Shown: positions 1-64,000 of the stretch, one piece after another | Numbering within the stretch: the stretch's first letter is position 1 | Layout of the letters: the number at the start of each line of letters is the position of its first letter | Origin: Actinomycetes bacterium | GTDB lineage: Bacteria > Actinomycetota > Actinomycetes > Propionibacteriales > Propionibacteriaceae | Assembly: GCA_023436925.1 (NCBI GenBank) | Contig: JAEZHJ010000009.1 | Location: forward strand, 1,781 to 65,780 | Length of the DNA: 64,000 bases | Direction: 5' to 3' | The notes under the pieces: generated by a model | The model's database searches: none | Told to the model about the DNA's origin: nothing | The model's input: the letters and a program-made list of their open reading frames with translations, nothing else | Translations under genes and position numbers: made by a program

Positions 1-377
1 CGGGCCTCTCGCCGTCGAACTTCCTGCTCTACTTCAACATGTACCAACCGATGACCGAAGGCATCAAGCAGCTCGATTTCGGCGTCCTGATCCCGGTCGG
101 GATCGGCGCGGTGCTGTGTGTCTTCGCCTTCGCCAAGGCGGTCAGCAAGCTGCTCGAGATCGCCTACCCGGTGGTCTTCCACGTCATCATCGGCATCGTG
201 ATCGGCTCGACCGCGATCATCGTGCCCACGGTGGACGAGCACCTGTCGCTGGATCCGCTCGGCTGGCTGATCACCGTGGCGCTCGCCGTGGCCGGGATTG
301 CCCTCGGCCTGTGGATGGGCCGGCTGGAGGACCAGTACAAGACCCCCGACAGGGCAACCTCGGACGCCACCGCCTGA
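1..377 (+). CDS. Polytopic membrane protein, C-terminal part (gene starts upstream of the window); DUF368 / polyprenyl-phosphate-translocase-like (tentative)
   Basis: The frame is open from base 3 to TGA 375-377; track ORF 39..377 is its in-window Met version. The translation is a run of hydrophobic helices (GVLIPVGIGAVLCVFAFAKAV, VVFHVIIGIVIGSTAIIVPT, LGWLITVALAVAGIALGLWMG). The family name is recalled from the general DUF368 pattern, not searched. Confidence 0.5.
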   Translation, partial: GLSPSNFLLYFNMYQPMTEGIKQLDFGVLIPVGIGAVLCVFAFAKAVSKLLEIAYPVVFHVIIGIVIGSTAIIVPTVDEHLSLDPLGWLITVALAVAGIALGLWMGRLEDQYKTPDRATSDATA

Positions 378-378
378 C

Positions 379-1020
379 GTGGACGACGAGTACCGCCAGC
401 TGCGGTCAGACGACACGCCCGGGGTCGGGCCTCACCCGACGCCGTGGCCCGACGACCCACGGCTGGACCCTGACCTGCTCGCCGGCGGCGACCGGCGCAA
501 CGTGATCGATCGGTACCGCTATTGGCGGCTGGAGGAGATCGTCGCCGACCTCGACACCCGGCGCCACGACCTGCACGTCGCGATCCAGAACTGGGAGCAC
601 GACTTCAACATCGGCTCCATCGTGCGGACGGCCAATGCGTTCAACGTCGGCGGCGTCCACATCCTCGGGCGGCGGCGCTGGAACCGGCGCGGCGCCATGG
701 TCACCGACCGTTACCTCAGCGTCTGCCACCACGAGACGGTGGCCGACTTCGCCGCCTGGGCGGCGGCCGAGGAGGTCGACCTGATCGGGGTGGACAACCT
801 GCCGGGGTCGGTGCCGCTGGAGGGCGTCCAACTGCCGCGTCGGTGCTGCCTGGTCTTCGGGTCCGAGGGCCCCGGGCTGACCGAGGAGATGGTGGCGGCC
901 TGCAGCGGCCTCGTCGCGATCACCCAGTACGGCTCGACCCGCTCGCTTAACGCCGGCGCCGCAGCCGCGATCGCCATGTACCACTGGGCCCGGGACTGGG
1001 CCGGGCGACCCGCCACCTGA
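379..1020 (+). CDS. TrmH/SpoU-family (SPOUT) RNA 2'-O-methyltransferase
   Basis: Track ORF 298..1020. GTG 379 lies 2 nt after the upstream stop and removes an Arg/Pro-rich extension that overlaps the previous gene. SPOUT motifs are present: NIGSIVRTANAFNV, CLVFGSEGPGL, ITQYGSTRSLNAGAAAAIAMY. Confidence 0.8.
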   Translation: MDDEYRQLRSDDTPGVGPHPTPWPDDPRLDPDLLAGGDRRNVIDRYRYWRLEEIVADLDTRRHDLHVAIQNWEHDFNIGSIVRTANAFNVGGVHILGRRRWNRRGAMVTDRYLSVCHHETVADFAAWAAAEEVDLIGVDNLPGSVPLEGVQLPRRCCLVFGSEGPGLTEEMVAACSGLVAITQYGSTRSLNAGAAAAIAMYHWARDWAGRPAT

Positions 1021-1049
1021 CGACGGGACCGGTACGCGCCACCTCCGCC

Positions 1050-1055
1050 TACGAT
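1050..1055 (+). promoter_or_regulatory. -10 hexamer TACGAT, 6 nt upstream of GTG 1062 (leaderless geometry)
   Basis: TACGAT 1050-1055, spacer gggcgg, GTG 1062-1064; no Shine-Dalgarno is possible in 6 nt. Confidence 0.4.
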
Positions 1056-1061
1056 GGGCGG

Positions 1062-1583
1062 GTGAGCGGCGACGAGTTCGGGATCTACTACCAGCCCGAG
1101 CTGGCCGCTGCCCGCGTCGCCCGCACCAGGCGCAGCCTGGTCTGGCGGTTCGGCTGGACGCTTGTGCTGGTCGGCGTGGGAGTGGTCGGCTGGATCGTCT
1201 ACCCCGACGAGTTCGGGCCGTCCGCGCCGTGGTTCATCGGCTCGGCCGCCGTGATCGGACTCGCGCTGGGCAGCTGGGAGATCGTGCAGTTCATCAAGGC
1301 CCGCTCCGATGCGAAGCGGGTCTGGCCCGGGCTGGCGCTGGGCGCCAACCGGGACGGCGTCCTGGTCGGCCGGGACTGGTTGCCCTGGCCGGAGGTCGGC
1401 TCGCTGGAGATGCTGCCGGGCCGGTTGGGTTCCTCGTCCCGGCTGGTCGCCACCGCCCGCGACCAACGCAGCCAGGAGGTGCTGCTCGACTACACCGACG
1501 TGCTTCCGGCCAGTCTCGACTCCGCGATCGTGGCGTTGTCGGGCGGTCGGGCCCGGGTCGACCTGTCCCGGCTGGACGCGTGA
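1062..1583 (+). CDS. Hypothetical membrane protein (two predicted TM helices, soluble C-terminal domain)
   Basis: Track ORF of 173 aa with high third-position GC. Two hydrophobic stretches are present (WTLVLVGVGVVGWIVY, WFIGSAAVIGLALGSW). I recognise no family motif. Confidence 0.5.
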   Translation: MSGDEFGIYYQPELAAARVARTRRSLVWRFGWTLVLVGVGVVGWIVYPDEFGPSAPWFIGSAAVIGLALGSWEIVQFIKARSDAKRVWPGLALGANRDGVLVGRDWLPWPEVGSLEMLPGRLGSSSRLVATARDQRSQEVLLDYTDVLPASLDSAIVALSGGRARVDLSRLDA

Positions 1584-1706
1584 TGCGTCCGGTGAGGGGG
1601 TTCGGATGCCGTCGCGAGTACGCACCACTGCCCGGGATTTGAAAGACTGAGACAGACGCCCCGCCCGCGGCCGCGCGGGTGAGCCACCTGAGAGAGGTTT
1701 TGCCAG

Positions 1707-2729
<1,023 letters not shown>

Positions 2730-2747
2730 ACCACCTGCACCACGACG

Positions 2748-2775
2748 GTGGGCCGGTCCTGCGGGGCCGGCCCAC
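2748..2775. terminator. GC-rich hairpin between convergent fbaA and the CPBP gene
   Basis: GTGGGCCGG (2748-2756) pairs perfectly with CCGGCCCAC (2767-2775) across a 10-nt loop. There is no T-tract, which is common in actinobacteria. It sits in the 77-nt gap between two convergent stops. Confidence 0.45.
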
Positions 2776-2806
2776 TGCCGTCTCCGGTCGGACGCGGCGC
2801 GCCCGG

Positions 2807-3727
2807 TCAGCCTCCGCCGGGGGTCACCGAGCCGGCGGCCAGGAAGGTGAAGATCGCCACGTCCATCACGAAGTGGATGAACCAGGCCCACAACAGGCCC
2901 TTCGTCTCCAGCATGCTGCGGCCGAGCAGCCAGCCGAGCGCCGCCGACATGACGACGCCCACGATCCCGTAGGGAACGCCGTAGTAGTGGGCGATCCCGA
3001 AGTAGGCAGCGGTGATCAGCAGGCCGTGCGTGGCGCCCACGACCGGCTGCAGTGCGGCCAGCTGGGGCGCCCGGTAGGTGACCTCCTCGCCGAAGGCGTT
3101 GATCGCGGCGAACCCGAGCACGAAGGGCAGCAGCGGGACGGCGGCAGCCAGGTTCGCCAACGGCGCCCCGCCGGCCAGCAGCAGGAAGGTGAACGTGCCG
3201 CCGGCCAGACAGACGGTCAGGATCGGCGCCAGCCGGTTCCAGCGGGTCGGCTTCAGCATCCCGATGCCCCGGATCGGCGCCGCCGGGGCAGTCAGGTCAC
3301 CCCGCGCGAGAAAGAATGCCCGCCGGTCACCGAACAGCGGCAGCGCCGCCGCGATCACCACCAGGGCCAGGGCGAGCCGGGGCGCCTGCACCGCGGCCAT
3401 GGCCGCCACGAAGCCGCCTCCCTCGCCGCTGATGAGTGGGGCCAGCCAGGTCGCCACCGCGAACACCAGCCACTCCGCGATGTGGACGATCCCGAAGATC
3501 GCCACCACCAGCTTCAGCGGGCGACAGCGCTCGACCACGGACGTGGCCGCCAGAGCCGCCAGGAGCGCGGCGAGCTGGGCCGGCCGCACCCACGCCAGGC
3601 CGTCCGGCCAGAGTTCCTGCACGAGGATCCTCGGCAGGGCCGAGGCCGCGAGCATCACCAGCCAGGCGCCCAGCGCCAGGGGTGAGCGGGCCCGTGGCCT
3701 GGCCCGGCTTGCCGCTTCAGCGACCAT
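2807..3727 (-). CDS. CPBP-family intramembrane glutamic endopeptidase (CAAX protease-like)
   Basis: This is the C-terminal 306 codons of track ORF 2807..4720, starting at ATG 3727 (MVAEAASRARPR...). The product is multi-TM and carries the three CPBP motifs: GEEVTYR (EExxxR), YFGIAHYY (FxxxH) and HFVMDVA (HxxxD). The upstream 330 codons of the track ORF overlap the opposite-strand CSD gene and are Arg/Pro/Gly-rich. Confidence 0.8.
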   Translation of the reverse strand: MVAEAASRARPRARSPLALGAWLVMLAASALPRILVQELWPDGLAWVRPAQLAALLAALAATSVVERCRPLKLVVAIFGIVHIAEWLVFAVATWLAPLISGEGGGFVAAMAAVQAPRLALALVVIAAALPLFGDRRAFFLARGDLTAPAAPIRGIGMLKPTRWNRLAPILTVCLAGGTFTFLLLAGGAPLANLAAAVPLLPFVLGFAAINAFGEEVTYRAPQLAALQPVVGATHGLLITAAYFGIAHYYGVPYGIVGVVMSAALGWLLGRSMLETKGLLWAWFIHFVMDVAIFTFLAAGSVTPGGG

Positions 3728-3847
3728 GGCGCACAGGATGGCAGCCGCCCGGGTCACCCGACTGCCCTGATCCACGCGACACGCGGGTGGGGACGCAGCC
3801 GAACCGGCGCGGTCCGGCCGCGTTGCCGGCGAGACCCGTCGGCCCGA

Positions 3848-3853
3848 TAGCAT
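3848..3853 (+). promoter_or_regulatory. -10 hexamer TAGCAT, 6 nt upstream of GTG 3860 (leaderless geometry)
   Basis: TAGCAT 3848-3853, spacer ccggtc, GTG 3860-3862. Confidence 0.4.
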
Positions 3854-3859
3854 CCGGTC

Positions 3860-5951
<2,092 letters not shown>

Positions 5952-6311
5952 GGGTCGCAGGATCCGTCAGAACCTGGATCGTCCCATCATGTGGACGCCG
6001 ACCGGGTCGAGTTCGCTGCTCTGACTACGGGTTTCGCGTCGCCCCCTGATGTTCACTTCGTCGTTACTTGGCTGACAGGTGCATCGACCTACGGTGGATG
6101 GGTCCGGTGGAAGAGCTCGCCGGGCAGGTCGCCTGAGGGCGGCCGGCGCGGCAGACCGGAGGTCCCGGCTGCCGGCGATGCACCGGTGGCCCGTACGGCC
6201 GGCCGGTTCCCGCGGTCGTCGCGGCGGTCACAGAACCGTCGACGCTGAGCCGCCACCACCCCAATGACGCAGCGCAGGGCTGATCCCTGCGCGTCCCCGA
6301 AACGAGGTGCG

Positions 6312-7970
6312 ATGCCCGCACACGACCTTCGTCGGGTCGACAGGTTCGACCCGACCACCCGAAGAGAACTGACCCGCAACCCCTACTCGCCGGTGATGAT
6401 CCTGCTCGTCCTGATCGCGACCGGCGGCATCCTGGCCTACACCGTCTTCCTGCTGAACCCGGCCAACCGGGGCGACTGGCTGCCGTACCTGCTGGTGATC
6501 GGCGCCGAAGCGCTCCTGGTGGCGCACGCCCTGCTGGCGATGTGGACGATCCTGGCCGGCTCCAAATCACCCCGCGACGAGGGCTACTACGCCGTCCGCC
6601 GCACCCTGTTCGGCGACCACACCCCGACCCCGGCCTATCGGCCCAGCTCCGACTGGCCGCTGTTGATCCACTCCGAACCGGTCAACGTGGCGGTGTTCAT
6701 CACCTGCTACGGCGAGCCGGTCGAGGTGATCGGACGGACCGCCGAGGCGGCCCGCGACCTGTGGGGCCGGCACACCACCTGGATCCTCGACGACGGCCAG
6801 TCCGACGAGGTGCGCGACCTGGCCGCCGACCTCGGGGTCAACTACCTGCGCCGGCTGTCCAGCAGCGGGGCCAAGGCGGGCAACATCAACCACGCCCTGA
6901 GCGTGGTGTCCTGCGACTTCTTCTGCGTCTTCGACGCCGACTTCGTGCCCAAGCCGGACTTCCTCTACGAGACCCTGCCCTTCTTCGGTGACGCCAACGT
7001 CGCCTTCGTCCAGACCCCGCAGAGCTACGGCAACCTGCACAACCTGGTCGCCCGCGGCGCCGGCTACATGCAGACCGTGTTCTACCGGTTCATCCAGCCC
7101 GGCCGTAACCACTTCAACGCCGCCTTCTGCGTCGGCACGAACGTGGTGTTCCGCCGGGCCGCGGTGGACGACATCGGTGGGATCTACACCGACTCCAAGT
7201 CGGAGGACGTGTGGACCTCCCTGATGATCCACGAGCGCGGCTGGCGCACCATCTACATTCCCGAGGTGCTGGCCGTCGGCGACGCACCCGACACGATCGA
7301 GGCCTACACCAAGCAGCAGCTGCGCTGGGCCACCGGCGGCTTCGAGATCCTGTTCACCCACAACCCGCTCAGCCCGCGCCATCCGCTGACCGTGGACCAG
7401 CGACTGATGTACCTGGTCACCGCGACCCACTACGCCACCGGAATCATGCCGGGGGTGCTGATGCTGGTTCCCGCGCTGGAGATCTTCTTCGATCTGCGCC
7501 CGGTGATGCTCGGTACCTCGCTGACCAGCTGGCTGCTGTTCTACGCCGGCTTCTACCTCATGCAGGTCGTGCTCGCCTTCTACACCCTGGGCTCGTTCCG
7601 CTGGCAGGTCCTGCTGCTGTCCGCCGCGTCCTTCCCGATCTACACCCGGGCGCTGGTCAATGCCTTCATCGGCAAGGAGCAGAAGTGGCACGTCACCGGA
7701 GCGAAGACCCGCAAGACCTCGCCGTTCAACTTCGTCCGGCCCCAGGTGTACGTGTTCACCTTCCTGGTCCTCACCGGGGCAGTCGGGATCTGGCGCGACG
7801 TCGAGAACGGGCAGTTCGCCCTGGCCACCGCCTGGAGCCTGACCAACGCCGCCTTCCTGGGCGCCTTCCTGTTGGCGGCGCTGCGCGAGGCCTTCACCCC
7901 TGAACCCACCATCGAGCCGGCCAGGCGCGCGCAGCAGCGGGTGCCGGCCGTCGCCGGGAGGACATCATGA
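6312..7970 (+). CDS. Membrane-embedded family-2 glycosyltransferase, processive beta-glycan synthase type (BcsA/CrdS/CslA-like)
   Basis: Track ORF 6264..7970; ATG 6312 has a GAGG ribosome-binding site. N-terminal TM helices are followed by a GT-A core with ILDDG, FDADF (about 6929-6943), SED (7200-7208) and QQLRW (7314-7328). Several C-terminal TM helices follow. Confidence 0.85.
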   Translation: MPAHDLRRVDRFDPTTRRELTRNPYSPVMILLVLIATGGILAYTVFLLNPANRGDWLPYLLVIGAEALLVAHALLAMWTILAGSKSPRDEGYYAVRRTLFGDHTPTPAYRPSSDWPLLIHSEPVNVAVFITCYGEPVEVIGRTAEAARDLWGRHTTWILDDGQSDEVRDLAADLGVNYLRRLSSSGAKAGNINHALSVVSCDFFCVFDADFVPKPDFLYETLPFFGDANVAFVQTPQSYGNLHNLVARGAGYMQTVFYRFIQPGRNHFNAAFCVGTNVVFRRAAVDDIGGIYTDSKSEDVWTSLMIHERGWRTIYIPEVLAVGDAPDTIEAYTKQQLRWATGGFEILFTHNPLSPRHPLTVDQRLMYLVTATHYATGIMPGVLMLVPALEIFFDLRPVMLGTSLTSWLLFYAGFYLMQVVLAFYTLGSFRWQVLLLSAASFPIYTRALVNAFIGKEQKWHVTGAKTRKTSPFNFVRPQVYVFTFLVLTGAVGIWRDVENGQFALATAWSLTNAAFLGAFLLAALREAFTPEPTIEPARRAQQRVPAVAGRTS

Positions 7971-8701
7971 CCTGGACCAACAGACTGCGAATGCTCGGCG
8001 GCATCCTTGCCGTCTTCGTGCTGGTCGGCGGCCTGACCGTCATCTTCAACCAGCGCCAGCACACCATCACCAGCTTCACCGGGAACGTCGCCGCGCAGGT
8101 GTACACCGTCGGGGCCGACTACCCCGGGACGGTGGTGGACCAGCGCGTCGAGGAGGGCGACCGGGTCCGCGAGGGCCAGCCGCTGTTCACCGTGCAGAGC
8201 CTGCAACTGAGACAGGACCTGCGCCACGGCCTGAAGGTGTCGGACACCGACGCCTACAAGATCGACAAGAAGAAGGGGCTGATCAGCTACTTCGCCGTGG
8301 TCGACGGCGAGATCGGACGGCTGGACGCCCGGCAGGGCAACTCGCTGCCCGGCGGCACCGCACTGGCCACCCTGACCGCGGACGGCGACCGGTACATCGA
8401 GGCGCGGTTCCGGCTCGTCCCGCGGGACTACGCCAGGGTCCATCCGGGGTCCCCGGCCCGCATCACGCTGCCGAACGACACGATCATCGACGGCGAGGTG
8501 GCCGCGGTCGCGGTCGAGACCGGCGAGACCGGCACGGTCAGCACGCTGCGGGTCGAGTCCGCGGACCTGCCCTCGGTGGCACCCGCCCTCGGCAAGCCGG
8601 GCACGCCGGTGACCGTGACCGTCGAATTGGACGACACCGGACCGCTGACCGGCGTCAGCGACCAGCTCAAGGACTTCCTGGCCAAGGTAGGCCTGCGATG
8701 A
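7967..8701 (+). CDS. HlyD/membrane-fusion-like adaptor protein (single N-terminal TM helix, barrel-sandwich hybrid domain)
   Basis: The start overlaps the GT2 stop (ATGA, 7967-7970). A TM helix (LGGILAVFVLVGGLTVIF) is followed by YPGTVVDQRVEEGDRVREGQPLFTVQS and ARITLPNDTIIDGEVAAV, which look like the split lipoyl-like halves of MFP/HlyD proteins. Confidence 0.65.
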   Translation: MTWTNRLRMLGGILAVFVLVGGLTVIFNQRQHTITSFTGNVAAQVYTVGADYPGTVVDQRVEEGDRVREGQPLFTVQSLQLRQDLRHGLKVSDTDAYKIDKKKGLISYFAVVDGEIGRLDARQGNSLPGGTALATLTADGDRYIEARFRLVPRDYARVHPGSPARITLPNDTIIDGEVAAVAVETGETGTVSTLRVESADLPSVAPALGKPGTPVTVTVELDDTGPLTGVSDQLKDFLAKVGLR

Positions 8702-10707
8702 GGACCCGACACCGCGCCGGCCTGGTTGCCGGCCTGTTCCTGCTGCTCGCCGGGTGCTCCCCGCCGGCGGCGCCCCCGTCCGGCTCGCCCCCGGCGGGGA
8801 AGCCGTCCGGCACCCCCGCCGAGGTGCTCGGCGACGCCACCGTGGCACCCCTGGTGGCAGCGCTGCCGCAGCGCACCGTCAAGGAGTTGCCGGCCGGCCG
8901 GCTCGCCGACGGGCTGACCCCGCCCACCAACCGGTGGTACTCGGGGCTGGTCTTCGGCGCCGACCCGCAGCCGGTCTTCCCGCTGCCGCTCGGCTTCGCG
9001 CTGACCGCCGACGGGTTCGCCCTCGGCCTGCCCCGGGTGGTCGCGAACCCGACCACCATCGCCGGCGGGTTCGTACCCGATGTGACGGTCGGGGTGGGAG
9101 CCGACCGAGCCGTGGTCGCCACCTCCGACGCGTCCGTCGTGGGCATCGACCAACTCGCCGCCGACGGCCAGGTGCTGGGGCGGGTCACCATCGCCCAGGG
9201 CTCGCCGTTCGTGTCCTGGGTGGCCGGACGCGCCGGCCGGGTGACAGTTCCGGCCGGGTTCGAACCGGCGGGCGACGGCCTGTACGCCGCCACCCTCGGC
9301 GGGTTGCGGTACGCCCTGCTGGCCCCGGACGCGACCGTGTCCGGTACCGAGGCGGAGGTGCCCGCCGGCGCCAGCCTGGTGTTCTGGCCCGTGCCCGAGG
9401 GCGGCGAGGTGACAGAGCTCGCTCAGGCGGCGTCGCATCTGGTCACGGGCTCCGAGGTCGGCTACCAGGTCGGGCAGGACGAGGTCACCACCTCCCTGAC
9501 CTACCTCGCCGACGGCCCGACCGCGATCGCGCGGCTGCCGCACCAGGGCGGCGGCGAGGGCTGCGACCTGGGCAGCTACCCGTCCGTGCTGGGCACCATG
9601 CAGCTCTGCGCGGGCTCGACGCTGACCTGGACGGCACCTCGCCTGGCCAGCAGCGCCGCCCTCGACCTGTCCGGCCTGGACGCCGCCCGGCGCGACCGGC
9701 TGGCGGCCCAGCTCGAGGCCGACCTCGCCGCTGCGGCCGAGTTCCCCGCCGACACCTACTTCGGCGGCAAGGCCCTGCAGCGGGCCGCGATGCTGGTCAT
9801 GGTCGCCGACGAACTCGGCCTGACCGAGCAGGCCGACCGGGCGGCCGCCGTGCTCGACGAGCAGCTGACCCGCTGGCTGGACCCGGCCGGTTGCACCGGG
9901 CGGGACGCGTCCTGCTTCGTCTACGACCCGGCCGGCAAGGGCATCGTGGGGCTCACCCCGTCCTTCGGTAGCGACGAGTACAACGACCACCACTTCCACT
10001 ACGGCTACTTCCTGTACGCCGCGGCGGTCCTCGCACGGCACGACCCCGGCGTGGTCGAGCGGTACGCGCCGGTGATGACCCTGCTGGCCGCCGACATCGC
10101 CAGTTCGGGCGGGGAGTACTTCCCGGCCCGGCGGGCCTTCGACCCGTACAACTCGCACTCCTGGGCCTCGGGCACCGCCCCGTTCGCCGACGGCAACAAC
10201 CAGGAGTCGGTGTCGGAGTCGGTCAACGCTTACGCGGGCCTCGAACTGTGGGCCGAGGCCGCCGGCGACGAGGCGCTGGCCACCGAGGCGGCCTGGATGG
10301 CCTCCGCGGAGGCGCAGGCCGGGCTGGCCTACTGGACCAACGCCGACTTCTCCGAGTTCCCGGGCTACACCGCCGGCATCGCCTCGCTGGTCTGGGGCGG
10401 CAAGCGCGACTACGCCACCTGGTTCTCCCCGGAACCCGCGGCGAAGCTGGCCATCCTGCTGCTGCCGATGAGCCCGTCCTCGGCCTACCTGGCCGGCGAC
10501 CCGGAGCGGATCCGGGCCAATGTCGCCGAGGCGAGTGGCGGCAACTTCGCCCAGCAGTTCGGCGACTACCTGCTGATGTACTCGGCACTCGCCGGGCCGC
10601 AGGAGCGGGACGCGGCCCTGAAGGCTGCCGCCGACCTGCCCGACGACCTGATCGACGACGGGCTGTCGCGCACCTACCTGGAGGCCTGGCTGCTGAGCCG
10701 GTGGTGA
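8698..10707 (+). CDS. Lipoprotein glycoside hydrolase, family 81-like (endo-beta-1,3-glucanase family)
   Basis: The start overlaps the upstream stop (ATGA, 8698-8701). There is a lipobox (LLLAGC). YNDHHFHYGYFLY (9979-10017) and NNQESVSESVNAY (10195-10233) match the GH81 signature blocks as I recall them. Confidence 0.75.
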   Translation: MRTRHRAGLVAGLFLLLAGCSPPAAPPSGSPPAGKPSGTPAEVLGDATVAPLVAALPQRTVKELPAGRLADGLTPPTNRWYSGLVFGADPQPVFPLPLGFALTADGFALGLPRVVANPTTIAGGFVPDVTVGVGADRAVVATSDASVVGIDQLAADGQVLGRVTIAQGSPFVSWVAGRAGRVTVPAGFEPAGDGLYAATLGGLRYALLAPDATVSGTEAEVPAGASLVFWPVPEGGEVTELAQAASHLVTGSEVGYQVGQDEVTTSLTYLADGPTAIARLPHQGGGEGCDLGSYPSVLGTMQLCAGSTLTWTAPRLASSAALDLSGLDAARRDRLAAQLEADLAAAAEFPADTYFGGKALQRAAMLVMVADELGLTEQADRAAAVLDEQLTRWLDPAGCTGRDASCFVYDPAGKGIVGLTPSFGSDEYNDHHFHYGYFLYAAAVLARHDPGVVERYAPVMTLLAADIASSGGEYFPARRAFDPYNSHSWASGTAPFADGNNQESVSESVNAYAGLELWAEAAGDEALATEAAWMASAEAQAGLAYWTNADFSEFPGYTAGIASLVWGGKRDYATWFSPEPAAKLAILLLPMSPSSAYLAGDPERIRANVAEASGGNFAQQFGDYLLMYSALAGPQERDAALKAAADLPDDLIDDGLSRTYLEAWLLSRW

Positions 10708-10751
10708 TCCCGGTGCCCGGCCCTGGCCGGTCGCGCGGGGCCGGGCCTCGG

Positions 10752-10757
10752 TAGGAT
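10752..10757 (+). promoter_or_regulatory. -10 hexamer TAGGAT, 6 nt upstream of GTG 10764 (leaderless purD)
   Basis: TAGGAT 10752-10757, spacer cgcgcc, GTG 10764. Confidence 0.45.
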
Positions 10758-10763
10758 CGCGCC

Positions 10764-12032
10764 GTGACGGGATTGCGGGTGCTGGTGGTCGGCGGCGGCG
10801 GACGAGAGCACGCCCTGGCGTGGGCCCTGGCCCGCGACCCGGAGGTCGCCGAGGTCCACATCGCGCCCGGCAACCCCGGCACCGCACGGGTCGGCACGAA
10901 CCACCCGCTCGACCCGCTCGACGCCGACGCGGTCACCGCGCTCGCCGTCGGGCTGGATGCCGGCCTGGTGGTGATCGGGCCGGAGGCACCGCTGGTCGCC
11001 GGTGTCGCCGACGCCGTCCGGGCCGCCGGGATCCCGGTCTTCGGGCCGGGTCGCGAGGCAGCCCGGCTGGAGGGGTCGAAGGCCTTCGCCAAGGAGGTGA
11101 TGGCCGCCGCCGGAGTGCCCACCGCCCAGGCCCGGCTCTGCCTGACCACCGACGAGGTGGCCGCGGCGCTGGACCACTTCGGGCCGCCCTACGTGGTCAA
11201 GGACGACGGTCTGGCCGCCGGCAAGGGCGTCATCGTCACCGAGGAACGGGAGGCGGCGCTGCAGCACGCGGCCGGCTGCTCGCGGGTGGTGGTCGAGGAG
11301 TACCTCGACGGCCCGGAGGTGAGCCTGTTCGCGCTCTGTGACGGAACCGACGTGCTGGCCTTCGAGCCGGCCCAGGACTTCAAGCGGGTGGGGGACGGCG
11401 ACACCGGGCCCAACACCGGCGGGATGGGGGCCTACACCCCGCTGCCGTGGGCGCCACCCGGCCTGGTCGAGGACGTGGTCGCGCGGGTCATCCGTCCCAC
11501 CGTCGACGAACTGCGCCGCCGCGGCACCCCGTTCGTCGGGCTGCTCTACGCCGGTCTGGCGCTCACCTCCCGTGGCCTGCGGGTGGTCGAGTTCAACGCC
11601 CGGTTCGGCGACCCGGAGACCCAGCCGCTGCTGACCCGGCTGCGCACCCCACTGGGCGGGGTGCTGCTCGCCGCCGCCACCGGCCGGCTCGCCGGCCACC
11701 CACCGCTGGAGTGGGGCAGCGGCGCCGCCGTGGCCGTCGTGCTGGCCGCCGCCGGCTACCCCGAGCACCCCCGCACCGGGGACCCGATCAGCGGCGCTGA
11801 CGGCGAGACCGTCTTCCACGCCGGCACCGCCCTCGACGCGGACGGCCGCCTGGTCACCGCCGGGGGCCGCGTCCTGTCCGCGGTGGGCACCGGGGCGGAC
11901 CTCGCCGCGGCCCGGGCCGCCGCCTACGACCTGGCCGCCCGGATCAGCTTCGAGGGCGGGTTCTACCGCCATGACATCGCCGAGCGGGCCGCCGCCGGCG
12001 AGCCGACCGCGATGCCAGGAGCCGACCGATGA
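10764..12032 (+). CDS. purD: Phosphoribosylamine--glycine ligase (GAR synthetase)
   Basis: The 422-aa ORF starts (M)TGLRVLVVGGGGREHALAWAL and contains SKAFAKEVM and EFNARFGDPETQ, the ATP-grasp PurD hallmarks. Confidence 0.95.
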   Translation: MTGLRVLVVGGGGREHALAWALARDPEVAEVHIAPGNPGTARVGTNHPLDPLDADAVTALAVGLDAGLVVIGPEAPLVAGVADAVRAAGIPVFGPGREAARLEGSKAFAKEVMAAAGVPTAQARLCLTTDEVAAALDHFGPPYVVKDDGLAAGKGVIVTEEREAALQHAAGCSRVVVEEYLDGPEVSLFALCDGTDVLAFEPAQDFKRVGDGDTGPNTGGMGAYTPLPWAPPGLVEDVVARVIRPTVDELRRRGTPFVGLLYAGLALTSRGLRVVEFNARFGDPETQPLLTRLRTPLGGVLLAAATGRLAGHPPLEWGSGAAVAVVLAAAGYPEHPRTGDPISGADGETVFHAGTALDADGRLVTAGGRVLSAVGTGADLAAARAAAYDLAARISFEGGFYRHDIAERAAAGEPTAMPGADR

Positions 12033-13459
12033 CCATCCCGAACGTCCTGGCCACCCGGTACGCCTCGCAGGAGATGCGCCGGATCTGGTCGCCGGAGCAG
12101 AAGATCATCGCCGAACGCCGGCTGTGGCTCGCCGTGCTGGCGGCGCAGCGCGACCTCGGGGTCGACTTCGGCTCCGACGACCCCGACCAGGTGATCGCCG
12201 CGTACGAGCGGGTGGTCGACCAGGTCGACCTGGCCTCCATCAACGCCCGCGAGCGGGTCACCCGGCACGACGTGAAGGCGCGGATCGAGGAGTTCTGCGC
12301 GCTCGCCGGCTACGAGCACATCCACAAGGGGATGACCTCCCGGGACCTGACCGAGAACGTCGAGCAGCAGCAGGTGCTGGCCTCGCTGAAGCTGGTGCGG
12401 GAGCGGGTCGTCAGCGCCTTGGTGAACCTTGCCCGGCTCGCCGTGGAGTACCGCGACCTGCCGATGGCCGGCCGCTCCCACAACGTCCCGGGCCAGGTGA
12501 CCACGCTGGGCAAGCGGTTCGCGTCCGCCGCCGACGAGCTGCTGGTCGCCTTCGAGCGCCTCGATTCCCTGATCGCCCGCTACCCGTTGCGGGGCATCAA
12601 GGGGCCGATGGGGACCGCGCAGGACATGCTCGACCTGCTGGGCGGGGACGCCGAGCGGCTGGCCGAGCTGGAGGCCCGGGTCGCCGAGCACCTCGGCTTC
12701 TCCCGGGTGCTGACCGCCACCGGCCAGATCTACCCCCGCTCGCTCGACCACGACGTGCTGTCGGCCTTCGTGCAGGTGGCGGCCGGACCGTCCAGCCTGG
12801 CCCACACGATCCGGCTGATGGCGGGCCAGGAGCTGGTCACCGAGGGCTTCGCCCCCGGCCAGGTCGGCTCCTCGGCGATGCCGCACAAGATGAACACCAG
12901 GTCCTGCGAGCGGGTGAACGGCTTCGCCGTCGTGCTGCGCGGCTACGCCTCGATGACCGCCGAACTGGCCGGTGCCCAGTGGAACGAGGGCGATGTCTTC
13001 GAGTCGGTGGTGCGCCGGGTCGCGCTGCCGGACGCGAGCTACGCGATCGACGGCCTGTTCGAGACCTTCCTGACCGTGCTGGCCGAGTTCGGCGCCTTCC
13101 CGGCGGTGGTCGAGGCCGAACTGCAGCGCTACCTGCCGTTCCTGTCCACCACGAAGGTCCTGATGGCCGCGGTCCGGGCCGGGGTCGGACGCGAGGCCGC
13201 CCACGAGGCGATCAAGGAGCACGCGGTGGCGGTGGCGCTCGCGCTGCGCGAGCAGGCCGCCGACAACGACCTGCTGGAGCGGTTGGCGGCCGACCCCCGC
13301 CTCGGCCTCGATCTTGAGCAGGTGAGGGCCGCGGTCGCCGACCCGCTGTCGCTGACCGGATCGGCCGGCGACCAGGTCGACCGGATCGCAGCCCGGGTCG
13401 CCGACCTGGCCGCCGCCTATCCCGAGGCCGCCCGCTACACCCCCGGCGCCGTCCTGTAG
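12029..13459 (+). CDS. purB: Adenylosuccinate lyase
   Basis: The start overlaps the purD stop (ATGA, 12029-12032). LATRYASQEMRRIWS, GSSAMPHKMNTRSCE (fumarate-lyase signature) and a length of 476 aa all fit. Confidence 0.95.
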   Translation: MTIPNVLATRYASQEMRRIWSPEQKIIAERRLWLAVLAAQRDLGVDFGSDDPDQVIAAYERVVDQVDLASINARERVTRHDVKARIEEFCALAGYEHIHKGMTSRDLTENVEQQQVLASLKLVRERVVSALVNLARLAVEYRDLPMAGRSHNVPGQVTTLGKRFASAADELLVAFERLDSLIARYPLRGIKGPMGTAQDMLDLLGGDAERLAELEARVAEHLGFSRVLTATGQIYPRSLDHDVLSAFVQVAAGPSSLAHTIRLMAGQELVTEGFAPGQVGSSAMPHKMNTRSCERVNGFAVVLRGYASMTAELAGAQWNEGDVFESVVRRVALPDASYAIDGLFETFLTVLAEFGAFPAVVEAELQRYLPFLSTTKVLMAAVRAGVGREAAHEAIKEHAVAVALALREQAADNDLLERLAADPRLGLDLEQVRAAVADPLSLTGSAGDQVDRIAARVADLAAAYPEAARYTPGAVL

Positions 13460-13510
13460 CCGTTCGTCCGCCGTCGGCGGGCACGGGGAAACACCGGCCG
13501 GGCCGCGCAC

Positions 13511-13516
13511 TACGCT
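13511..13516 (+). promoter_or_regulatory. -10 hexamer TACGCT, 6 nt upstream of GTG 13523 (leaderless purC)
   Basis: TACGCT 13511-13516, spacer gaccgc, GTG 13523. Confidence 0.4.
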
Positions 13517-13522
13517 GACCGC

Positions 13523-14377
13523 GTGCCCGATCTGCCCCTGCTCCACGCCGGCAAGGTGCGCCGGCTCTACGACGCCGGCCCGGGGCGGATCCTGCTGGTC
13601 GCCACCGACGCCATCTCCGCGTTCGACCACGTCCTGAGCACCCCGATCCCCGACAAGGGGCGGGTGCTCACCCAGCTCTCGCTGTGGTGGTTCGAGCAGC
13701 TCGCCGATCTGGGCGAGAACCATGTGCTGTCGACCGACGTGCCGGCCGAGGTCGCCGGACGGGCCGTGTACGTCGAGGCGCTGGACATGGTTCCGGTCGA
13801 GTGCGTCGCCCGCGGCTACCTGACCGGCTCCGGCTGGAAGGAATACCGGGCGACCGGCTCGGTGACCGGCATCCCGCTGCCGCCGGGACTGGTGGACGGT
13901 TCCCGGCTGCCCGAGCCGATCTTCACCCCCGCGGTGAAGGCCCCGCTGGGCGAGCATGACGAGAACGTCGACTTCGCCACCCTCACCCGGCTGCACGGTG
14001 CCGAACTCGCCGGCCGGCTGCGGACGGCGACCCTCGCCCTCTACGCCCGCGCAGAGGAGATCGCCCGCGACCGCGGGATCATCCTGGCCGACACCAAGTT
14101 CGAGTTCGGGCTGCGGCCCGACGGCACCCTGGTGCTGGCCGACGAGGTGCTCACCCCCGACTCCTCGCGGTTCTGGGACGCCGCCGGCTGGCAGCCCGGC
14201 CGGTCGCTGCCGAGCTTCGACAAGCAGTTCGTGCGGGACTGGCTGCAGCACGACTCCGGCTGGGACCCGGCCTCCGACGTCGCGCCGCCGCCGCTGCCGG
14301 CCGACGTCGTCGCGGCCACCCGGGACCGCTATCTGGAGGCGTACCGCCGCCTGGTGGGCCGTCCGCTGCCGGCCTGA
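13523..14377 (+). CDS. purC: SAICAR synthetase
   Basis: The 284-aa ORF contains GKVRRLYD, ATDAISAFD, VECVARGYLTGSGWKEY, LADTKFEFG and DSSRFWD, as in the long actinobacterial PurC type. Confidence 0.95.
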   Translation: MPDLPLLHAGKVRRLYDAGPGRILLVATDAISAFDHVLSTPIPDKGRVLTQLSLWWFEQLADLGENHVLSTDVPAEVAGRAVYVEALDMVPVECVARGYLTGSGWKEYRATGSVTGIPLPPGLVDGSRLPEPIFTPAVKAPLGEHDENVDFATLTRLHGAELAGRLRTATLALYARAEEIARDRGIILADTKFEFGLRPDGTLVLADEVLTPDSSRFWDAAGWQPGRSLPSFDKQFVRDWLQHDSGWDPASDVAPPPLPADVVAATRDRYLEAYRRLVGRPLPA

Positions 14378-14518
14378 CCGACGCTGCCGGGGCAGTCTCG
14401 ACCGGGCGTCTCGACTGTTCACCTTTTTCTCAGGAAGAAGCTGGCAATCAGGGCCGACTTGTGTATTCTCCTGAGCGAAAGCTGAGATTCGGCTTAGAGA
14501 ACCCCGGAGGCATCCCCC

Positions 14519-15616
14519 ATGCGACGCGTTCGACCCCTGGTGGCCCTGCTGGCCGGTCTGGTCTCGACCTTCCTGCTGGTGGGTGCCGCGCCGGCACCGG
14601 CAGCCGGTGCCCCGGCCCAGCCGGTGCAGGTCGCCCCGGCCGCGGTCACGCCGCAGGTCGAGCCCGAGGTCGAGCCGGTGGCGGCCACCCCGTTGCGCGT
14701 GGCCAGCTTCAACGTCCGCTGCGCGAACTGCTCCCGCAACGACCGCACCAACAAGCGGGAGAAGAACTGGGAGGTCCGCCGGACCAAGGTGATCTCCCAG
14801 ATCAAGGCCGAGAAGGTGGACGTGATCGGCGTCCAGGAGGCCTCGCCCGGCATCCTCAAGGGCACCAAGACCTCCCAGTTCGAGGACCTCGCCAAGCGGC
14901 TCGGCGAGCCCTACCAGCTGACGAACACCTACCGGTACGGCTGCGCCCGCAGCACCAGCTACAAGAGCTGCACGAAGGTCGACAACGGCGCCAGCGCCGA
15001 CGTCCGGATCATCTACAACACCGAGCGGCTCGAGTTGCTCGACCAGGGCTCCAAGCAGCTCGACAAGGAGAAGGCCACCTCCGGCCCCCGCTTCCTGGCC
15101 TGGGCGATCTTCCAGGACCGGACCGACGGCCGGAAGTTCTTCTTCGCCAACGCCCACACCGAGCCCGGTCAGAGCAAGGCCAAGCGTGCGCTGCGCAAGC
15201 GCCAGGCGAACCTGATCGTGTCGACCATCAAGGCCAACAACCCCGACAACCTGCCGGTCGTCCTGGTCGGTGACTTCTCCTCGACCAAGCTCACCTCGGC
15301 CAACACCGTCTACGACGTGCTGATGAAGTCCGGGCTCGTGATCGATCCGCTGGGCAACACCAAGAAGCAGAAGTCCACCAAGAAGGCCACCGCCGAGAAG
15401 CTCACCAACGTGAAGTACTTCACGCTGAACAACTTCAAGAGCAAGCCGACCAGCTACAAGGGCTACGCCCTGGGCGCCCACATCGACTACATCCTGGTGT
15501 CGAAGTCGATCCGGGTGCTGGAGTACAAGGTGGTGCTGAGCGTGAAGAACGGCAAGTTCTCCGGCGTCATCCCCTCCGACCACAACATGGTGCGGGCGAC
15601 GATCCTGTTGCCCTGA
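14519..15616 (+). CDS. Secreted endonuclease/exonuclease/phosphatase (EEP) family protein
   Basis: A GGAGG ribosome-binding site precedes the start. A signal peptide (LVALLAGLVSTFLLVGAAPAPAAGA) is followed by EEP blocks: ASFNVR, IGVQE, GDFSS, PSDHNMV. The protein is visibly Lys-rich relative to its neighbours. Confidence 0.8.
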   Translation: MRRVRPLVALLAGLVSTFLLVGAAPAPAAGAPAQPVQVAPAAVTPQVEPEVEPVAATPLRVASFNVRCANCSRNDRTNKREKNWEVRRTKVISQIKAEKVDVIGVQEASPGILKGTKTSQFEDLAKRLGEPYQLTNTYRYGCARSTSYKSCTKVDNGASADVRIIYNTERLELLDQGSKQLDKEKATSGPRFLAWAIFQDRTDGRKFFFANAHTEPGQSKAKRALRKRQANLIVSTIKANNPDNLPVVLVGDFSSTKLTSANTVYDVLMKSGLVIDPLGNTKKQKSTKKATAEKLTNVKYFTLNNFKSKPTSYKGYALGAHIDYILVSKSIRVLEYKVVLSVKNGKFSGVIPSDHNMVRATILLP

Positions 15617-16151
15617 CCTCGACAGGCGACGACCGAGCCGCCGCGCCCTCACCGTCGGCGGCCGGTGTCGGATCAGGGTCGAGCGTGAGCGTGAAGAACG
15701 AGCTGTTCGGGTCAGGACGGTAGTCAGCGAAGGGCGGGCACGGCACGAACCCGGCTCGCTGGTAGAGCCGGCGGGCCGGCTCGAAGAAGGCCATCGAGCC
15801 GGTCTCCAGGCTCAGCCGCCTGTACCCGCGCCGCCGCGCCTCGGCCAGGACGTGGTCGAGCAGCCGTCCGCCCAGGCCCAGGCCGCGGGCACCGGCCGCG
15901 ACCCGCATCGACTTCAGCTCGCCGTGGTGCGGGTCCAGCTGCTTCAGCGCGACGCAGCCCTGGACCCGACCGGCCACGGTCAGCGTCCAGAAGGTCACCC
16001 TCGGGTCGGCCAGCCCGGACACGTCAAGGGCGTGGACGCTGTGCGCCGGCGAGGTGGCGTGCATGTCGGCCAGGTGTTCACCCAGCAGCCGCAGCACTTC
16101 GGGATCGGCCAGGTCGCCCGCGCCGATCGCCACCTCCTCGACAGGCGTCAT
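15567..16151 (-). CDS. GNAT-family N-acetyltransferase
   Basis: The acetyl-CoA-binding block is present (VAAGARGLGLGGRLLDHVLAEARRRGYRRLSLET) along with YQRAGF. The last ~35 codons are a low-complexity tail that overlaps the 3' end of the convergent EEP gene by 50 nt. Confidence 0.8.
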   Translation of the reverse strand: MTPVEEVAIGAGDLADPEVLRLLGEHLADMHATSPAHSVHALDVSGLADPRVTFWTLTVAGRVQGCVALKQLDPHHGELKSMRVAAGARGLGLGGRLLDHVLAEARRRGYRRLSLETGSMAFFEPARRLYQRAGFVPCPPFADYRPDPNSSFFTLTLDPDPTPAADGEGAAARSSPVEVRATGSSPAPCCGRRG

Positions 16152-16267
16152 GACCGCGCAGTCTGGCAGCCCAACGGCTCACCCCCCGCCGCCATCCATG
16201 GGCCGGTCGCCCGTCCCGGCCAGGCGTCATGCCGTGGGCGGGCGGCCGAACGCCACGCCGGGTTGGT

Positions 16268-16273
16268 TACACT
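16268..16273 (+). promoter_or_regulatory. -10 hexamer TACACT, 6 nt upstream of ATG 16280 (leaderless purS)
   Basis: TACACT 16268-16273, spacer cccggc, ATG 16280. Confidence 0.4.
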
Positions 16274-16279
16274 CCCGGC

Positions 16280-16522
16280 ATGCCACGAGTGATCGTCGAT
16301 GTCATGCCCAAGCCCGAGATCCTTGATCCGCAGGGCAAGGCGGTGACCGGCGCACTGACCCGGCTCGGCTTCAGCGGGCTGTCGGTCCGCCAGGGCAAGC
16401 GGTTCGAGATCGAGGTGGACGGCGACCTCACGCCGGAGCGGATGGAGCAGATTCGCGAGGCGGCGCAGACCCTGCTGGCCAACACCGTGATCGAGTCCTT
16501 CGATGTCCGGGTGGACGGGTGA
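16280..16522 (+). CDS. purS: FGAM synthase subunit PurS
   Basis: Internal Met of track ORF 16229..16522. The 80-aa product ([22 protein letters not shown]...FDVRVDG) has typical PurS length and pattern and lies immediately upstream of purQ. Confidence 0.9.
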
Positions 16523-17199
16523 CCGCCCGGATCGGCGTCGTCACCTTCCCCGGCAGCCTCGACGACGGGGACGCCGCCCGGGCCGTCCGGCTGAGCGGGG
16601 CGGAGCCGGTCGCCCTGTGGCACGCCAGCGACGACCTGCAGGGGGTTGACGCGGTCATCCTGCCCGGCGGCTTCTCCTACGGCGACTACCTGCGGTGCGG
16701 TGCGATCGCCCGGTTCTCCCCGGTGATGGACGAGGTGATCCGACGGGCGGGGGAGGGCCTTCCGGTGCTCGGCATCTGCAACGGCTTCCAGGTGCTGTGC
16801 GAGGCGCACCTGCTGCCCGGAGCCCTGATCCGCAACGACCGGCGAACCTTCGTCTGCCGCGACCAGCGGCTGCGGGTGGAGTCCCGCGACACCGTGTGGA
16901 CCTGCGACTACGCCGAGGGCGCGGAGATCGTCATCGCGCTGAAGAACGGCGAGGGCAACTACCAGGCCGACGCCGAGACCATCGCCCGCCTCGAGGGCGA
17001 GAACCGGGTGGTCTTCCGCTACCTGGACGGCAACCCCAACGGGTCGGTGAACGACATCGCCGGGATCACCAACGCCCGCGGCAATGTCGTCGGCCTGATG
17101 CCGCACCCCGAGCACAACGTCGACCCGCTGGCCGGGGCCTCGACCGACGGACTGGCCATGTTCGGCAGCATCCAGTCCTTCCTGGCGGCGGTCGGCTGA
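16519..17199 (+). CDS. purQ: FGAM synthase glutaminase subunit PurQ
   Basis: GTGA overlap with the purS stop (16519-16522). [32 protein letters not shown] (catalytic Cys) and MPHPEH are present. Confidence 0.95.
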
Positions 17200-17209
17200 G
17201 CCACGCCGG

Positions 17210-19000
17210 TCAGGACCCGGAGGTCAGCCTCGCCGGCTGCCGGTCGGCCCGAGTGCGCTCCTCCGGCCCGACCAGGACGGCGGGCAGCCACCCGCGCACG
17301 GCATTGAGGAAGGCCACCCCCTCCACCCGGGCCAGGTCGGCCAGGCTCACCTCGGCCTCGATCAGGGTCCCGGCGGCCAGCCACGCCTCCCGCTCCACCC
17401 CCGGCAGCAGCCCGGCGGTGGCCGGTGGAGTCACCCAGCGGCCGTCGATCCGGAAGGCCAGGTTCCCCAGCGTCGCCTCGGTCACCCGGGCGTCGGGGGT
17501 GTGGCAGATGACGTCGAAGGCGCCGGGCGGACGCCGGTCTCGCAGCCGCTGGTAGTGGGTCCGCCAGGTCGTCTTGTGGGCGACCACCGGACGCAGGCTC
17601 GCCACGTCCAGCGGCTCGGTCGCCAGCGCCAGCGGCACCGGGTCCGGAAAGTCCTCCAGCGGCCCGATCCCCACCCGCACGGTGGCGTCGCCGGCGGTCA
17701 GCCGTACCCGGTGGCGGCCGGACGGGTGCGCTGCGGCGAGGTCCGCCAGCGCCTGCCGGGCCCGGGCGAGGTCGACCCCGAGGCCGAGCGCCGCCTCCGT
17801 CCGGGCCAGCCGCGCCAGGTGGCCGGTCAGCCGCGGGTACTCCCCGTCGACCAGCAGCAGGGTCTCCAGCGCGGCCGGTGGTGTCCCGCCCAGGAACCGG
17901 GCCTTCGCCCGCCACTCGGCCAGCTCGCCGGCCGGGTCCGAGTCGGCGACGATCCCCGAGCCCACACCGCACTCCAGGCGGCCGGCCCGCCGTTCGACGG
18001 TCCGGATGGCGACGTTGAAGATCGCCTCGCCGCCGGGGCGGAGCACGCCGAGCGTGCCGCAGTACCAGCCGCGCGGCCGGCCCTCCAGGCCCGCGATGAG
18101 CTGCATCGCGCGGATCTTCGGTGCCCCGGTGACCGACCCGCACGGGAAGAGGGCGGCGAAGACGTCGACCAGTCCGGTGCCGGGCGTGGCCCGGCCGCTG
18201 ACCGTGGAGACGAGCTGCCACAGCGTGGGCAGCCGCACGAGGTCGAACAGGGCGTCCACCCGCACCGTCCCGGGCAGGCAGACCCGGCCCAGGTCGTTGC
18301 GCAGCAGGTCGACGATCATCAGGTTCTCGGCCCGCTCCTTGGGGTCCTCGCGCAGCCGCTGCGGCGAGGTGTCGGACGGCGCCGTCCCCTTCATCGGCTG
18401 GGTCACCAGCCGGCCGTCGGGGTGGGCATGGACGAACAGCTCGGGAGAGGCGCTGGCGACCCCGGCCCCGGCCAGGAAGACCGCGTAGCCGCCGGGCTGG
18501 GCCGCGGCCAGCTCCCGGAAGGTCGGGTACAGGTCGGCGGCGGTCTCTCCGGGCGCCACCATCCGGCCGGTCAGGTTCACCTGGTAGCAGTCCCCGGCGG
18601 CGATGTGGGCCTGGACGGCGCAGACCGCGGCGGCCGGGCCCCCGGCGGTGAACTCCGCCGCCGGGAACCAGTCCGGCCGGACGGGGGCGGGTGCCCCCGG
18701 CCAAGGAACCGGTTCGCCGGTGAAGACCTCGAACCGGGCCAGCTCGCCGTCCCCGGCGTGGGTGGTCTGGGCGCGGTCCCAGGCCGCGCCGGCCTCGTAG
18801 CGAAGACCGCCGACCACCCAGCCACCCGCCAGGGCGGCTGCCTGGGCCGCCGCCACCACCGCCGGCACCTCCTCCAACCGGGATGTCGCCAGGACGCGGT
18901 CGGGCGGACTGGTGAAGGCGCCCCTCAGGCGGGGGCCGTCCCGGTCGCCGGGGTCCAGCGGCACGTCGAAGGCCGCGTGCACCAACTGTCCCCGGGTCAT
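17210..19000 (-). CDS. pabB: Aminodeoxychorismate synthase component I fused to a class-IV aminotransferase (ADC lyase, PabC-like) domain
   Basis: The N-terminal ~390 aa carry chorismate-binding motifs (SPELFV, PMKGT, NLMIVDLLRNDLGRV, GSVTGAPKIRAMQLI, GVGSGIVADSDP). The C-terminal ~200 aa carry class-IV aminotransferase motifs (HKTTWRTHY, EATLGNLAF, LLPGVEREAWL, LNAVRGW). Confidence 0.8.
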   Translation of the reverse strand: MTRGQLVHAAFDVPLDPGDRDGPRLRGAFTSPPDRVLATSRLEEVPAVVAAAQAAALAGGWVVGGLRYEAGAAWDRAQTTHAGDGELARFEVFTGEPVPWPGAPAPVRPDWFPAAEFTAGGPAAAVCAVQAHIAAGDCYQVNLTGRMVAPGETAADLYPTFRELAAAQPGGYAVFLAGAGVASASPELFVHAHPDGRLVTQPMKGTAPSDTSPQRLREDPKERAENLMIVDLLRNDLGRVCLPGTVRVDALFDLVRLPTLWQLVSTVSGRATPGTGLVDVFAALFPCGSVTGAPKIRAMQLIAGLEGRPRGWYCGTLGVLRPGGEAIFNVAIRTVERRAGRLECGVGSGIVADSDPAGELAEWRAKARFLGGTPPAALETLLLVDGEYPRLTGHLARLARTEAALGLGVDLARARQALADLAAAHPSGRHRVRLTAGDATVRVGIGPLEDFPDPVPLALATEPLDVASLRPVVAHKTTWRTHYQRLRDRRPPGAFDVICHTPDARVTEATLGNLAFRIDGRWVTPPATAGLLPGVEREAWLAAGTLIEAEVSLADLARVEGVAFLNAVRGWLPAVLVGPEERTRADRQPARLTSGS

Positions 19001-19031
19001 GCGGCCAAGCCTGCCAGCCCGTCGGGGCAGC

Positions 19032-19826
19032 TCAGCGCCGTGCCACCCTCGAGGTGGTGAAGTCCAGCGGATCGGTCCGCGGGCCGGACGCCAGCGCGGT
19101 GCCGTGACCGGCGCAGGCGTCCTCCAACCCGTCGGCGGTCACCGGGTCGGCCACCAGGTGGTCGACCGCGGCAGCCGCGGCGGCGGCGAGCCCGGCCCGG
19201 CCCGGGACGACCTGGACCAGGTCGGCCGGCAGCCGGGAGGCGGCTAGGAGCCGGGTCAGGAACAAGGCGGTGAACCCGCAGCGCAGCTCCGGGAGGAGGA
19301 CCACGCCGTTGCCGGCGACCAGGGCCGCCGTCGCCGTGACCGGGTCGAACGGGGCAGCCGGATCGGGGACGATGCCGACCACCCCCCGCGGCTCGTGGCG
19401 CTCGACGGCGGTGGTGCGCAGCCCGGTGCGGTGGCGCACTGGCCGCAGGACGCGCATCCCCGCCCGGGCGACCCGCAGGCTTTCGGGGCCCGAACGGGCG
19501 ACCTGGTCCTCGGCTGTCGCGGGGTCGATGCCGGTCTCGGCCCGCAGCACCTCGGCCATCGGGTGGCGGTAGGAGTCGAGCAGGCCGACCAGCCGTTTGA
19601 AGGGTGCCAGCCGGAACGCGACCGGCATCGCCGCCCAGGCCCGCTGCGCGCTCCCGGCCCGGCGGACGGCCTCGGCCAGGTCCCCGGCCGTCCCGACCGG
19701 CAAGGCGCCCAGGGGGCTGCCGTCCACCACCGAGCACAGCTGCGCCGACTCGGTGGCATGCGGGGTACAGGCCAGGCCGGCGAGCCCTCCGGTGGGCCGT
19801 TCCCCCAGGAACGCGATTGCTGGCAA
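19032..19826 (-). CDS. Aldehyde-dehydrogenase-family fragment (N-terminal / cofactor-binding half only); possibly a degenerate gene
   Basis: The 264 codons start at a TTG with a GGAG ribosome-binding site. The sequence aligns by eye with the first half of ALDHs (DLAEAVRRAGSAQRAW, PRGVVGIVPDPAAPF, ALVAGNGVVLLPE, LPADLVQVVPG). It stops before the catalytic Glu/Cys region, 31 nt upstream of pabB. Confidence 0.45.
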   Translation of the reverse strand: MPAIAFLGERPTGGLAGLACTPHATESAQLCSVVDGSPLGALPVGTAGDLAEAVRRAGSAQRAWAAMPVAFRLAPFKRLVGLLDSYRHPMAEVLRAETGIDPATAEDQVARSGPESLRVARAGMRVLRPVRHRTGLRTTAVERHEPRGVVGIVPDPAAPFDPVTATAALVAGNGVVLLPELRCGFTALFLTRLLAASRLPADLVQVVPGRAGLAAAAAAAVDHLVADPVTADGLEDACAGHGTALASGPRTDPLDFTTSRVARR

Positions 19827-19917
19827 GGCGGCTCCTGTTCCAGGGACTTGGCCCAGCGTAAGGCCGGGCCGCCTCCAACCGCCTCGGACGCGGCCGGATG
19901 TGGACGTCTTGCCGGGG

Positions 19918-19923
19918 TAGATT
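19918..19923 (+). promoter_or_regulatory. -10 hexamer TAGATT, 7 nt upstream of GTG 19931 (leaderless purL)
   Basis: TAGATT 19918-19923, spacer gacgcgc, GTG 19931. Confidence 0.4.
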
Positions 19924-19930
19924 GACGCGC

Positions 19931-22201
19931 GTGGTCGACACCGTTTCCGATGCCACCGACACCCCCGAGGTCGAGCAGCCCTGGGCCGCTCTCGGACTGA
20001 AGTCCGACGAGTACGCCAGGATCCGCGAGATCCTCGGCCGCCGGCCCACCTCCTGCGAGCTGGCGATGTACTCGGTGATGTGGTCGGAGCACTGCTCCTA
20101 CAAGTCGTCCAAGGTCCACCTGTCCCGCTTCGGCGAACTCGGCCGGCAGACCCCCCGCGGCGAGCTGCTCGCCGGGATCGGGGAGCAGGCGGGCGTGGTG
20201 GACGTCGGCCACGGCCTCGCCGTCACGTTCAAGATCGAGTCCCACAACCACCCCTCCTATGTCGAGCCCTACCAGGGGGCGGCGACCGGGGTGGGCGGCA
20301 TCGTCCGCGACATCCTGGCGATGGGCGCCCGGCCGATCGGCGTGATGGACTCGCTGCGGTTCGGCGCCCTGGACGCCCCCGACACCGCCCGGGTGCTGCC
20401 CGGCGTCGTGGCCGGCGTCGGCGGCTACGGCAACTGCCTCGGCCTTCCCAACATCGGTGGGGAGGTCGTCTTCCACCCGTCCTACTACGGCAACCCGCTG
20501 GTGAACGCATTGTGCGTCGGGGTGCTGCGCCACGAGGACCTGCACCTGGCCTTCGCCTCCGGCACCGGCAACAAGGTGATCCTCTACGGCGCCGCCACCG
20601 GTGGTGACGGGATCGGTGGCGCGTCCATCCTGGCCTCGGAGACCTTCGAGGCGGACGGTCCCGCCAAGCGGCCCGCCGTCCAGGTCGGCGACCCGTTCAT
20701 GGAGAAGCTGCTCATCGAGTGCACCCTCGAACTCTTCGCCGCGGGCGTGGTGGTCGGGATCCAGGACCTCGGTGCGGCCGGCATCTCCTGCGCCACCTCC
20801 GAACTGGCCAGCGCCGGCGACGGCGGGATGCACGTCGACCTCGACCTCGTGCCGCTGCGGGACCACACGCTCAGCCCGGAGGAGATCCTGATGAGCGAGT
20901 CCCAGGAACGCATGATGGCCGTCGTCCAGCCGGACAAGGTCGACGCCTTCCTGGCGATCTGCCGCAAGTGGGACGTCCTGGCCACCGTCATCGGGGAGGT
21001 CACCGACGGCGACCGGCTGGTGATCGACTGGCATGGCGAGCGGGTCGTCGACGTCGACCCGGCCACGGTCGCCCACGAGGGCCCGGTCTACCACCGCCCC
21101 CTGGCCCGGCCGGACTGGATCGACGAGCTGAACGCTGACTCCGCCAACCAGCTGCCTCGGCCCGGTGAGCCCGCCGAACTCGCCGACCAGCTGCTGCGGC
21201 TGGTGTCGGCGCCCAACCAGGCCGACAAGTCCTGGGTGACCGACCAGTACGACCGCTACGTCCGGGGCAACTCGATCCTGGCCCAGCCCGATGGTGCCGG
21301 GATGCTGCGCCTCGATGAGGCGAGCGGCCTCGGGGTGGCGCTGGCCGTGGACTGCAACGCCCGGTTCACCCTGCTCAACCCCTACCTCGGCGCCCAGCTC
21401 GCGCTGGCCGAGTCCTACCGCAATGTGGCCTGCTCCGGTGCCGAGCCGGTCGCGATCACCGACTGCCTCAACTTCGGCTCGCCGGAGGACCCGGCGGTGA
21501 TGTGGCAGTTCTCCGAGGCGATCCTCGGCCTGGTGGACGGCTGCAAGCAGCTCGGGACGCCGGTCACCGGCGGGAACGTCAGCTTCTACAACCAGACCGG
21601 CGGCGCGAACATCCTGCCCACCCCGGTGGTCGGCATGCTCGGCGTGATCGACAACGTCGCCGACCGGCTGACCAGCGGCTTCCGCCGGCCCGGCGACCAG
21701 GTCTGGTTGCTCGGCACCACCGGTGAGGACCTGTCCGGCAGCGCCTGGGCGGAGGTCGTCCACGACCACCTCGGCGGCACCCCGCCGGTGCCCGACCTCG
21801 ACCACGAGGCCCGGCTCGGCCGGGTGTTGGCCGCCGCCGCGAAGCGACACCTGCTCGGCTCGGCCCACGACCTGTCCGACGGCGGCCTGGGCCAGGCCCT
21901 GGTCGAGAGTTGCCTGCGGTTCGGCAAGGCCGCCCGGATCGACCTGCCCGAGGGCGACGCCTGCGTCCAGCTGTTCTCCGAGACCCCCGGACGGGTGCTG
22001 GTCTCGCTGCCCGGCGAGCACGCCGACGAGTTCGGCGCGCTGTGCGCCGAGCACGGCATCCCGGCCGCCCACCTCGGCGAGGTGACCGACACCGGCGTCC
22101 TCGAGGTCGCGGGCTTCGCCGTCCGGCTCGCCGAACTGGACCAGGCCTGGCGGGCACCGATCCCGGCCGCCCTGCAGGGCACCCCCGAAGCAGTCGCCTG
22201 A
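19931..22201 (+). CDS. purL: FGAM synthase II (large subunit)
   Basis: In-frame GTG within track ORF 19898..22201. [50 protein letters not shown] and [10 protein letters not shown] are typical of PurL. Confidence 0.95.
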
Positions 22202-22314
22202 GGCCCGGCGCGCGGGCGCACGGGGGACGAGTCAGGGACGGATCCGGGGTGCCGGCCCTCCCCGTGGGGGCCGCCGCTCGGCACAATGGTGGGGTCGCAC
22301 GAGCGGAGGACCCG

Positions 22315-23637
22315 ATGACCGATCCCAGCACCCACCCCGACCAGCCGGCCGGGGCGCCGGACCCGATCCCCACCCAGCCCAGCCCGGTCGAGCCGGCGGT
22401 CTCCGAGCCGGAGCCCACCGAGCTGACCGAACCCGCTCCCGAGGTCGTCGGTACCGAACCGCTGCCTGCCGAGCCCGCCGAGGGCGAGGTGCCGGCTCCG
22501 ACCGACACGATGCCCGAGCCGACCGGGTACGAGTGGCAGCCGGCGACCGCGGCGTCGAGCGATCCCGGGGCAGTCGAGGCCGAGCCGGTCGAGGTCGTCG
22601 AACCCGAGGTGGTGGAGCCCTCCGGTGACGAGGACGCTGCCGCCCGCACCGAGATCCTGGAGGCCGAGGTCGTCGAGACCCCGCCCGCAGACGAGGCTTC
22701 CGCACCCGTCGCCGGCAAGCCCGAACCGGCCGCTGAGCCCGTCGAGACCCTCGTGCTGGACGACGCCGAGGTCCAAGCTCCGGCCGGGACCGACTTCACC
22801 GTGACCGAGCCCACCGGCGCCGGCCCGCAGGCCCCGGCCGCCGAGACCGCCGACCCGTTCGCCGTGTCGACCCAGCCACCGGCCGGGGCCGGCAGCATCC
22901 TGGACCTGCCGCCGCTGCCGGACCTGTCGGCCTACACCCCGCCCACCCCGCCGCCCGCCGCGCCGACCCCGCCCCCGACCTACCCGCAGGCGTCCGGCTA
23001 CCCGCAGGCGTCCGGCTACTCCCAGCCGCAGCCCGGTGCCGGGTACCCCGGCGGTTACGGCCAGCAGAGCGCCGGCCAGGCCTACGGCCACGGCTCGACC
23101 AGCTACGACCAGCCGGGCCCGTACCAGTCGGCCCCGGCGCCCCAGCCGGCGCCGCCCTACGGCCAGCCTGCACCGCCGTACGCGCAGCCGGCACCCCCCT
23201 ACGCGCAGCCGGCACCGCCGCCCTTCGCCCAGCCCAGCCCGGCGGGGGCACCCTACGGTGCACCGACCAGCTACGGCGTTCAGCCGTACTCGGCGGTCCC
23301 CGGTGATGCCACCATGGCGTCGATGGCCCACTGGCTGCCGCTCGCTGTCGGTGTCGCGACCGGCGGGACCCTGGGCTTCCTGGCCCCGCTGATCCTGATG
23401 CTGACCAAGGGGCAGAGCGATCCGCTGGTTCGGGCCAATGCGGTCGAGGCGCTGAACTTCAACATCACCGTGCTGATCGGGCTGATCGCCTCGGCGGTGC
23501 TCACCCTCGTGCTGGTGGGCATCATCGGGCTGATCGTGATCCCCGTGGCGGCGATCATCCTGCAGATCCTCGGTGCGCTGGCTGCCAGCCGGGGTGAGGT
23601 GTACCGCTACCCGATCAACATCCGGTTCGTGAAGTGA
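22315..23637 (+). CDS. Membrane protein with a long acidic/Pro-rich N-terminal region and a C-terminal DUF4870-like domain
   Basis: ATG 22315 with a GGAGGA ribosome-binding site; the track ORF start at 21910 overlaps purL. About 330 aa of P/E/A/Q-rich low complexity are followed by HWLPLAVG...ALNFNITVLIGL...GEVYRYPINIRFVK. The NF(Q/N)I and Y(R)YP blocks are as recalled for DUF4870. Confidence 0.7.
   Translation: MTDPSTHPDQPAGAPDPIPTQPSPVEPAVSEPEPTELTEPAPEVVGTEPLPAEPAEGEVPAPTDTMPEPTGYEWQPATAASSDPGAVEAEPVEVVEPEVVEPSGDEDAAARTEILEAEVVETPPADEASAPVAGKPEPAAEPVETLVLDDAEVQAPAGTDFTVTEPTGAGPQAPAAETADPFAVSTQPPAGAGSILDLPPLPDLSAYTPPTPPPAAPTPPPTYPQASGYPQASGYSQPQPGAGYPGGYGQQSAGQAYGHGSTSYDQPGPYQSAPAPQPAPPYGQPAPPYAQPAPPYAQPAPPPFAQPSPAGAPYGAPTSYGVQPYSAVPGDATMASMAHWLPLAVGVATGGTLGFLAPLILMLTKGQSDPLVRANAVEALNFNITVLIGLIASAVLTLVLVGIIGLIVIPVAAIILQILGALAASRGEVYRYPINIRFVK
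23143..23240 (+). repeat. In-frame tandem heptapeptide repeat PAPPY(G/A)Q x ~4 within the DUF4870 protein
   Basis: Translation reads PAPPYGQ PAPPYAQ PAPPYAQ PAPPPFAQ. A YPQASG YPQASG duplication lies nearby at about 22981-23016. Confidence 0.8.
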
Positions 23638-23744
23638 CCTCCGGCCGGCGCCGCCCCAACGGCGCCGGCCGAACGCCTCCCGGTGGAGGTTCCAGGGCGG
23701 CGTCCGCGACGGTGGGCGCACCCGGGCGCCGGGGGTCCGACCGG

Positions 23745-23750
23745 TAGGAT
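23745..23750 (+). promoter_or_regulatory. -10 hexamer TAGGAT, 6 nt upstream of GTG 23757 (leaderless purF)
   Basis: TAGGAT 23745-23750, spacer gacgac, GTG 23757. Confidence 0.45.
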
Positions 23751-23756
23751 GACGAC

Positions 23757-25223
23757 GTGGCGCTGCCCCTGGACGACCTCGACCTGCTGGACGCGGACCA
23801 CCCCCCACGCGATGCCTGCGGGGTGTTCGGTGTGTGGGCGCCGGGCGAGGAAGTCTCCAAGCTGACCTACTTCGGCCTCTTCGCGCTGCAGCACCGCGGC
23901 CAGGAATCGGCCGGGATGGCGGTCAGCACCGGCGACCGGATCATGGTCGTCAAGGACATGGGCCTGGTCTCGCAGGTCTTCGACGAGCGGGCGCTGAGCG
24001 CGTTGCGCGGCCACCTGGCGATCGGGCACTGCCGCTACTCCACGACCGGCTCCTCCACCTGGAGCAACGCCCAGCCGACCTTCCGGGCCACCGCCACCGG
24101 CGGGCTGGCGCTGGGCCACAACGGCAACCTGACCAATACCGACGAGCTGGAGACCTGGCTGGCCGGCCAGCGCACCGGGGAGCAGGTGCCGCGCAAGGAC
24201 CGGATGGATTCGACCTCCGACACCGCCTTGCTGACCGCCCTGCTGTCCGCCTTCTCCGCCGACGGCCTGGAGAACGCCGCGATGACCGTCCTGCCGCGGC
24301 TGCAGGGCGCCTTCTGCCTGGTCTTCTGCGACGAGCGGACGCTGTTCGCCGCCCGCGACCCCCAAGGCATCCACCCGCTCGTGCTGGGCCGACTGGACCG
24401 CGGCTGGGTGGTCGCGAGCGAGACCGCCGCGCTCGACATCGTCGGCGCCTCGCTGATCCGCGAGGTGGAACCCGGCGAACTGCTGATGATCGACGCCGAC
24501 GGCCTGCGCAGCCGCCGGTTCACCGAGCCGGACCCGCACGGCTGCATCTTCGAGTACGTCTACCTGGCCCGGCCCGACAGCCTGATCTCCGACCGGCGGG
24601 TGCACGCGGTACGCACCGAGATCGGCCGGACCCTGGCGATGGAGGCCCCGGCCGACGCCGACCTCGTGATCCCCACGCCCGAGTCGGGCACCCCCTCGGC
24701 GATCGGCTACGCCGACGCCTCGGGCATCCCGTACGGCCAGGGTCTGGTCAAGAACTCCTACGTGGGGCGGACCTTCATCGAGCCGAGCCAGACCATCCGG
24801 CAGCTCGGCATCCGGCTCAAGCTGAACCCGATCCGCGACGTCATCGAGGGCAGGCGGCTGGTCGTCGTCGACGACTCGATTGTCCGCGGCAACACCCAGC
24901 GCGCGCTGGTGCGCATGCTGCGGGAGGCCGGGGCGGCCGAGGTGCACGTCAGGATCGCCTCCCCGCCCGTGCTGTGGCCGTGCTACTACGGCATCGACTT
25001 CGCGACCCGCGCCGAGCTGATCGCTCCCGGTCTGGAGGTCGACGAGATCTGCCGCTCGATCGGGGCCGACTCGCTGGGCTACATCAGCCTGGACGGCCTG
25101 GTCGCCTCGACCGGGGTGTCGAAGCGGCGGCTGTGCACGGCATGTTTCGACGGCGAGTACCCGGTGCCGATCGCTCCGGCCCGGGCCCGGCAACTCGAAG
25201 TGGAGGGCAACGTTGGCTGCTGA
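23757..25223 (+). CDS. purF: Amidophosphoribosyltransferase
   Basis: A propeptide precedes CGVFGV (catalytic Cys). LQHRGQESAG, GHCRYSTTG and VVVDDSIVRGNT (PRPP loop) are present, and C-terminal Cys residues are consistent with a 4Fe-4S type. Confidence 0.95.
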   Translation: MALPLDDLDLLDADHPPRDACGVFGVWAPGEEVSKLTYFGLFALQHRGQESAGMAVSTGDRIMVVKDMGLVSQVFDERALSALRGHLAIGHCRYSTTGSSTWSNAQPTFRATATGGLALGHNGNLTNTDELETWLAGQRTGEQVPRKDRMDSTSDTALLTALLSAFSADGLENAAMTVLPRLQGAFCLVFCDERTLFAARDPQGIHPLVLGRLDRGWVVASETAALDIVGASLIREVEPGELLMIDADGLRSRRFTEPDPHGCIFEYVYLARPDSLISDRRVHAVRTEIGRTLAMEAPADADLVIPTPESGTPSAIGYADASGIPYGQGLVKNSYVGRTFIEPSQTIRQLGIRLKLNPIRDVIEGRRLVVVDDSIVRGNTQRALVRMLREAGAAEVHVRIASPPVLWPCYYGIDFATRAELIAPGLEVDEICRSIGADSLGYISLDGLVASTGVSKRRLCTACFDGEYPVPIAPARARQLEVEGNVGC

Positions 25224-26286
25224 CGCCACCCCGCTCGCGGCCTACGCGGCCGCCGGGGTCGACATCGAGGCGGGGGACCGCGCCGTCCAACTCATGAAGG
25301 CCTCCGTGGCCCGCACCCACCGTCCGGAGGTGCTCGGCGGGCTGGGCGGCTTCGCCGGCTACTTCGACGCCGCCGCCCTGGCTGCCTACCGGCACCCGGT
25401 CCTGGCCACCTCCACCGACGGGGTCGGGACGAAGGTGGCGATCGCCCAGGCGATGGGCGTCTACGACACCATCGGGTTCGACCTGGTCGGGATGCTCGTC
25501 GACGACCTGGTCGTCTGCGGCGCCGAACCCCTGTTCGTCACCGACTACATCGCCTGCGGCAAGGTCCACCCCGAACGGATCGCCGGCATCGTGGACGGCA
25601 TCGCTCGAGCCTGCATCGAGGCGGGGGCGGCGCTGCTCGGCGGCGAGACCGCCGAACACCCCGGCCTGCTCGGGCCCGACGAGTTCGATGTCGCCGGCGC
25701 CACCACCGGCGTGGTGGAGAAGGACGCGATCCTGGGCGCCGACCGGGTCGTCCCCGGCGATGTGGTGCTCGCGCTGGCCGCGTCCGGACTGCATTCCAAC
25801 GGCTACTCGCTGGTCCGCCACGTCCTGCTGCAGCAGGCCGGCTGGTCGCTGGACCGTCACGTCCCCGAGCTCGGCAGGACGCTGGGGGAGGAGCTGCTCG
25901 AGCCCACCCGGATCTATGCCAAGTCCTGCCTGGCCCTGACCGCGGCCTGCGAGGTCCACGCCATGAGCCACATCACCGGCGGCGGGCTGGCCGCCAACCT
26001 GTCGCGGGTGCTGCCCGAGGGCATCGAGGTGGTGATCGACCGCGGCAGCTGGACCCCGCCGGCGGTGTTCGGCCTCGTCCAGCAGGTGGGAGCGGTCTCC
26101 CAGGCGGACCTGGAGGCGACCCTCAACCAGGGGGTCGGGATGGTCGTCGTCCTGCCCGCCGAGGAGGTCGATGCAGCCCGGGCCGTGCTGCGTGGCTTCG
26201 GCATCGACTCGTGGCCCGCCGGGGAGGCGCTGCGGGCGGACGGAGCGGGTTCGGCCAGGCTGGCCGGTGCCCACCCTGCCCGCTAG
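25213..26286 (+). CDS. purM: AIR synthetase
   Basis: Overlaps the purF end by 11 nt (TTG start per the track). YAAAGVDIEAGDRAV, STDGVGTK, DDLVVCGAEPLF and LHSNGYSL are present. Confidence 0.95.
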   Translation: MAADATPLAAYAAAGVDIEAGDRAVQLMKASVARTHRPEVLGGLGGFAGYFDAAALAAYRHPVLATSTDGVGTKVAIAQAMGVYDTIGFDLVGMLVDDLVVCGAEPLFVTDYIACGKVHPERIAGIVDGIARACIEAGAALLGGETAEHPGLLGPDEFDVAGATTGVVEKDAILGADRVVPGDVVLALAASGLHSNGYSLVRHVLLQQAGWSLDRHVPELGRTLGEELLEPTRIYAKSCLALTAACEVHAMSHITGGGLAANLSRVLPEGIEVVIDRGSWTPPAVFGLVQQVGAVSQADLEATLNQGVGMVVVLPAEEVDAARAVLRGFGIDSWPAGEALRADGAGSARLAGAHPAR

Positions 26287-26400
26287 ACGGGCCCTTTGGC
26301 CCACGCCCAAATCTTGGGTAACCTTGCCATTACGACACACTTTTGAACCACATGAAGCGGCTCGGCCGCTGTGAACAGGCGAGGGGGCTGACCCGACACT

Positions 26401-26631
26401 ATGGGGCGCGGCCGTGCTAAGGCGAAGCAGACCAAGGTTGCTCGCGATCTGAAGTATCGTTCCTACTCCACCGACTTCGCGTCGCTCGAGCGGGAACTCC
26501 GAGGCGGAGACTACGTGTCCGCCGACTCACCCGATGAACCGGAAGCCGACGTCGACGACGACCAGTACGCCGACCTCGCCAGCCGCTACGCCGACTTCGG
26601 CGAGGACGGCGAGATCCGCCGCATCGGCTGA
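26401..26631 (+). CDS. DUF3073-family small conserved actinobacterial protein
   Basis: MGRGRAKAKQTKVARDLKY followed by an acidic tail. A GAGGGGG ribosome-binding site is present. The position next to purM is the synteny I recall from mycobacteria. Confidence 0.85.
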   Translation: MGRGRAKAKQTKVARDLKYRSYSTDFASLERELRGGDYVSADSPDEPEADVDDDQYADLASRYADFGEDGEIRRIG

Positions 26632-26679
26632 TCCAGCTGCTCCACCCTCGTCGCGTTCCGTCCCACCCCTTCGCCGGAG

Positions 26680-27459
26680 CTAGACGTAATGGCGTGCCGC
26701 CGCGACTGCCTGCGCGCCGTAGCCGCCGCCGAACAACACCGCGTGGACGAGCAGCGGGTGCACCTGGTGCAGCGCGACGAGGTCGCGCCAGCCGGGCGGT
26801 AGCGGCGGTGAGGCCGACTCGTACCCGGCCACGATGGCCGGCAGGTACGGGGCTCCGAACAGCGTCAGCATCGCCAGGTCCGTGACCCGGTGGCCGCCGT
26901 GGGCGGCGGGGTCGATCAGGACCGCTCCTTCCGGAGACCACAGCAGGTTCCCGCTCCACAGGTCACCATGGATCCGCGCCGGCGGGGCCGGGTCGTCGAA
27001 GTCACCGGCGGCCAGCCGCCCGCACAGTCGGTCCAGGACCGACCCTCCGGCTGCGTCCAGGGCGCCGGTGTCGCGTGCGGTCCGAACGTATGGCTCGACC
27101 CGCCACTGGGCATAGAACTCGCCCCACGCCGGACCGCCCCGAAGCGGTAGCGCCGCATCCCCGATGAACCCGTCGCCCGTCCAACCCGGCGGACCCGCTC
27201 CGAAGGCCGCAGCGCCGGCTGCGTGGGTGCGGGCGAGCGCAGCACCGAAGTCCCGCGCGGCCCCTGACGACGGCGCACCCGCATCGATCTGCTCCACAGT
27301 GATGGAGTCGGCACCGACCGCCAGCACCTGGACGACCCGGGCCCCACCGGCCTGCGCCAACCAGGCGAGGCCGGCTGCCTCCACCGCGAAGAAGCCGGGC
27401 GGTGCATCGCGGCGCCGTTTCGTGAATCCTGCCACTACTGACCTGTACCCCCTTGCCAA
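26680..27459 (-). CDS. Fructosamine/ketosamine-3-kinase family protein
   Basis: FFAVEAAGLAWL, IHGDLWSGNLLW (catalytic HGDLWxGN) and IDPAAHGGHRVTDLAM are present. The start is TTG per the track, and the exact start is uncertain. Confidence 0.85.
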   Translation of the reverse strand: MARGYRSVVAGFTKRRRDAPPGFFAVEAAGLAWLAQAGGARVVQVLAVGADSITVEQIDAGAPSSGAARDFGAALARTHAAGAAAFGAGPPGWTGDGFIGDAALPLRGGPAWGEFYAQWRVEPYVRTARDTGALDAAGGSVLDRLCGRLAAGDFDDPAPPARIHGDLWSGNLLWSPEGAVLIDPAAHGGHRVTDLAMLTLFGAPYLPAIVAGYESASPPLPPGWRDLVALHQVHPLLVHAVLFGGGYGAQAVAAARHYV

Positions 27460-27578
27460 ACGGCATTCATAGGCGTTGCTGCCACCTTGGCCGCCGTGGG
27501 GTGCAGCCTAATCGCGACCTGCCCGGCGCCCGTGTCCCCCGTGCGGTGGACAGGCGGTTCGTCGGCGCGGCAAAGGGG

Positions 27579-27608
27579 TTAACAAAGCTCCGTCGGCGGT
27601 CGTAGTCT
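27579..27608 (+). promoter_or_regulatory. Candidate sigma-70-type promoter of the giant gene (TTAACA - 18 nt - TAGTCT)
   Basis: TTAACA lies at 27579-27584 and TAGTCT at 27603-27608, in the least GC-rich part of the 214-nt divergent intergenic region. It would give a ~60-nt leader ending in GGAG (27666-27669) before ATG 27674. This is pattern matching only. Confidence 0.3.
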
Positions 27609-27673
27609 GTGGCGAGGCCGCGCACCGGGGGGAACGCGGCGCAGAGGGAGAGAACTTACGAGACCGGAGCTTG

Positions 27674-27817
27674 ATGACCGTCCACCGGGGGACCGGGCCT
27701 GACCGGGCGCACCTGCGCCCCGGCCGCCTGCGATCTGCGACCCCGCTCGGGATCCTGCTCAGTCTGTCCCTGATCGCCGGACTTCTCTACGGCTGGAGCC
27801 TGCCCGCCGCTGCGGCT
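27674..27817 (+). other. Sec-type signal peptide of the giant protein
   Basis: MTVHRGTGPDRAHLRPGRLRSATP (basic n-region), LGILLSLSLIAGLLYGW (h-region), SLPAAAA/EP (AxA-like cleavage site). There is no twin-arginine pair. Confidence 0.7.
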
Positions 27818-30800
27818 GAACCCGCGACCGGTCCGCAGCGCCCCGCCGCCGGATCAGGGTCCGCCCCGCAGGAAGCGGGAGAGCAGCGGGTCATCCTGCT
27901 GCGCGCCGCCAGCGAGGCCGGGATCAGCCAGTTCGACAAGGACACTGCCGCCGCCGTCATCGCCGACCTGGTCGCCGAGCAGGAGGCCCTGCGCCAGGAG
28001 CAGGTCCGCAGCCAGCAGGCCTGGGCGCGCCAGGTCGCCCTGGCCCGCCAGGCGAACCGGGTCCGCCGGGCCCAGGCCGAGGCGAACGCCCAGCTGCAGA
28101 AGGCACTGGAGGCGCTCGCCAAGGCGCTGTCCACCAGCCAGTGCAAGTCCGTCGGCGGCACCAACGGCGAGCCCGCGTCGATCTCCTGCCCCCTCGCCGA
28201 GGGCGGGGAAGGGGAGGTGGAGGTGGGCACCCCCGGCGCCACTCCGACCCCGACCCCCACTCCGACCCCTTCGGCCACCCCGACCCCTGATCCCCAGCCC
28301 GGCAGCGACCCGGGCCAGCCCCTGCTCGCTCCGGCCGTGGGCACCGCCGCGAGCGCCCCGCTCAGCCAGGACCGGCTGGACGCGATCCTGGCCGGCGTGC
28401 TCGCCGAGTGGGCCGACCGCGGCGCCGACACCTCCGGGATCACCGCCACCGTCACCGACCTGTCCGGCGAGCGGCTGGGGGAGACCACCGGACGCACGAT
28501 TCTGGTCGACCCGGTGGCCGGCGGCTGGGGCTGGGACCGGATGGACCTGGCCAGCGTGCTGCGGCACGAGGTCGGCCACGCGCTCGGGCTGGGACACAGC
28601 GAGTCCGGCCTGATGGCCCCCGTCCTTCACCCGGGCCACACGCTCACCGTCCCTGACCGGCTGCCGGTGGCATCTGCGCCGATCTCGGGTACCTGGGCGC
28701 TCACCGGCGACGACGACGCCGGCAGCGACGAGCAGACGCCGCAGGCCGGCGAGCCGGCGCCCGCCGCGCCGTCCGCGTCACCGACGCCGGCACCGGCGGC
28801 TGAGCAGCCCGCGCCGGCCGAGCAGCCGTCCCCGACCCCGAAGCCGACCCCGGCCACCGAGTCCTCCCCGGCCGAGTCCGCTCCGGCTCCCGAGCCGTCC
28901 CGCACCCCTCAGCCGACGCCCGGCAGTTCCTCCGACGAGGAGAGCGATCCGGACGAGCCGGCCGCACCCGCCCGCTGGGAGCCCGCCGGCCACACCGCCC
29001 GCCTCGTGATCGCCACCGGCGACCAGGTCGGCACGCTCTCCTACGACGCGAGCACCGACGAGTTGGTCTATCGGACCGACGCTGTCGAGGTCCGCACCTC
29101 GGCCGAGGGCATCAGCCGGGTGCTCGTCGCCGGGACCGGCGCCACGATCACCATCGACCTGCGCGGCTTCCCGCGCGACCGCGACAAGGTCGAGGTCGAC
29201 GTCGAGGGCCGCCACCAGCGGGTCCACGTGGTCAGCCACGACGAGGTCGAGGTCAGCGGTCCCGACACCGAGCCGGACCAGACCACCGCCCACGCCCTGC
29301 TGATCCGCAGCCTGCTCGCGATCCTGCGGATCGTGGCCCCCCAGTTCGAGGCACGGATCGAGGTGGTCGGCTCCCGGATCGTCGTGACCGGCACCATCGA
29401 CCTGACCGAGACCGGGGCCGACCTCGACCTGACGGCCGGCCAGGTGATCGTCCAGGACGCCACCGTCACCACCGAGGGCAACGTCAACCTGACCGCCATC
29501 GCCACCGACCAGCGCAGCGCCGATGCGCTCGTCGCGCTGCGGGACGCGGCCGTCTTCGCCGACGAGGTGCAGCTCACCGCCACGGCGAACAGCCCGCAGG
29601 CCGCCACCGCGGTCGTCAGCGTCACCGGCTCCGACGTGACCGCCACCGGCTCGGTCACCCTGCTCGCCGATGCCACCGTGTCCGGCTCCGGCAGCCACGC
29701 CAGCAGCACGGCACAGGCGAGCATCACCGACTCCACGATCACCACCCCGGGCGACCTGAACGTCACCGCCCGAAACAACACCCTGCTGATCGTGGACGTC
29801 GCTGGCGACCGGGCCGCCGGGATCACGCAGACCACCACCGCCCGGCTCGCCGGACGGGTGCAGCTCGCCGCCGCGCGGGTGGCGCTGCTGGCCGACTCCA
29901 CCGGCCGGGTCCGGGTCGTCGCCGGCGGCTCCGCCAGCGCCACCGTCGCCACCACCACCCAGGCCGGCCTGGCCGCCGATGCCCGGGTCGCGCTCACCGG
30001 CGGTCGGCTGACTGCCACCGCGGTCTCCCGCCACAGCACCGAGGTGAGCGGCGGCCAGCTCGCGATCGCCATCACCGACGCCCGGACCGCCGCCCTGCTG
30101 GCCGCCCGGTCCGCCCTCACCGGCGCAGGCAGCCTGCGGTTGACCGCCGACAGCAGCGACACCACCCACGCGACCTCCGCCGGTGGCGCCGCGCTGGTGT
30201 CCTCGGTGGCGATCACGACCGCCGGTCTGGCCGGCGGAGACGCGCTGGCGCTGGCCGGAGACCTGACCGTGACCGCGACCGGCGACGCCGAAGCGATCGG
30301 CCGCGGCGCCGGCACTGCCCTGGTTCTCTTCGACCACCGCGTACTCGCCGAACTCGCCCGCTCCGTCACCGCCGGCGGCGCGCTCACCGCCACCGCCGGC
30401 GGACGCTCCGTCGTCTCGACCGAGGCCGCGGCCGGCCGCTGGATCCAGGTCCCCGCCGACGCGTTGGTCGCGGCCGGCGGACTGACCGGCCTTCCGGTCG
30501 CCGTCCCCGTCCCGCTCACCGCCCAGGCCACCGCCAGTGGCACCTCGCAGGCCCGCGTCGTGATCCCGTCCGGGCTCGACCTGTCCGCCGGCGCCGGTGC
30601 CGAACTGCGCGCCACCCTGGCCGGCGGATCCCAGGCCTCCGCCGGCAGCGGACCGGCGGACGCTGCACCCGCCGTCGCGATCAACGACGCCCGGTTCGCC
30701 GCCGTCCTGGCCGCCGACTCGGCCATCGCCACCAGCGGGCCGCTGGTCACCTACTCCGGACGGGGTCCACCGGTCGACGGATTCACCACCACCGCACCGA

Positions 30801-33800
30801 TCTTTGTCGACCTCACCCGCTTCAGCACCTCTGCGCCCCCGGCCCGTCCGGCCGGCGCCGTCCTGGTGATCGCCGCCCTCGGTGGCACGCTCACCGCCCC
30901 CAACGCCACCCTCAGCTTCGCTCCCGGCGCCCTTCGCGCCGATGCCTGGGTCTCCATCACCCCGCGTCCGGCCACCGTCTCGGGCCTGCGGCTCAACTCG
31001 CCGGTCTTCGACCTGCTCGCCTTCGACGCCGCCACCGGCGAGGCCATCACCACCTTCGCGATCGCCCCGCGGCTGACCATCGCCGTCCCCACCAGCGCCG
31101 CCGGCTCGGTGATCTACTACATCGACGACGAGGGCGTCGTCCACCAGCAGGCCACCAGCTACGACGCCGCCGCCGGCGTCCTGGTCGCCGACCTGCCGCA
31201 CTTCTCCAACTACGCCGCCGGCAGCCCGCTCGACCTGCTGGTCGGCTGGATCGTCGACCGGCTCAACGGGCTCACCGCACCGACCAGCCTCGACCTGCTG
31301 CCCGGCGTGACCCTCGCCGACCTCACCCTGACCGGCGACCTGGCCCCCGGCGCAGGCCCGCACACCGGCAGCGCCTCGCTCACCGCCGACCTCTCGCTCG
31401 ACCTGGCCGGCGTCACCGGGAGCGCCACGGTCACCGCGACCTACCAGCTGGTCAACCAGGCCCTCGACGCCGGAACCCTGACCGTCACGGTGACCGGCCT
31501 CGTGCTCTCGGTGGGTGGCGTCGCGCTGGCCGCGACGAGCGCGGCGATCGGCCACAGCGGCACCGGGTTGGCCATCACCGCCAGCGGCGTGAGCGCCGAG
31601 GTCGCCGGCAGCATCGCCTTGTCGGACGGCTCGGCCAGCCTGCAGCTCACCGCCGCCGGCCTGGCGGGGTCGGTGGCCGGCACGGTCGCCCTCACCCTTC
31701 CCGGGGTCAGCCTTCGCACGGGTTCCCTCGGGCTGAGCATCGACACCGTCGCCGGCCGCACCGCCTTCACCGGGTCGGGGATCACCCTCGACGTGCTCGG
31801 CCAGACGATCACCGGCAATCTGTCCCTCACCCGCGGAGCTGACCGGCTGGAGCTCGAGGTCACCGCGGCCGGCTTCAGCTTCGCCGACGGCAGCGTCCGG
31901 CTCACCGCCGGAACCGCCCAGCTGGTGGTGCCGGACGCCGGCGAGCTGTCCGGCAGTGTGACCGGCGAACTGGCGATCGGCGTGCGGGGCCTGACCGCCT
32001 CCGGAAGCTTCAGCGCCGCGCTGGCCGGTGGCCCGTCCCCGACGATCACGATCACCGGTGCCGACGTCCGGCTCGGCTTCGACGGCCTCCAGCTGCAGGC
32101 CGCCGGCGCAACCTTCACCCGCACCAGCGACGGCACCACCCTCGCGGTGACCGGCGCCAGCCTGGCGCTCGGCACCGGCGACCCGTTCCTGGCACTGGAC
32201 GGGATCATCCTGGACGCCGGCCTCGGCCTGGCCGGGATCGTCGCCAACGCCACCGGCACTGCCACCGTCAACCTTCCCGGGCTGGTGACCGGCGACCTGC
32301 AGGTCAGCCTGGCCATCGACACCGTCACCGGCCGCACCGGCGTGATCCTCACCATCGCCGACACCGAGGCCGACCGGCTCTCGCTCGGCGGCCTCGGCAC
32401 CCTGGCCGGGACCCTCTCCCTCACCAGCTCCCAGGGCGAGACCGTCGTCGCGCTCTCCGGGGTCACGCTGCGGATCACCGCCGGCGCCCAGGACGGTGTC
32501 GTCGTCACCGACGCCGAAGGGCTGCTGCTGGTCCGGGCCGAGGGCGTGGCCGGCTACCTGTCCGGCACGCTGAGCGCCGGGCTGGCCGGCGCCGGGATCT
32601 CCGGCGCCGTCGCCGTCCGGCTGAACACCATCGTCGGCGCCGCCGTGGACGCCACCGTCACCCGGGCCGGCAAGCCCGTCACCGTCCGCTTCCCGGCGGC
32701 CGCAGCCGGGGTGCTCGAGGTCAGCCTGAGTGGCGCCTCCCTCACTCTGGGCGACTTCGTCACCGTCGAAGGCAGCCTGTCCTTCACCGACGGACGGTTC
32801 TCCGGCACCGGCCTCAGCGTCTTCCTGGGCCGCGGCCCTGCCTTCCTCGCCGACGGCACCCGCAACCCGCTCGCGGTCGGCGTCCTGCTCACCGACGCCA
32901 CCGTCGGACTGGTCAGGGTGGGGACGGACGGGGCCTACCGCTACGCGCTGGTCGCCGCCGGCACCCTCACCCTGGTCGGCATCCCCGGCGTCACGCTGAC
33001 CGGCACCACCAGCGTCCGGTTCAACGACACCGGCGCCGACGCCACCATTCAGCTGCCCGACGACGTCGTCGACCTGGTGGTGCCGGACGGGACCGTGTCC
33101 TTCGCGATCAGCCAGGCCGGCCTCGGCTTCGCCGGCTACCAGCTCACCGGCGACCTTGCTGTCACCCCCGCTGCCGAGGGGTTCACCCTCACCGTCGCCG
33201 ACGCCCGGCTCGACCTCGCCGGCGGCGTCGTGGTGCGCGGCATCGCCGGCTCGCTTGAAGTGGGGGCGGCGGGCGTCGCCTTCGACGTGACCGCCACCCT
33301 CGAGATCGCCGCCCTCGGCCTGGCCGGGGCCAGTGTCGCGGTCGCGGTCGACAGCCGCGCCGGAGCCGAGGTGCCGCTGCGCCTGGCGGTCGGCGCTGTC
33401 ACGTTGTCGATCGCCGGCCAGCAGCTCCTGGTCGATACCCTCACCGTCGGCCGGGACGCCGTCGGTACCACCACCGTCGCTATCACCGGCGGCAGGCTGC
33501 AGCTCGGCGGCCTGATCGAGGTGACCCTCAGCGACGGACAGCTTGCCCTCACCGCAGGCGGGATCGCCGGCACACTCAGTGCCGACATCAGCGCCGCGGC
33601 CGGGGGCCTCGACCTGGGCGCCCACGTGGTGGTTCAGGTCAACACCCACCCGGCAGACTGGGGGGGCCTGCCGGGTGGGCCCTACGTCCGCGTCGTCGCC
33701 CGCGACGCCACCATCACCGCTGCCGGGCAGGTACTGTCCGCCACGGTGGTGCTGGTCCGGGCCGGCGCGAGTGCGGTCGACGTCAGCGTCAGCGACGCCC

Positions 33801-36800
33801 GGCTCTCGCTGGGCAGCGCGGACGCCGGGATCGACCTGACCGGCGGATCCGGCCGGCTGGCGTACACCGCCGACGGGATCGCGGGTTCGCTGGGCGGCAC
33901 CGTCACCGTCCGGATCCCCGGCCTCAGCCTGACCGGCACCTTGCGGCTCAGCCTGGACACCGCGGCCGGCGCGATCGGCTTCGCCGGGACCGGGATCACC
34001 GCCACGGTGCTGGGCCACAGCCTGAGCGGGAGCGTCACGATCGCCTCCTCGCCGACCGGACTGACGGTCGACGTCGAGCAGGCGACGCTGTCCCTGGCCG
34101 GCATCGTGTCGCTGGTCGACGGCCGCGCCGCCCTCGTCCTGCCCACCGGTGGCACGCTGTCCGGCGAGGTCACCGGAACCGTCCGGCTCACCGCCCCCGG
34201 ACTCACCCTGGCGGGAACGGTCAGCGCCGAGCTGGACGCCGCCGCGACCGCGCCCGACCCGACCCTGCGGATCGGCGGCACCGACCTGACGCTGGGAGTC
34301 GCCGGCGTCGAACTCACCGTCGGCGAGCTGTGGTTCTCCCGGGACGCCGCGGGCGCCGTCCGGCTCAGCGTGGCCGGCGCCGCCCTGGCCCTGGGCCCCG
34401 CCGGGCAGCCCTACCTGGCTGCCACCGGAGGCACCGCCACCCTGGCGGTCACCGCGGCCGGGGTCAGCGGCAGCCTCACCGCGCAGGCGTCCATCACAGT
34501 GCCCGGCCTGTTCCAGACCCCCTCGCCGGTCGACGTGAGCGTCTCGATCGACACCGCGACCGGCCAGGTTGCCGTGGTCGTCACCAATCTGGTGCTGAGC
34601 TTCGCCGGCCTCGGCCAGATCTCCGGCGACCTGGCCTTCTCGCAGACCACCGTCGGCGGGATCACCGAAACCGTCATCGCCATGCGGGACGTCACCGCCA
34701 CCGTCGCCGAGGGTGCCGCGTCGATCACCGACGGCACCGGCGTGCTGGTGCTGCGGCCGGGCGGCGTCGCGGGCTACCTGTCCGGCCACGCCGTGATCCA
34801 GGCCGGGCCGGCCGCCGGCGAGGGCTCCGTCCTGCTGCAGGTCAACACGATCCTCGGCTCGGCGATCGACACCTCGGTCAGCCTCGGCGGCCAGCCGGTC
34901 GCGGTGAAGTACCCGGCAGCTGCCGAAACCGTGTTCACCCTCGCCATCACCGGCGGCTCGCTGGCGATCGGTGACTTCGTCGTCATCGAGGGCAGCGTGA
35001 GCTTCGACGGCGACCGGTTCGGCGGTACCGGACTCAAGGTGTTCCTGGGCAACGGCCCGGCCACCCTGGCCGACGGCACCCCCAACCCGCTGGCGGTCGG
35101 CGTCCTGCTCAGCGACGCCACCGTCGGGCTGCTGCGGGTCGGCTCCAGCTACGCGCTGGTCGCCACCGGAACCGTCGCCATCCTTGGGGTCCCCGGGGTC
35201 AGCCTCACCGGCACCACCTCGGTGCGGTACAACCAGACCGGCGCCGACCAGAACACCACCATCGCCCTGGCCGGTGACCTGCCCGACGTCGTCCTCGACG
35301 TCGCCGACGGCACCGCGTCCTTCACCGTGTCGGCGGCCACGCTCCGCTTCGGCGGGCTGGCGCTGACCGGCGGGCTGGCCTTCTCCCGCACCGGGACGAC
35401 CACGGTCATCTCCGTCACCGATGGGGCCATCACGCTGGCCGGCGCCGCGACGCTGTCCGAGGTGACCGGCACCCTGGACCTGACCGCCGCGGGCAGCACC
35501 GCGACGCTCAGCGCCAAGCTCGGCATAGCCGCCCTGGGGCTGGCCGGCGTCACGGTGGGCGTGGCCGTCGACACCCGGCCCGACGCCACCATCCCGCTGA
35601 CCCTGTCGCTGGCCGACCTCGACCTCACCATCGCCGGCCAGCGGCTCTCGGTGGGGCAGTTCACCCTCACCAGCCGCCGGGCCGGCAGCGACACCACGAC
35701 CGCGATCACCCTGGCCGGCGCCGGCCTGTCGCTGGGCGGCGGCCTGGTCACCGCGGTGATCGCCGAGGGCAGCCTTGAGCTCACGGCCGGCGGCGTGGCC
35801 GGCACCGTGGTCGCCACGGTGGCCCCCACCCTGGCCGGCCTCAGCCTGACCGGCGGCGTCCAGCTCCAGGTCAACACCAATCCCACCGCCGCCCTCGGCC
35901 TGCCCGCCGGTCCGTACCTGCGGATCGCGGTGGACGACGCCACCCTGACCGTCGCCGGGCAGAGCCTGCGTGCCGGCGTCCTGATCGTGAACACCGCCGA
36001 CGCCCTGGAACTCACCGTCACCAGCGCTGCTGCCTCGCTGGCCGGGGGAGCGATCACCCTGCGCGACGGCTCCGGGCGGCTCCGCTTCGACGCGGACGGG
36101 ATCGTCGGCACCGTCGGCGGTACGACGACGGTGGCCATCCCGGGGGTGGCGGTCACCGGCGCGCTGCGGCTCGACCTCGACACCGCGGCCGGAACCTTCG
36201 CGTTCACCGGCACGGGGCTCAGCCTGGGCATCTTCGGCCAGACCCTGGCCGGCGACGTCACCGTCACCAGCACCCCGACTGCCGTCGAGCTCAGCGTCGA
36301 GCGGGCGAGCTTCGACTTCGGCGGCGGCCTGATCCGGCTGGTGGACGGCTCGGCCGCCCTCCGGCTGCCGACCGGGGGAGCCCTGTCCGGCTCGATCCAG
36401 GGCACCGTCAGCCTTGCCGTCCCGGGCGTCTCGCTCGCCGGCAGCTTCGTCGTCGAGGTCGACGGCGCCGCCGTCGCCCCGCTGCCCACCCTGCGGATCG
36501 GCGTCCCGGCCGACCTCGGCAACAGCACCCCCGAACTCAGCCTCACCGTCGCCGGCGTCGACCTGGCCGTCGAGTCGCTGTGGTTCCACCGCGACGCCGC
36601 CGGCACGATCCGGCTCACCATCACCGGAGCGGCCCTCGCGCTCGGCCCCGCCGCCGCCCCCTACTTGGCGATCAGCGACGGCGGCGCCGACCTGGTCGTC
36701 ACCGCCGCCGGCGTGACCGGCGGGTTCGGCGCGACCGCGCTGCTGAACCTGCCCGGCCTGATCGAGAACGGCAGCGTCACCGTCGCCGTCGCGCTCGACA

Positions 36801-39800
36801 CCGCCCGCGGCTCGCTGTCCGTCCTCGTCACCGGGGTCTCGGTCAGCATCGCCGGGATCGCCGAACTCAGCGGGGACTTCGCGTTCGCCCGCTCCGCCAC
36901 GGCCGGGGTCGTCGAGACCGTCGTCGCCCTGAGCCGCGTCACCGTCGCGATCACCGGCGGGGACGACCTGGGCGCCGCAATCAGCGAGGCGACCGGTCTG
37001 CTCGTGCTGCGGGAGACCGGCGTGGCCGGCTACCTGTCCGGCCGGGTCAGCGGCGAGGCCGGCGGCATCACGCTCTCGGGCACCGCCGCCGTCTCGGTCA
37101 ACACCATCACCAACACCGCCATCGACACCGCCGTCAGCCTCGGCGGCCGGACCGTCCAGGTCCGCTTCGACGCCTCGCCGACCGCCGTCTTCGAACTCTC
37201 GCTGGCCGGCGCCTCGCTGCGGATCGGCGACTTCGTCAGCATCGAGGGCAGCGTCACCTTCAACGGTGACGAGTTCGTCGGCACCGGGCTGTCGGTCTTC
37301 CTCGGCCAGGGCCCGGCGAGGCTGGACGACGGCTCGCTCAACCCGCTGGCGGTCGGCGTCCTGCTCACCGATGCCACCATCGCGCTGGTCCGGGTCGGTG
37401 CCGGACCCGACTACACCTACGCGCTGCTGGCGACCGGCACCGTCAGCATCATCGGAGTGCCCGGCGTCACCCTCACCGGCACCACCAGCGTGCGGTTCAA
37501 CAACACCGGCGCCGATGTCACCCGCACCCTCGCGGCGGCACCCGGCAGCGGCACCGACCCGGTCGAGCTCGCCATCGCCGACGGCACTGCCGTGTTCGCC
37601 GTCACCGACGCCATCCTCGGCTTCGCGGGTTACGCCCTGACCGGCAGCTTCGGCTTCTCCCGCACCGGCTCCGACACCGTCCTCAGCGTCTCCGGCGGCG
37701 GCCTCGCCCTGGCCGGTGCGGTCACCGTCAGCGCCCTCAACGGCAGCATCGCGATGGGTGCCGCCGGCCTGACCGCGGTGATCGGCGGCAGGCTGAGCGT
37801 CCCTGCCCTGGGCCTGAGCGGAGCAGGCGTCGAGGTCCGGGTCGACACCCGCTCCGACGCAGCCGTCCCGCTGGCGATCACCGCCACCGACCTGACCCTG
37901 GCGATCGCCGGCCAGAGCCTCACCGCCGGCCGACTGAGCATCACCCGCCAGGCCGGCGCGGGCGGCGCCCTCGCCACCCGCGTCGAACTGACCGAGGCCC
38001 GGCTGGCCATCGGTGCCGGGCCGCAGCCCCTGCTCAGCGCCACCGTCGCGACCGGCTCCCTGATCATCACCCCGGCCGGCCTGGTCGGCTCGCTGGTCGC
38101 CTCGGTCAGCACCTCGATCCCGAACCTGCAGCTGGCTGGCGCCGTCCAACTGCAGGTCAACACCACCTCCGCCGCCGCCGACGGGCTGCCGGCGGGTCCC
38201 TACCTGCGCTTCTCGGCGACCGGCGCCGTGGTCGCGATCGCCGGTCAGGAACTGCGCGGCGACCTCGTCCTGGTCCGCTCCACCGGGGCGGGCGGCCCGG
38301 TCATCGACCTGACCGTCAGCCGGGCGAGCCTGCTGCTCGGCGGCGGGATGATCCGGCTCAGCAACGGCACTGGAAACCTGGTGCTCGGTTCGGGCTCCCT
38401 CAGCGGGGTGCTCTCCGGCACGGTCAGCGTCGACCTCCCCGGCGTGGAGATCACCGGGACGCTCCGCCTCGGCCTCGACACCGCCGCCGGGACGATCGCC
38501 TTCACCGGCACCGGACTGGGTCTCGTGATCGCCGGCCAGACCCTGACCGGCGACCTGACCATCGCCAGCAGCGCCGGCACCCTCAGCGTGGACGTCGCCA
38601 ACGCGAGCCTGGACTTCGGCGGCGGGCTGGTCACCCTCGGCCAGGGCAGCGCCCACCTCGTCGTGGTCGCCGGCGCCGGCCTCTCCGGCACCGTCTCCGG
38701 GCAGATCGGGATCGCCGTCCCCGGCGTCGGGCTCACCAGCCAGGTCAGCGTCGTGCTGGACCCGACCGCCGACCCCGTGCTGCGGATCGGCGTCGAGGAC
38801 ACCTCGCTCACCCTCGCCGGCGTGGACCTCCACGTCGAGTCGCTGTGGTTCTCCCGAGCCGCCGACGGCACGATCCGCCTGACCGTCACCGGGGCGGCGC
38901 TCGAGCTCGGCCCGGCCGGCACCGAATACGTCAAGGTCACCGGCGGCGCCGCGACCCTGACCGTGACCGGCGCGGGCGTGAGCGGCAGCCTCGCCGCCAC
39001 CGCCACGATCAACGTCCCCGGCTTCGCGGCGGCCACCGCCGCCGTTCGGGTCGTCGTCGACACCGCGTCCGGCTACCTGGCCGTCGAGGTCACCGGTTTC
39101 AGCCTCGACTTCGGAGTCGGCGAGCTGAGCGGCGACTTCGCGTTCACCAGCTCCACCACCGCGCAGTCCAGCGAGACGGTCATCGCACTGGCCAATGTCA
39201 CCGCAGTCGTCGGCAGCGGCGGCGACGCCGTATCGATCACCGACGGTTCCGGCCTGCTGGTGCTGCGGCCCGGCGGGGTGGCCGGGTTCCTGTCCGGCCA
39301 CGCCGACCTCGACGCCGGCCCGGTGGCAGCCTCCGGCACCGTCCTGCTGCAGATCAACACGGTGCTCAACACCGCCATCGACACCACCGTGGCTCTCGGC
39401 GGGCGCACTCTCGCGGTCAAGTTCGCCGCCTCCGCGCAGACCGTCTTCGAGGTCACCATCTCCGAGGCCTCGCTGACGATCGGCGACTTCGTCACGATCG
39501 AGGGCAGCGTCAGCTTCGACGGCGACCGGTTCGCCGGCACCGGCCTGATGGTCTTCCTCGGACGCGGCCCCGCCAAGCTCGGCAACGGCTCGCTCAACCC
39601 GCTGGCGATGGGCGTCCTGCTGAGCGACGCACGGGTCGGCCTGATCCGGGTCACCGGGCCCGCCGGCACCAGCTACGCCCTGGTGGCCAGCGGCACGGTC
39701 AGCATCATCGGGGTCCCCGGCGTCACCATCACCGGCACCACCGCCGTCCGGGTGAACACCACCGGCGGGGCGGTCGACACCACGGTGTCGATCCCGGGCA

Positions 39801-42800
39801 GCACCGACCCCGGCATCCAGCTCGCCTTCACCGGCCCCGAGGCCTCCTTCATCGTCAGCGACGCGACGCTCGGCTTCGCCGGGTACGCGCTCACCGGGAC
39901 CTTCGGGTTCTCGATGGCGGGCGGCGACGTCAAGGTCACCCTCACCGGCGCCGCGCTCGACCTCGGACCCGCTCTCGCCGTCTCCGACCTCGACGGCTTC
40001 CTCGTCCTGAGCCAGGCCGGCCTGGTCGCCGACCTGGCCGCCCGCCTCGCCATTCCGGCGCTGCCGCTCTCGGTCGACGCCGCCGTCCGGGTCGACACCC
40101 GTGCCGGCGCCACCGAGCCGCTGCGGATCGAGGTGACCGACCTCACCCTCACCCTCGCGGGCCAGCAGCTGCAGGTCGGGTCGCTGGTCGTCCAGCAGTC
40201 GGTGCTGGCCGGCGCCACCACCACCTACCTCGCCCTCGCCGGCGTCGGCCTCGACCTGGGCGCCGGGGCCGTCCGCCTGGTCGACGGCAGCGGCTTCCTG
40301 GTGCTGGGCGCCGGGGTCGCCGGACGCCTCGGCGGCAGCATCGCGGTCACCATCCCGGGCCTGGTCCTGCAGGGCAGCCTCGGAGTCACGATCAACACCA
40401 CCGCGGCCCCGGTCACGACCAGCCTGCTGGTCGGGGGCCGGCCGACCACGCTCAGCCTGCCCGGCGGGCCGTACCTGCGGGTGGACGGCACCGGCCTCGT
40501 CCTCGACCTGCTCGGCCAGCGGCTGCGCGCCGACCTCTCGATCGAGCAGGCGACCACGCTGCCCGCCGCCGGCGGGGCCGGAGAGGTCGTGCTCAAGGTC
40601 GCCCTGGCCAACGTCTCGCTGTCCCTGGGTGGCGCGTCGCCGGTGGCCACCCTGACCGGCGGCTCCGCGCTCCTGGTCTCCCGGGCCTCCGGGCTGGCGG
40701 GCCGGATCAGCGGCAACCTGGCGCTCACCGTCCCCGGGGTCACCCTCACCGGAAGCCTGGCCGTGCTGGTCAACACCGGCACCATTGCCGTCACGGAGTC
40801 CTTCCGGGTCGGGGACGGCGAGGTTCTCACCCTCAGCGTCCCGGCCGGCGGCACCAGCGCCGCGCCGGCAACCTACCTGGCGATCGTGGGCACCGGCATC
40901 ACACTCCAGGTCGCGGGGCAGAGCCTGCAGGCCGACCTGGAACTCGAACTCACCGGGGCCACCACCACGCTGCGGCTCCGCAACGCGGCCCTGCGGCTGG
41001 GCGGCACCCCGGCCGCGCCGCTGCTCACCGTCAGCCAGGTCTCCGGCACCACCGGCACCTTCACCCTCGACCCCACCGGGCTGACCGGCAGCCTCGCCGT
41101 CCAGCTCGCCTTCGCCGTCAGTGGCGTCTCGGTGTCCGGGTCCGTGGCCATCGGCATCGACACCCGGCCCGGCAACGAGCGGCTCGCCGTCTTCGGCGAC
41201 GACCTACGCTTCACCGTCTTCGGGCAGACCATCGCCGCCGACTTCAGCTTCGAGCAGGTCACCACCGCCACCGGCGCCCGGCTGGTCCGGGTCGGGATCG
41301 CCCAGGGTCGGCTGTTCCTGGGCGGCAGCAACCCCGACGGCAGCGATGCGCTGGTCGCCGTCCGGGACCTCACCGGCCTGTTCCTGCTCACCGCAGCCGG
41401 CGTCGGTGGCAGCATCTCCGGTCGGGCCAGCCTCGCCGTGCCGGGGGTGGAGTTCGCCGCCGCGGTCTCGGTCAGCCTCAACACCACCGGCCAGGTGATC
41501 GCCCAGACCCTCCTCGTCGGCGGAGCCGAACTGGCGGTCACCGTGGCCGCCGGCCCCTACCTGCGGGTCGAGGCAAGCGGCGTCCGGCTGCAGGTCGCCG
41601 GCCAGAGCCTGCGCGGCAACCTCCTCATCGAACAGGTCACCACCGTCGCCACCGAGACCACCGCCGCGCGCACCGTGCTGCGGGTCGGGCTGACCGCCGT
41701 CGAGTTGAGGATCGGCTCCGGCGCCACGACGATCGCCCAGGTCAGCGACGGCACGGCGCTCCTGGTCCTGGACGGCGGCGGGATCGCCGGCCGGGTCACC
41801 GGCGCCTTCGCCCTCGTCGGAGTGCCGGGCATCACCGTCGCGGCCACCGTCGCCGTCGAGCTCAACACCACCGGCGTCGCGGTCGAGGACCGCTTCACCA
41901 TCGATGGCACCACCACCGACCTGCGGCTCGGCACGGCCTACTTCGTCGCCACCGCGAGCCAGGCCACGATCTCCCTCGGCGAAGGCCTCGAACTGGCCGC
42001 CGACATCGTGCTGACGCTGCCCGCGGCAGCCGGCGAGTTCTCGGTCCGGATCGAGCGCGGCAGCATCTCGCTGGCCGGGGGGCTGGTCCGAGCCGTCGAC
42101 GTCAACGGCGAACTGGCGATCGCCGCCGGCCGGACCACCGCCGCACTGGCCGCCGGGATCCGGGTCACCGTCCCCGGGCTCGCCGTCACCGGCGACGTCC
42201 AGGTCAGCCTCGACGCCGACGCCGCCGTCACCGAGTTCAGCATCGAGGTGACCACCGCCGAGATCAGCCTGGGCGACGGGCTGCTGTCGGTGGGGGCCGA
42301 GCGCGTCCAGATCTCCTCGTTCGGCGCCGGAGCCACTGCCGAGGTGCGCTTCGCGGCGGAAGGCATCACCCTGCAGCTGGCTGACCTCGTCGACGTGCGG
42401 CCAGGACACCACTGGTCGGCGGCCATCGTCGTCACCGCCGCTGGGATCGCCGCCCGCTTCGCCGGCGCCCTCAGCGACGACGAGGGCAGCTTCCTCTCCC
42501 TGCCGGACGGCATCACCGTGGCCGGCACCGTCGCGCTGCTGGTCAACACCGCACCCACCGCCATGGTCCGCGCCGACCTGGGCCTCTCGGTGCCCGCCGG
42601 CCCGTACCTGGCGCTCTCCTTCAGCGCTGGCACCATCGCCGTCGCCGGACTGAGCCTGAACGGCAACTTCCAGCTGACCGTGGCCGGCGACCGGACGGTG
42701 ATCGCGTTCAGCGACATGGACGTCAGCTTCGGCAGCAGCGGCGACAATGCCGGGCTCTCGGTCACCGGCGGACGGGGTGTCTTCGTCCTGCTGCCCGCCA

Positions 42801-45800
42801 CACCGGGCGCCACCCCGGTGGACGGCGGCGTCGCCGGCAGCTTCTCCGGCAAGGTCAGCGCCGCTGGCGGCGGGTTCGCCGCGGATGCCACGCTGTCGGC
42901 CCGGTTCAACACCAGCGGCCAGCAGCTCGACGAGTCGGTCACGGTCAACGGCGCCACCCTGCGGCTGGTCTTCGACGAGGACGAGCTGGCCGGCGCTGAC
43001 GGTGCCTTCTTCGAGTTCGTCGTGGCGGCGAGCATCCGGATCAGCGACTTCGTCGAGATCGCCGGCACCTTCAGCTTCGGCTCCGGCACCACCCCCGCCA
43101 CCATCACCGACGTCACGGTCTTCGTCGGCGACGGCCCCGGCTTCACCAGCGTCGACGGCGCCACCGACCGCAACCCCTTCGCCCGCGGGCTCTACATCAC
43201 CGGTGCCAGCGGCCAGGCCAGCGCTGACGCCTTCGCCCTGCGCGGCACCATCGAACTGGTCGGTATCTCGGGGCTGACCCTCGCCGGCACGGTCCAGGTG
43301 CTGTACAACAAGGGGACCACCGCGACGACCCTGATGCTCGGCACCGAGTCGGTGGCGGTCGCCGCCGGTACGGCCACCGCACCCTTCCTGCTGGTCGTCG
43401 GCAGCGCGATCACCGTCGACATCGCCGGCCAGCGGCTGACCGGCGCGATCGGCATCGAGAAGACTGCCACCCGGTTCCGGATCGCGGCCGGGACGGCCAT
43501 CAACGAGATCGACGGCACCGCCGCGACCGAGGACTACGACGCCCTGAGGCTGACCTTCGGCGAGGGGATCGCCAGCCTTGCCGCCAGCGGCTTGATCGAC
43601 CTCGCCGCCACCGGCGTGGTGGCGGTGCTGGACGGCGAACTGGTGCTGGACGCCGGGGACGCCTTCGCGCTGACCTCGCCGGCCAGCCTCCAGCTCAACA
43701 GCACGAGCGCGGTCGCCACCGTCGGCGGGGTCACCCTCGCCCCGCGTTCGGTGGTCGTCCAGGTCGGCACCGCCGATGCGCCCGCCACCCTCTCCCTGTT
43801 CGGGCAGAGCCTCTCCGGCGTCCTGCTCTTCTCGCAGGTCGTCGGGGTCGCCGGGGGTGTCGCCACCGCGCCGCCGGTCACCAGCCAGCTGGTCATCACC
43901 AACCTGACGTTGTCGATCGGCAGCAGCACCGCCGGGGTCCGGATCACCGACGGCACCGCCTTCCTCTCCCTCGGCGCCTCGGTCGCCGGCCGGATCGCCG
44001 GCCGGGTCAGCCTGGTCGGCACCCCGGTCACGATCTCGGGCGCCGTCGAGGTGCTGGTCAACACCGGCTCGCAGAAGGTCACCGCCAGCGTCGAGGTGGA
44101 CGGCAGCAGCGTCGGCCTCGAGGTCCCCGGCGGGCCCTACCTCAAGGTCGTCGGCACCGACATCACGCTGGCCATCGCCGGCCAGCGGATCAGCGGTGAC
44201 CTCGCCATCACCCAGGCCGCCAACGCCGTCGGCAGCACCCTCACCGTCTCGCTGAGCCGGGTGAGCGCGGGCTTCGGTGACGGCAGCACCGACCTCGTGC
44301 GGCTGGTCAACGGCACTGGTGACCTGACCCTGGGCGACAGCGGGCTGATCGGGTCGATCGCCGGCACCGTCCAGCTCGCGCTACCCGGGGTCGAGGTCTC
44401 CACAGGGCTGAGGCTGGAGATCGGGGTCAACAGCCTGGTCCTGGCTGCCAGCGACCTCACCGTGACCGTCGGCGGGTTCGCGCTCCGCGGCTCGGTACGG
44501 ATCAGCCAGCTCACCGTGGGACTCGCCCGGACCACCCGGCTTGAGTTCACCGGCACCGCCGACCTCGGCGACCCGATCGGCGCGGTGAGCCTGGGCGGCG
44601 ACCTCACCCTGACCGCCGCGGGGATCAGGGGACAGCTGACGCTCGCCGCGGACCTCACCATCGGCGACGTCTCGATCACCGCCGATCCGCTCAGGCTCGA
44701 GATCGACACCGCCACCGGCCTGGTCGCCATCACCGGCGAGGGCATGTCCCTCAGCATCGCCGGGGTCGCGCTGGCCGGCTCCTTCGCGATCCGCCGCGTG
44801 GCGGCCGGTGGCGGCGCGACCCGGACCGTCGTCGCGGTCAGCGGCGGCAGCCTGACGCTGACCGGCACCACCCCGATCCTGCGCAACATCAACGGCCTGC
44901 TCGTCATCGTCCCGCCAACCACCCCCGGCGCCACCACGGGCGCCCAGGCCGGCGGGATCGCCGGCCAGTTGTCCGGCACCGTCGACCTGTCCAGCCTGCT
45001 GCCGGCCGAGGTCGGCGTCAGCGGCGGCTTCGCCCTGACGGTCAACCGCACCGGCCGACGGGTCACCGAGTCGGTCACCATCGCCGGCGCCACCACCACC
45101 CTCGACCTGGCGGCCGGGCCGTACCTCAAGGTCGCCGGCACCGCGGTCACGCTGAACCTGATGGGGCAGCGGCTGACCGGCTCGGTCTCCTTCGAGCAGG
45201 CCGGCTCGACCACCAGGATCGTCCTGCAGGACGTCAGCCTGCGGCTCGGCGACGGCGTCACCGACCTGGTCGCGATCTCCACCGTCGGGATCAACGAGTT
45301 CACCCTGGGCGCCACCACGGGCCCGACCCCGACCCGGTACCTGTTCGGCCGGTTGGCCGTCCAGGTCGCCCTCAACGTGCCCGGGCTCAGCCTCGGCGGG
45401 GAGCGGCTCTGGCTCGACATCAACACCGACACCGCCGCCGCCCACTCGCTGGCCGACGGGACCCCGCTGGCCGCCAACCTGTTGCGGGTCGGCGGCACCG
45501 GGATCCACCTCGACGTGGCCGGCCAGCGGCTCTCCGGCACCTTCTGGGTCGAGCAGACCGGTCCGGCGACCGCTCGGGTCACCCGGGTCAGCGTCAGCGA
45601 CCTGTTCCTCTTCCTCGGTGACCCAGGCGCCGACGGCCTGGCCGGCGACTCGGCGACCGCGGCTGCCTTCGCCGACAACCGGGGCGTCGCGCTCGCAGAC
45701 GGCTCCGGTGCGCTGCTGCTCAGCGCGGCCGGCGTGGCGGGGGTCGTCGCGGGCACGATCGTGGTCGGACCAGGCCTCGACTCCTCGGTGCTGGACATCG

Positions 45801-48800
45801 ACCCGATCGAGGTCAAACTCGAGCTCAACACCAGGCCGACGGCGGTCGAGGATGGGGCGCTCGGCCTCTCCCTGCCGGCCGGACGCTTCCTGCGGCTGCA
45901 GCTGGGCGGCACGGCCCCGGTCGGCCTCCGCATCGCGGGCCAGGAGTTCAGTGGACGGTTCAGCTTCGAGCAGGTCACCTCCGCCGGCCCGGACGGGCGC
46001 CTGGGCACCACCGACGATGTCGCCAGCGTCAAGATCGCGGCGACCGCCGTGCAGCTCTTCCTGGGCGACAACGGCGGCACGGCCGGCGACCAGAGCGACG
46101 ACATCGGGCTGCGGGTCTCCGACGGCACCGCGCTGCTGCTGCTCACCCCGGAAGGCATCGCCGGCCGGATCGCCGCCCGTGCGACGCTCAGCCTGGGCGC
46201 CGGCGTCGCCGCGGTCGGTGCCGACGTCGAGGTGACCCTCAACCAGCTGCGGCGCACCGTCGGTGCCACCGTCCGCCCGGTCGCTGTCAACGAGAGCTTC
46301 GTGATCGGCGGCACCACGACCAGCCTCGTGCTGCCCGCCGGGGTCTACGTCAGGGCGGCGATCACCGGGCTCGCCCTGGAGCTCGGCGGCCAGCGGTTCA
46401 CCACCGACCTGCGCTTCGAGCAGGCCCAGCTGCTCAATGCCGACGGCAGCCTGGACCCGGCCGGCAGCACCACGACCACCATCTCGCTGGACAACCTTGG
46501 GCTTCGGCTGGGCACCGCCGACCGCGACATCGTGGTCGTCTCGGGCGGGCAGGGCAGCCTGGTCATCGTCGGGGCGAGCGGCGGGGTCGCCGGCGGCATC
46601 GTCGGCGCGGTCTCGGCCCGGGTCGCCATCGACATCCCTGGTGCCACCTTCCACGGCGCCTTCCAGGTGCTGCTGAACACCCGTCCCGCCGGCACCGGCG
46701 CCTACCTGCTCACCATGGGCACGCCGAGCACCGCCGACGACCTGGCGGTCAGCCCCGGCCTGGCCGTCTCCGGCACCGGGATCGCGCTGGAGATCGCAGG
46801 CCAGCGGCTGACCGGCAGCTTCGGGTTCAGCCGCAGCGCCGCCGGCGACATCGTCGTGCTGGTGGAGGACGCCCGGCTGGCCCTGGGCGACGGCAGCCGC
46901 AGCTTCGTCACCGTCGAGGTGTCCGGCGCCCTGCTGGTGACCTCGCCGCGGCCGGGCGCCGCCGCCGGCCTGGCCGGCGAGCTCACCGCCGCGCTCACCC
47001 TGTCGCCGGAACTCGGCACCCAGCTCGGCATCGACCTCGCGGCCGACCTGCCGGTGGTGCTGCAGCTCAACACCACCGCCGCAGCGGTCAACCGCAGCTT
47101 CACCGTCGGCGCGCTGGCCCGCACCATCAACGTCGGCGCGAACACCCTGGCCGTCCAGGTCGGCCTGACCGGCCGACCCGCCAGCCTGAACCTGTTCGGC
47201 CAGACCGTGAGCGCCGTCGTCCGGTTCGAGCAGGCGACCACCCCGGGCGGCGCCAAGGTGGTCAAGGTCGGCTTCACCGACCTGTCGCTGTTCCTCGGTG
47301 ACGACAAGGGCACCCCGGCCACCGGGGACGACGTGGGGCTGCGCCTGACCGGCGGCTACGGCGCGATCCTGATCACCCCCTCCGGCTACGCCGGCGAGTT
47401 CCTCGGCACCATCGCGCTGGCCGGCCTGCCGGTCACCGTCGACGTCAGCCGGCTCAGCCTCCAGGTCAACACCCTGGCCGTCGCGGTCAGCGAGACCGTC
47501 ACCTTCGTCGACCGCAACGGCGCCGTCACGACCCGCACCATGGTGCTGCCGAAGGGCCAGTTCCTCCGGATCGCCGGCACCGGGATCGTGCTCGGCTTCA
47601 CCGGCACCCCGCTCACCCTGACCGGCGATGTCGCCTTCGAGCGGGTCGGCAGCGGTGCCGACCAGGTCACCCGGATCGGCGTCGCCAACGCCACCCTCAA
47701 CCCCAACGGCCAGGCCATCGACGGCACCTCCCCGTCCGGCAACCTGATCGCCCTGAGCGGCGCCCTGTTCCTGTTCGGTGCCGGCGCGGTGACCAACCCC
47801 GGCGGCCCCGGCACCGCCGACGACGTCCGCACCACCACCGGCGGTGTCGCCGGCGTGCTGACCGGCCGGGTCCAGACCGGCGGGGGAGGGGCCAACCTCG
47901 GCGCCTCGCTCGGCTTCGCGCTCAACACCACCGGTGCCGCGGTCAAGCAGAGCGTCGCCGTCGGTGCCCAGACCATCAGCGTCGACCTCACCGCCGGCCA
48001 GCGATTCGCCTTCGTCGCCCGCGACGTCGAGTTCGACCTGGGCGACTTCATCGAACTGCGCGCCGGGCAGATCGTGCTCAGCGGCGACAGCTTCTCCGGC
48101 ACCGGACTCGAGCTGTTCATCGGACGCGGGCCGTCCCGGCTGGCCGACGGCAGCGACAACCCGGACGCGATCGGCGTCCTGATCCGCAACGCCAGCCTCA
48201 CCCTGGTGCGCGACCCCGGCGGCACCGGCTACGCGCTGCGCGCCCGCGGCCAGTTCGCCTTCCTGGGCCTCGACGGGCTCGAGGTGAGCGCCACCGTCGA
48301 CTTCCTGGTCAACACCGCCTCGACCACCCTCGACCCGGGCGACCTGGCGGCCGTCGCCCCGCTGCCCGCCTCGACCGACCCCATCGTGGCCAACTACTTC
48401 AGCTTCAAGGCGGTCAACGTCTCGATCGCCGTGGCCGGCGTGTTCGTGATCAGCGGCAACCTCAGCCTGACCCGGCAGCCGAACGGCGACCTGGATCTCG
48501 CGTTCAACCCGATCGGCCTGCTGATCAAGATCGAGGGCACCAACATCGCCCTGCTGCAGGGCTACGCGTCCTTCACCATCGCGGCCGCCACCGGCCTGCG
48601 GCTGACCAGCTTCAAGGTCGGCTCCTTCAAGCTGCTGCCGCGCGACACCGACCTGCCGCGCTCGGTGAGCGAGCTGACCGGTGCCGGCAATGTGGCGATG
48701 TTCCCCACCGCCGACCTGGCCGGGCCGTACAAGGGCCAGGTGCTCCGCTCCGGCGATCCCAACTACGCCACCAACCAGCTCAAGGTGGTCTTCAACGACC

Positions 48801-51800
48801 CCAACGGCGTCGGGCTCAACGTCGCCACGATCACCGACGCCGAGGCCGAGCTCCAGGTCCTGGTCAACGGCCAGGCGGTCGCGCTGGCCGGGGGCGGCGG
48901 AAACCCGGTGCGGCAGGGGACCAGCAATGTCTGGATCTACACCCTGGCGGCGCCGCTGCCCGCCGGGCTGGTCACCGTCCGCTTCCTGCCGGGCAGCTTC
49001 GCCGACAACGCCGGCGCCACCACGATGGGCGAGGACGAGTTCTTCATCCTGTGGACGCCGCCGGCCGGGGCTCCCACCCAGACCCAGCCCGGCCCGACCG
49101 CGGCCCTGGCCAGCCCGGCCAACGGCGGGGTCATCACGGTCGCCCAGATCAACGCCCAGGGCTACCTCGACGTCACCTACACCAGCCTGGACGGCAGCCC
49201 GATCCTGAAGTCGTCGCTCGACACCACGGTGCCGTTCCGGGTCAGCGGCACCGGCGTGGCCGACCTGCTGGTGCACACCACCGCCGGCAACGAGGGCCGG
49301 CCGGTCATCCGCGCCACCCCGCTGCTGGTCACCGGCCGGGCGGACAGCGCCACCTCGGTGACCTACCGCTACTTCCTGCAGGACCGCAACAAGCAGAACG
49401 CGGTCGGCCTGTTCCAGACCGGCACCGTCCAACTGGTTTTCGACGGCGAGTTCTACAGCTCCGGCAACGGCACCGCCCCGGCGGGCGCCCCGGGCAACCT
49501 GCGCTCGCCCGGGCAGACCCAGTCCTTCCGGATCGACCCGTCGGCTCCCGGCGAGCAGACCAGCAACGGCTCGGTCGGGCTCGGCCCGCTCTCGCTGCAG
49601 GGCCCCAGCATCGGCCTGGCCGACTTCGGCTTCGCCGACGGCATGGTGGTGCTCACCATCGCGCTCGGCGTCGACCGCGCCAGCCTCGACTTCAGCCCGT
49701 CGGCGAGCCAGCCCGGGCAGGCCTCCGGCTCCTCGCCGAGCGTCGAACTGCTCGGCGTGATGGGCACCTTCGACCTGGCCGTGGACGTGTTCGGCCTGCT
49801 CTCGGGCAAGTTCCGGGTCGAGCCGACCGGCGCCTGGTCGCTGAACGTCGCGTCGCTGGAGGCGCTGATCCCCAATGTCGCCGAACTGCGGGCGACCGGG
49901 ATCGCCATCAAGTACGACCCGACCGCCCCGCGCGGCCAGGAGTTGGTGCGGATCAACACCGCCGAACTTACCCTGCCCAAGTTCGGCATCACCGGCAGCC
50001 TGCGGCCCTACAACCCGACCACCCGCGCCAACCTCGATGTCGACAACGACGCCGCGCTGGCCACCGGGGTGGTCCCGGGCCTCATCGTCCGCGACAACGG
50101 CTTCACCCTGGGCACCGCCGAACTGAAGTACAAGCCCGGCACCCCGTCGGTCGGCGGCGCCGCCCCGATCGGCGGTGGAACCGGCAAGATCAACATCTTC
50201 GGGATCCTCGAGCTCGACGACATCCGGGTCGGCGTCTCCGGCCTGGCGGTCAACTTCGACGCGGCCAACCCGGTCGCCGGGTTCACCGGCGAGATCTACA
50301 TCGCCACCGGCGGCGCGACCCTGTTCCCGGGCAAGTCATTCACCGCCCGGCTGACCGACCGCACCACCGCTGACGACCGCCGTCCGGACGGCAGCATCGA
50401 CGACGAGGCCTTCCGGATCGGGCTCGGCTTCAGCGGGGGCGCGGTCACCGCCTTCGTGCTCGATGTCGACACGATGGAGATCGTGCTGGGCGGCTACGTC
50501 ACCCTCACCGCCCGCGACTTCGCCCTCGACACCTCGGCCGCCGGCACCGACGCCGAACTGGTCAGCTTCGCCACCGTCGGTGCGACCGTCACCATCGGCG
50601 ACCTGCGGCTGTCCGGTGAGGGACGCCACTTCGCCGTCACCGGCAACGGCGGGTTCGTCACCAAGTCGGGCTTCGGGGTCTTCCTCGCGGTCGGATCCGC
50701 GACCGGCGCCTCCTTCAAGTGGCCGTCCTGGCTGCCGATCCGGATCGACGCCATCGGCATCGAGTGGGACGACATCCAGCAGAACCCGGGCGACTTCGTC
50801 CTGACCCTGTCGGCCAGTGTCACCGGCATCCAGGGTCTGGCCGGCCTCAACTTCTCCGGCTCGGTCCAGGGCATCCGGATCCAGCCCTCCCTGCTGCTCG
50901 AGGGCAAGTTCCCGGTGATCGGGATTGACGCCTTCGGGGTCACCGCCAGCGGCTCGCTGTTCGGCGGCGAGATCAACGCCGGCCTGATCGGCGGCATCCT
51001 GCGCCTCGACTCCGACTTCTCGATCATCGGCACCTTCGACCGCACCACCCCGGTCGCGCAGCGGGTGCTCTACCTCGGCCTGCAGGGCGGGTTCTCGATC
51101 GCCGGCATGGCCGGGTTCACGATCCGGCTGGGCCTGAGCGAGCTCGGCCCGCTGCAGGTCTTCATCAACGTCGAGACGCCGACCGGCATCCTGCTGGTGC
51201 CGCAGATCGGCCTCACCCTGAACGACTTCGCCGCGGGGGTGGAGTTCTTCAAGACCCTGCCCTCCCTGGAGGACCCGTTCGCGCTGCGCAGCAGTGTCGC
51301 CGACCTGCCGACCGCCCAGACCGCCGACAGCTGGCTGGTCTCGCTGCAGCAGCAGGTCGCGGCCCAGGCCAGGGCGGTCGCCGCCAACCCGGCGATCGGC
51401 GGCTTCCTGGCCGCCTTCACCGCCCCGATGGTGATCACCGGCGGCGCCCGGATCTACTCGCTGTACACCTCAGAGCAGCTCTTCAACGGCCAGGTGACGG
51501 TCAAGATCTCCACCGACGGCAAGATGCTGATCATCGGCAAGCTGAACTTCGCCGCCAACAGCGTGTCCTTGTCCGGCCGGCTCTACGTCGACCTGTCCAA
51601 GGTCGCCCAGGGGGATGCGACCGTGCTCTTCCTGGCCGACATCCCCGACCAGGTCCGGCTGCTCACCCTGTACGGCAAGCTCAAGATGGGCTTCCGCGAC
51701 TCCTCGGGACGTGAGGTCGAGTTCGACGTCCTCGACGTCCCCGACCCCGACGCGACCGGCACCGCCCCGACCACCGAGGTCGGCGGCCCGGTGGCCGGCG

Positions 51801-54800
51801 GCGGCAGCGCCGACCTGTCCGTGGTCAACGGACCCGACGGCGAGCGGTACATCGACGTCGTGTTCACCGCCCCGTCCGGCGCCACGCTGAACCTGGCCGA
51901 GATCCTCGGCGAGGGCCAGGAGTTCACCGCCGGCTACGTCCGCGCCGACGGCAGCATCCGTCCGCTGACGATCAACGGCCGTCCCGTCCCGTTGATCGCG
52001 GTCACCACCAGCAGCGGCCTGCTCTTCGTCCCCGTCCAGTACGACACCACCAGCAGCGACCGGAAGAAGTGGCGGGCGTTCTACCAGTACAGCGCCACGC
52101 CGGGCGGGTCGCTGACGACCGTCGAGATCGTGTCCGGAGCCCAGGTCGACCAGACCGCCCTGCTGGCGACCGCCACCGGGCTGGGCTACTTCACCCAGCA
52201 GGCGCTGCGGGTCGCCGGCGTCACCCGGTTCCGCTACACCGTCACCGGCGGGCTCACCGACAACAAGTGGGACATCGGGACGGTGCGGGTCAGCTTCGCC
52301 GAGGGCGCGATCCGCAACAGCGACGTCATGGTCAACGGCGTGACCACCCCCGGCGCCCGCAGCGCGGCCCGCACGGTCGAGTTCCAGATCACCGGCGTCA
52401 CCGCCGTCGTCACCAACCCCGGTGCCGGCATCGACATCAACCTGGTCAACAACCGGGGCTGGAAGACCTTCCTGGACGTCACCTTCACCGCCCCCGAGGG
52501 TCGGCTGCTGGTGCTCGCCTCCCTGCTCGACCTCGCCCCCGAGTTCACCATCTCGGGCAGCGGCCTGGGCACCGCGGTGCTGGACGCCACCCGCGCCCCG
52601 ACCGTGCTCGGCGAGGCCACCGCCACCGCGGCCAGCTACACCCTGCGGTTCTGGGTGACCGGCGCCTTCGCCGAGACCGGGACGGTCAGCGTCGCCCCGA
52701 TCGCCGGCTCGTGGTCCTTCGCCTCGGACGCGACCGCCGAACTGCCCTCCGGTACCCCGGCCCCGTCCTGGCAGGTCGGCGCCGGCACCACCGGGATCCT
52801 GATCCGCCTGGCCGGGCTGCGTACCGACTCGGGTGCCTGGCAGCTGGCCTCAGGGCTGCTGCTCGACCCGGCCTCCTTCACGATCGCCGACCTGGTCGAC
52901 GCTGACCCGTCGACCCCCGGCGTCCAGCTCTACGCCGTCGGCGATGTCCGGGTGACCGTCGACGCCGGCGTCGCGTTCACCTACCTCGGCGACGGCGTCT
53001 TCTCGGTGGGCGTCGTGGTGACCGGACTCCGCTCCACCGAGGACGACGCCAACCCCACCGTCACCATCGCGCCCACCGTCAAGCCCGGCGCTGTCTCGGG
53101 CGCCAGCGCTGACGACTCCGCCTACGCCGCCGATCGGCTCGAGGTGAAGCCGTTCCCGGTCACCGGGGCCGCGGCGAACCCGACCAGCTACCTCGACATC
53201 CGGTTCACGCCGAGCATCGGCCGGCTGCTGCTCGACAACAGCATCGACGGCGACGAGTTCGTGATCACCGGGCCGGGCGCGGGCTCCGTCCAGCTCACCG
53301 GGACGCCGTTCCTGCTGGAGGGCACCACCTACCGCTACCTGCTCACCGGACGGTTCAGCGTCGGTGCCGTGAACCTGGTCTTCACGCTGGCCAACTTCCG
53401 CGACGACTCGGGCCGCTCGCCACCGGCCGAGGCCACCTCCACCAGCACCTTCAGCGTGATCGGCGCCACCGCCGACGCGATCTGGTCGGACAAGGCGCTC
53501 AACGGCCAGATCATCGGCGTGGACGTCCTCAACGGCCGCCGCTACCTCGAGATCACCTTCCGGCCCGCGGCCGGCTCGACCCTCGACCACTCCACCATCA
53601 ACGGTGACGAGCTGGTCTTCACCGCCCCCGACGGCACCGTCATCATCCTCGGTTCGCCGGTCCGGGTCGGCACCAGCGACACCTACCGGTACTCGTTCAG
53701 CGCCACCCTCGCGGTCGGCCGCTACACCCTCGGCTTCGTGTCCGGCAGCTTCGCCGACCAGGCCGGCACTCGCAACGCCGCCGAGGTCGAGAGCTTCACC
53801 CTCGCCGCCCCCACCGTCGTCGTCACCAACCCGAACAACGGGGCGGCCGGCGACGCCAAGGACTTCGGCCGCCGCGGCTACATCGACATCACCTTCCCGA
53901 CCATCAACGGGATCGCCGTCGACCCCGACTCGATCCTGGACGCGGGCGCCGAGTTCACCGTCGAGGCCGCGGGCGCCGTGCTGAAGATCGTCGGCGCCCC
54001 CACCCTGCTCGGCAACGGCACGTACCGGTACTGGTTCACCTACACCCTGACCAACGAGACCGACCCGGTCACCGGAGCGCCGGGCACCATCGGGGCGTTC
54101 AGCAACTGGCGCTTCCTGCCGGGCAGCTGGACCAGCCTCTCCGGGGAGCAGTGGACGGCCGAGCACGGCGCGCCCACCGACCACACCCCGGCCACCGGCG
54201 TGGTCTGGTTCGACGTCCGCTACACCGGCATCGGCGGCCTGGACATCGAGCAGTTGCTGGCCGGCGGCCAACTCACCCTGACCGGGGCCGGCTCCGAGGC
54301 GCTCACCGCCGGCGACATCGTCCAGCTCGACGACAACACCTTCCGCTACCTCTACACCGGTGCGCTGACCCCCGGCACCCTCACCCTGAGCATCGCCGCC
54401 GGCTCCTGGTCGGACCAGGCCGGCAACGCCGGCACCGGCACCACGTCCACCTTCCACCTGATCACCCGGGGCAGCTCCTTCTACATCGAGCTGCTGGGCG
54501 GCATCATCCTGGCCACCGCCGGCCTGACCGAGGATCCGCTGCTCGACCTGCGCGCCCGGGTCATCCTGGAGATCGACCCGGCCCGCAAGCTGTTCGCGCT
54601 GAGCTTCGACGGCCAGATGTCGATCATCCACCTCGGCACGGTCGGCTCGACCTCCGGCAAGTTCGTCCTGGACCTGGGCGACGAGAGCACCTCGGTGCCG
54701 CAGTTCTGGGGCGTGGCGACCATCGAGACCAACTTCTCCGCGCTCGAGCCCTACGGCATCAAGATGTTCGCCAAGGGCACCCTGCAGATCAACCTCACCG

Positions 54801-57800
54801 GCGAGGAGAAGGTCGAGACGATCACCCTGCTCGGCCTGGGCGACGGCGGCGGCGACGTCACCCGCACCTTCGTGCTGCGGCCCTACAGCTTCGGCCTCGA
54901 ACTGGTCGGGCAGCTGATCGTCGAGGCCGGCGGCAACGAGCTGATGCGCCTCCAGGGCGGCATCTGGTTGTCGATCGAGGGGACGCCCACCCCGTCGCTG
55001 CAGATGTACCTGACCGGTGAACTCTCCTTCGGCTCCGGTTCGGCACGGCTGACCTACGGTGCGGCGACCGGCGTCCTGTTCATCCGGACCGGCGGCGACC
55101 ACGGGTACGGCGTGGCGGGCATGTTCAGCATCAGCCAGGGTGCCTCCCTCGGCCTGCCGACCAGCCCCGACTTCCTGATCACCGGCAAGGTGCAGGTGAT
55201 GTTCAACACCACCCTGCACGAGCAGGTGCTGACCATCCCGGCCTCCTTCCTGCCGCTGCTGCGGCCCGGTGAGCCGACCACGATCACGGTCCACGCCTCG
55301 GCGCCGGGCCTGGACGGGCAGCCGGTCACCGGCGCCGCCGGGGCGGTCTACGTCAAGGCGACGATCAGCGCGACGCTGATCATCAAGAACCTGATCACGC
55401 TGACCGGCTACATCGGCCTCACCGTGGCGGTGGAGCCCGGCCCCACGACGGTGGGCAGCATCAAGATCGACGGCGCCGTCGGCGGCAGCATCCCCTTCCT
55501 CGGCGCGGTCACCGGCACTGTCCAGCTGCACGCCTTCATCAGCAACGACGCCGGCAAGTCCGGCTTCGTCGGACGGATCGCGCTCACCGTCGGCGCCAGC
55601 TCGATCCCCGGGGTGAAGTTCGGCGGCCAGTTCCTGCTGGAGATCAACACGTTTGCCACCGAGCAGACCGTCGAGACCTTCAAGCTCGAGACCGTCGACG
55701 GCGTCACCCGCCTCGCCGTGAACGGCGACGGCAGCATCGCCACCGACGACGTCACCCTGGCCAGCGGGGTCAACCTGGTGATGTACGGCAAGCTGCTCGT
55801 CCTGGACCGGATCGAGATCTCCGGCTCGGTCGCCTTCACCCTGGGTGGTGACGGGCTCACGCTGAAGGTCAAGGGCCTGATGGCCCTGCACCCGATCGGC
55901 TCGATCTCGGTCGTGGCGCTGCTGTCGGTCGACGCCAGGGGACTGGTGGCCTACTTCAAGGTCGCGCGGAACGCCGACTTCGGCGCCGGGATCGGACTCT
56001 CCTTCGGCGCCGGCGTGTCGATGACGGTCTCGCTCAACACCACCAGCAACGCCGTCTACTTCTCCCAGCTGGGCGACGCGGTGCCCGACCCGGAGGCCGA
56101 GCCCACGCTTCCCGAGGAGTGCGACGGACCCGCCGCCGGCTGCACCGCGGTGGCGCGCGGCTTCCGACTGAACGTCACCGGCAGCATCGACCTGCTCGGA
56201 TTCGCCTCCGCCAGCGGCTTCGTCGACATCACGATCGGGCCGAACGGGTTCCAGCTGCTGTTCGGGCTGGAGTTCAGCCTGGCCGGGGCGCTGACCTTCA
56301 AGGCCAACGGCGGCGCGACGGTGACCGGCGACGGGTTCGCGATGATCCTCGACGTGTCGCTGCGGGCCGGCGACGGCGCGATCTTCGAGATCGAGGCGTC
56401 CGGCAAGCTGAAACTCAACACGGCGAGTGTGTCCCTGCTGGGGGTCGCGGCGAAGTCCTTCACCCTCGACGTTCGCGGCAAGGTGTCGATCCTGAAGATC
56501 ATCGACTTCGACGCCGCGCTGCTGATCTCGGTCGAGGACGGTGGCTGGTACCTGCGCGCCAACGCGTCGATGAAGTTCTTCGGCTTCGCGAACATGAGTG
56601 GCCGCATCGAGCTGTGGTCGAACGGCGACTTCAACATCCAGCTCTCCGGGCGGCTGGTGATCGGCTCCAGCAGCTTCGGCCTGGTCGGTCAGTTCAACTT
56701 CGGCCTGACCTCGCGCCACTACGGCGACGGGTTCTACAAGTTCGAACTCACCATGGGTGCCAGCGTCGACGTCCGGATCTTCGGCATCACGCTGCTCGGG
56801 GCGGGGATCTCGGCGACCTTCAAGGTGGACACCGGCAGCGCGACCGAGAGCCGGGTGAAGATCCAGCTGACCGTCCGGGTCCGGATCAAGATCCTGTTCA
56901 TCTCGTTCACCAAGTCGGCCACCTTCACCATCGGCTACCTGCAGATCCCGCAGCCGGTGTGGCTGGGCGGCAGCGAGGATGCCCCCCGCCACTTCGAGGG
57001 CGGGACGCTGTACCTCAACACCGGGGACCGGGCGGCACACCGCAATATCGGCGTGGAGGACGAGGACGAGTCGTACACCGTCGAGCAGATCGGCACCACC
57101 GCTGCGGGCGCCACCATCAAGCTGACGGCCTTCGGCCGGACCAGCACCTACACCGGTGTCACCGCGATCGTCGGCAACCTCGGCGGCGGCCACGACCAGC
57201 TGTTCGTCAGCCCGAGCGTGACCGTGCCGCTGACCATCGACGCCGGGGCCGGCGACGACCTGATCGTGGTGGAAGGCACCGGCTCGATGAACCTCGCCGC
57301 CGGCGACGGCGATGACGACGTCGTGATCACCGGCGGACGCACCGGCACCGTCACCGGTGGCGCCGGCAACGACTACCTTCGCCACGAGGGCACCGGGAAC
57401 GTCGCGCTGGACGGCGGCGCGGGCAACGACACCCTGATCGCGGCGGCAGCCACCGGATCGATCGACGCCGGGGCCGGTGACGACTACGTCGAGGCGCAGC
57501 TCGGATCCGGCAACCTGACCATCATCGGTGGCGAGGGCGCCGACGAGCTGAGGCTTCGCCTCACCGGGGGCAACGACGGACTGCAGGTCAGCGGGTCGGG
57601 GACCGACCTGCGGTTCGCCGCCGCCGACCCCGTCACGGGGGCCCTGCTCGGCGCCTCCCGCACCGCGGCCGGCTTCGAGTCGGTGACCGTCGACGCCGGC
57701 GCCGGCTCCGACGCGATCACGGTGCAGGACTTCACCGGAGCCACCACGACCTCGCTCACACTCGTGCTCGGCGGCGGGGGAGCGGACCGGGTCACCCTGG

Positions 57801-60800
57801 CCGGGACCAGTGGGGCCGACGGCTACACCCTCGACCATGCCGAGCACCCGGACGAGGACTACGGCCTCGAACTCCGCGTCCGCAAGACCGGCGCCTTCAC
57901 CCTGTGGCTGGTCGGTGCCGTCCGTGCCGAGGGGGACACCCTGGCCATCGACGCCGGAGCGGGCGACGACACCCTCGACGCGTCTGCGATGACGGTCGAC
58001 TCGGTGGCGCTGACCCTGATCGGCGGCGACGGCGACGACACCCTGGTGGGCTCGCCGTTCGCCGACATCCTCGACTCCGGTGCGGGCAACGACAAGGTCA
58101 CCGGCGGACGCGGCCAGGACATCTTCCGCGACGCGTCCGGCTTCGACACCCTGATCGAGACCGTGTGGTCAGCGGTCGGGCTGTACAACAACCTGCTGGT
58201 GATGGGCTCCCTGGCCTCGAGCGGGATCGACTTCGCCGCCGGTGCCACCATCGAGGACCTGGCCGGCATCTTCGAGGCCGCCCGGCTCACCGGCTCCGAC
58301 GGCGCCGACACCTTCCTGATCGGCGACGCCGACGGCTTCGTCGCGATCGGCACCACCCGCCGCACCGCGCAGGGCTGGTCGGGCACGGTCGAGATCCTGC
58401 CGGCCGGCGGCGACGACACCATCCGGGTCGAACTGCGCGGCGCCGGGAATGCAGCGATCACGATCCGCGACTCGGCGGGCACCGACACGCTGCAGGTGTA
58501 CGGCACCAGCCAGCGCGAGGACGTGGTGGTCGAGGCCCGACTGATCCTGGCCTCGGCCGCCGTCGACGGCACGACCGCCACGATCGCGTTCGGGCAGGGC
58601 GACGAGCGCGGAATCGACGCCGTCCTCATCGACACCCGTGACGGCAGCGACCGCGTGGCGGTCCGGGCGATCGACGTGCCGCACAGCATCGAGCTCGGCG
58701 GCGGCGACGACCTGCTGGCGATCGGCAGCCTGGCCGGCTCGGGGGCCACCGCCACCCAGTGGCCCAACCCGGCCGGCACGCTGAACGGCATCGCCGCGCT
58801 GCTCACCATCAGCGGCGGGCTCACCGAGGTCGCCGAGGGCGTCTTCCAGACCGGCTACGACCTGGTGTGGATCTCCGACGCGAGCGACACCGCCGGCAAC
58901 ACCGGTGTGCTCACCGCGAACCTGCTGACCGGGCTCGGCCTGGCGCAGGGGATCAGCTACCAGGGCTTCGAGGCGCTGGAGCTGCGGCTGGGTTCCGGGG
59001 CCGACGAACTGACCATCCGCTCCACGCACAGCGGCAGCACCGCACTCGACGCCGGTGCCGGCAACGACCTGATCATCATCGGGACCGGGTCCGCGGCGCT
59101 CACCGGCATCGCAGGCGCGGTGTCGATCACCGCCGGTGCGGGCACCGACGAGCTCCAGCTGGACGCCACCGGCTCGACCGCCGACCTGATCGGCCGGCTC
59201 ACCGCCGACGCCATCACGGGCCTGGGGATGCCCGGATCGCTGAGCTACCGGCCCGAGGGCGCCGCGGCCCCCGAGACCCTGCGGATCAGCCTCGGCAGCG
59301 GCAACGACCAGTTCGCCGTCGCCAGCACCAGCACCGCCAGCTTCGTCACCGGCGGCCCCGGCGCCGACCGTGTCGTGGTCAACCCCGAACCCGTCGAGGG
59401 CACCCCGAACGCGCTCGCCGGCCGGCTGGGCATCGACGGCCAGGCCGGTGCGGACGTGACGGTCGTGCACCTGTGGGCCAACGGCAACTCCCGCGTCGAC
59501 GTCTCCGACTCCGACCTCGCCCACACCCTGGTCGTCTACGGGACCTCCGCCGCCGACACCATCGTGCTGCGGACCAACGCCGACGGCTCCCGCGGCCTGG
59601 TCGCCCTGCTCTCCGGCCGCGGCAACGACGGGTTGTTCGCGGCGGCCGAGATGGTCACCTACAGCAGCGGCATCGTCGGGGCGGCGGACGGCTACCCGGC
59701 GGTCGACCAGGGCCCGACCGCCGACCCCGGCGACGACAGCGCGGGCAACACCGCCCCGGGCGTCCGGCTGTACACCCTGGGCGGCGACGACCTGGTGGCC
59801 TTCGACGACACCGCGACTGCCTTCCTGCTCGACCTCGGCGCGGGTGCGGACCTGGTCCGGGTCGGCCAGATCTACAAGGTCCGCCGGGCGATCGACGGCC
59901 AGGACCCGGCCGACCCCTACCGCTCCGACGACGAGTTCGGCGTCCGTTCCGGCCCGACCTCGGGCTCTTTCGACTCCTCGCGCGGCCTGCTCTCGGCCGG
60001 CGTCCGCCACGACACCACCATCAGCGGCGGCGACGGCAACGACATCTTCGAGCTCGTCCACAACATCGGCCGGATCTGGCTGTACGGAGACGACGGCGAC
60101 GACACCTTCGTGGTGCGCAGCTTCGTCAGCGCCGCGTCCGTCCCCTACATCAACCTCGGTGGCGGCAACAACGTCGTCCAGTACGCCGCCAACGCCCAGG
60201 TCGCGATCGACGGCGGCGAGGGCAACGACACCGTGGTCGTGGTCGGCACCGAGGGCCCGGACGTCTTCGTGGTCACCGCCACCGCCATCTACGGCGCCGG
60301 CCGCGTGATCACTTTCGTCGCCATCGAGCAGATCGTGCTGTACGGCCAGGAGGGTGACGACGAGTTCCGGATCCTGTCCACGCCGGCCGGCGTCGGCCTC
60401 TCGGTGTTCGGCGGGCTCGGCAACGACCGGATCCGGATCGGTGGAGCCTCCGACCCGGTGAGCGTGACCTTCCCGGCGACCGCCACCACCCCGCAGACCA
60501 CCACCACGGTGACCTTCACGCCCACCACGCTGGCCGACATCCGCGGCCCGGTGTACGTCTCCGGCGGCTTCGACCCCGACCCGCCGTACAGCATCGAACT
60601 GGACTCCTACCTGCCGGTGCTGCTGCCGGGTGAGACCTCCGGCCCGCCGTTCCCGGTGGAGACCACCACCGGTCAGGCGGTCGAGGTCGCCCAGGTCGAC
60701 GAGTTGGTGCTGGACAACTCGCTGAACACCACCGGCCAGACCGGCACCGTCACCGCGCAGGACATCACCGGCCTGCTGACCGGTGTGGTCTACACCGGCT

Positions 60801-63800
60801 TCGAGTCGCTGCGGGTGCTGCTGGGCAGCGGCGACGACCGGCTCGTCGTCGCCGGCACCCACCACGGGACCACCGAGGTCGACGCCGGCGCCGGTGCCGA
60901 TGTGATCACCGTGCGGACCATCGACGGCCACACCCGGATCCTGGCCGGCGCCGGGAACGACACCGTCGAGGTCGGGAGCACCGACCGCCTGCTCGACCTG
61001 CTGGCGGCCACCCTGGTGGTGGACGGCGGCAGCGGCACGGACCGGCTGCTGATCGACGACTCCGGCGACACCGGAAGCAACCTCGGCTGGCTGACCGGCA
61101 CCACCCTGACCGGGCTCGACATGATCGCCCGGACGGCACTGGACACCCTCGGCCGTCCGCTCGACCTGCTGTACTCGGTCCTGCCGCTGGCCGGCGTCGC
61201 GCAGTACACGATCACCCTGGCCCGGCTCGGGCTGGCCACCGCCCTCGGCTCGGTGACCGTCGACGTCGCGACGACCACAGCCGCCCAGCTCGCCGCCGCG
61301 CTGCAGGACCTGCTCTTCCCGCCGGCGCCGGGCGACGACTTCGGCCGCGCCACCAGCTGTGGCGTTGCGGGCGAGAGCCCGTGCGCCCCCTCGGTGTACG
61401 TCTGGGAGTTCGGCACCGGGTTCCTGATCGGCTTCCGCGGCGAGGTCAACGACCCGGCTGCGGTCCGCACCATCACGCTGACCGCCACCGGCGCCGGCTT
61501 CCCGATCGACGGCTACCGCCGCACCGACGGCATCGCCTACACCGGCTTCGAGACCCTCGAACTCGGGCTCGGGTCGGGCAGCGACACGCTGAACATCCGC
61601 GGCACCGGCCCGGTCACCGGCATCGACCTCGGCGCCGGTGACGACCGGGTGTTCGTCTCCTCGACGGCCGACGTCCGGCTCGGCCAGGCCGCCGACTTCC
61701 TGACCGGCACCCTGGACCAACTGCGCGGCACACTCAACCTGCAACTGGGCAGCGGTGGCAACACGCTGCTGATCAGCGACTACGACGCGCTCACCGGGGA
61801 CACCGACGTGCTGGTGACCGACCGGCTCGCCGCCGCCCGCGTCCGGGACGCCGCGCTCGCCGCCGAGGCCGAGATCGCCATCGTCGGGCTCGCCCCGGCC
61901 GGCATCAGCTACGCCGCGACGGGCGGCGACTTCGCCGGCGGCATCCGGCTGTGGACCGGGTACGGCGACGACCGACTCGTCGTGGACGGCACCGTCCGGC
62001 GCGCGGGCCAGCGCACCACCACGTGGCTCAACACCGGCCTCGGCAACGACCACGTCACGATCACGCTCCTCGCCGGGCAGGACGGCCACCTGGTGCTCAA
62101 CACCCAGGGCCCCGACCGCACCCGGCCGACCGCAGCCGATGACGACACCGTCGAGGCCGGCGCCTCCACGCTGCCGCTGGTCATCTTCGGCGGCCAGGGC
62201 GACGACACCATCACCACCGGCAGCGGCGACGACATCGTGGTCGCCGACAACGGCCTGGTGCTGTGGTTCGCGCCGAACCTGCTGCCCGACTTCACCGGCC
62301 TGGCCGACGGCGAGCTGACCCCCGCCGAGCTCGCCGCCCTGATCGGCACCGGGATCGCCGGGGTGGCGGGCTTCGGCGGGCCGGGCGACTTCTCGCTCAA
62401 CACCGAGACCCTGGTGGGGCTGGTCCTGGCGATCCGCTCCGGCACGCCGGGCGACGACGCGGTCAGCACCGGAGCCGGCGACGACATCGTCATCGGCGGC
62501 GAGGGCGCCGACCGGATCGACGCCGGTGGCGGCGACGACGTGGTGATCGGCGACCTGGGCTACCTCGCGCAGACGCTGAGCGGAGGCACCCTGCGGCAGC
62601 GCCGGACCGCGGTCTGGGGCAACACGCTGGGCGGCGATGACGAACTCCGCGGCGGCGACGGCGACGACCTGCTGATCGGCGGTGTCGGGGACGACCGGAT
62701 CGACGGCGGTGCCGGTGCCGACCTGATCCTGGGCGACAACGCCCGCATCGAGCAGAGCTTCAGCCTCACCCCGACCGGATGGTGGCCGTCCTTCCTGCGG
62801 CTCACCCTGCTCGACCACGACAACCTGGCCCAGTCCGCCAAGGTCCGGGCCTGGGGTCACGACACGATCGCGGGCGGTGCCGGGAACGACGTCATCTTCG
62901 GCCAGCTGGGCGACGACGTGATCCAGGGCGACGGATCGATCGACATCCCGGCCCACGCCTACCGCGACGCCGCCGGCCACCTGGTCGTCACCACGTCGGT
63001 GCTGGCCGACACCGACGGCGATGACTACATCGAGGGCGGCGGCGGAAACGACGTGGTCTTCGGCAACGGCGGCAGCGATGACATCATCGGTGGGTCCTCG
63101 GCGCTGTTCTCGCTGACCACGATGAAGTCCCGCCCGGACGGCCGCGACCTGCTCTTCGGTGGCGCCGGGACCCTGACCGGCCGCAACGACGACACCTTCG
63201 ATGACGGACGCGACTCCGACGTCCTGATCGGCGACAACGGGTACATCCTGCGCGCCACCCCGGTGGCCGGCGTGCTGGCCCAGCTGAGCGGCGTCGGCGC
63301 CTCGGTGGCGGCCCTGCTCGGCGGCCGGACGATGCGGGTCGTCGTCCTGCTGGACTACACCGACGGCGGCCCGGACGCCCGCAGCTGGCTGTTCCCGCGG
63401 ATCACCGCCACCCAGGCCGCCACCTCGGGCACCGCGCTGCTTGACGTCTGGGGGGCCGACGAGTTGCACGGCGAGTCCGGCGATGACGCCCTCTACGGCG
63501 GCGGCGGCAACGACGTCCTCTACGGCGGCTCGGGTGTCGACTACCTGGTCGGCGGCTGGGGCCACGACTGGCTCTCCGGCGGCACCGGCAACGACCTGCT
63601 GTTCGGGGACGAGGCGTGGACCAGCGGCATGAGCGTGGACGCCACGCAGCCCAAGACGGTGCGCTACTCCAACGACATCCTCTACGGCGGCTGGGACGAC
63701 GACGTGCTGGACGGCGGCTTCGGCGATGACGCACTGTCCGGTGCCGAGGCGCTGGAGACCTCCTACGCCCTCTCGTACCGCAAGTCGGGCAAGAAGTGGA

Positions 63801-64000
63801 TCGTCACCCAGGTCGAGTCGGGCTGGAACCGGCCGTTCAACGACGGCACCCTGCTCGGCTTCAACACCACGAAGAAGAACCAGTTCGCGCTCTACGCCAA
63901 GAAGACCAAGTTCCGCAAGATCCTGCTCTGCGGCACCAAGGCCTTCACCAGCTGCGCCCAGCCGCGGGAGTGGTTCCTGAACAACGATCCCGCCGACGGC
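27674..64000 (+). CDS. Giant secreted repetitive protein, 5' 12,109 codons (no stop in the window). It combines a signal peptide, a metzincin motif, a beta-helix-like region, 750-aa megarepeats, Ig-like modules and RTX-type Ca-binding repeats
   Basis: The frame with codon starts = 2 mod 3 has stops at 27470-27472 (TAG) and 27509-27511 (TAA). The only starts after that are TTG 27671 and ATG 27674, and there is no stop to base 64000. I translated it by eye and re-checked phase at 28565, 32750, 34970, 37226, 39482, 42362, 43502, 44342, 48779, 49382, 50282, 51422, 52022, 54422, 56042, 56882, 57356, 58082, 63062, 63602 and 63962. No track ORF in 27674-64000 is in this frame, as expected if the track requires an in-window stop. 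Third codon positions are almost all G/C. All long antisense ORFs are in the codon-aligned antisense frame and end at sense TCA/CTA codons (28778, 44381, 52850, 58169). Confidence 0.85.
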   Translation, partial: MTVHRGTGPDRAHLRPGRLRSATPLGILLSLSLIAGLLYGWSLPAAAAEPATGPQRPAAGSGSAPQEAGEQRVILLRAASEAGISQFDKDTAAAVIADLVAEQEALRQEQVRSQQAWARQVALARQANRVRRAQAEANAQLQKALEALAKALSTSQCKSVGGTNGEPASISCPLAEGGEGEVEVGTPGATPTPTPTPTPSATPTPDPQPGSDPGQPLLAPAVGTAASAPLSQDRLDAILAGVLAEWADRGADTSGITATVTDLSGERLGETTGRTILVDPVAGGWGWDRMDLASVLRHEVGHALGLGHSESGLMAPVLHPGHTLTVPDRLPVASAPISGTWALTGDDDAGSDEQTPQAGEPAPAAPSASPTPAPAAEQPAPAEQPSPTPKPTPATESSPAESAPAPEPSRTPQPTPGSSSDEESDPDEPAAPARWEPAGHTARLVIATGDQVGTLSYDASTDELVYRTDAVEVRTSAEGISRVLVAGTGATITIDLRGFPRDRDKVEVDVEGRHQRVHVVSHDEVEVSGPDTEPDQTTAHALLIRSLLAILRIVAPQFEARIEVVGSRIVVTGTIDLTETGADLDLTAGQVIVQDATVTTEGNVNLTAIATDQRSADALVALRDAAVFADEVQLTATANSPQAATAVVSVTGSDVTATGSVTLLADATVSGSGSHASSTAQASITDSTITTPGDLNVTARNNTLLIVDVAGDRAAGITQTTTARLAGRVQLAAARVALLADSTGRVRVVAGGSASATVATTTQAGLAADARVALTGGRLTATAVSRHSTEVSGGQLAIAITDARTAALLAARSALTGAGSLRLTADSSDTTHATSAGGAALVSSVAITTAGLAGGDALALAGDLTVTATGDAEAIGRGAGTALVLFDHRVLAELARSVTAGGALTATAGGRSVVSTEAAAGRWIQVPADALVAAGGLTGLPVAVPVPLTAQATASGTSQARVVIPSGLDLSAGAGAELRATLAGGSQASAGSGPADAAPAVAINDARFAAVLAADSAIATSGPLVTYSGRGPPVDGFTTTAPIFVDLTRFSTSAPPARPAGAVLVIAALGGTLTAPNATLSFAPGALRADAWVSITPRPATVSGLRLNSPVFDLLAFDAATGEAITTFAIAPRLTIAVPTSAAGSVIYYIDDEGVVHQQATSYDAAAGVLVADLPHFSNYAAGSPLDLLVGWIVDRLNGLTAPTSLDLLPGVTLADLTLTGDLAPGAGPHTGSASLTADLSLDLAGVTGSATVTATYQLVNQALDAGTLTVTVTGLVLSVGGVALAATSAAIGHSGTGLAITASGVSAEVAGSIALSDGSASLQLTAAGLAGSVAGTVALTLPGVSLRTGSLGLSIDTVAGRTAFTGSGITLDVLGQTITGNLSLTRGADRLELEVTAAGFSFADGSVRLTAGTAQLVVPDAGELSGSVTGELAIGVRGLTASGSFSAALAGGPSPTITITGADVRLGFDGLQLQAAGATFTRTSDGTTLAVTGASLALGTGDPFLALDGIILDAGLGLAGIVANATGTATVNLPGLVTGDLQVSLAIDTVTGRTGVILTIADTEADRLSLGGLGTLAGTLSLTSSQGETVVALSGVTLRITAGAQDGVVVTDAEGLLLVRAEGVAGYLSGTLSAGLAGAGISGAVAVRLNTIVGAAVDATVTRAGKPVTVRFPAAAAGVLEVSLSGASLTLGDFVTVEGSLSFTDGRFSGTGLSVFLGRGPAFLADGTRNPLAVGVLLTDATVGLVRVGTDGAYRYALVAAGTLTLVGIPGVTLTGTTSVRFNDTGADATIQLPDDVVDLVVPDGTVSFAISQAGLGFAGYQLTGDLAVTPAAEGFTLTVADARLDLAGGVVVRGIAGSLEVGAAGVAFDVTATLEIAALGLAGASVAVAVDSRAGAEVPLRLAVGAVTLSIAGQQLLVDTLTVGRDAVGTTTVAITGGRLQLGGLIEVTLSDGQLALTAGGIAGTLSADISAAAGGLDLGAHVVVQVNTHPADWGGLPGGPYVRVVARDATITAAGQVLSATVVLVRAGASAVDVSVSDARLSLGSADAGIDLTGGSGRLAYTADGIAGSLGGTVTVRIPGLSLTGTLRLSLDTAAGAIGFAGTGITATVLGHSLSGSVTIASSPTGLTVDVEQATLSLAGIVSLVDGRAALVLPTGGTLSGEVTGTVRLTAPGLTLAGTVSAELDAAATAPDPTLRIGGTDLTLGVAGVELTVGELWFSRDAAGAVRLSVAGAALALGPAGQPYLAATGGTATLAVTAAGVSGSLTAQASITVPGLFQTPSPVDVSVSIDTATGQVAVVVTNLVLSFAGLGQISGDLAFSQTTVGGITETVIAMRDVTATVAEGAASITDGTGVLVLRPGGVAGYLSGHAVIQAGPAAGEGSVLLQVNTILGSAIDTSVSLGGQPVAVKYPAAAETVFTLAITGGSLAIGDFVVIEGSVSFDGDRFGGTGLKVFLGNGPATLADGTPNPLAVGVLLSDATVGLLRVGSSYALVATGTVAILGVPGVSLTGTTSVRYNQTGADQNTTIALAGDLPDVVLDVADGTASFTVSAATLRFGGLALTGGLAFSRTGTTTVISVTDGAITLAGAATLSEVTGTLDLTAAGSTATLSAKLGIAALGLAGVTVGVAVDTRPDATIPLTLSLADLDLTIAGQRLSVGQFTLTSRRAGSDTTTAITLAGAGLSLGGGLVTAVIAEGSLELTAGGVAGTVVATVAPTLAGLSLTGGVQLQVNTNPTAALGLPAGPYLRIAVDDATLTVAGQSLRAGVLIVNTADALELTVTSAAASLAGGAITLRDGSGRLRFDADGIVGTVGGTTTVAIPGVAVTGALRLDLDTAAGTFAFTGTGLSLGIFGQTLAGDVTVTSTPTAVELSVERASFDFGGGLIRLVDGSAALRLPTGGALSGSIQGTVSLAVPGVSLAGSFVVEVDGAAVAPLPTLRIGVPADLGNSTPELSLTVAGVDLAVESLWFHRDAAGTIRLTITGAALALGPAAAPYLAISDGGADLVVTAAGVTGGFGATALLNLPGLIENGSVTVAVALDTARGSLSVLVTGVSVSIAGIAELSGDFAFARSATAGVVETVVALSRVTVAITGGDDLGAAISEATGLLVLRETGVAGYLSGRVSGEAGGITLSGTAAVSVNTITNTAIDTAVSLGGRTVQVRFDASPTAVFELSLAGASLRIGDFVSIEGSVTFNGDEFVGTGLSVFLGQGPARLDDGSLNPLAVGVLLTDATIALVRVGAGPDYTYALLATGTVSIIGVPGVTLTGTTSVRFNNTGADVTRTLAAAPGSGTDPVELAIADGTAVFAVTDAILGFAGYALTGSFGFSRTGSDTVLSVSGGGLALAGAVTVSALNGSIAMGAAGLTAVIGGRLSVPALGLSGAGVEVRVDTRSDAAVPLAITATDLTLAIAGQSLTAGRLSITRQAGAGGALATRVELTEARLAIGAGPQPLLSATVATGSLIITPAGLVGSLVASVSTSIPNLQLAGAVQLQVNTTSAAADGLPAGPYLRFSATGAVVAIAGQELRGDLVLVRSTGAGGPVIDLTVSRASLLLGGGMIRLSNGTGNLVLGSGSLSGVLSGTVSVDLPGVEITGTLRLGLDTAAGTIAFTGTGLGLVIAGQTLTGDLTIASSAGTLSVDVANASLDFGGGLVTLGQGSAHLVVVAGAGLSGTVSGQIGIAVPGVGLTSQVSVVLDPTADPVLRIGVEDTSLTLAGVDLHVESLWFSRAADGTIRLTVTGAALELGPAGTEYVKVTGGAATLTVTGAGVSGSLAATATINVPGFAAATAAVRVVVDTASGYLAVEVTGFSLDFGVGELSGDFAFTSSTTAQSSETVIALANVTAVVGSGGDAVSITDGSGLLVLRPGGVAGFLSGHADLDAGPVAASGTVLLQINTVLNTAIDTTVALGGRTLAVKFAASAQTVFEVTISEASLTIGDFVTIEGSVSFDGDRFAGTGLMVFLGRGPAKLGNGSLNPLAMGVLLSDARVGLIRVTGPAGTSYALVASGTVSIIGVPGVTITGTTAVRVNTTGGAVDTTVSIPGSTDPGIQLAFTGPEASFIVSDATLGFAGYALTGTFGFSMAGGDVKVTLTGAALDLGPALAVSDLDGFLVLSQAGLVADLAARLAIPALPLSVDAAVRVDTRAGATEPLRIEVTDLTLTLAGQQLQVGSLVVQQSVLAGATTTYLALAGVGLDLGAGAVRLVDGSGFLVLGAGVAGRLGGSIAVTIPGLVLQGSLGVTINTTAAPVTTSLLVGGRPTTLSLPGGPYLRVDGTGLVLDLLGQRLRADLSIEQATTLPAAGGAGEVVLKVALANVSLSLGGASPVATLTGGSALLVSRASGLAGRISGNLALTVPGVTLTGSLAVLVNTGTIAVTESFRVGDGEVLTLSVPAGGTSAAPATYLAIVGTGITLQVAGQSLQADLELELTGATTTLRLRNAALRLGGTPAAPLLTVSQVSGTTGTFTLDPTGLTGSLAVQLAFAVSGVSVSGSVAIGIDTRPGNERLAVFGDDLRFTVFGQTIAADFSFEQVTTATGARLVRVGIAQGRLFLGGSNPDGSDALVAVRDLTGLFLLTAAGVGGSISGRASLAVPGVEFAAAVSVSLNTTGQVIAQTLLVGGAELAVTVAAGPYLRVEASGVRLQVAGQSLRGNLLIEQVTTVATETTAARTVLRVGLTAVELRIGSGATTIAQVSDGTALLVLDGGGIAGRVTGAFALVGVPGITVAATVAVELNTTGVAVEDRFTIDGTTTDLRLGTAYFVATASQATISLGEGLELAADIVLTLPAAAGEFSVRIERGSISLAGGLVRAVDVNGELAIAAGRTTAALAAGIRVTVPGLAVTGDVQVSLDADAAVTEFSIEVTTAEISLGDGLLSVGAERVQISSFGAGATAEVRFAAEGITLQLADLVDVRPGHHWSAAIVVTAAGIAARFAGALSDDEGSFLSLPDGITVAGTVALLVNTAPTAMVRADLGLSVPAGPYLALSFSAGTIAVAGLSLNGNFQLTVAGDRTVIAFSDMDVSFGSSGDNAGLSVTGGRGVFVLLPATPGATPVDGGVAGSFSGKVSAAGGGFAADATLSARFNTSGQQLDESVTVNGATLRLVFDEDELAGADGAFFEFVVAASIRISDFVEIAGTFSFGSGTTPATITDVTVFVGDGPGFTSVDGATDRNPFARGLYITGASGQASADAFALRGTIELVGISGLTLAGTVQVLYNKGTTATTLMLGTESVAVAAGTATAPFLLVVGSAITVDIAGQRLTGAIGIEKTATRFRIAAGTAINEIDGTAATEDYDALRLTFGEGIASLAASGLIDLAATGVVAVLDGELVLDAGDAFALTSPASLQLNSTSAVATVGGVTLAPRSVVVQVGTADAPATLSLFGQSLSGVLLFSQVVGVAGGVATAPPVTSQLVITNLTLSIGSSTAGVRITDGTAFLSLGASVAGRIAGRVSLVGTPVTISGAVEVLVNTGSQKVTASVEVDGSSVGLEVPGGPYLKVVGTDITLAIAGQRISGDLAITQAANAVGSTLTVSLSRVSAGFGDGSTDLVRLVNGTGDLTLGDSGLIGSIAGTVQLALPGVEVSTGLRLEIGVNSLVLAASDLTVTVGGFALRGSVRISQLTVGLARTTRLEFTGTADLGDPIGAVSLGGDLTLTAAGIRGQLTLAADLTIGDVSITADPLRLEIDTATGLVAITGEGMSLSIAGVALAGSFAIRRVAAGGGATRTVVAVSGGSLTLTGTTPILRNINGLLVIVPPTTPGATTGAQAGGIAGQLSGTVDLSSLLPAEVGVSGGFALTVNRTGRRVTESVTIAGATTTLDLAAGPYLKVAGTAVTLNLMGQRLTGSVSFEQAGSTTRIVLQDVSLRLGDGVTDLVAISTVGINEFTLGATTGPTPTRYLFGRLAVQVALNVPGLSLGGERLWLDINTDTAAAHSLADGTPLAANLLRVGGTGIHLDVAGQRLSGTFWVEQTGPATARVTRVSVSDLFLFLGDPGADGLAGDSATAAAFADNRGVALADGSGALLLSAAGVAGVVAGTIVVGPGLDSSVLDIDPIEVKLELNTRPTAVEDGALGLSLPAGRFLRLQLGGTAPVGLRIAGQEFSGRFSFEQVTSAGPDGRLGTTDDVASVKIAATAVQLFLGDNGGTAGDQSDDIGLRVSDGTALLLLTPEGIAGRIAARATLSLGAGVAAVGADVEVTLNQLRRTVGATVRPVAVNESFVIGGTTTSLVLPAGVYVRAAITGLALELGGQRFTTDLRFEQAQLLNADGSLDPAGSTTTTISLDNLGLRLGTADRDIVVVSGGQGSLVIVGASGGVAGGIVGAVSARVAIDIPGATFHGAFQVLLNTRPAGTGAYLLTMGTPSTADDLAVSPGLAVSGTGIALEIAGQRLTGSFGFSRSAAGDIVVLVEDARLALGDGSRSFVTVEVSGALLVTSPRPGAAAGLAGELTAALTLSPELGTQLGIDLAADLPVVLQLNTTAAAVNRSFTVGALARTINVGANTLAVQVGLTGRPASLNLFGQTVSAVVRFEQATTPGGAKVVKVGFTDLSLFLGDDKGTPATGDDVGLRLTGGYGAILITPSGYAGEFLGTIALAGLPVTVDVSRLSLQVNTLAVAVSETVTFVDRNGAVTTRTMVLPKGQFLRIAGTGIVLGFTGTPLTLTGDVAFERVGSGADQVTRIGVANATLNPNGQAIDGTSPSGNLIALSGALFLFGAGAVTNPGGPGTADDVRTTTGGVAGVLTGRVQTGGGGANLGASLGFALNTTGAAVKQSVAVGAQTISVDLTAGQRFAFVARDVEFDLGDFIELRAGQIVLSGDSFSGTGLELFIGRGPSRLADGSDNPDAIGVLIRNASLTLVRDPGGTGYALRARGQFAFLGLDGLEVSATVDFLVNTASTTLDPGDLAAVAPLPASTDPIVANYFSFKAVNVSIAVAGVFVISGNLSLTRQPNGDLDLAFNPIGLLIKIEGTNIALLQGYASFTIAAATGLRLTSFKVGSFKLLPRDTDLPRSVSELTGAGNVAMFPTADLAGPYKGQVLRSGDPNYATNQLKVVFNDPNGVGLNVATITDAEAELQVLVNGQAVALAGGGGNPVRQGTSNVWIYTLAAPLPAGLVTVRFLPGSFADNAGATTMGEDEFFILWTPPAGAPTQTQPGPTAALASPANGGVITVAQINAQGYLDVTYTSLDGSPILKSSLDTTVPFRVSGTGVADLLVHTTAGNEGRPVIRATPLLVTGRADSATSVTYRYFLQDRNKQNAVGLFQTGTVQLVFDGEFYSSGNGTAPAGAPGNLRSPGQTQSFRIDPSAPGEQTSNGSVGLGPLSLQGPSIGLADFGFADGMVVLTIALGVDRASLDFSPSASQPGQASGSSPSVELLGVMGTFDLAVDVFGLLSGKFRVEPTGAWSLNVASLEALIPNVAELRATGIAIKYDPTAPRGQELVRINTAELTLPKFGITGSLRPYNPTTRANLDVDNDAALATGVVPGLIVRDNGFTLGTAELKYKPGTPSVGGAAPIGGGTGKINIFGILELDDIRVGVSGLAVNFDAANPVAGFTGEIYIATGGATLFPGKSFTARLTDRTTADDRRPDGSIDDEAFRIGLGFSGGAVTAFVLDVDTMEIVLGGYVTLTARDFALDTSAAGTDAELVSFATVGATVTIGDLRLSGEGRHFAVTGNGGFVTKSGFGVFLAVGSATGASFKWPSWLPIRIDAIGIEWDDIQQNPGDFVLTLSASVTGIQGLAGLNFSGSVQGIRIQPSLLLEGKFPVIGIDAFGVTASGSLFGGEINAGLIGGILRLDSDFSIIGTFDRTTPVAQRVLYLGLQGGFSIAGMAGFTIRLGLSELGPLQVFINVETPTGILLVPQIGLTLNDFAAGVEFFKTLPSLEDPFALRSSVADLPTAQTADSWLVSLQQQVAAQARAVAANPAIGGFLAAFTAPMVITGGARIYSLYTSEQLFNGQVTVKISTDGKMLIIGKLNFAANSVSLSGRLYVDLSKVAQGDATVLFLADIPDQVRLLTLYGKLKMGFRDSSGREVEFDVLDVPDPDATGTAPTTEVGGPVAGGGSADLSVVNGPDGERYIDVVFTAPSGATLNLAEILGEGQEFTAGYVRADGSIRPLTINGRPVPLIAVTTSSGLLFVPVQYDTTSSDRKKWRAFYQYSATPGGSLTTVEIVSGAQVDQTALLATATGLGYFTQQALRVAGVTRFRYTVTGGLTDNKWDIGTVRVSFAEGAIRNSDVMVNGVTTPGARSAARTVEFQITGVTAVVTNPGAGIDINLVNNRGWKTFLDVTFTAPEGRLLVLASLLDLAPEFTISGSGLGTAVLDATRAPTVLGEATATAASYTLRFWVTGAFAETGTVSVAPIAGSWSFASDATAELPSGTPAPSWQVGAGTTGILIRLAGLRTDSGAWQLASGLLLDPASFTIADLVDADPSTPGVQLYAVGDVRVTVDAGVAFTYLGDGVFSVGVVVTGLRSTEDDANPTVTIAPTVKPGAVSGASADDSAYAADRLEVKPFPVTGAAANPTSYLDIRFTPSIGRLLLDNSIDGDEFVITGPGAGSVQLTGTPFLLEGTTYRYLLTGRFSVGAVNLVFTLANFRDDSGRSPPAEATSTSTFSVIGATADAIWSDKALNGQIIGVDVLNGRRYLEITFRPAAGSTLDHSTINGDELVFTAPDGTVIILGSPVRVGTSDTYRYSFSATLAVGRYTLGFVSGSFADQAGTRNAAEVESFTLAAPTVVVTNPNNGAAGDAKDFGRRGYIDITFPTINGIAVDPDSILDAGAEFTVEAAGAVLKIVGAPTLLGNGTYRYWFTYTLTNETDPVTGAPGTIGAFSNWRFLPGSWTSLSGEQWTAEHGAPTDHTPATGVVWFDVRYTGIGGLDIEQLLAGGQLTLTGAGSEALTAGDIVQLDDNTFRYLYTGALTPGTLTLSIAAGSWSDQAGNAGTGTTSTFHLITRGSSFYIELLGGIILATAGLTEDPLLDLRARVILEIDPARKLFALSFDGQMSIIHLGTVGSTSGKFVLDLGDESTSVPQFWGVATIETNFSALEPYGIKMFAKGTLQINLTGEEKVETITLLGLGDGGGDVTRTFVLRPYSFGLELVGQLIVEAGGNELMRLQGGIWLSIEGTPTPSLQMYLTGELSFGSGSARLTYGAATGVLFIRTGGDHGYGVAGMFSISQGASLGLPTSPDFLITGKVQVMFNTTLHEQVLTIPASFLPLLRPGEPTTITVHASAPGLDGQPVTGAAGAVYVKATISATLIIKNLITLTGYIGLTVAVEPGPTTVGSIKIDGAVGGSIPFLGAVTGTVQLHAFISNDAGKSGFVGRIALTVGASSIPGVKFGGQFLLEINTFATEQTVETFKLETVDGVTRLAVNGDGSIATDDVTLASGVNLVMYGKLLVLDRIEISGSVAFTLGGDGLTLKVKGLMALHPIGSISVVALLSVDARGLVAYFKVARNADFGAGIGLSFGAGVSMTVSLNTTSNAVYFSQLGDAVPDPEAEPTLPEECDGPAAGCTAVARGFRLNVTGSIDLLGFASASGFVDITIGPNGFQLLFGLEFSLAGALTFKANGGATVTGDGFAMILDVSLRAGDGAIFEIEASGKLKLNTASVSLLGVAAKSFTLDVRGKVSILKIIDFDAALLISVEDGGWYLRANASMKFFGFANMSGRIELWSNGDFNIQLSGRLVIGSSSFGLVGQFNFGLTSRHYGDGFYKFELTMGASVDVRIFGITLLGAGISATFKVDTGSATESRVKIQLTVRVRIKILFISFTKSATFTIGYLQIPQPVWLGGSEDAPRHFEGGTLYLNTGDRAAHRNIGVEDEDESYTVEQIGTTAAGATIKLTAFGRTSTYTGVTAIVGNLGGGHDQLFVSPSVTVPLTIDAGAGDDLIVVEGTGSMNLAAGDGDDDVVITGGRTGTVTGGAGNDYLRHEGTGNVALDGGAGNDTLIAAAATGSIDAGAGDDYVEAQLGSGNLTIIGGEGADELRLRLTGGNDGLQVSGSGTDLRFAAADPVTGALLGASRTAAGFESVTVDAGAGSDAITVQDFTGATTTSLTLVLGGGGADRVTLAGTSGADGYTLDHAEHPDEDYGLELRVRKTGAFTLWLVGAVRAEGDTLAIDAGAGDDTLDASAMTVDSVALTLIGGDGDDTLVGSPFADILDSGAGNDKVTGGRGQDIFRDASGFDTLIETVWSAVGLYNNLLVMGSLASSGIDFAAGATIEDLAGIFEAARLTGSDGADTFLIGDADGFVAIGTTRRTAQGWSGTVEILPAGGDDTIRVELRGAGNAAITIRDSAGTDTLQVYGTSQREDVVVEARLILASAAVDGTTATIAFGQGDERGIDAVLIDTRDGSDRVAVRAIDVPHSIELGGGDDLLAIGSLAGSGATATQWPNPAGTLNGIAALLTISGGLTEVAEGVFQTGYDLVWISDASDTAGNTGVLTANLLTGLGLAQGISYQGFEALELRLGSGADELTIRSTHSGSTALDAGAGNDLIIIGTGSAALTGIAGAVSITAGAGTDELQLDATGSTADLIGRLTADAITGLGMPGSLSYRPEGAAAPETLRISLGSGNDQFAVASTSTASFVTGGPGADRVVVNPEPVEGTPNALAGRLGIDGQAGADVTVVHLWANGNSRVDVSDSDLAHTLVVYGTSAADTIVLRTNADGSRGLVALLSGRGNDGLFAAAEMVTYSSGIVGAADGYPAVDQGPTADPGDDSAGNTAPGVRLYTLGGDDLVAFDDTATAFLLDLGAGADLVRVGQIYKVRRAIDGQDPADPYRSDDEFGVRSGPTSGSFDSSRGLLSAGVRHDTTISGGDGNDIFELVHNIGRIWLYGDDGDDTFVVRSFVSAASVPYINLGGGNNVVQYAANAQVAIDGGEGNDTVVVVGTEGPDVFVVTATAIYGAGRVITFVAIEQIVLYGQEGDDEFRILSTPAGVGLSVFGGLGNDRIRIGGASDPVSVTFPATATTPQTTTTVTFTPTTLADIRGPVYVSGGFDPDPPYSIELDSYLPVLLPGETSGPPFPVETTTGQAVEVAQVDELVLDNSLNTTGQTGTVTAQDITGLLTGVVYTGFESLRVLLGSGDDRLVVAGTHHGTTEVDAGAGADVITVRTIDGHTRILAGAGNDTVEVGSTDRLLDLLAATLVVDGGSGTDRLLIDDSGDTGSNLGWLTGTTLTGLDMIARTALDTLGRPLDLLYSVLPLAGVAQYTITLARLGLATALGSVTVDVATTTAAQLAAALQDLLFPPAPGDDFGRATSCGVAGESPCAPSVYVWEFGTGFLIGFRGEVNDPAAVRTITLTATGAGFPIDGYRRTDGIAYTGFETLELGLGSGSDTLNIRGTGPVTGIDLGAGDDRVFVSSTADVRLGQAADFLTGTLDQLRGTLNLQLGSGGNTLLISDYDALTGDTDVLVTDRLAAARVRDAALAAEAEIAIVGLAPAGISYAATGGDFAGGIRLWTGYGDDRLVVDGTVRRAGQRTTTWLNTGLGNDHVTITLLAGQDGHLVLNTQGPDRTRPTAADDDTVEAGASTLPLVIFGGQGDDTITTGSGDDIVVADNGLVLWFAPNLLPDFTGLADGELTPAELAALIGTGIAGVAGFGGPGDFSLNTETLVGLVLAIRSGTPGDDAVSTGAGDDIVIGGEGADRIDAGGGDDVVIGDLGYLAQTLSGGTLRQRRTAVWGNTLGGDDELRGGDGDDLLIGGVGDDRIDGGAGADLILGDNARIEQSFSLTPTGWWPSFLRLTLLDHDNLAQSAKVRAWGHDTIAGGAGNDVIFGQLGDDVIQGDGSIDIPAHAYRDAAGHLVVTTSVLADTDGDDYIEGGGGNDVVFGNGGSDDIIGGSSALFSLTTMKSRPDGRDLLFGGAGTLTGRNDDTFDDGRDSDVLIGDNGYILRATPVAGVLAQLSGVGASVAALLGGRTMRVVVLLDYTDGGPDARSWLFPRITATQAATSGTALLDVWGADELHGESGDDALYGGGGNDVLYGGSGVDYLVGGWGHDWLSGGTGNDLLFGDEAWTSGMSVDATQPKTVRYSNDILYGGWDDDVLDGGFGDDALSGAEALETSYALSYRKSGKKWIVTQVESGWNRPFNDGTLLGFNTTKKNQFALYAKKTKFRKILLCGTKAFTSCAQPREWFLNNDPADG
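28226..28320 (+). repeat. Pro/Thr linker (TPTPTPTPTPSATPTPDPQP)
   Basis: Direct translation. It follows a Gln/Ala/Arg-rich predicted coiled coil at about 27974-28131 (EQEALRQEQVRSQQAWARQVALARQANRVRRAQAEANAQLQKALEALAKAL). Confidence 0.8.
28565..28621 (+). other. Metzincin/matrixin-type zinc-binding motif HEVGHALGLGH followed by SESGLMAP (Met-turn-like)
   Basis: Codons are cac gag gtc ggc cac gcg ctc ggg ctg gga cac (28565-28597), then agc gag tcc ggc ctg atg gcc ccc. This matches HExxHxxGxxH plus a downstream Met as in peptidase M10 (HExGHxLGLxHS....LMxP). Only about 90 aa of non-low-complexity sequence lie between the PT linker and the motif. Confidence 0.65.
28706..28975 (+). repeat. Pro/Ala/Glu/Ser-rich low-complexity linker
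   Basis: Translation reads DDDAGSDEQTPQAGEPAPAAPSASPTPAPAAEQPAPAEQPSPTPKPTPATESSPAESAPAPEPSRTPQPTPGSSSDEESDPDEPAAPA. Confidence 0.8.
29380..30740 (+). other. T/A/G/S/V-rich region with short irregular repeats, beta-helix/solenoid-like (approximate boundaries)
   Basis: Recurrent patterns are V(T/S)(L/A)TA..., e.g. GNVNLTAIATD, VQLTATANS, GSVTLLADATVSG, GDLNVTARNN, GSLRLTADSSD, GDLTVTATGDA. They resemble the passenger-type parallel beta-helices of adhesins. This is inference from composition only. Confidence 0.35.
32546..34765 (+). repeat. Megarepeat unit A (740 aa)
   Basis: Runs from VAGYLSG at 32546 to the next VAGYLSG at 34766. Confidence 0.8.
34766..37021 (+). repeat. Megarepeat unit B (752 aa)
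   Basis: Runs from VAGYLSG at 34766 to VAGYLSG at 37022. Its conserved core is about 75-80% identical at nucleotide level to units A/C/D by eye, less elsewhere. Confidence 0.8.
37022..39277 (+). repeat. Megarepeat unit C (752 aa)
   Basis: Runs from VAGYLSG at 37022 to VAGFLSG at 39278. Confidence 0.8.
40500..48300 (+). repeat. Degenerate modules (about 125-330 aa) sharing the core ...NT...(A/G)GPYL(R/K)...(A/G)GQxLxG...FEQ... (approximate boundaries)
   Basis: GPYL(R/K)-type and AGQxL motifs were read at about 40466, 40870, 41552, 42600, 43380, 44132, 45116, 45480, 45890, 46340, 46770, 47150 and 47560. The same core occurs once per megarepeat (about 33670, 35905, 38195). A diverged copy of the GDFV module lies at 43040-43320 and another at 48040-48300. 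Confidence 0.65.
48779..49440 (+). other. Two ~100-aa Ig-like/beta-sandwich modules
   Basis: LKVVFNDPNGVGLNVATITDAEAELQVLVNGQAV...VTVRFLPGSFADNAGA and GYLDVTYTSLDGSPI...SVTYRYFLQD...VQLVFDGEF. They share the signature of the array at 51780-54470. Confidence 0.5.
49560..51600 (+). other. Non-repetitive, compositionally distinct segment 1 (K/F/I/M/W-containing, beta-rich)
   Basis: Unique sequence, e.g. FKWPSWLPIRIDAIGIEWDDIQQNPGDFVLTLSASV, LYLGLQGGFSIAGMAGFTIRLGLSELGPLQVFINVETPTGILLVPQIGLTLNDFAAGVEFFKTLPSLEDPF, IYSLYTSEQLFNGQVTVKISTDGKMLIIGKLNF. I recognise no family. Confidence 0.5.
51780..54470 (+). repeat. Array of about 8 Ig-like modules (~100-115 aa each)
   Basis: The recurring signature is Y(L/I)D(I/V)xF(T)xP ... 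(T/S)(Y/F)RY ... G(S)(F/W)xDxAG(N/T). Examples: RYIDVVFTAP; TFLDVTFTAP..IAGSWSF; SYLDIRFTPS..TTYRYLLTG..LANFRDDSGR; RYLEITFRPA..DTYRYSFSA..VSGSFADQAGT; GYIDITFPT..GTYRYWFTY; VWFDVRYTG..NTFRYLYTG..AAGSWSDQAGN. Confidence 0.6.
54470..57000 (+). other. Non-repetitive, compositionally distinct segment 2 (K/F/I/M/W-containing, beta-rich, one CxxxxxxC pair)
   Basis: Examples: GSSFYIELLGGIILATAG, FALSFDGQMSIIHLGTVGSTSGKFVLDLG, YGIKMFAKGTLQINLTGEEKVETITLLGLG, ECDGPAAGC (56119-56145), WYLRANASMKFFGFANMSGRIELWSNGDFNIQLSG, VKIQLTVRVRIKILFISFTKSATFTIGYLQIP. I recognise no family. Confidence 0.5.
57180..63750 (+). repeat. Region dense in GxGxD / GGxGxDxUx (RTX, hemolysin-type) calcium-binding motifs, interleaved with ~250-370-aa modules
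   Basis: I counted more than 40 G-x-G-x-D motifs by eye, e.g. GGAGNDYL (57356), GGAGNDTLI (57413), GGDGDDTLVG, SGAGNDKVTGG, GGEGNDTVVV. True period-9 arrays include GGDGDDLLI GGVGDDRID GGAGADLIL GDN (about 62650-62740). A recurring module anchor is (I/V)xY.GFE.L.L.LGSG.D.L.I, seen as GISYQGFEALELRLGSGADELTI (~58950), GVVYTGFESLRVLLGSGDDRLVV (~60790) and GIAYTGFETLELGLGSGSDTLNI (~61535). Confidence 0.8.
63470..63610 (+). repeat. Canonical RTX block: five consecutive nonapeptides
   Basis: GESGDDALY GGGGNDVLY GGSGVDYLV GGWGHDWLS GGTGNDLLF GDE, translated directly from 63470 onward. Confidence 0.85.

Follow-up and report, generated by a model that had tools for sequence, protein, structure and literature searches.

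A 37.3-kb gene of a Propionicimonas-like actinobacterium encodes a member of a widespread, unnamed family of bacterial giant proteins

The 64,000-nt stretch of actinobacterial DNA analysed here (the window) is best explained as carrying, from position 27674 to its last base, the 5' 97% of one functional gene of 37.3 kb from a high-GC Propionicimonas-like actinobacterium. We found this giant gene to be real, intact and under purifying selection, and its product, as judged from sequence comparisons, is a member of a widespread, unnamed and unstudied family of bacterial giant proteins. The protein is fairly likely to be a surface fibre, exported by Sec and stiffened by calcium, with the role of an adhesin or matrix scaffold. 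The features of the locus are collected in Table 1.

As the preliminary description of the window had stated, the plus-strand frame that opens with the ATG at 27674 runs for 12,109 codons to position 64000 without a single stop; the other five frames over the same interval contain 271, 44, 8, 122 and 638 stops. With a stop probability of 0.0156 per codon, derived from the base composition of the window, the chance of such an open run is about 10^-82 to 10^-82.5. The values of GC1/GC2/GC3 were 0.686/0.539/0.955, and both the GC3 and the stop density per frame favour the plus frame. The closest in-frame stop upstream is at 27509, and the earliest start codons are a TTG at 27671 and the ATG at 27674. 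Promoter/terminator and Rfam scans of the 5' region revealed neither a sigma-70 consensus promoter nor an Rfam element in 27300-27800. Four large minus-strand ORFs are present in this interval (28778-39301, 44381-49432, 52850-57847 and 58169-63565), and they end at phase-0 sense TCA, CTA, TCA and TCA codons, respectively; only eight such TCA/CTA-type sense codons occur among the 12,109 codons of the giant frame. On the basis of these ends and of the codon-position statistics, the four antisense ORFs were rejected as genes, and all four are the shadows that they had been taken for. As a rule for high-GC DNA, an antisense ORF of several kilobases that is ended solely by a TCA, CTA or TTA codon of the sense strand is an artefact. 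The giant frame itself is missing from the ORF listing because it runs off the window. A chance artefact of high GC content was rejected on codon-position statistics and cross-species colinearity. Repeat collapse was also rejected: near-identical DNA repeats are absent, and such a collapse is unlikely because even the strongest DNA repeat does not exceed 82% identity over 130 nt.

The stop codon (TGA) was placed 975 nt, or 325 codons, beyond the window from sister metagenome contigs. The continuation was read from P0001 and L001/L002 (99.8-99.9% identity to window positions 51650-64000), and it gave a full protein of 12,434 aa with a mass of 1.24 MDa and a pI of 4.42. In an independent assembly, 10,500 aa or more of the upstream part of the protein were present. 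Third codon positions hold 21 of the 25 substitutions relative to L001 and 9 of the 11 relative to L002. In the locus of another species (L005), the identity was 82.7% over 2,319 aa with three gaps, and the differences at codon positions 1, 2 and 3 numbered 299, 194 and 628. However, two independent sister assemblies each carry a 1-nt indel, one a loss and the other a gain, at sites separated by 5 nt; these split the ORF at 61609/61614, where gene callers break it, and frameshift-derived junk terminates many database homologues. These observations would fit a locus that is not one functional gene in the population but is split (into ~11,310 and 1,109 aa), decaying or phase-variable, with the window holding a minority or consensus-corrected allele. 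We consider this very unlikely: homologues from many lineages are ungapped across the motif at 61609/61614 in the frame of the window, and the bias of substitutions towards position 3 persists on both sides of the indel site. Moreover, the L001 indel lies within a cluster of 7 mismatches in 45 nt that resembles a local misassembly, and broken homologues are typical of error-prone assemblies of such genes. An in-frame stop or frameshift had been named in advance as refuting evidence; the indels of the two sister assemblies partly fulfil this, but the homologues back the intact frame.

Table 1. Features of the giant gene and its predicted product (window coordinates; all on the plus strand)
Feature	Position	Strand	Remarks
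GGAG ribosome-binding site	27665..27668	+	read in sequence; 5 nt 5' of ATG
Giant ORF as far as the window reaches (codons 1-12,109 of 12,434)	27674..64000	+	0 stops, GC3 0.955
Putative Sec-type signal peptide (aa 1-48)	27674..27817	+	Arg-rich n-region, hydrophobic PLGILLSLSLIAGLLYGW, then PAAAA/EP
Ala/Gln/Arg-rich coiled-coil-like helical stretch, then Cys-loop (aa ~95-175)	27956..28198	+	AKALSTSQC...SISCP
Mini-metzincin-like domain (aa ~228-335)	28355..28678	+	Pro/Thr-rich linkers on both sides
Thr/Ala/Gly-rich β region and conserved ~160-aa module (aa 440-1269)	28991..31480	+	unclassified
Four ~750-aa megarepeats	31481-33703, 33704-35923, 35924-38203, 38204-40453	+	self-BLAST
Array of ~20 diverged ~120-135-aa units (aa 4261-6990)	40454..48643	+	motifs GPYLRV, GQxLxG, xLxVNT
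Two ~100-aa β-sandwich-like modules (aa ~7020-7270)	48731..49483	+	alignment A5
segA, single-copy central module (aa 7296-7905)	49559..51388	+	invariant WPxWxP
Five more ~100-aa modules (aa ~8040-8940)	51791..54493	+	motifs YxDxxF...TYRY...GSxxDxxG
segB, β-rich module (aa 8930-9790)	54461..57043	+	xLxVNT about every 130 aa
RTX/RTX-like β-roll region (aa ~9790-12,109, on to ~12,190)	57041..64000	+	with non-RTX inserts
Opposite 1-nt indels in two sister assemblies	61609..61614	+	L002 -1 at 61609; L001 +1 at 61614

The signal-peptide-like N-terminus noted earlier was recovered. The signal peptide was judged by eye, its tripartite layout is common to the four homologues that have N-termini, and no hydrophobic or TM-like segment was found elsewhere in the giant protein. 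The Cys-loop motif is almost identical in three homologues (P0135, P0140 and P0122). The HExxHxxGxxH zinc motif was found as HEVGHALGLGH, together with a GLM Met-turn, at aa 298-314; a zinc motif near the N-terminus is kept in at least ten family members, and its third ligand varies among H, D and E. The match to Peptidase_M10 scored 26.7 bits (cut-off 24) and aligned only at profile positions 105-137 of 159, and the similarity to MMPs of known structure covered only ~35 aa (phmmer, E about 0.05). The ~160-aa matrixin catalytic domain is incomplete, the domain present here being ~100 aa long. The region of aa 440-1269 showed no Pfam, NCBIfam or PDB match, and the label β-helix-like given to it is unproven. 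It was unrelated to the megarepeat by hhalign and showed 39-45% identity to P0121/P0122 in syntenic loci.

Four megarepeats with the proposed period were found, with an autocorrelation peak at lag 752 and 45-53% identity between the four internal copies (alignment A1). The ~120-135-aa units that follow are related to megarepeat sub-units, with 27-40% identity in self-BLAST and a motif spacing of 121-135 aa. The AF2 model of megarepeat copy 2 was confident and all-β (pLDDT 82), with 48 antiparallel strands averaging 11 aa, 72% strand and no helices, forming a single unbroken meander within 740 aa. The strands are amphipathic, with a value of 2.19 against 1.48 ± 0.15 for shuffled sequences, and their polar face is rich in Thr, Ser and Gly. 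When the model was compared with PDB and BFVD using Foldseek, no fold match was found (best TM 0.13-0.18). The neighbours were all very weak and included Chorein_N proteins (TM 0.14-0.18) and LptD and the ApoB100 β-belt (0.13), with rmsd values above 20 Å; at TM 0.10-0.18, the resemblance to ApoB, LptD and Chorein_N was rejected as a fold assignment. The giant protein is predicted to be almost entirely β-strand, and the megarepeat is predicted to be a β-meander with no solved structural counterpart.

Two unique β-rich segments had been described in the central part, and both were recovered, at the coordinates given earlier, as segA and segB. In giant proteins from several phyla, segA shows 27-67% identity. 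Its profile (25 sequences, A4) matched nothing in PDB or Pfam, and its relation to the megarepeat core was weak (hhalign probability 75%). For segA, an AF2 model from a six-sequence alignment was unusable (pLDDT 54) and was discarded together with its Foldseek result. The segB module is colinear and 22-25% identical in P0173/P0176/P0193, and its comparison with the megarepeat core gave an hhalign E of 4e-4 and a probability of 35%. What had been called Ig-like arrays around these segments proved to be seven ~100-aa modules, of which one matched Big_12 weakly (E 0.008); the profile of these modules (A5) revealed nothing else in PDB sequences and Pfam, and the Ig-like assignment is unproven.

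The canonical repeats reported for the RTX region were evident from HemolysinCabind, which scored 131.8 bits with eight stretches in the last 1,009 in-window residues and also matched at aa ~10,116 and ~12,118. The region contains 30 nonapeptide-pattern matches, and its PDB sequence matches were the RTX blocks of CyaA, MpAFP, AlgE6 and serralysin; on these sequence grounds, it would bind calcium. A Lys-rich insert with a Cys pair interrupts it at aa ~12,036-12,100. Further domains and a cell-wall anchor had been expected beyond the window. The remaining 325 aa contain additional RTX repeats and a Cys-paired domain, and the 14 Cys of the giant protein make up seven pairs that are 7-23 residues apart. 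In contrast, the expected anchor was not found: LPxT[GAS] and NPxTG are absent from the full 12,434 aa, all LAxTG matches are internal repeat sequence, and the full protein has no C-terminal hydrophobic segment, SLH or membrane anchor. Since no LPXTG, TM or SLH anchor accounts for attachment to the cell, the protein may be a released one.

Pfam was searched with the complete protein cut into stretches of 4,000 aa and then with nine shorter segments, NCBIfam with ~9,900 aa, and PDB sequences with the whole in-window protein using phmmer. Only the short M10 zinc motif and the RTX repeats were recognised. No Big or Cadherin Pfam match was found in aa 1,250-7,000, and AsmA, DUF490, Chorein and SecA had no Pfam match in the giant protein. 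The preliminary description was thus right that curated databases do not recognise the family, but it overstated its uniqueness, as about 1,000 uncharacterised relatives exist. In particular, the homologue search with the 750-aa unit (profile A1) matched 1,130 protein clusters, and the relatives are all annotated "hypothetical". At least 64 species-representative genomes from many phyla encode giant proteins that keep the domain order of β-meander repeats, segA, segB and calcium-binding repeats, and proteins above 10,000 aa have already been catalogued in Actinobacteriota and PVC phyla (10.1101/2023.11.21.568195). Among GTDB species representatives, segA was present at 64 or more genome loci/species in eight or more phyla, the closest being 88% identical. 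The frames bearing it are usually open for more than 7,200 aa, and 18 of the 27 full-length 21.8-kb loci are open end to end. The succession of segA and segB was colinear in matches to P0131, P0123, P0173, P0176 and P0193 (alignments A3 and A4). Planctomycete and verrucomicrobial proteins are among the family members, and a large share of the relatives derive from metagenomes of sludge, reactors, sediment and groundwater. In the open-access literature, we found general giant-gene catalogues but no paper defining the megarepeat/segA/segB family or its cross-phylum conservation.

The RTX adhesins (MpIBP of Marinomonas primoryensis, LapA, SiiE, FrhA and BapA) are likewise megadalton, acidic proteins with a long repetitive β extender, and the RTX blocks of MpAFP and CyaA were the best PDB sequence matches of the giant protein. 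In these adhesins, a long extender is followed by distal unique modules and then RTX, and we found the same layout here, with unique modules in a distal, C-terminal position ahead of the RTX nonapeptide β-roll (PMC5550230, PMC7493085). The extender of the adhesins consists of tandem ~100-aa BIg domains with calcium-binding linkers, whereas that of the giant protein is a continuous meander of 750-/125-aa units with no Pfam match. Their N-terminus holds a retention module or LapG site, where the giant protein has a signal peptide, a coiled coil, the Cys loop and the mini-metzincin. The adhesins belong to Gram-negative bacteria, and the present host is a monoderm actinobacterium, with a putative N-terminal Sec-type signal peptide on the giant protein. 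RTX adhesins have no N-terminal signal peptide, and their dedicated T1SS is usually encoded nearby. Here, T1SS genes (ABC/MFP/OMF) were absent within 27 kb upstream and 10 kb downstream of the giant gene; the only HlyD_3-like ORF (7967-8701) belongs to a GT2/GH81 cluster at a distance of 19 kb, and the ABC protein encoded downstream is of the ABC-F type.

Other known systems were also similar but not identical. The LPXTG-anchored Gram-positive giants (Ebh, SasC-type) share the signal peptide, the huge repetitive extracellular protein and the monoderm host, but the giant protein has another repeat type, and it lacks an LPXTG-like motif as well as a membrane segment and a charged tail at the C-terminus. 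Serralysins and matrixins (MEROPS M10) share the HExxHxxGxxH and downstream Met-turn of the putative zinc peptidase domain found here, and serralysins also combine an M10-type motif with RTX in one polypeptide. In contrast to M10 metzincins, the domain here is ~100 aa long and ~9,500 residues away from the RTX region. Catalogued giant proteins (West-Roberts et al. 2023) also exceed 10,000 aa, have predicted surface or calcium-binding roles and few domains, and are often fragmented. A long antiparallel β architecture has been predicted for Omnitrophota giants as well, although these contain many transmembrane regions and a divergent SecA-DEAD domain, both of which are absent here.

For the surface fibre, its export, its geometry, its dependence on calcium and its adhesive role are inferred as follows. 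The giant protein would leave the cell by the Sec pathway, by means of a cleavable N-terminal signal peptide. Outside, ~8,500 residues would fold into a long antiparallel β-meander sheet; they comprise the megarepeats, the ~125-aa units, segA and segB, among which ~100-aa sandwich-like modules are scattered. Calcium binding would then fold the C-terminal ~2,400-aa RTX-type β-roll region, and seven local disulfide pairs would form in the exported protein. The outcome would be a very long calcium-stiffened extracellular fibre acting as an adhesin or matrix scaffold, in which the single-copy modules conserved close to the distal end would be binding or functional heads, while processing or matrix degradation could be the task of the mini-metzincin conserved at the N-terminus. 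The calcium-stabilised surface fibre or adhesin suggested earlier remains the best reading. An extracellular location is supported by the signal-peptide layout shared with homologues, the lack of any other hydrophobic segment, the acidic pI and the Cys pairs; calcium binding is supported by the HemolysinCabind and RTX-block matches, and a fibre by the helix-free model with its amphipathic strands. The missing anchor counts against this reading. As solved structures offer no counterpart to the fold (best TM 0.13-0.18), the fibre geometry is a conjecture. Sec export of 1.24 MDa by a monoderm bacterium is unusual and counts against the surface-fibre explanation. It is possible, though doubtful, that the ~8,500-residue β-meander is a new architecture, a continuous giant β-ribbon or hollow antiparallel β-helix that forms extracellular nanofibres or conduits of about a tenth of a micrometre and is conserved with its segA/segB heads in bacteria of eight or more phyla, monoderms as well as diderms. 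If so, the family would be among the largest and most widespread ones lacking annotation, structure and function.

Other functions have to be weighed against the surface fibre. The protein could be an offensive or degradative device and not a passive adhesin: a giant tethered or secreted effector would present a metalloprotease and, in relatives, other enzymatic heads to neighbour cells or polymeric substrates, as has been proposed for Omnitrophota giants or for polymorphic and MARTX-type toxins. The complete HExxHxxGxxH and Met-turn in at least ten family members, the Peptidase_M10 and Calx-beta pieces at the C-terminal end in L069 and L071, and a NosD/parallel-β-helix gene that is the conserved downstream neighbour in three lineages would be consistent with such a role; the parallel-β-helix fold is common among polysaccharide-active enzymes. 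Giant proteins have also been linked to predation (10.1101/2023.11.21.568195), although predation is not known for the host lineage. We nevertheless regard an effector as unlikely, because only ~35 aa of the matrixin profile match within a domain of ~100 and not 160 aa, the third zinc ligand varies, and neither a recognisable toxin domain nor a downstream immunity gene was found. Nor is it likely that the protein is an unattached matrix, sheath or S-layer-like scaffold, which in flocs or biofilms would polymerise or form a gel with calcium. The absence of every anchor motif, the acidic, RTX-rich composition (pI 4.42) and the mostly sludge, reactor, sediment and groundwater origin of the relatives argue for release, but the conserved N-terminal coiled-coil and Cys-loop module could anchor the protein non-covalently, and a single-copy protein of 1.24 MDa would be a costly bulk matrix.

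A third possibility is that the amphipathic β-meander forms a groove or hollow antiparallel β-helix carrying hydrophobic molecules or cargo between cells, similar to the AsmA/TamB, VPS13 and ApoB β-belt bridges. The amphipathic strands, the identity of the sole Foldseek neighbours (ApoB100 β-belt, LptD and Chorein_N proteins) and the hollow antiparallel β-helix tubules predicted in other giant proteins (10.1101/2023.11.21.568195) point towards this function. It is highly improbable, however, as these neighbours are not fold matches at TM 0.10-0.18 and rmsd above 20 Å, no AsmA, DUF490 or Chorein Pfam match and no membrane anchor were found, and a Thr/Ser/Gly-rich polar face is that of ordinary two-layer β structures.

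If the surface-fibre reading is right, megadalton calcium-binding fibres of an unnamed family would shape the surface of many bacteria in the environment, among them Propionibacteriales of sludge as well as Planctomycetota, Verrucomicrobiota, Desulfobacterales and Rhodobacterales. The family is under-counted in gene catalogues because its genes are routinely fragmented or mis-called in assemblies; those ORF finders that omit frames still open where a contig ends, and list antisense shadows in their place, contribute to this under-count. Orthologous loci are present in cultured bacteria, namely Thioclava pacifica DSM 10166, Rhodobacter flavimaris WL0062, Oleiharenicola lentus and Propionicimonas sp. 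T2.31MG-18, and these carriers make the function of the family testable.

The plus-strand frame opening at ATG 27674 ran to base 64000 as 12,109 codons with no stop, and the five other frames across the same interval contained 271, 44, 8, 122 and 638 stops. From the base composition of the window (72% G+C), a stop is expected about every 64 codons, and the chance of such a run was about 10^-82.5. The G+C contents at the three codon positions were 0.686, 0.539 and 0.955, a profile typical of an actinobacterial coding frame; stop density and GC3, two of the checks proposed in the preliminary description, both favoured this frame. The closest in-frame stop on the 5' side was at 27509, and the earliest candidate starts were TTG 27671 and ATG 27674, with a GGAG 5 bases upstream of the ATG. 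As had been suggested, the frame was missing from the ORF track because the ORF lister skips a frame that runs off the window. The four large minus-strand ORFs were codon-aligned antisense shadows, since the end of each coincided precisely with a sense-frame codon in phase 0 (TCA, CTA, TCA and TCA), and phase-0 TCA, CTA or TTA codons made up just 8 of the 12,109 (six TCA, two CTA, no TTA). The giant gene is real, and the original observation was correct.

Searching with the last 1,000 in-window residues revealed the end of the gene. The protein P0001 (1,109 aa), encoded on two LEMO22-1 metagenome contigs (L001 and L002) with 99.8-99.9% identity to window 51650-64000, differed from the in-window part only in its start residue and at a single substituted site, and it extended 325 residues past the window end before a stop. 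The full protein is thus 12,434 aa (1.244 MDa, pI 4.42). The added residues comprised further RTX repeats and, at the C-terminus, a ~235-aa domain in which three pairs of cysteines occur. The cell-wall anchor that had been expected past the window was absent: no LPXTG-type motif was found anywhere in the full protein, and no hydrophobic segment besides the signal peptide.

That the gene is real and under selection is supported in three ways. Most substitutions separating the window from the sister contigs fell at codon position 3 (21/25 for L001 and 9/11 for L002). A locus from another species, Actinomycetes bacterium OH_CBB_123 (L005), aligned colinearly with aa 5586-7891; over 2,319 aa it showed 82.7% identity and three gaps, and the differences at codon positions 1, 2 and 3 numbered 299, 194 and 628. 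In addition, the upstream piece on L002, at least 10,500 aa, was called independently. Collapse or chimerism through identical repeats is unlikely, as DNA repeats within the gene were no more than 82% identical over stretches of 130 nt and 66-76% identical over 300-nt stretches.

Gene callers break the ORF of both sister contigs at 61609-61614. L002 lacked a C at window 61609 (L002 position 9961), and L001 had one additional base at 61614 (L001 position 9966), inside a cluster of 7 mismatches in 45 nt; the 1-nt indels of these two independent assemblies were thus of opposite sign and 5 nt apart, with GGCCCGG as their sequence context. Because homologues from many lineages crossed the motif LNVRGTxPVTNVxxGxGDDRVYVSS gap-free in the window's frame, the intact frame is the conserved one. 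The indels could be errors of assembly, mark a site that varies, or have arisen when repeats underwent gene conversion.

Layout of the giant protein (residues of the full protein) and coordinates of nearby genes
Feature	Position	Remarks
Signal-peptide layout	aa 1-48	Arg-rich n-region, hydrophobic core, then AAAA/EP; common to four homologues with N-termini
Helical Ala/Gln/Arg-rich stretch, then near-invariant Cys motif	aa ~95-175	AKALSTSQC...SISCP
AKALSTSQC(x14)SC-P motif	aa 152-175 (window 28127-28198)	Almost invariant in actinobacterial P0135, P0140, P0122; flanks divergent
Mini-metzincin domain		~100 aa; ends HEVGHALGLGH...GLM; Pro/Thr-rich linkers on both sides
Thr/Ala/Gly-rich beta region	aa 440-1,270	No match in Pfam, NCBIfam or PDB sequences
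Four megarepeats	aa 1,270-4,260	~750 aa each; 45-53% identity between copies
~20 diverged units	aa 4,261-6,990	120-135 aa each
Seven ~100-aa modules	aa ~7,020-7,270 and ~8,040-8,940	
segA	aa 7,296-7,905	
segB	aa 8,930-9,790	
RTX and RTX-like repeats with inserts	aa ~9,790-12,190	
Cys-paired domain	C-terminus	
Cys pairs	aa 157/172, 9483/9490, 11229/11237, 12086/12094, 12334/12343, 12357/12368, 12401/12424	
NosD/parallel-beta-helix gene	L001/L002 13398-14390; L069 17070-18377; L070 16874-18199	68 nt after giant-gene stop in L001/L002
FG-GAP repeat protein genes	L001 18639-20749; L002 18639-21472	Minus strand; ~5 kb downstream
purA-purD insert	window 6264-10707	GT2/cellulose-synthase-like glycosyltransferase, 568 aa; HlyD_3-like short protein, 244 aa; GH81 C-terminal-domain protein, 669 aa
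DUF4870 (C-terminal) ORF	window 21910-23637	Overlaps purL end by ~290 nt

Pfam, NCBIfam and PDB sequences matched only two parts of the protein, leaving about 9,500 residues without a match in any of them. The zinc-motif helix matched Peptidase_M10 at 26.7 bits (cut-off 24) over profile positions 105-137 only, and the RTX repeats matched HemolysinCabind at 131.8 bits and the PDB sequences of CyaA, MpAFP, AlgE6 and serralysins. What had been termed Ig-like arrays were seven modules of ~100 aa; one of them weakly matched Big_12 in Pfam (E 0.008) and none matched PDB sequences, so that the label is plausible and as yet unproven. The 14 cysteines all fell into seven adjacent pairs, their partners spaced by 7-23 residues; the pattern suggests local disulfide loops and fits an extracellular protein. 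The AKALSTSQC(x14)SC-P motif may serve in anchoring or in oligomerisation.

Megarepeat copy 2 was modelled with AlphaFold2 from a 21-sequence alignment (mean pLDDT 82, pTM 0.54). The model was an up-and-down antiparallel meander of 48 strands averaging 11 residues, with 72% strand and no helix of 4 residues or more, and its strands alternated hydrophobic and small polar residues (2.19 vs 1.48 +/- 0.15 in shuffled strands). Foldseek against PDB and BFVD returned no real match. The best neighbours (TM-scores 0.10-0.18) were the ApoB100 beta-belt, LptD, large outer-membrane barrels, phage tail fibres and Chorein_N proteins; they resembled the model in long antiparallel sheets only, and the ApoB, LptD and Chorein_N resemblance was rejected as a fold assignment. 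In overall shape the meander may be a ribbon, a solenoid or a tube. A model of segA was poor (pLDDT 54) and was discarded. Profile-profile comparison with the conserved megarepeat core gave a probability of 75% (E 2.7e-5) for segA and 35% (E 4e-4) for segB, a result suggesting a distant relationship to this core for segA and, with less strength, for segB; the N-terminal region was unrelated to the megarepeat.

The uniqueness implied in the preliminary description was overstated; the protein is not an orphan, and its family, which has no name, is widespread and lacks a structural match. When the megarepeat profile was searched exhaustively with HMMER, it matched 1,130 clusters (defined at 50% identity), of which 679 had E <=1e-10 and 245 had E <=1e-30; many matches were 2,000-8,000 aa long, and every match with a name was a "hypothetical protein". 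The planctomycete-like giants P0173, P0176 and P0193 were colinear with the giant protein (27-30% identity in segA, 22-25% in segB). A single segA peptide pattern, scanned against one genome per species, located 64 loci in Actinomycetota (Propionicimonas, including Propionicimonas sp. T2.31MG-18, Ilumatobacteraceae, Gaiellaceae and Solirubrobacteraceae), Planctomycetota, Verrucomicrobiota (including the isolate Oleiharenicola lentus), Desulfobacterota, Candidatus Polarisedimenticolia, Rokubacteria, Spirochaetota and Pseudomonadota (including the isolates Thioclava pacifica DSM 10166 and Rhodobacter flavimaris WL0062). The frame through segA was open end to end (>7,200 aa) in 18 of the 27 loci covering the full 21.8 kb, including genomes at 52-55% GC, where chance long frames are unexpected. 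A segA profile matched 55 fragments among 5.8 billion proteins, all "hypothetical" and with no Pfam domain. The mini-metzincin motif was kept near the N-terminus in at least 10 members, and the N-terminal 1,250 aa had two relatives only, each in the equivalent location, following purM and a fructosamine kinase.

FG-GAP/VCBS-like inserts occurred in many relatives and in no part of the window protein; "GDVDGDGxxDL" repeats of this kind lay inside P0123, P0129, P0135, P0140, P0146, P0155 and P0162. Public assemblies split relatives of the gene at L069, L070 and L071 into several ORFs, and P0123, P0127, P0131, P0133 and P0135 end in Arg/Pro/Gly-rich out-of-frame junk. Since relatives are routinely chopped or junk-ended in this way, protein databases underestimate the family's true sizes.

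Upstream of the giant gene lay ordinary purine-biosynthesis genes (purA, D, B, C, Q, L, F and M) and, adjoining it in divergent orientation, a fructosamine kinase gene. Downstream, L001 and L002 carried a gene for a 330-aa NosD/parallel-beta-helix protein, in which a signal peptide was not obvious, and then ABC-F, DUF4191, lipA, FG-GAP proteins and lipB. The NosD gene also lay 3' of the fragmented giant gene in the more distant L069 and L070 and, present in three separate lineages, is apparently a conserved partner. Calx-beta and Peptidase_M10 pieces were present at the 3' end of the giant gene in L069 and L071. No type I secretion genes were found in the window upstream or in L001/L002 downstream, and searches at the giant gene gave no sortase signal, riboswitch or consensus promoter.

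The putative signal peptide, lack of membrane segments, paired cysteines and low pI, together with thousands of repetitive beta residues, single-copy modules in a distal position and an extensive RTX block, are best read as marks of an extracellular fibre stiffened by calcium; apart from the implied uniqueness and the expected anchor, the preliminary interpretation was largely right. The closest layout is that of Gram-negative RTX adhesins, in which an extender is followed by ligand-binding modules and RTX repeats (PMC5550230, PMC7493085). In contrast to these adhesins, the giant protein is apparently Sec-exported, its host is monoderm, T1SS genes are lacking near the gene, its extender does not consist of tandem BIg domains, and no retention module was seen. 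Because T1SS export, a BIg extender and a retention module define the RTX adhesins, the protein is not a member of that family, and by analogy we infer that it would work like one without belonging to it. The protein could instead have a degradative or offensive role, given its conserved metzincin motif and the conserved beta-helix gene next to it, or, given the lack of an anchor of any kind, be a released matrix protein. There is a small chance that it is a conduit, a reading favoured by the amphipathic character of the meander and by its weak Foldseek neighbours ApoB, LptD and Chorein.

Read as a fibre, the protein belongs to a known kind, the giant calcium-binding surface proteins, within which its family is unnamed. 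Giant genes this large have already been catalogued in Actinobacteriota and PVC phyla (10.1101/2023.11.21.568195, PMC11573180, PMC12673574, PMC5352709). Long antiparallel beta-helix tubules were predicted for the Omnitrophota giants (10.1101/2023.11.21.568195), which, unlike the window protein, carry transmembrane and SecA domains. No published description of the megarepeat/segA/segB family was found in the open-access literature. The protein matters for its widespread family and a fold without a known match, not for size alone.

Two further observations concern the purine genes. The three-gene insert between purA and purD looks like a beta-glucan exopolysaccharide module within the purine operon region; GH81 enzymes are endo-beta-1,3-glucanases. 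The syntenic DUF4870 gene in a relative (L003) encodes 387 aa, and the true start of the window's DUF4870 ORF is probably further downstream.
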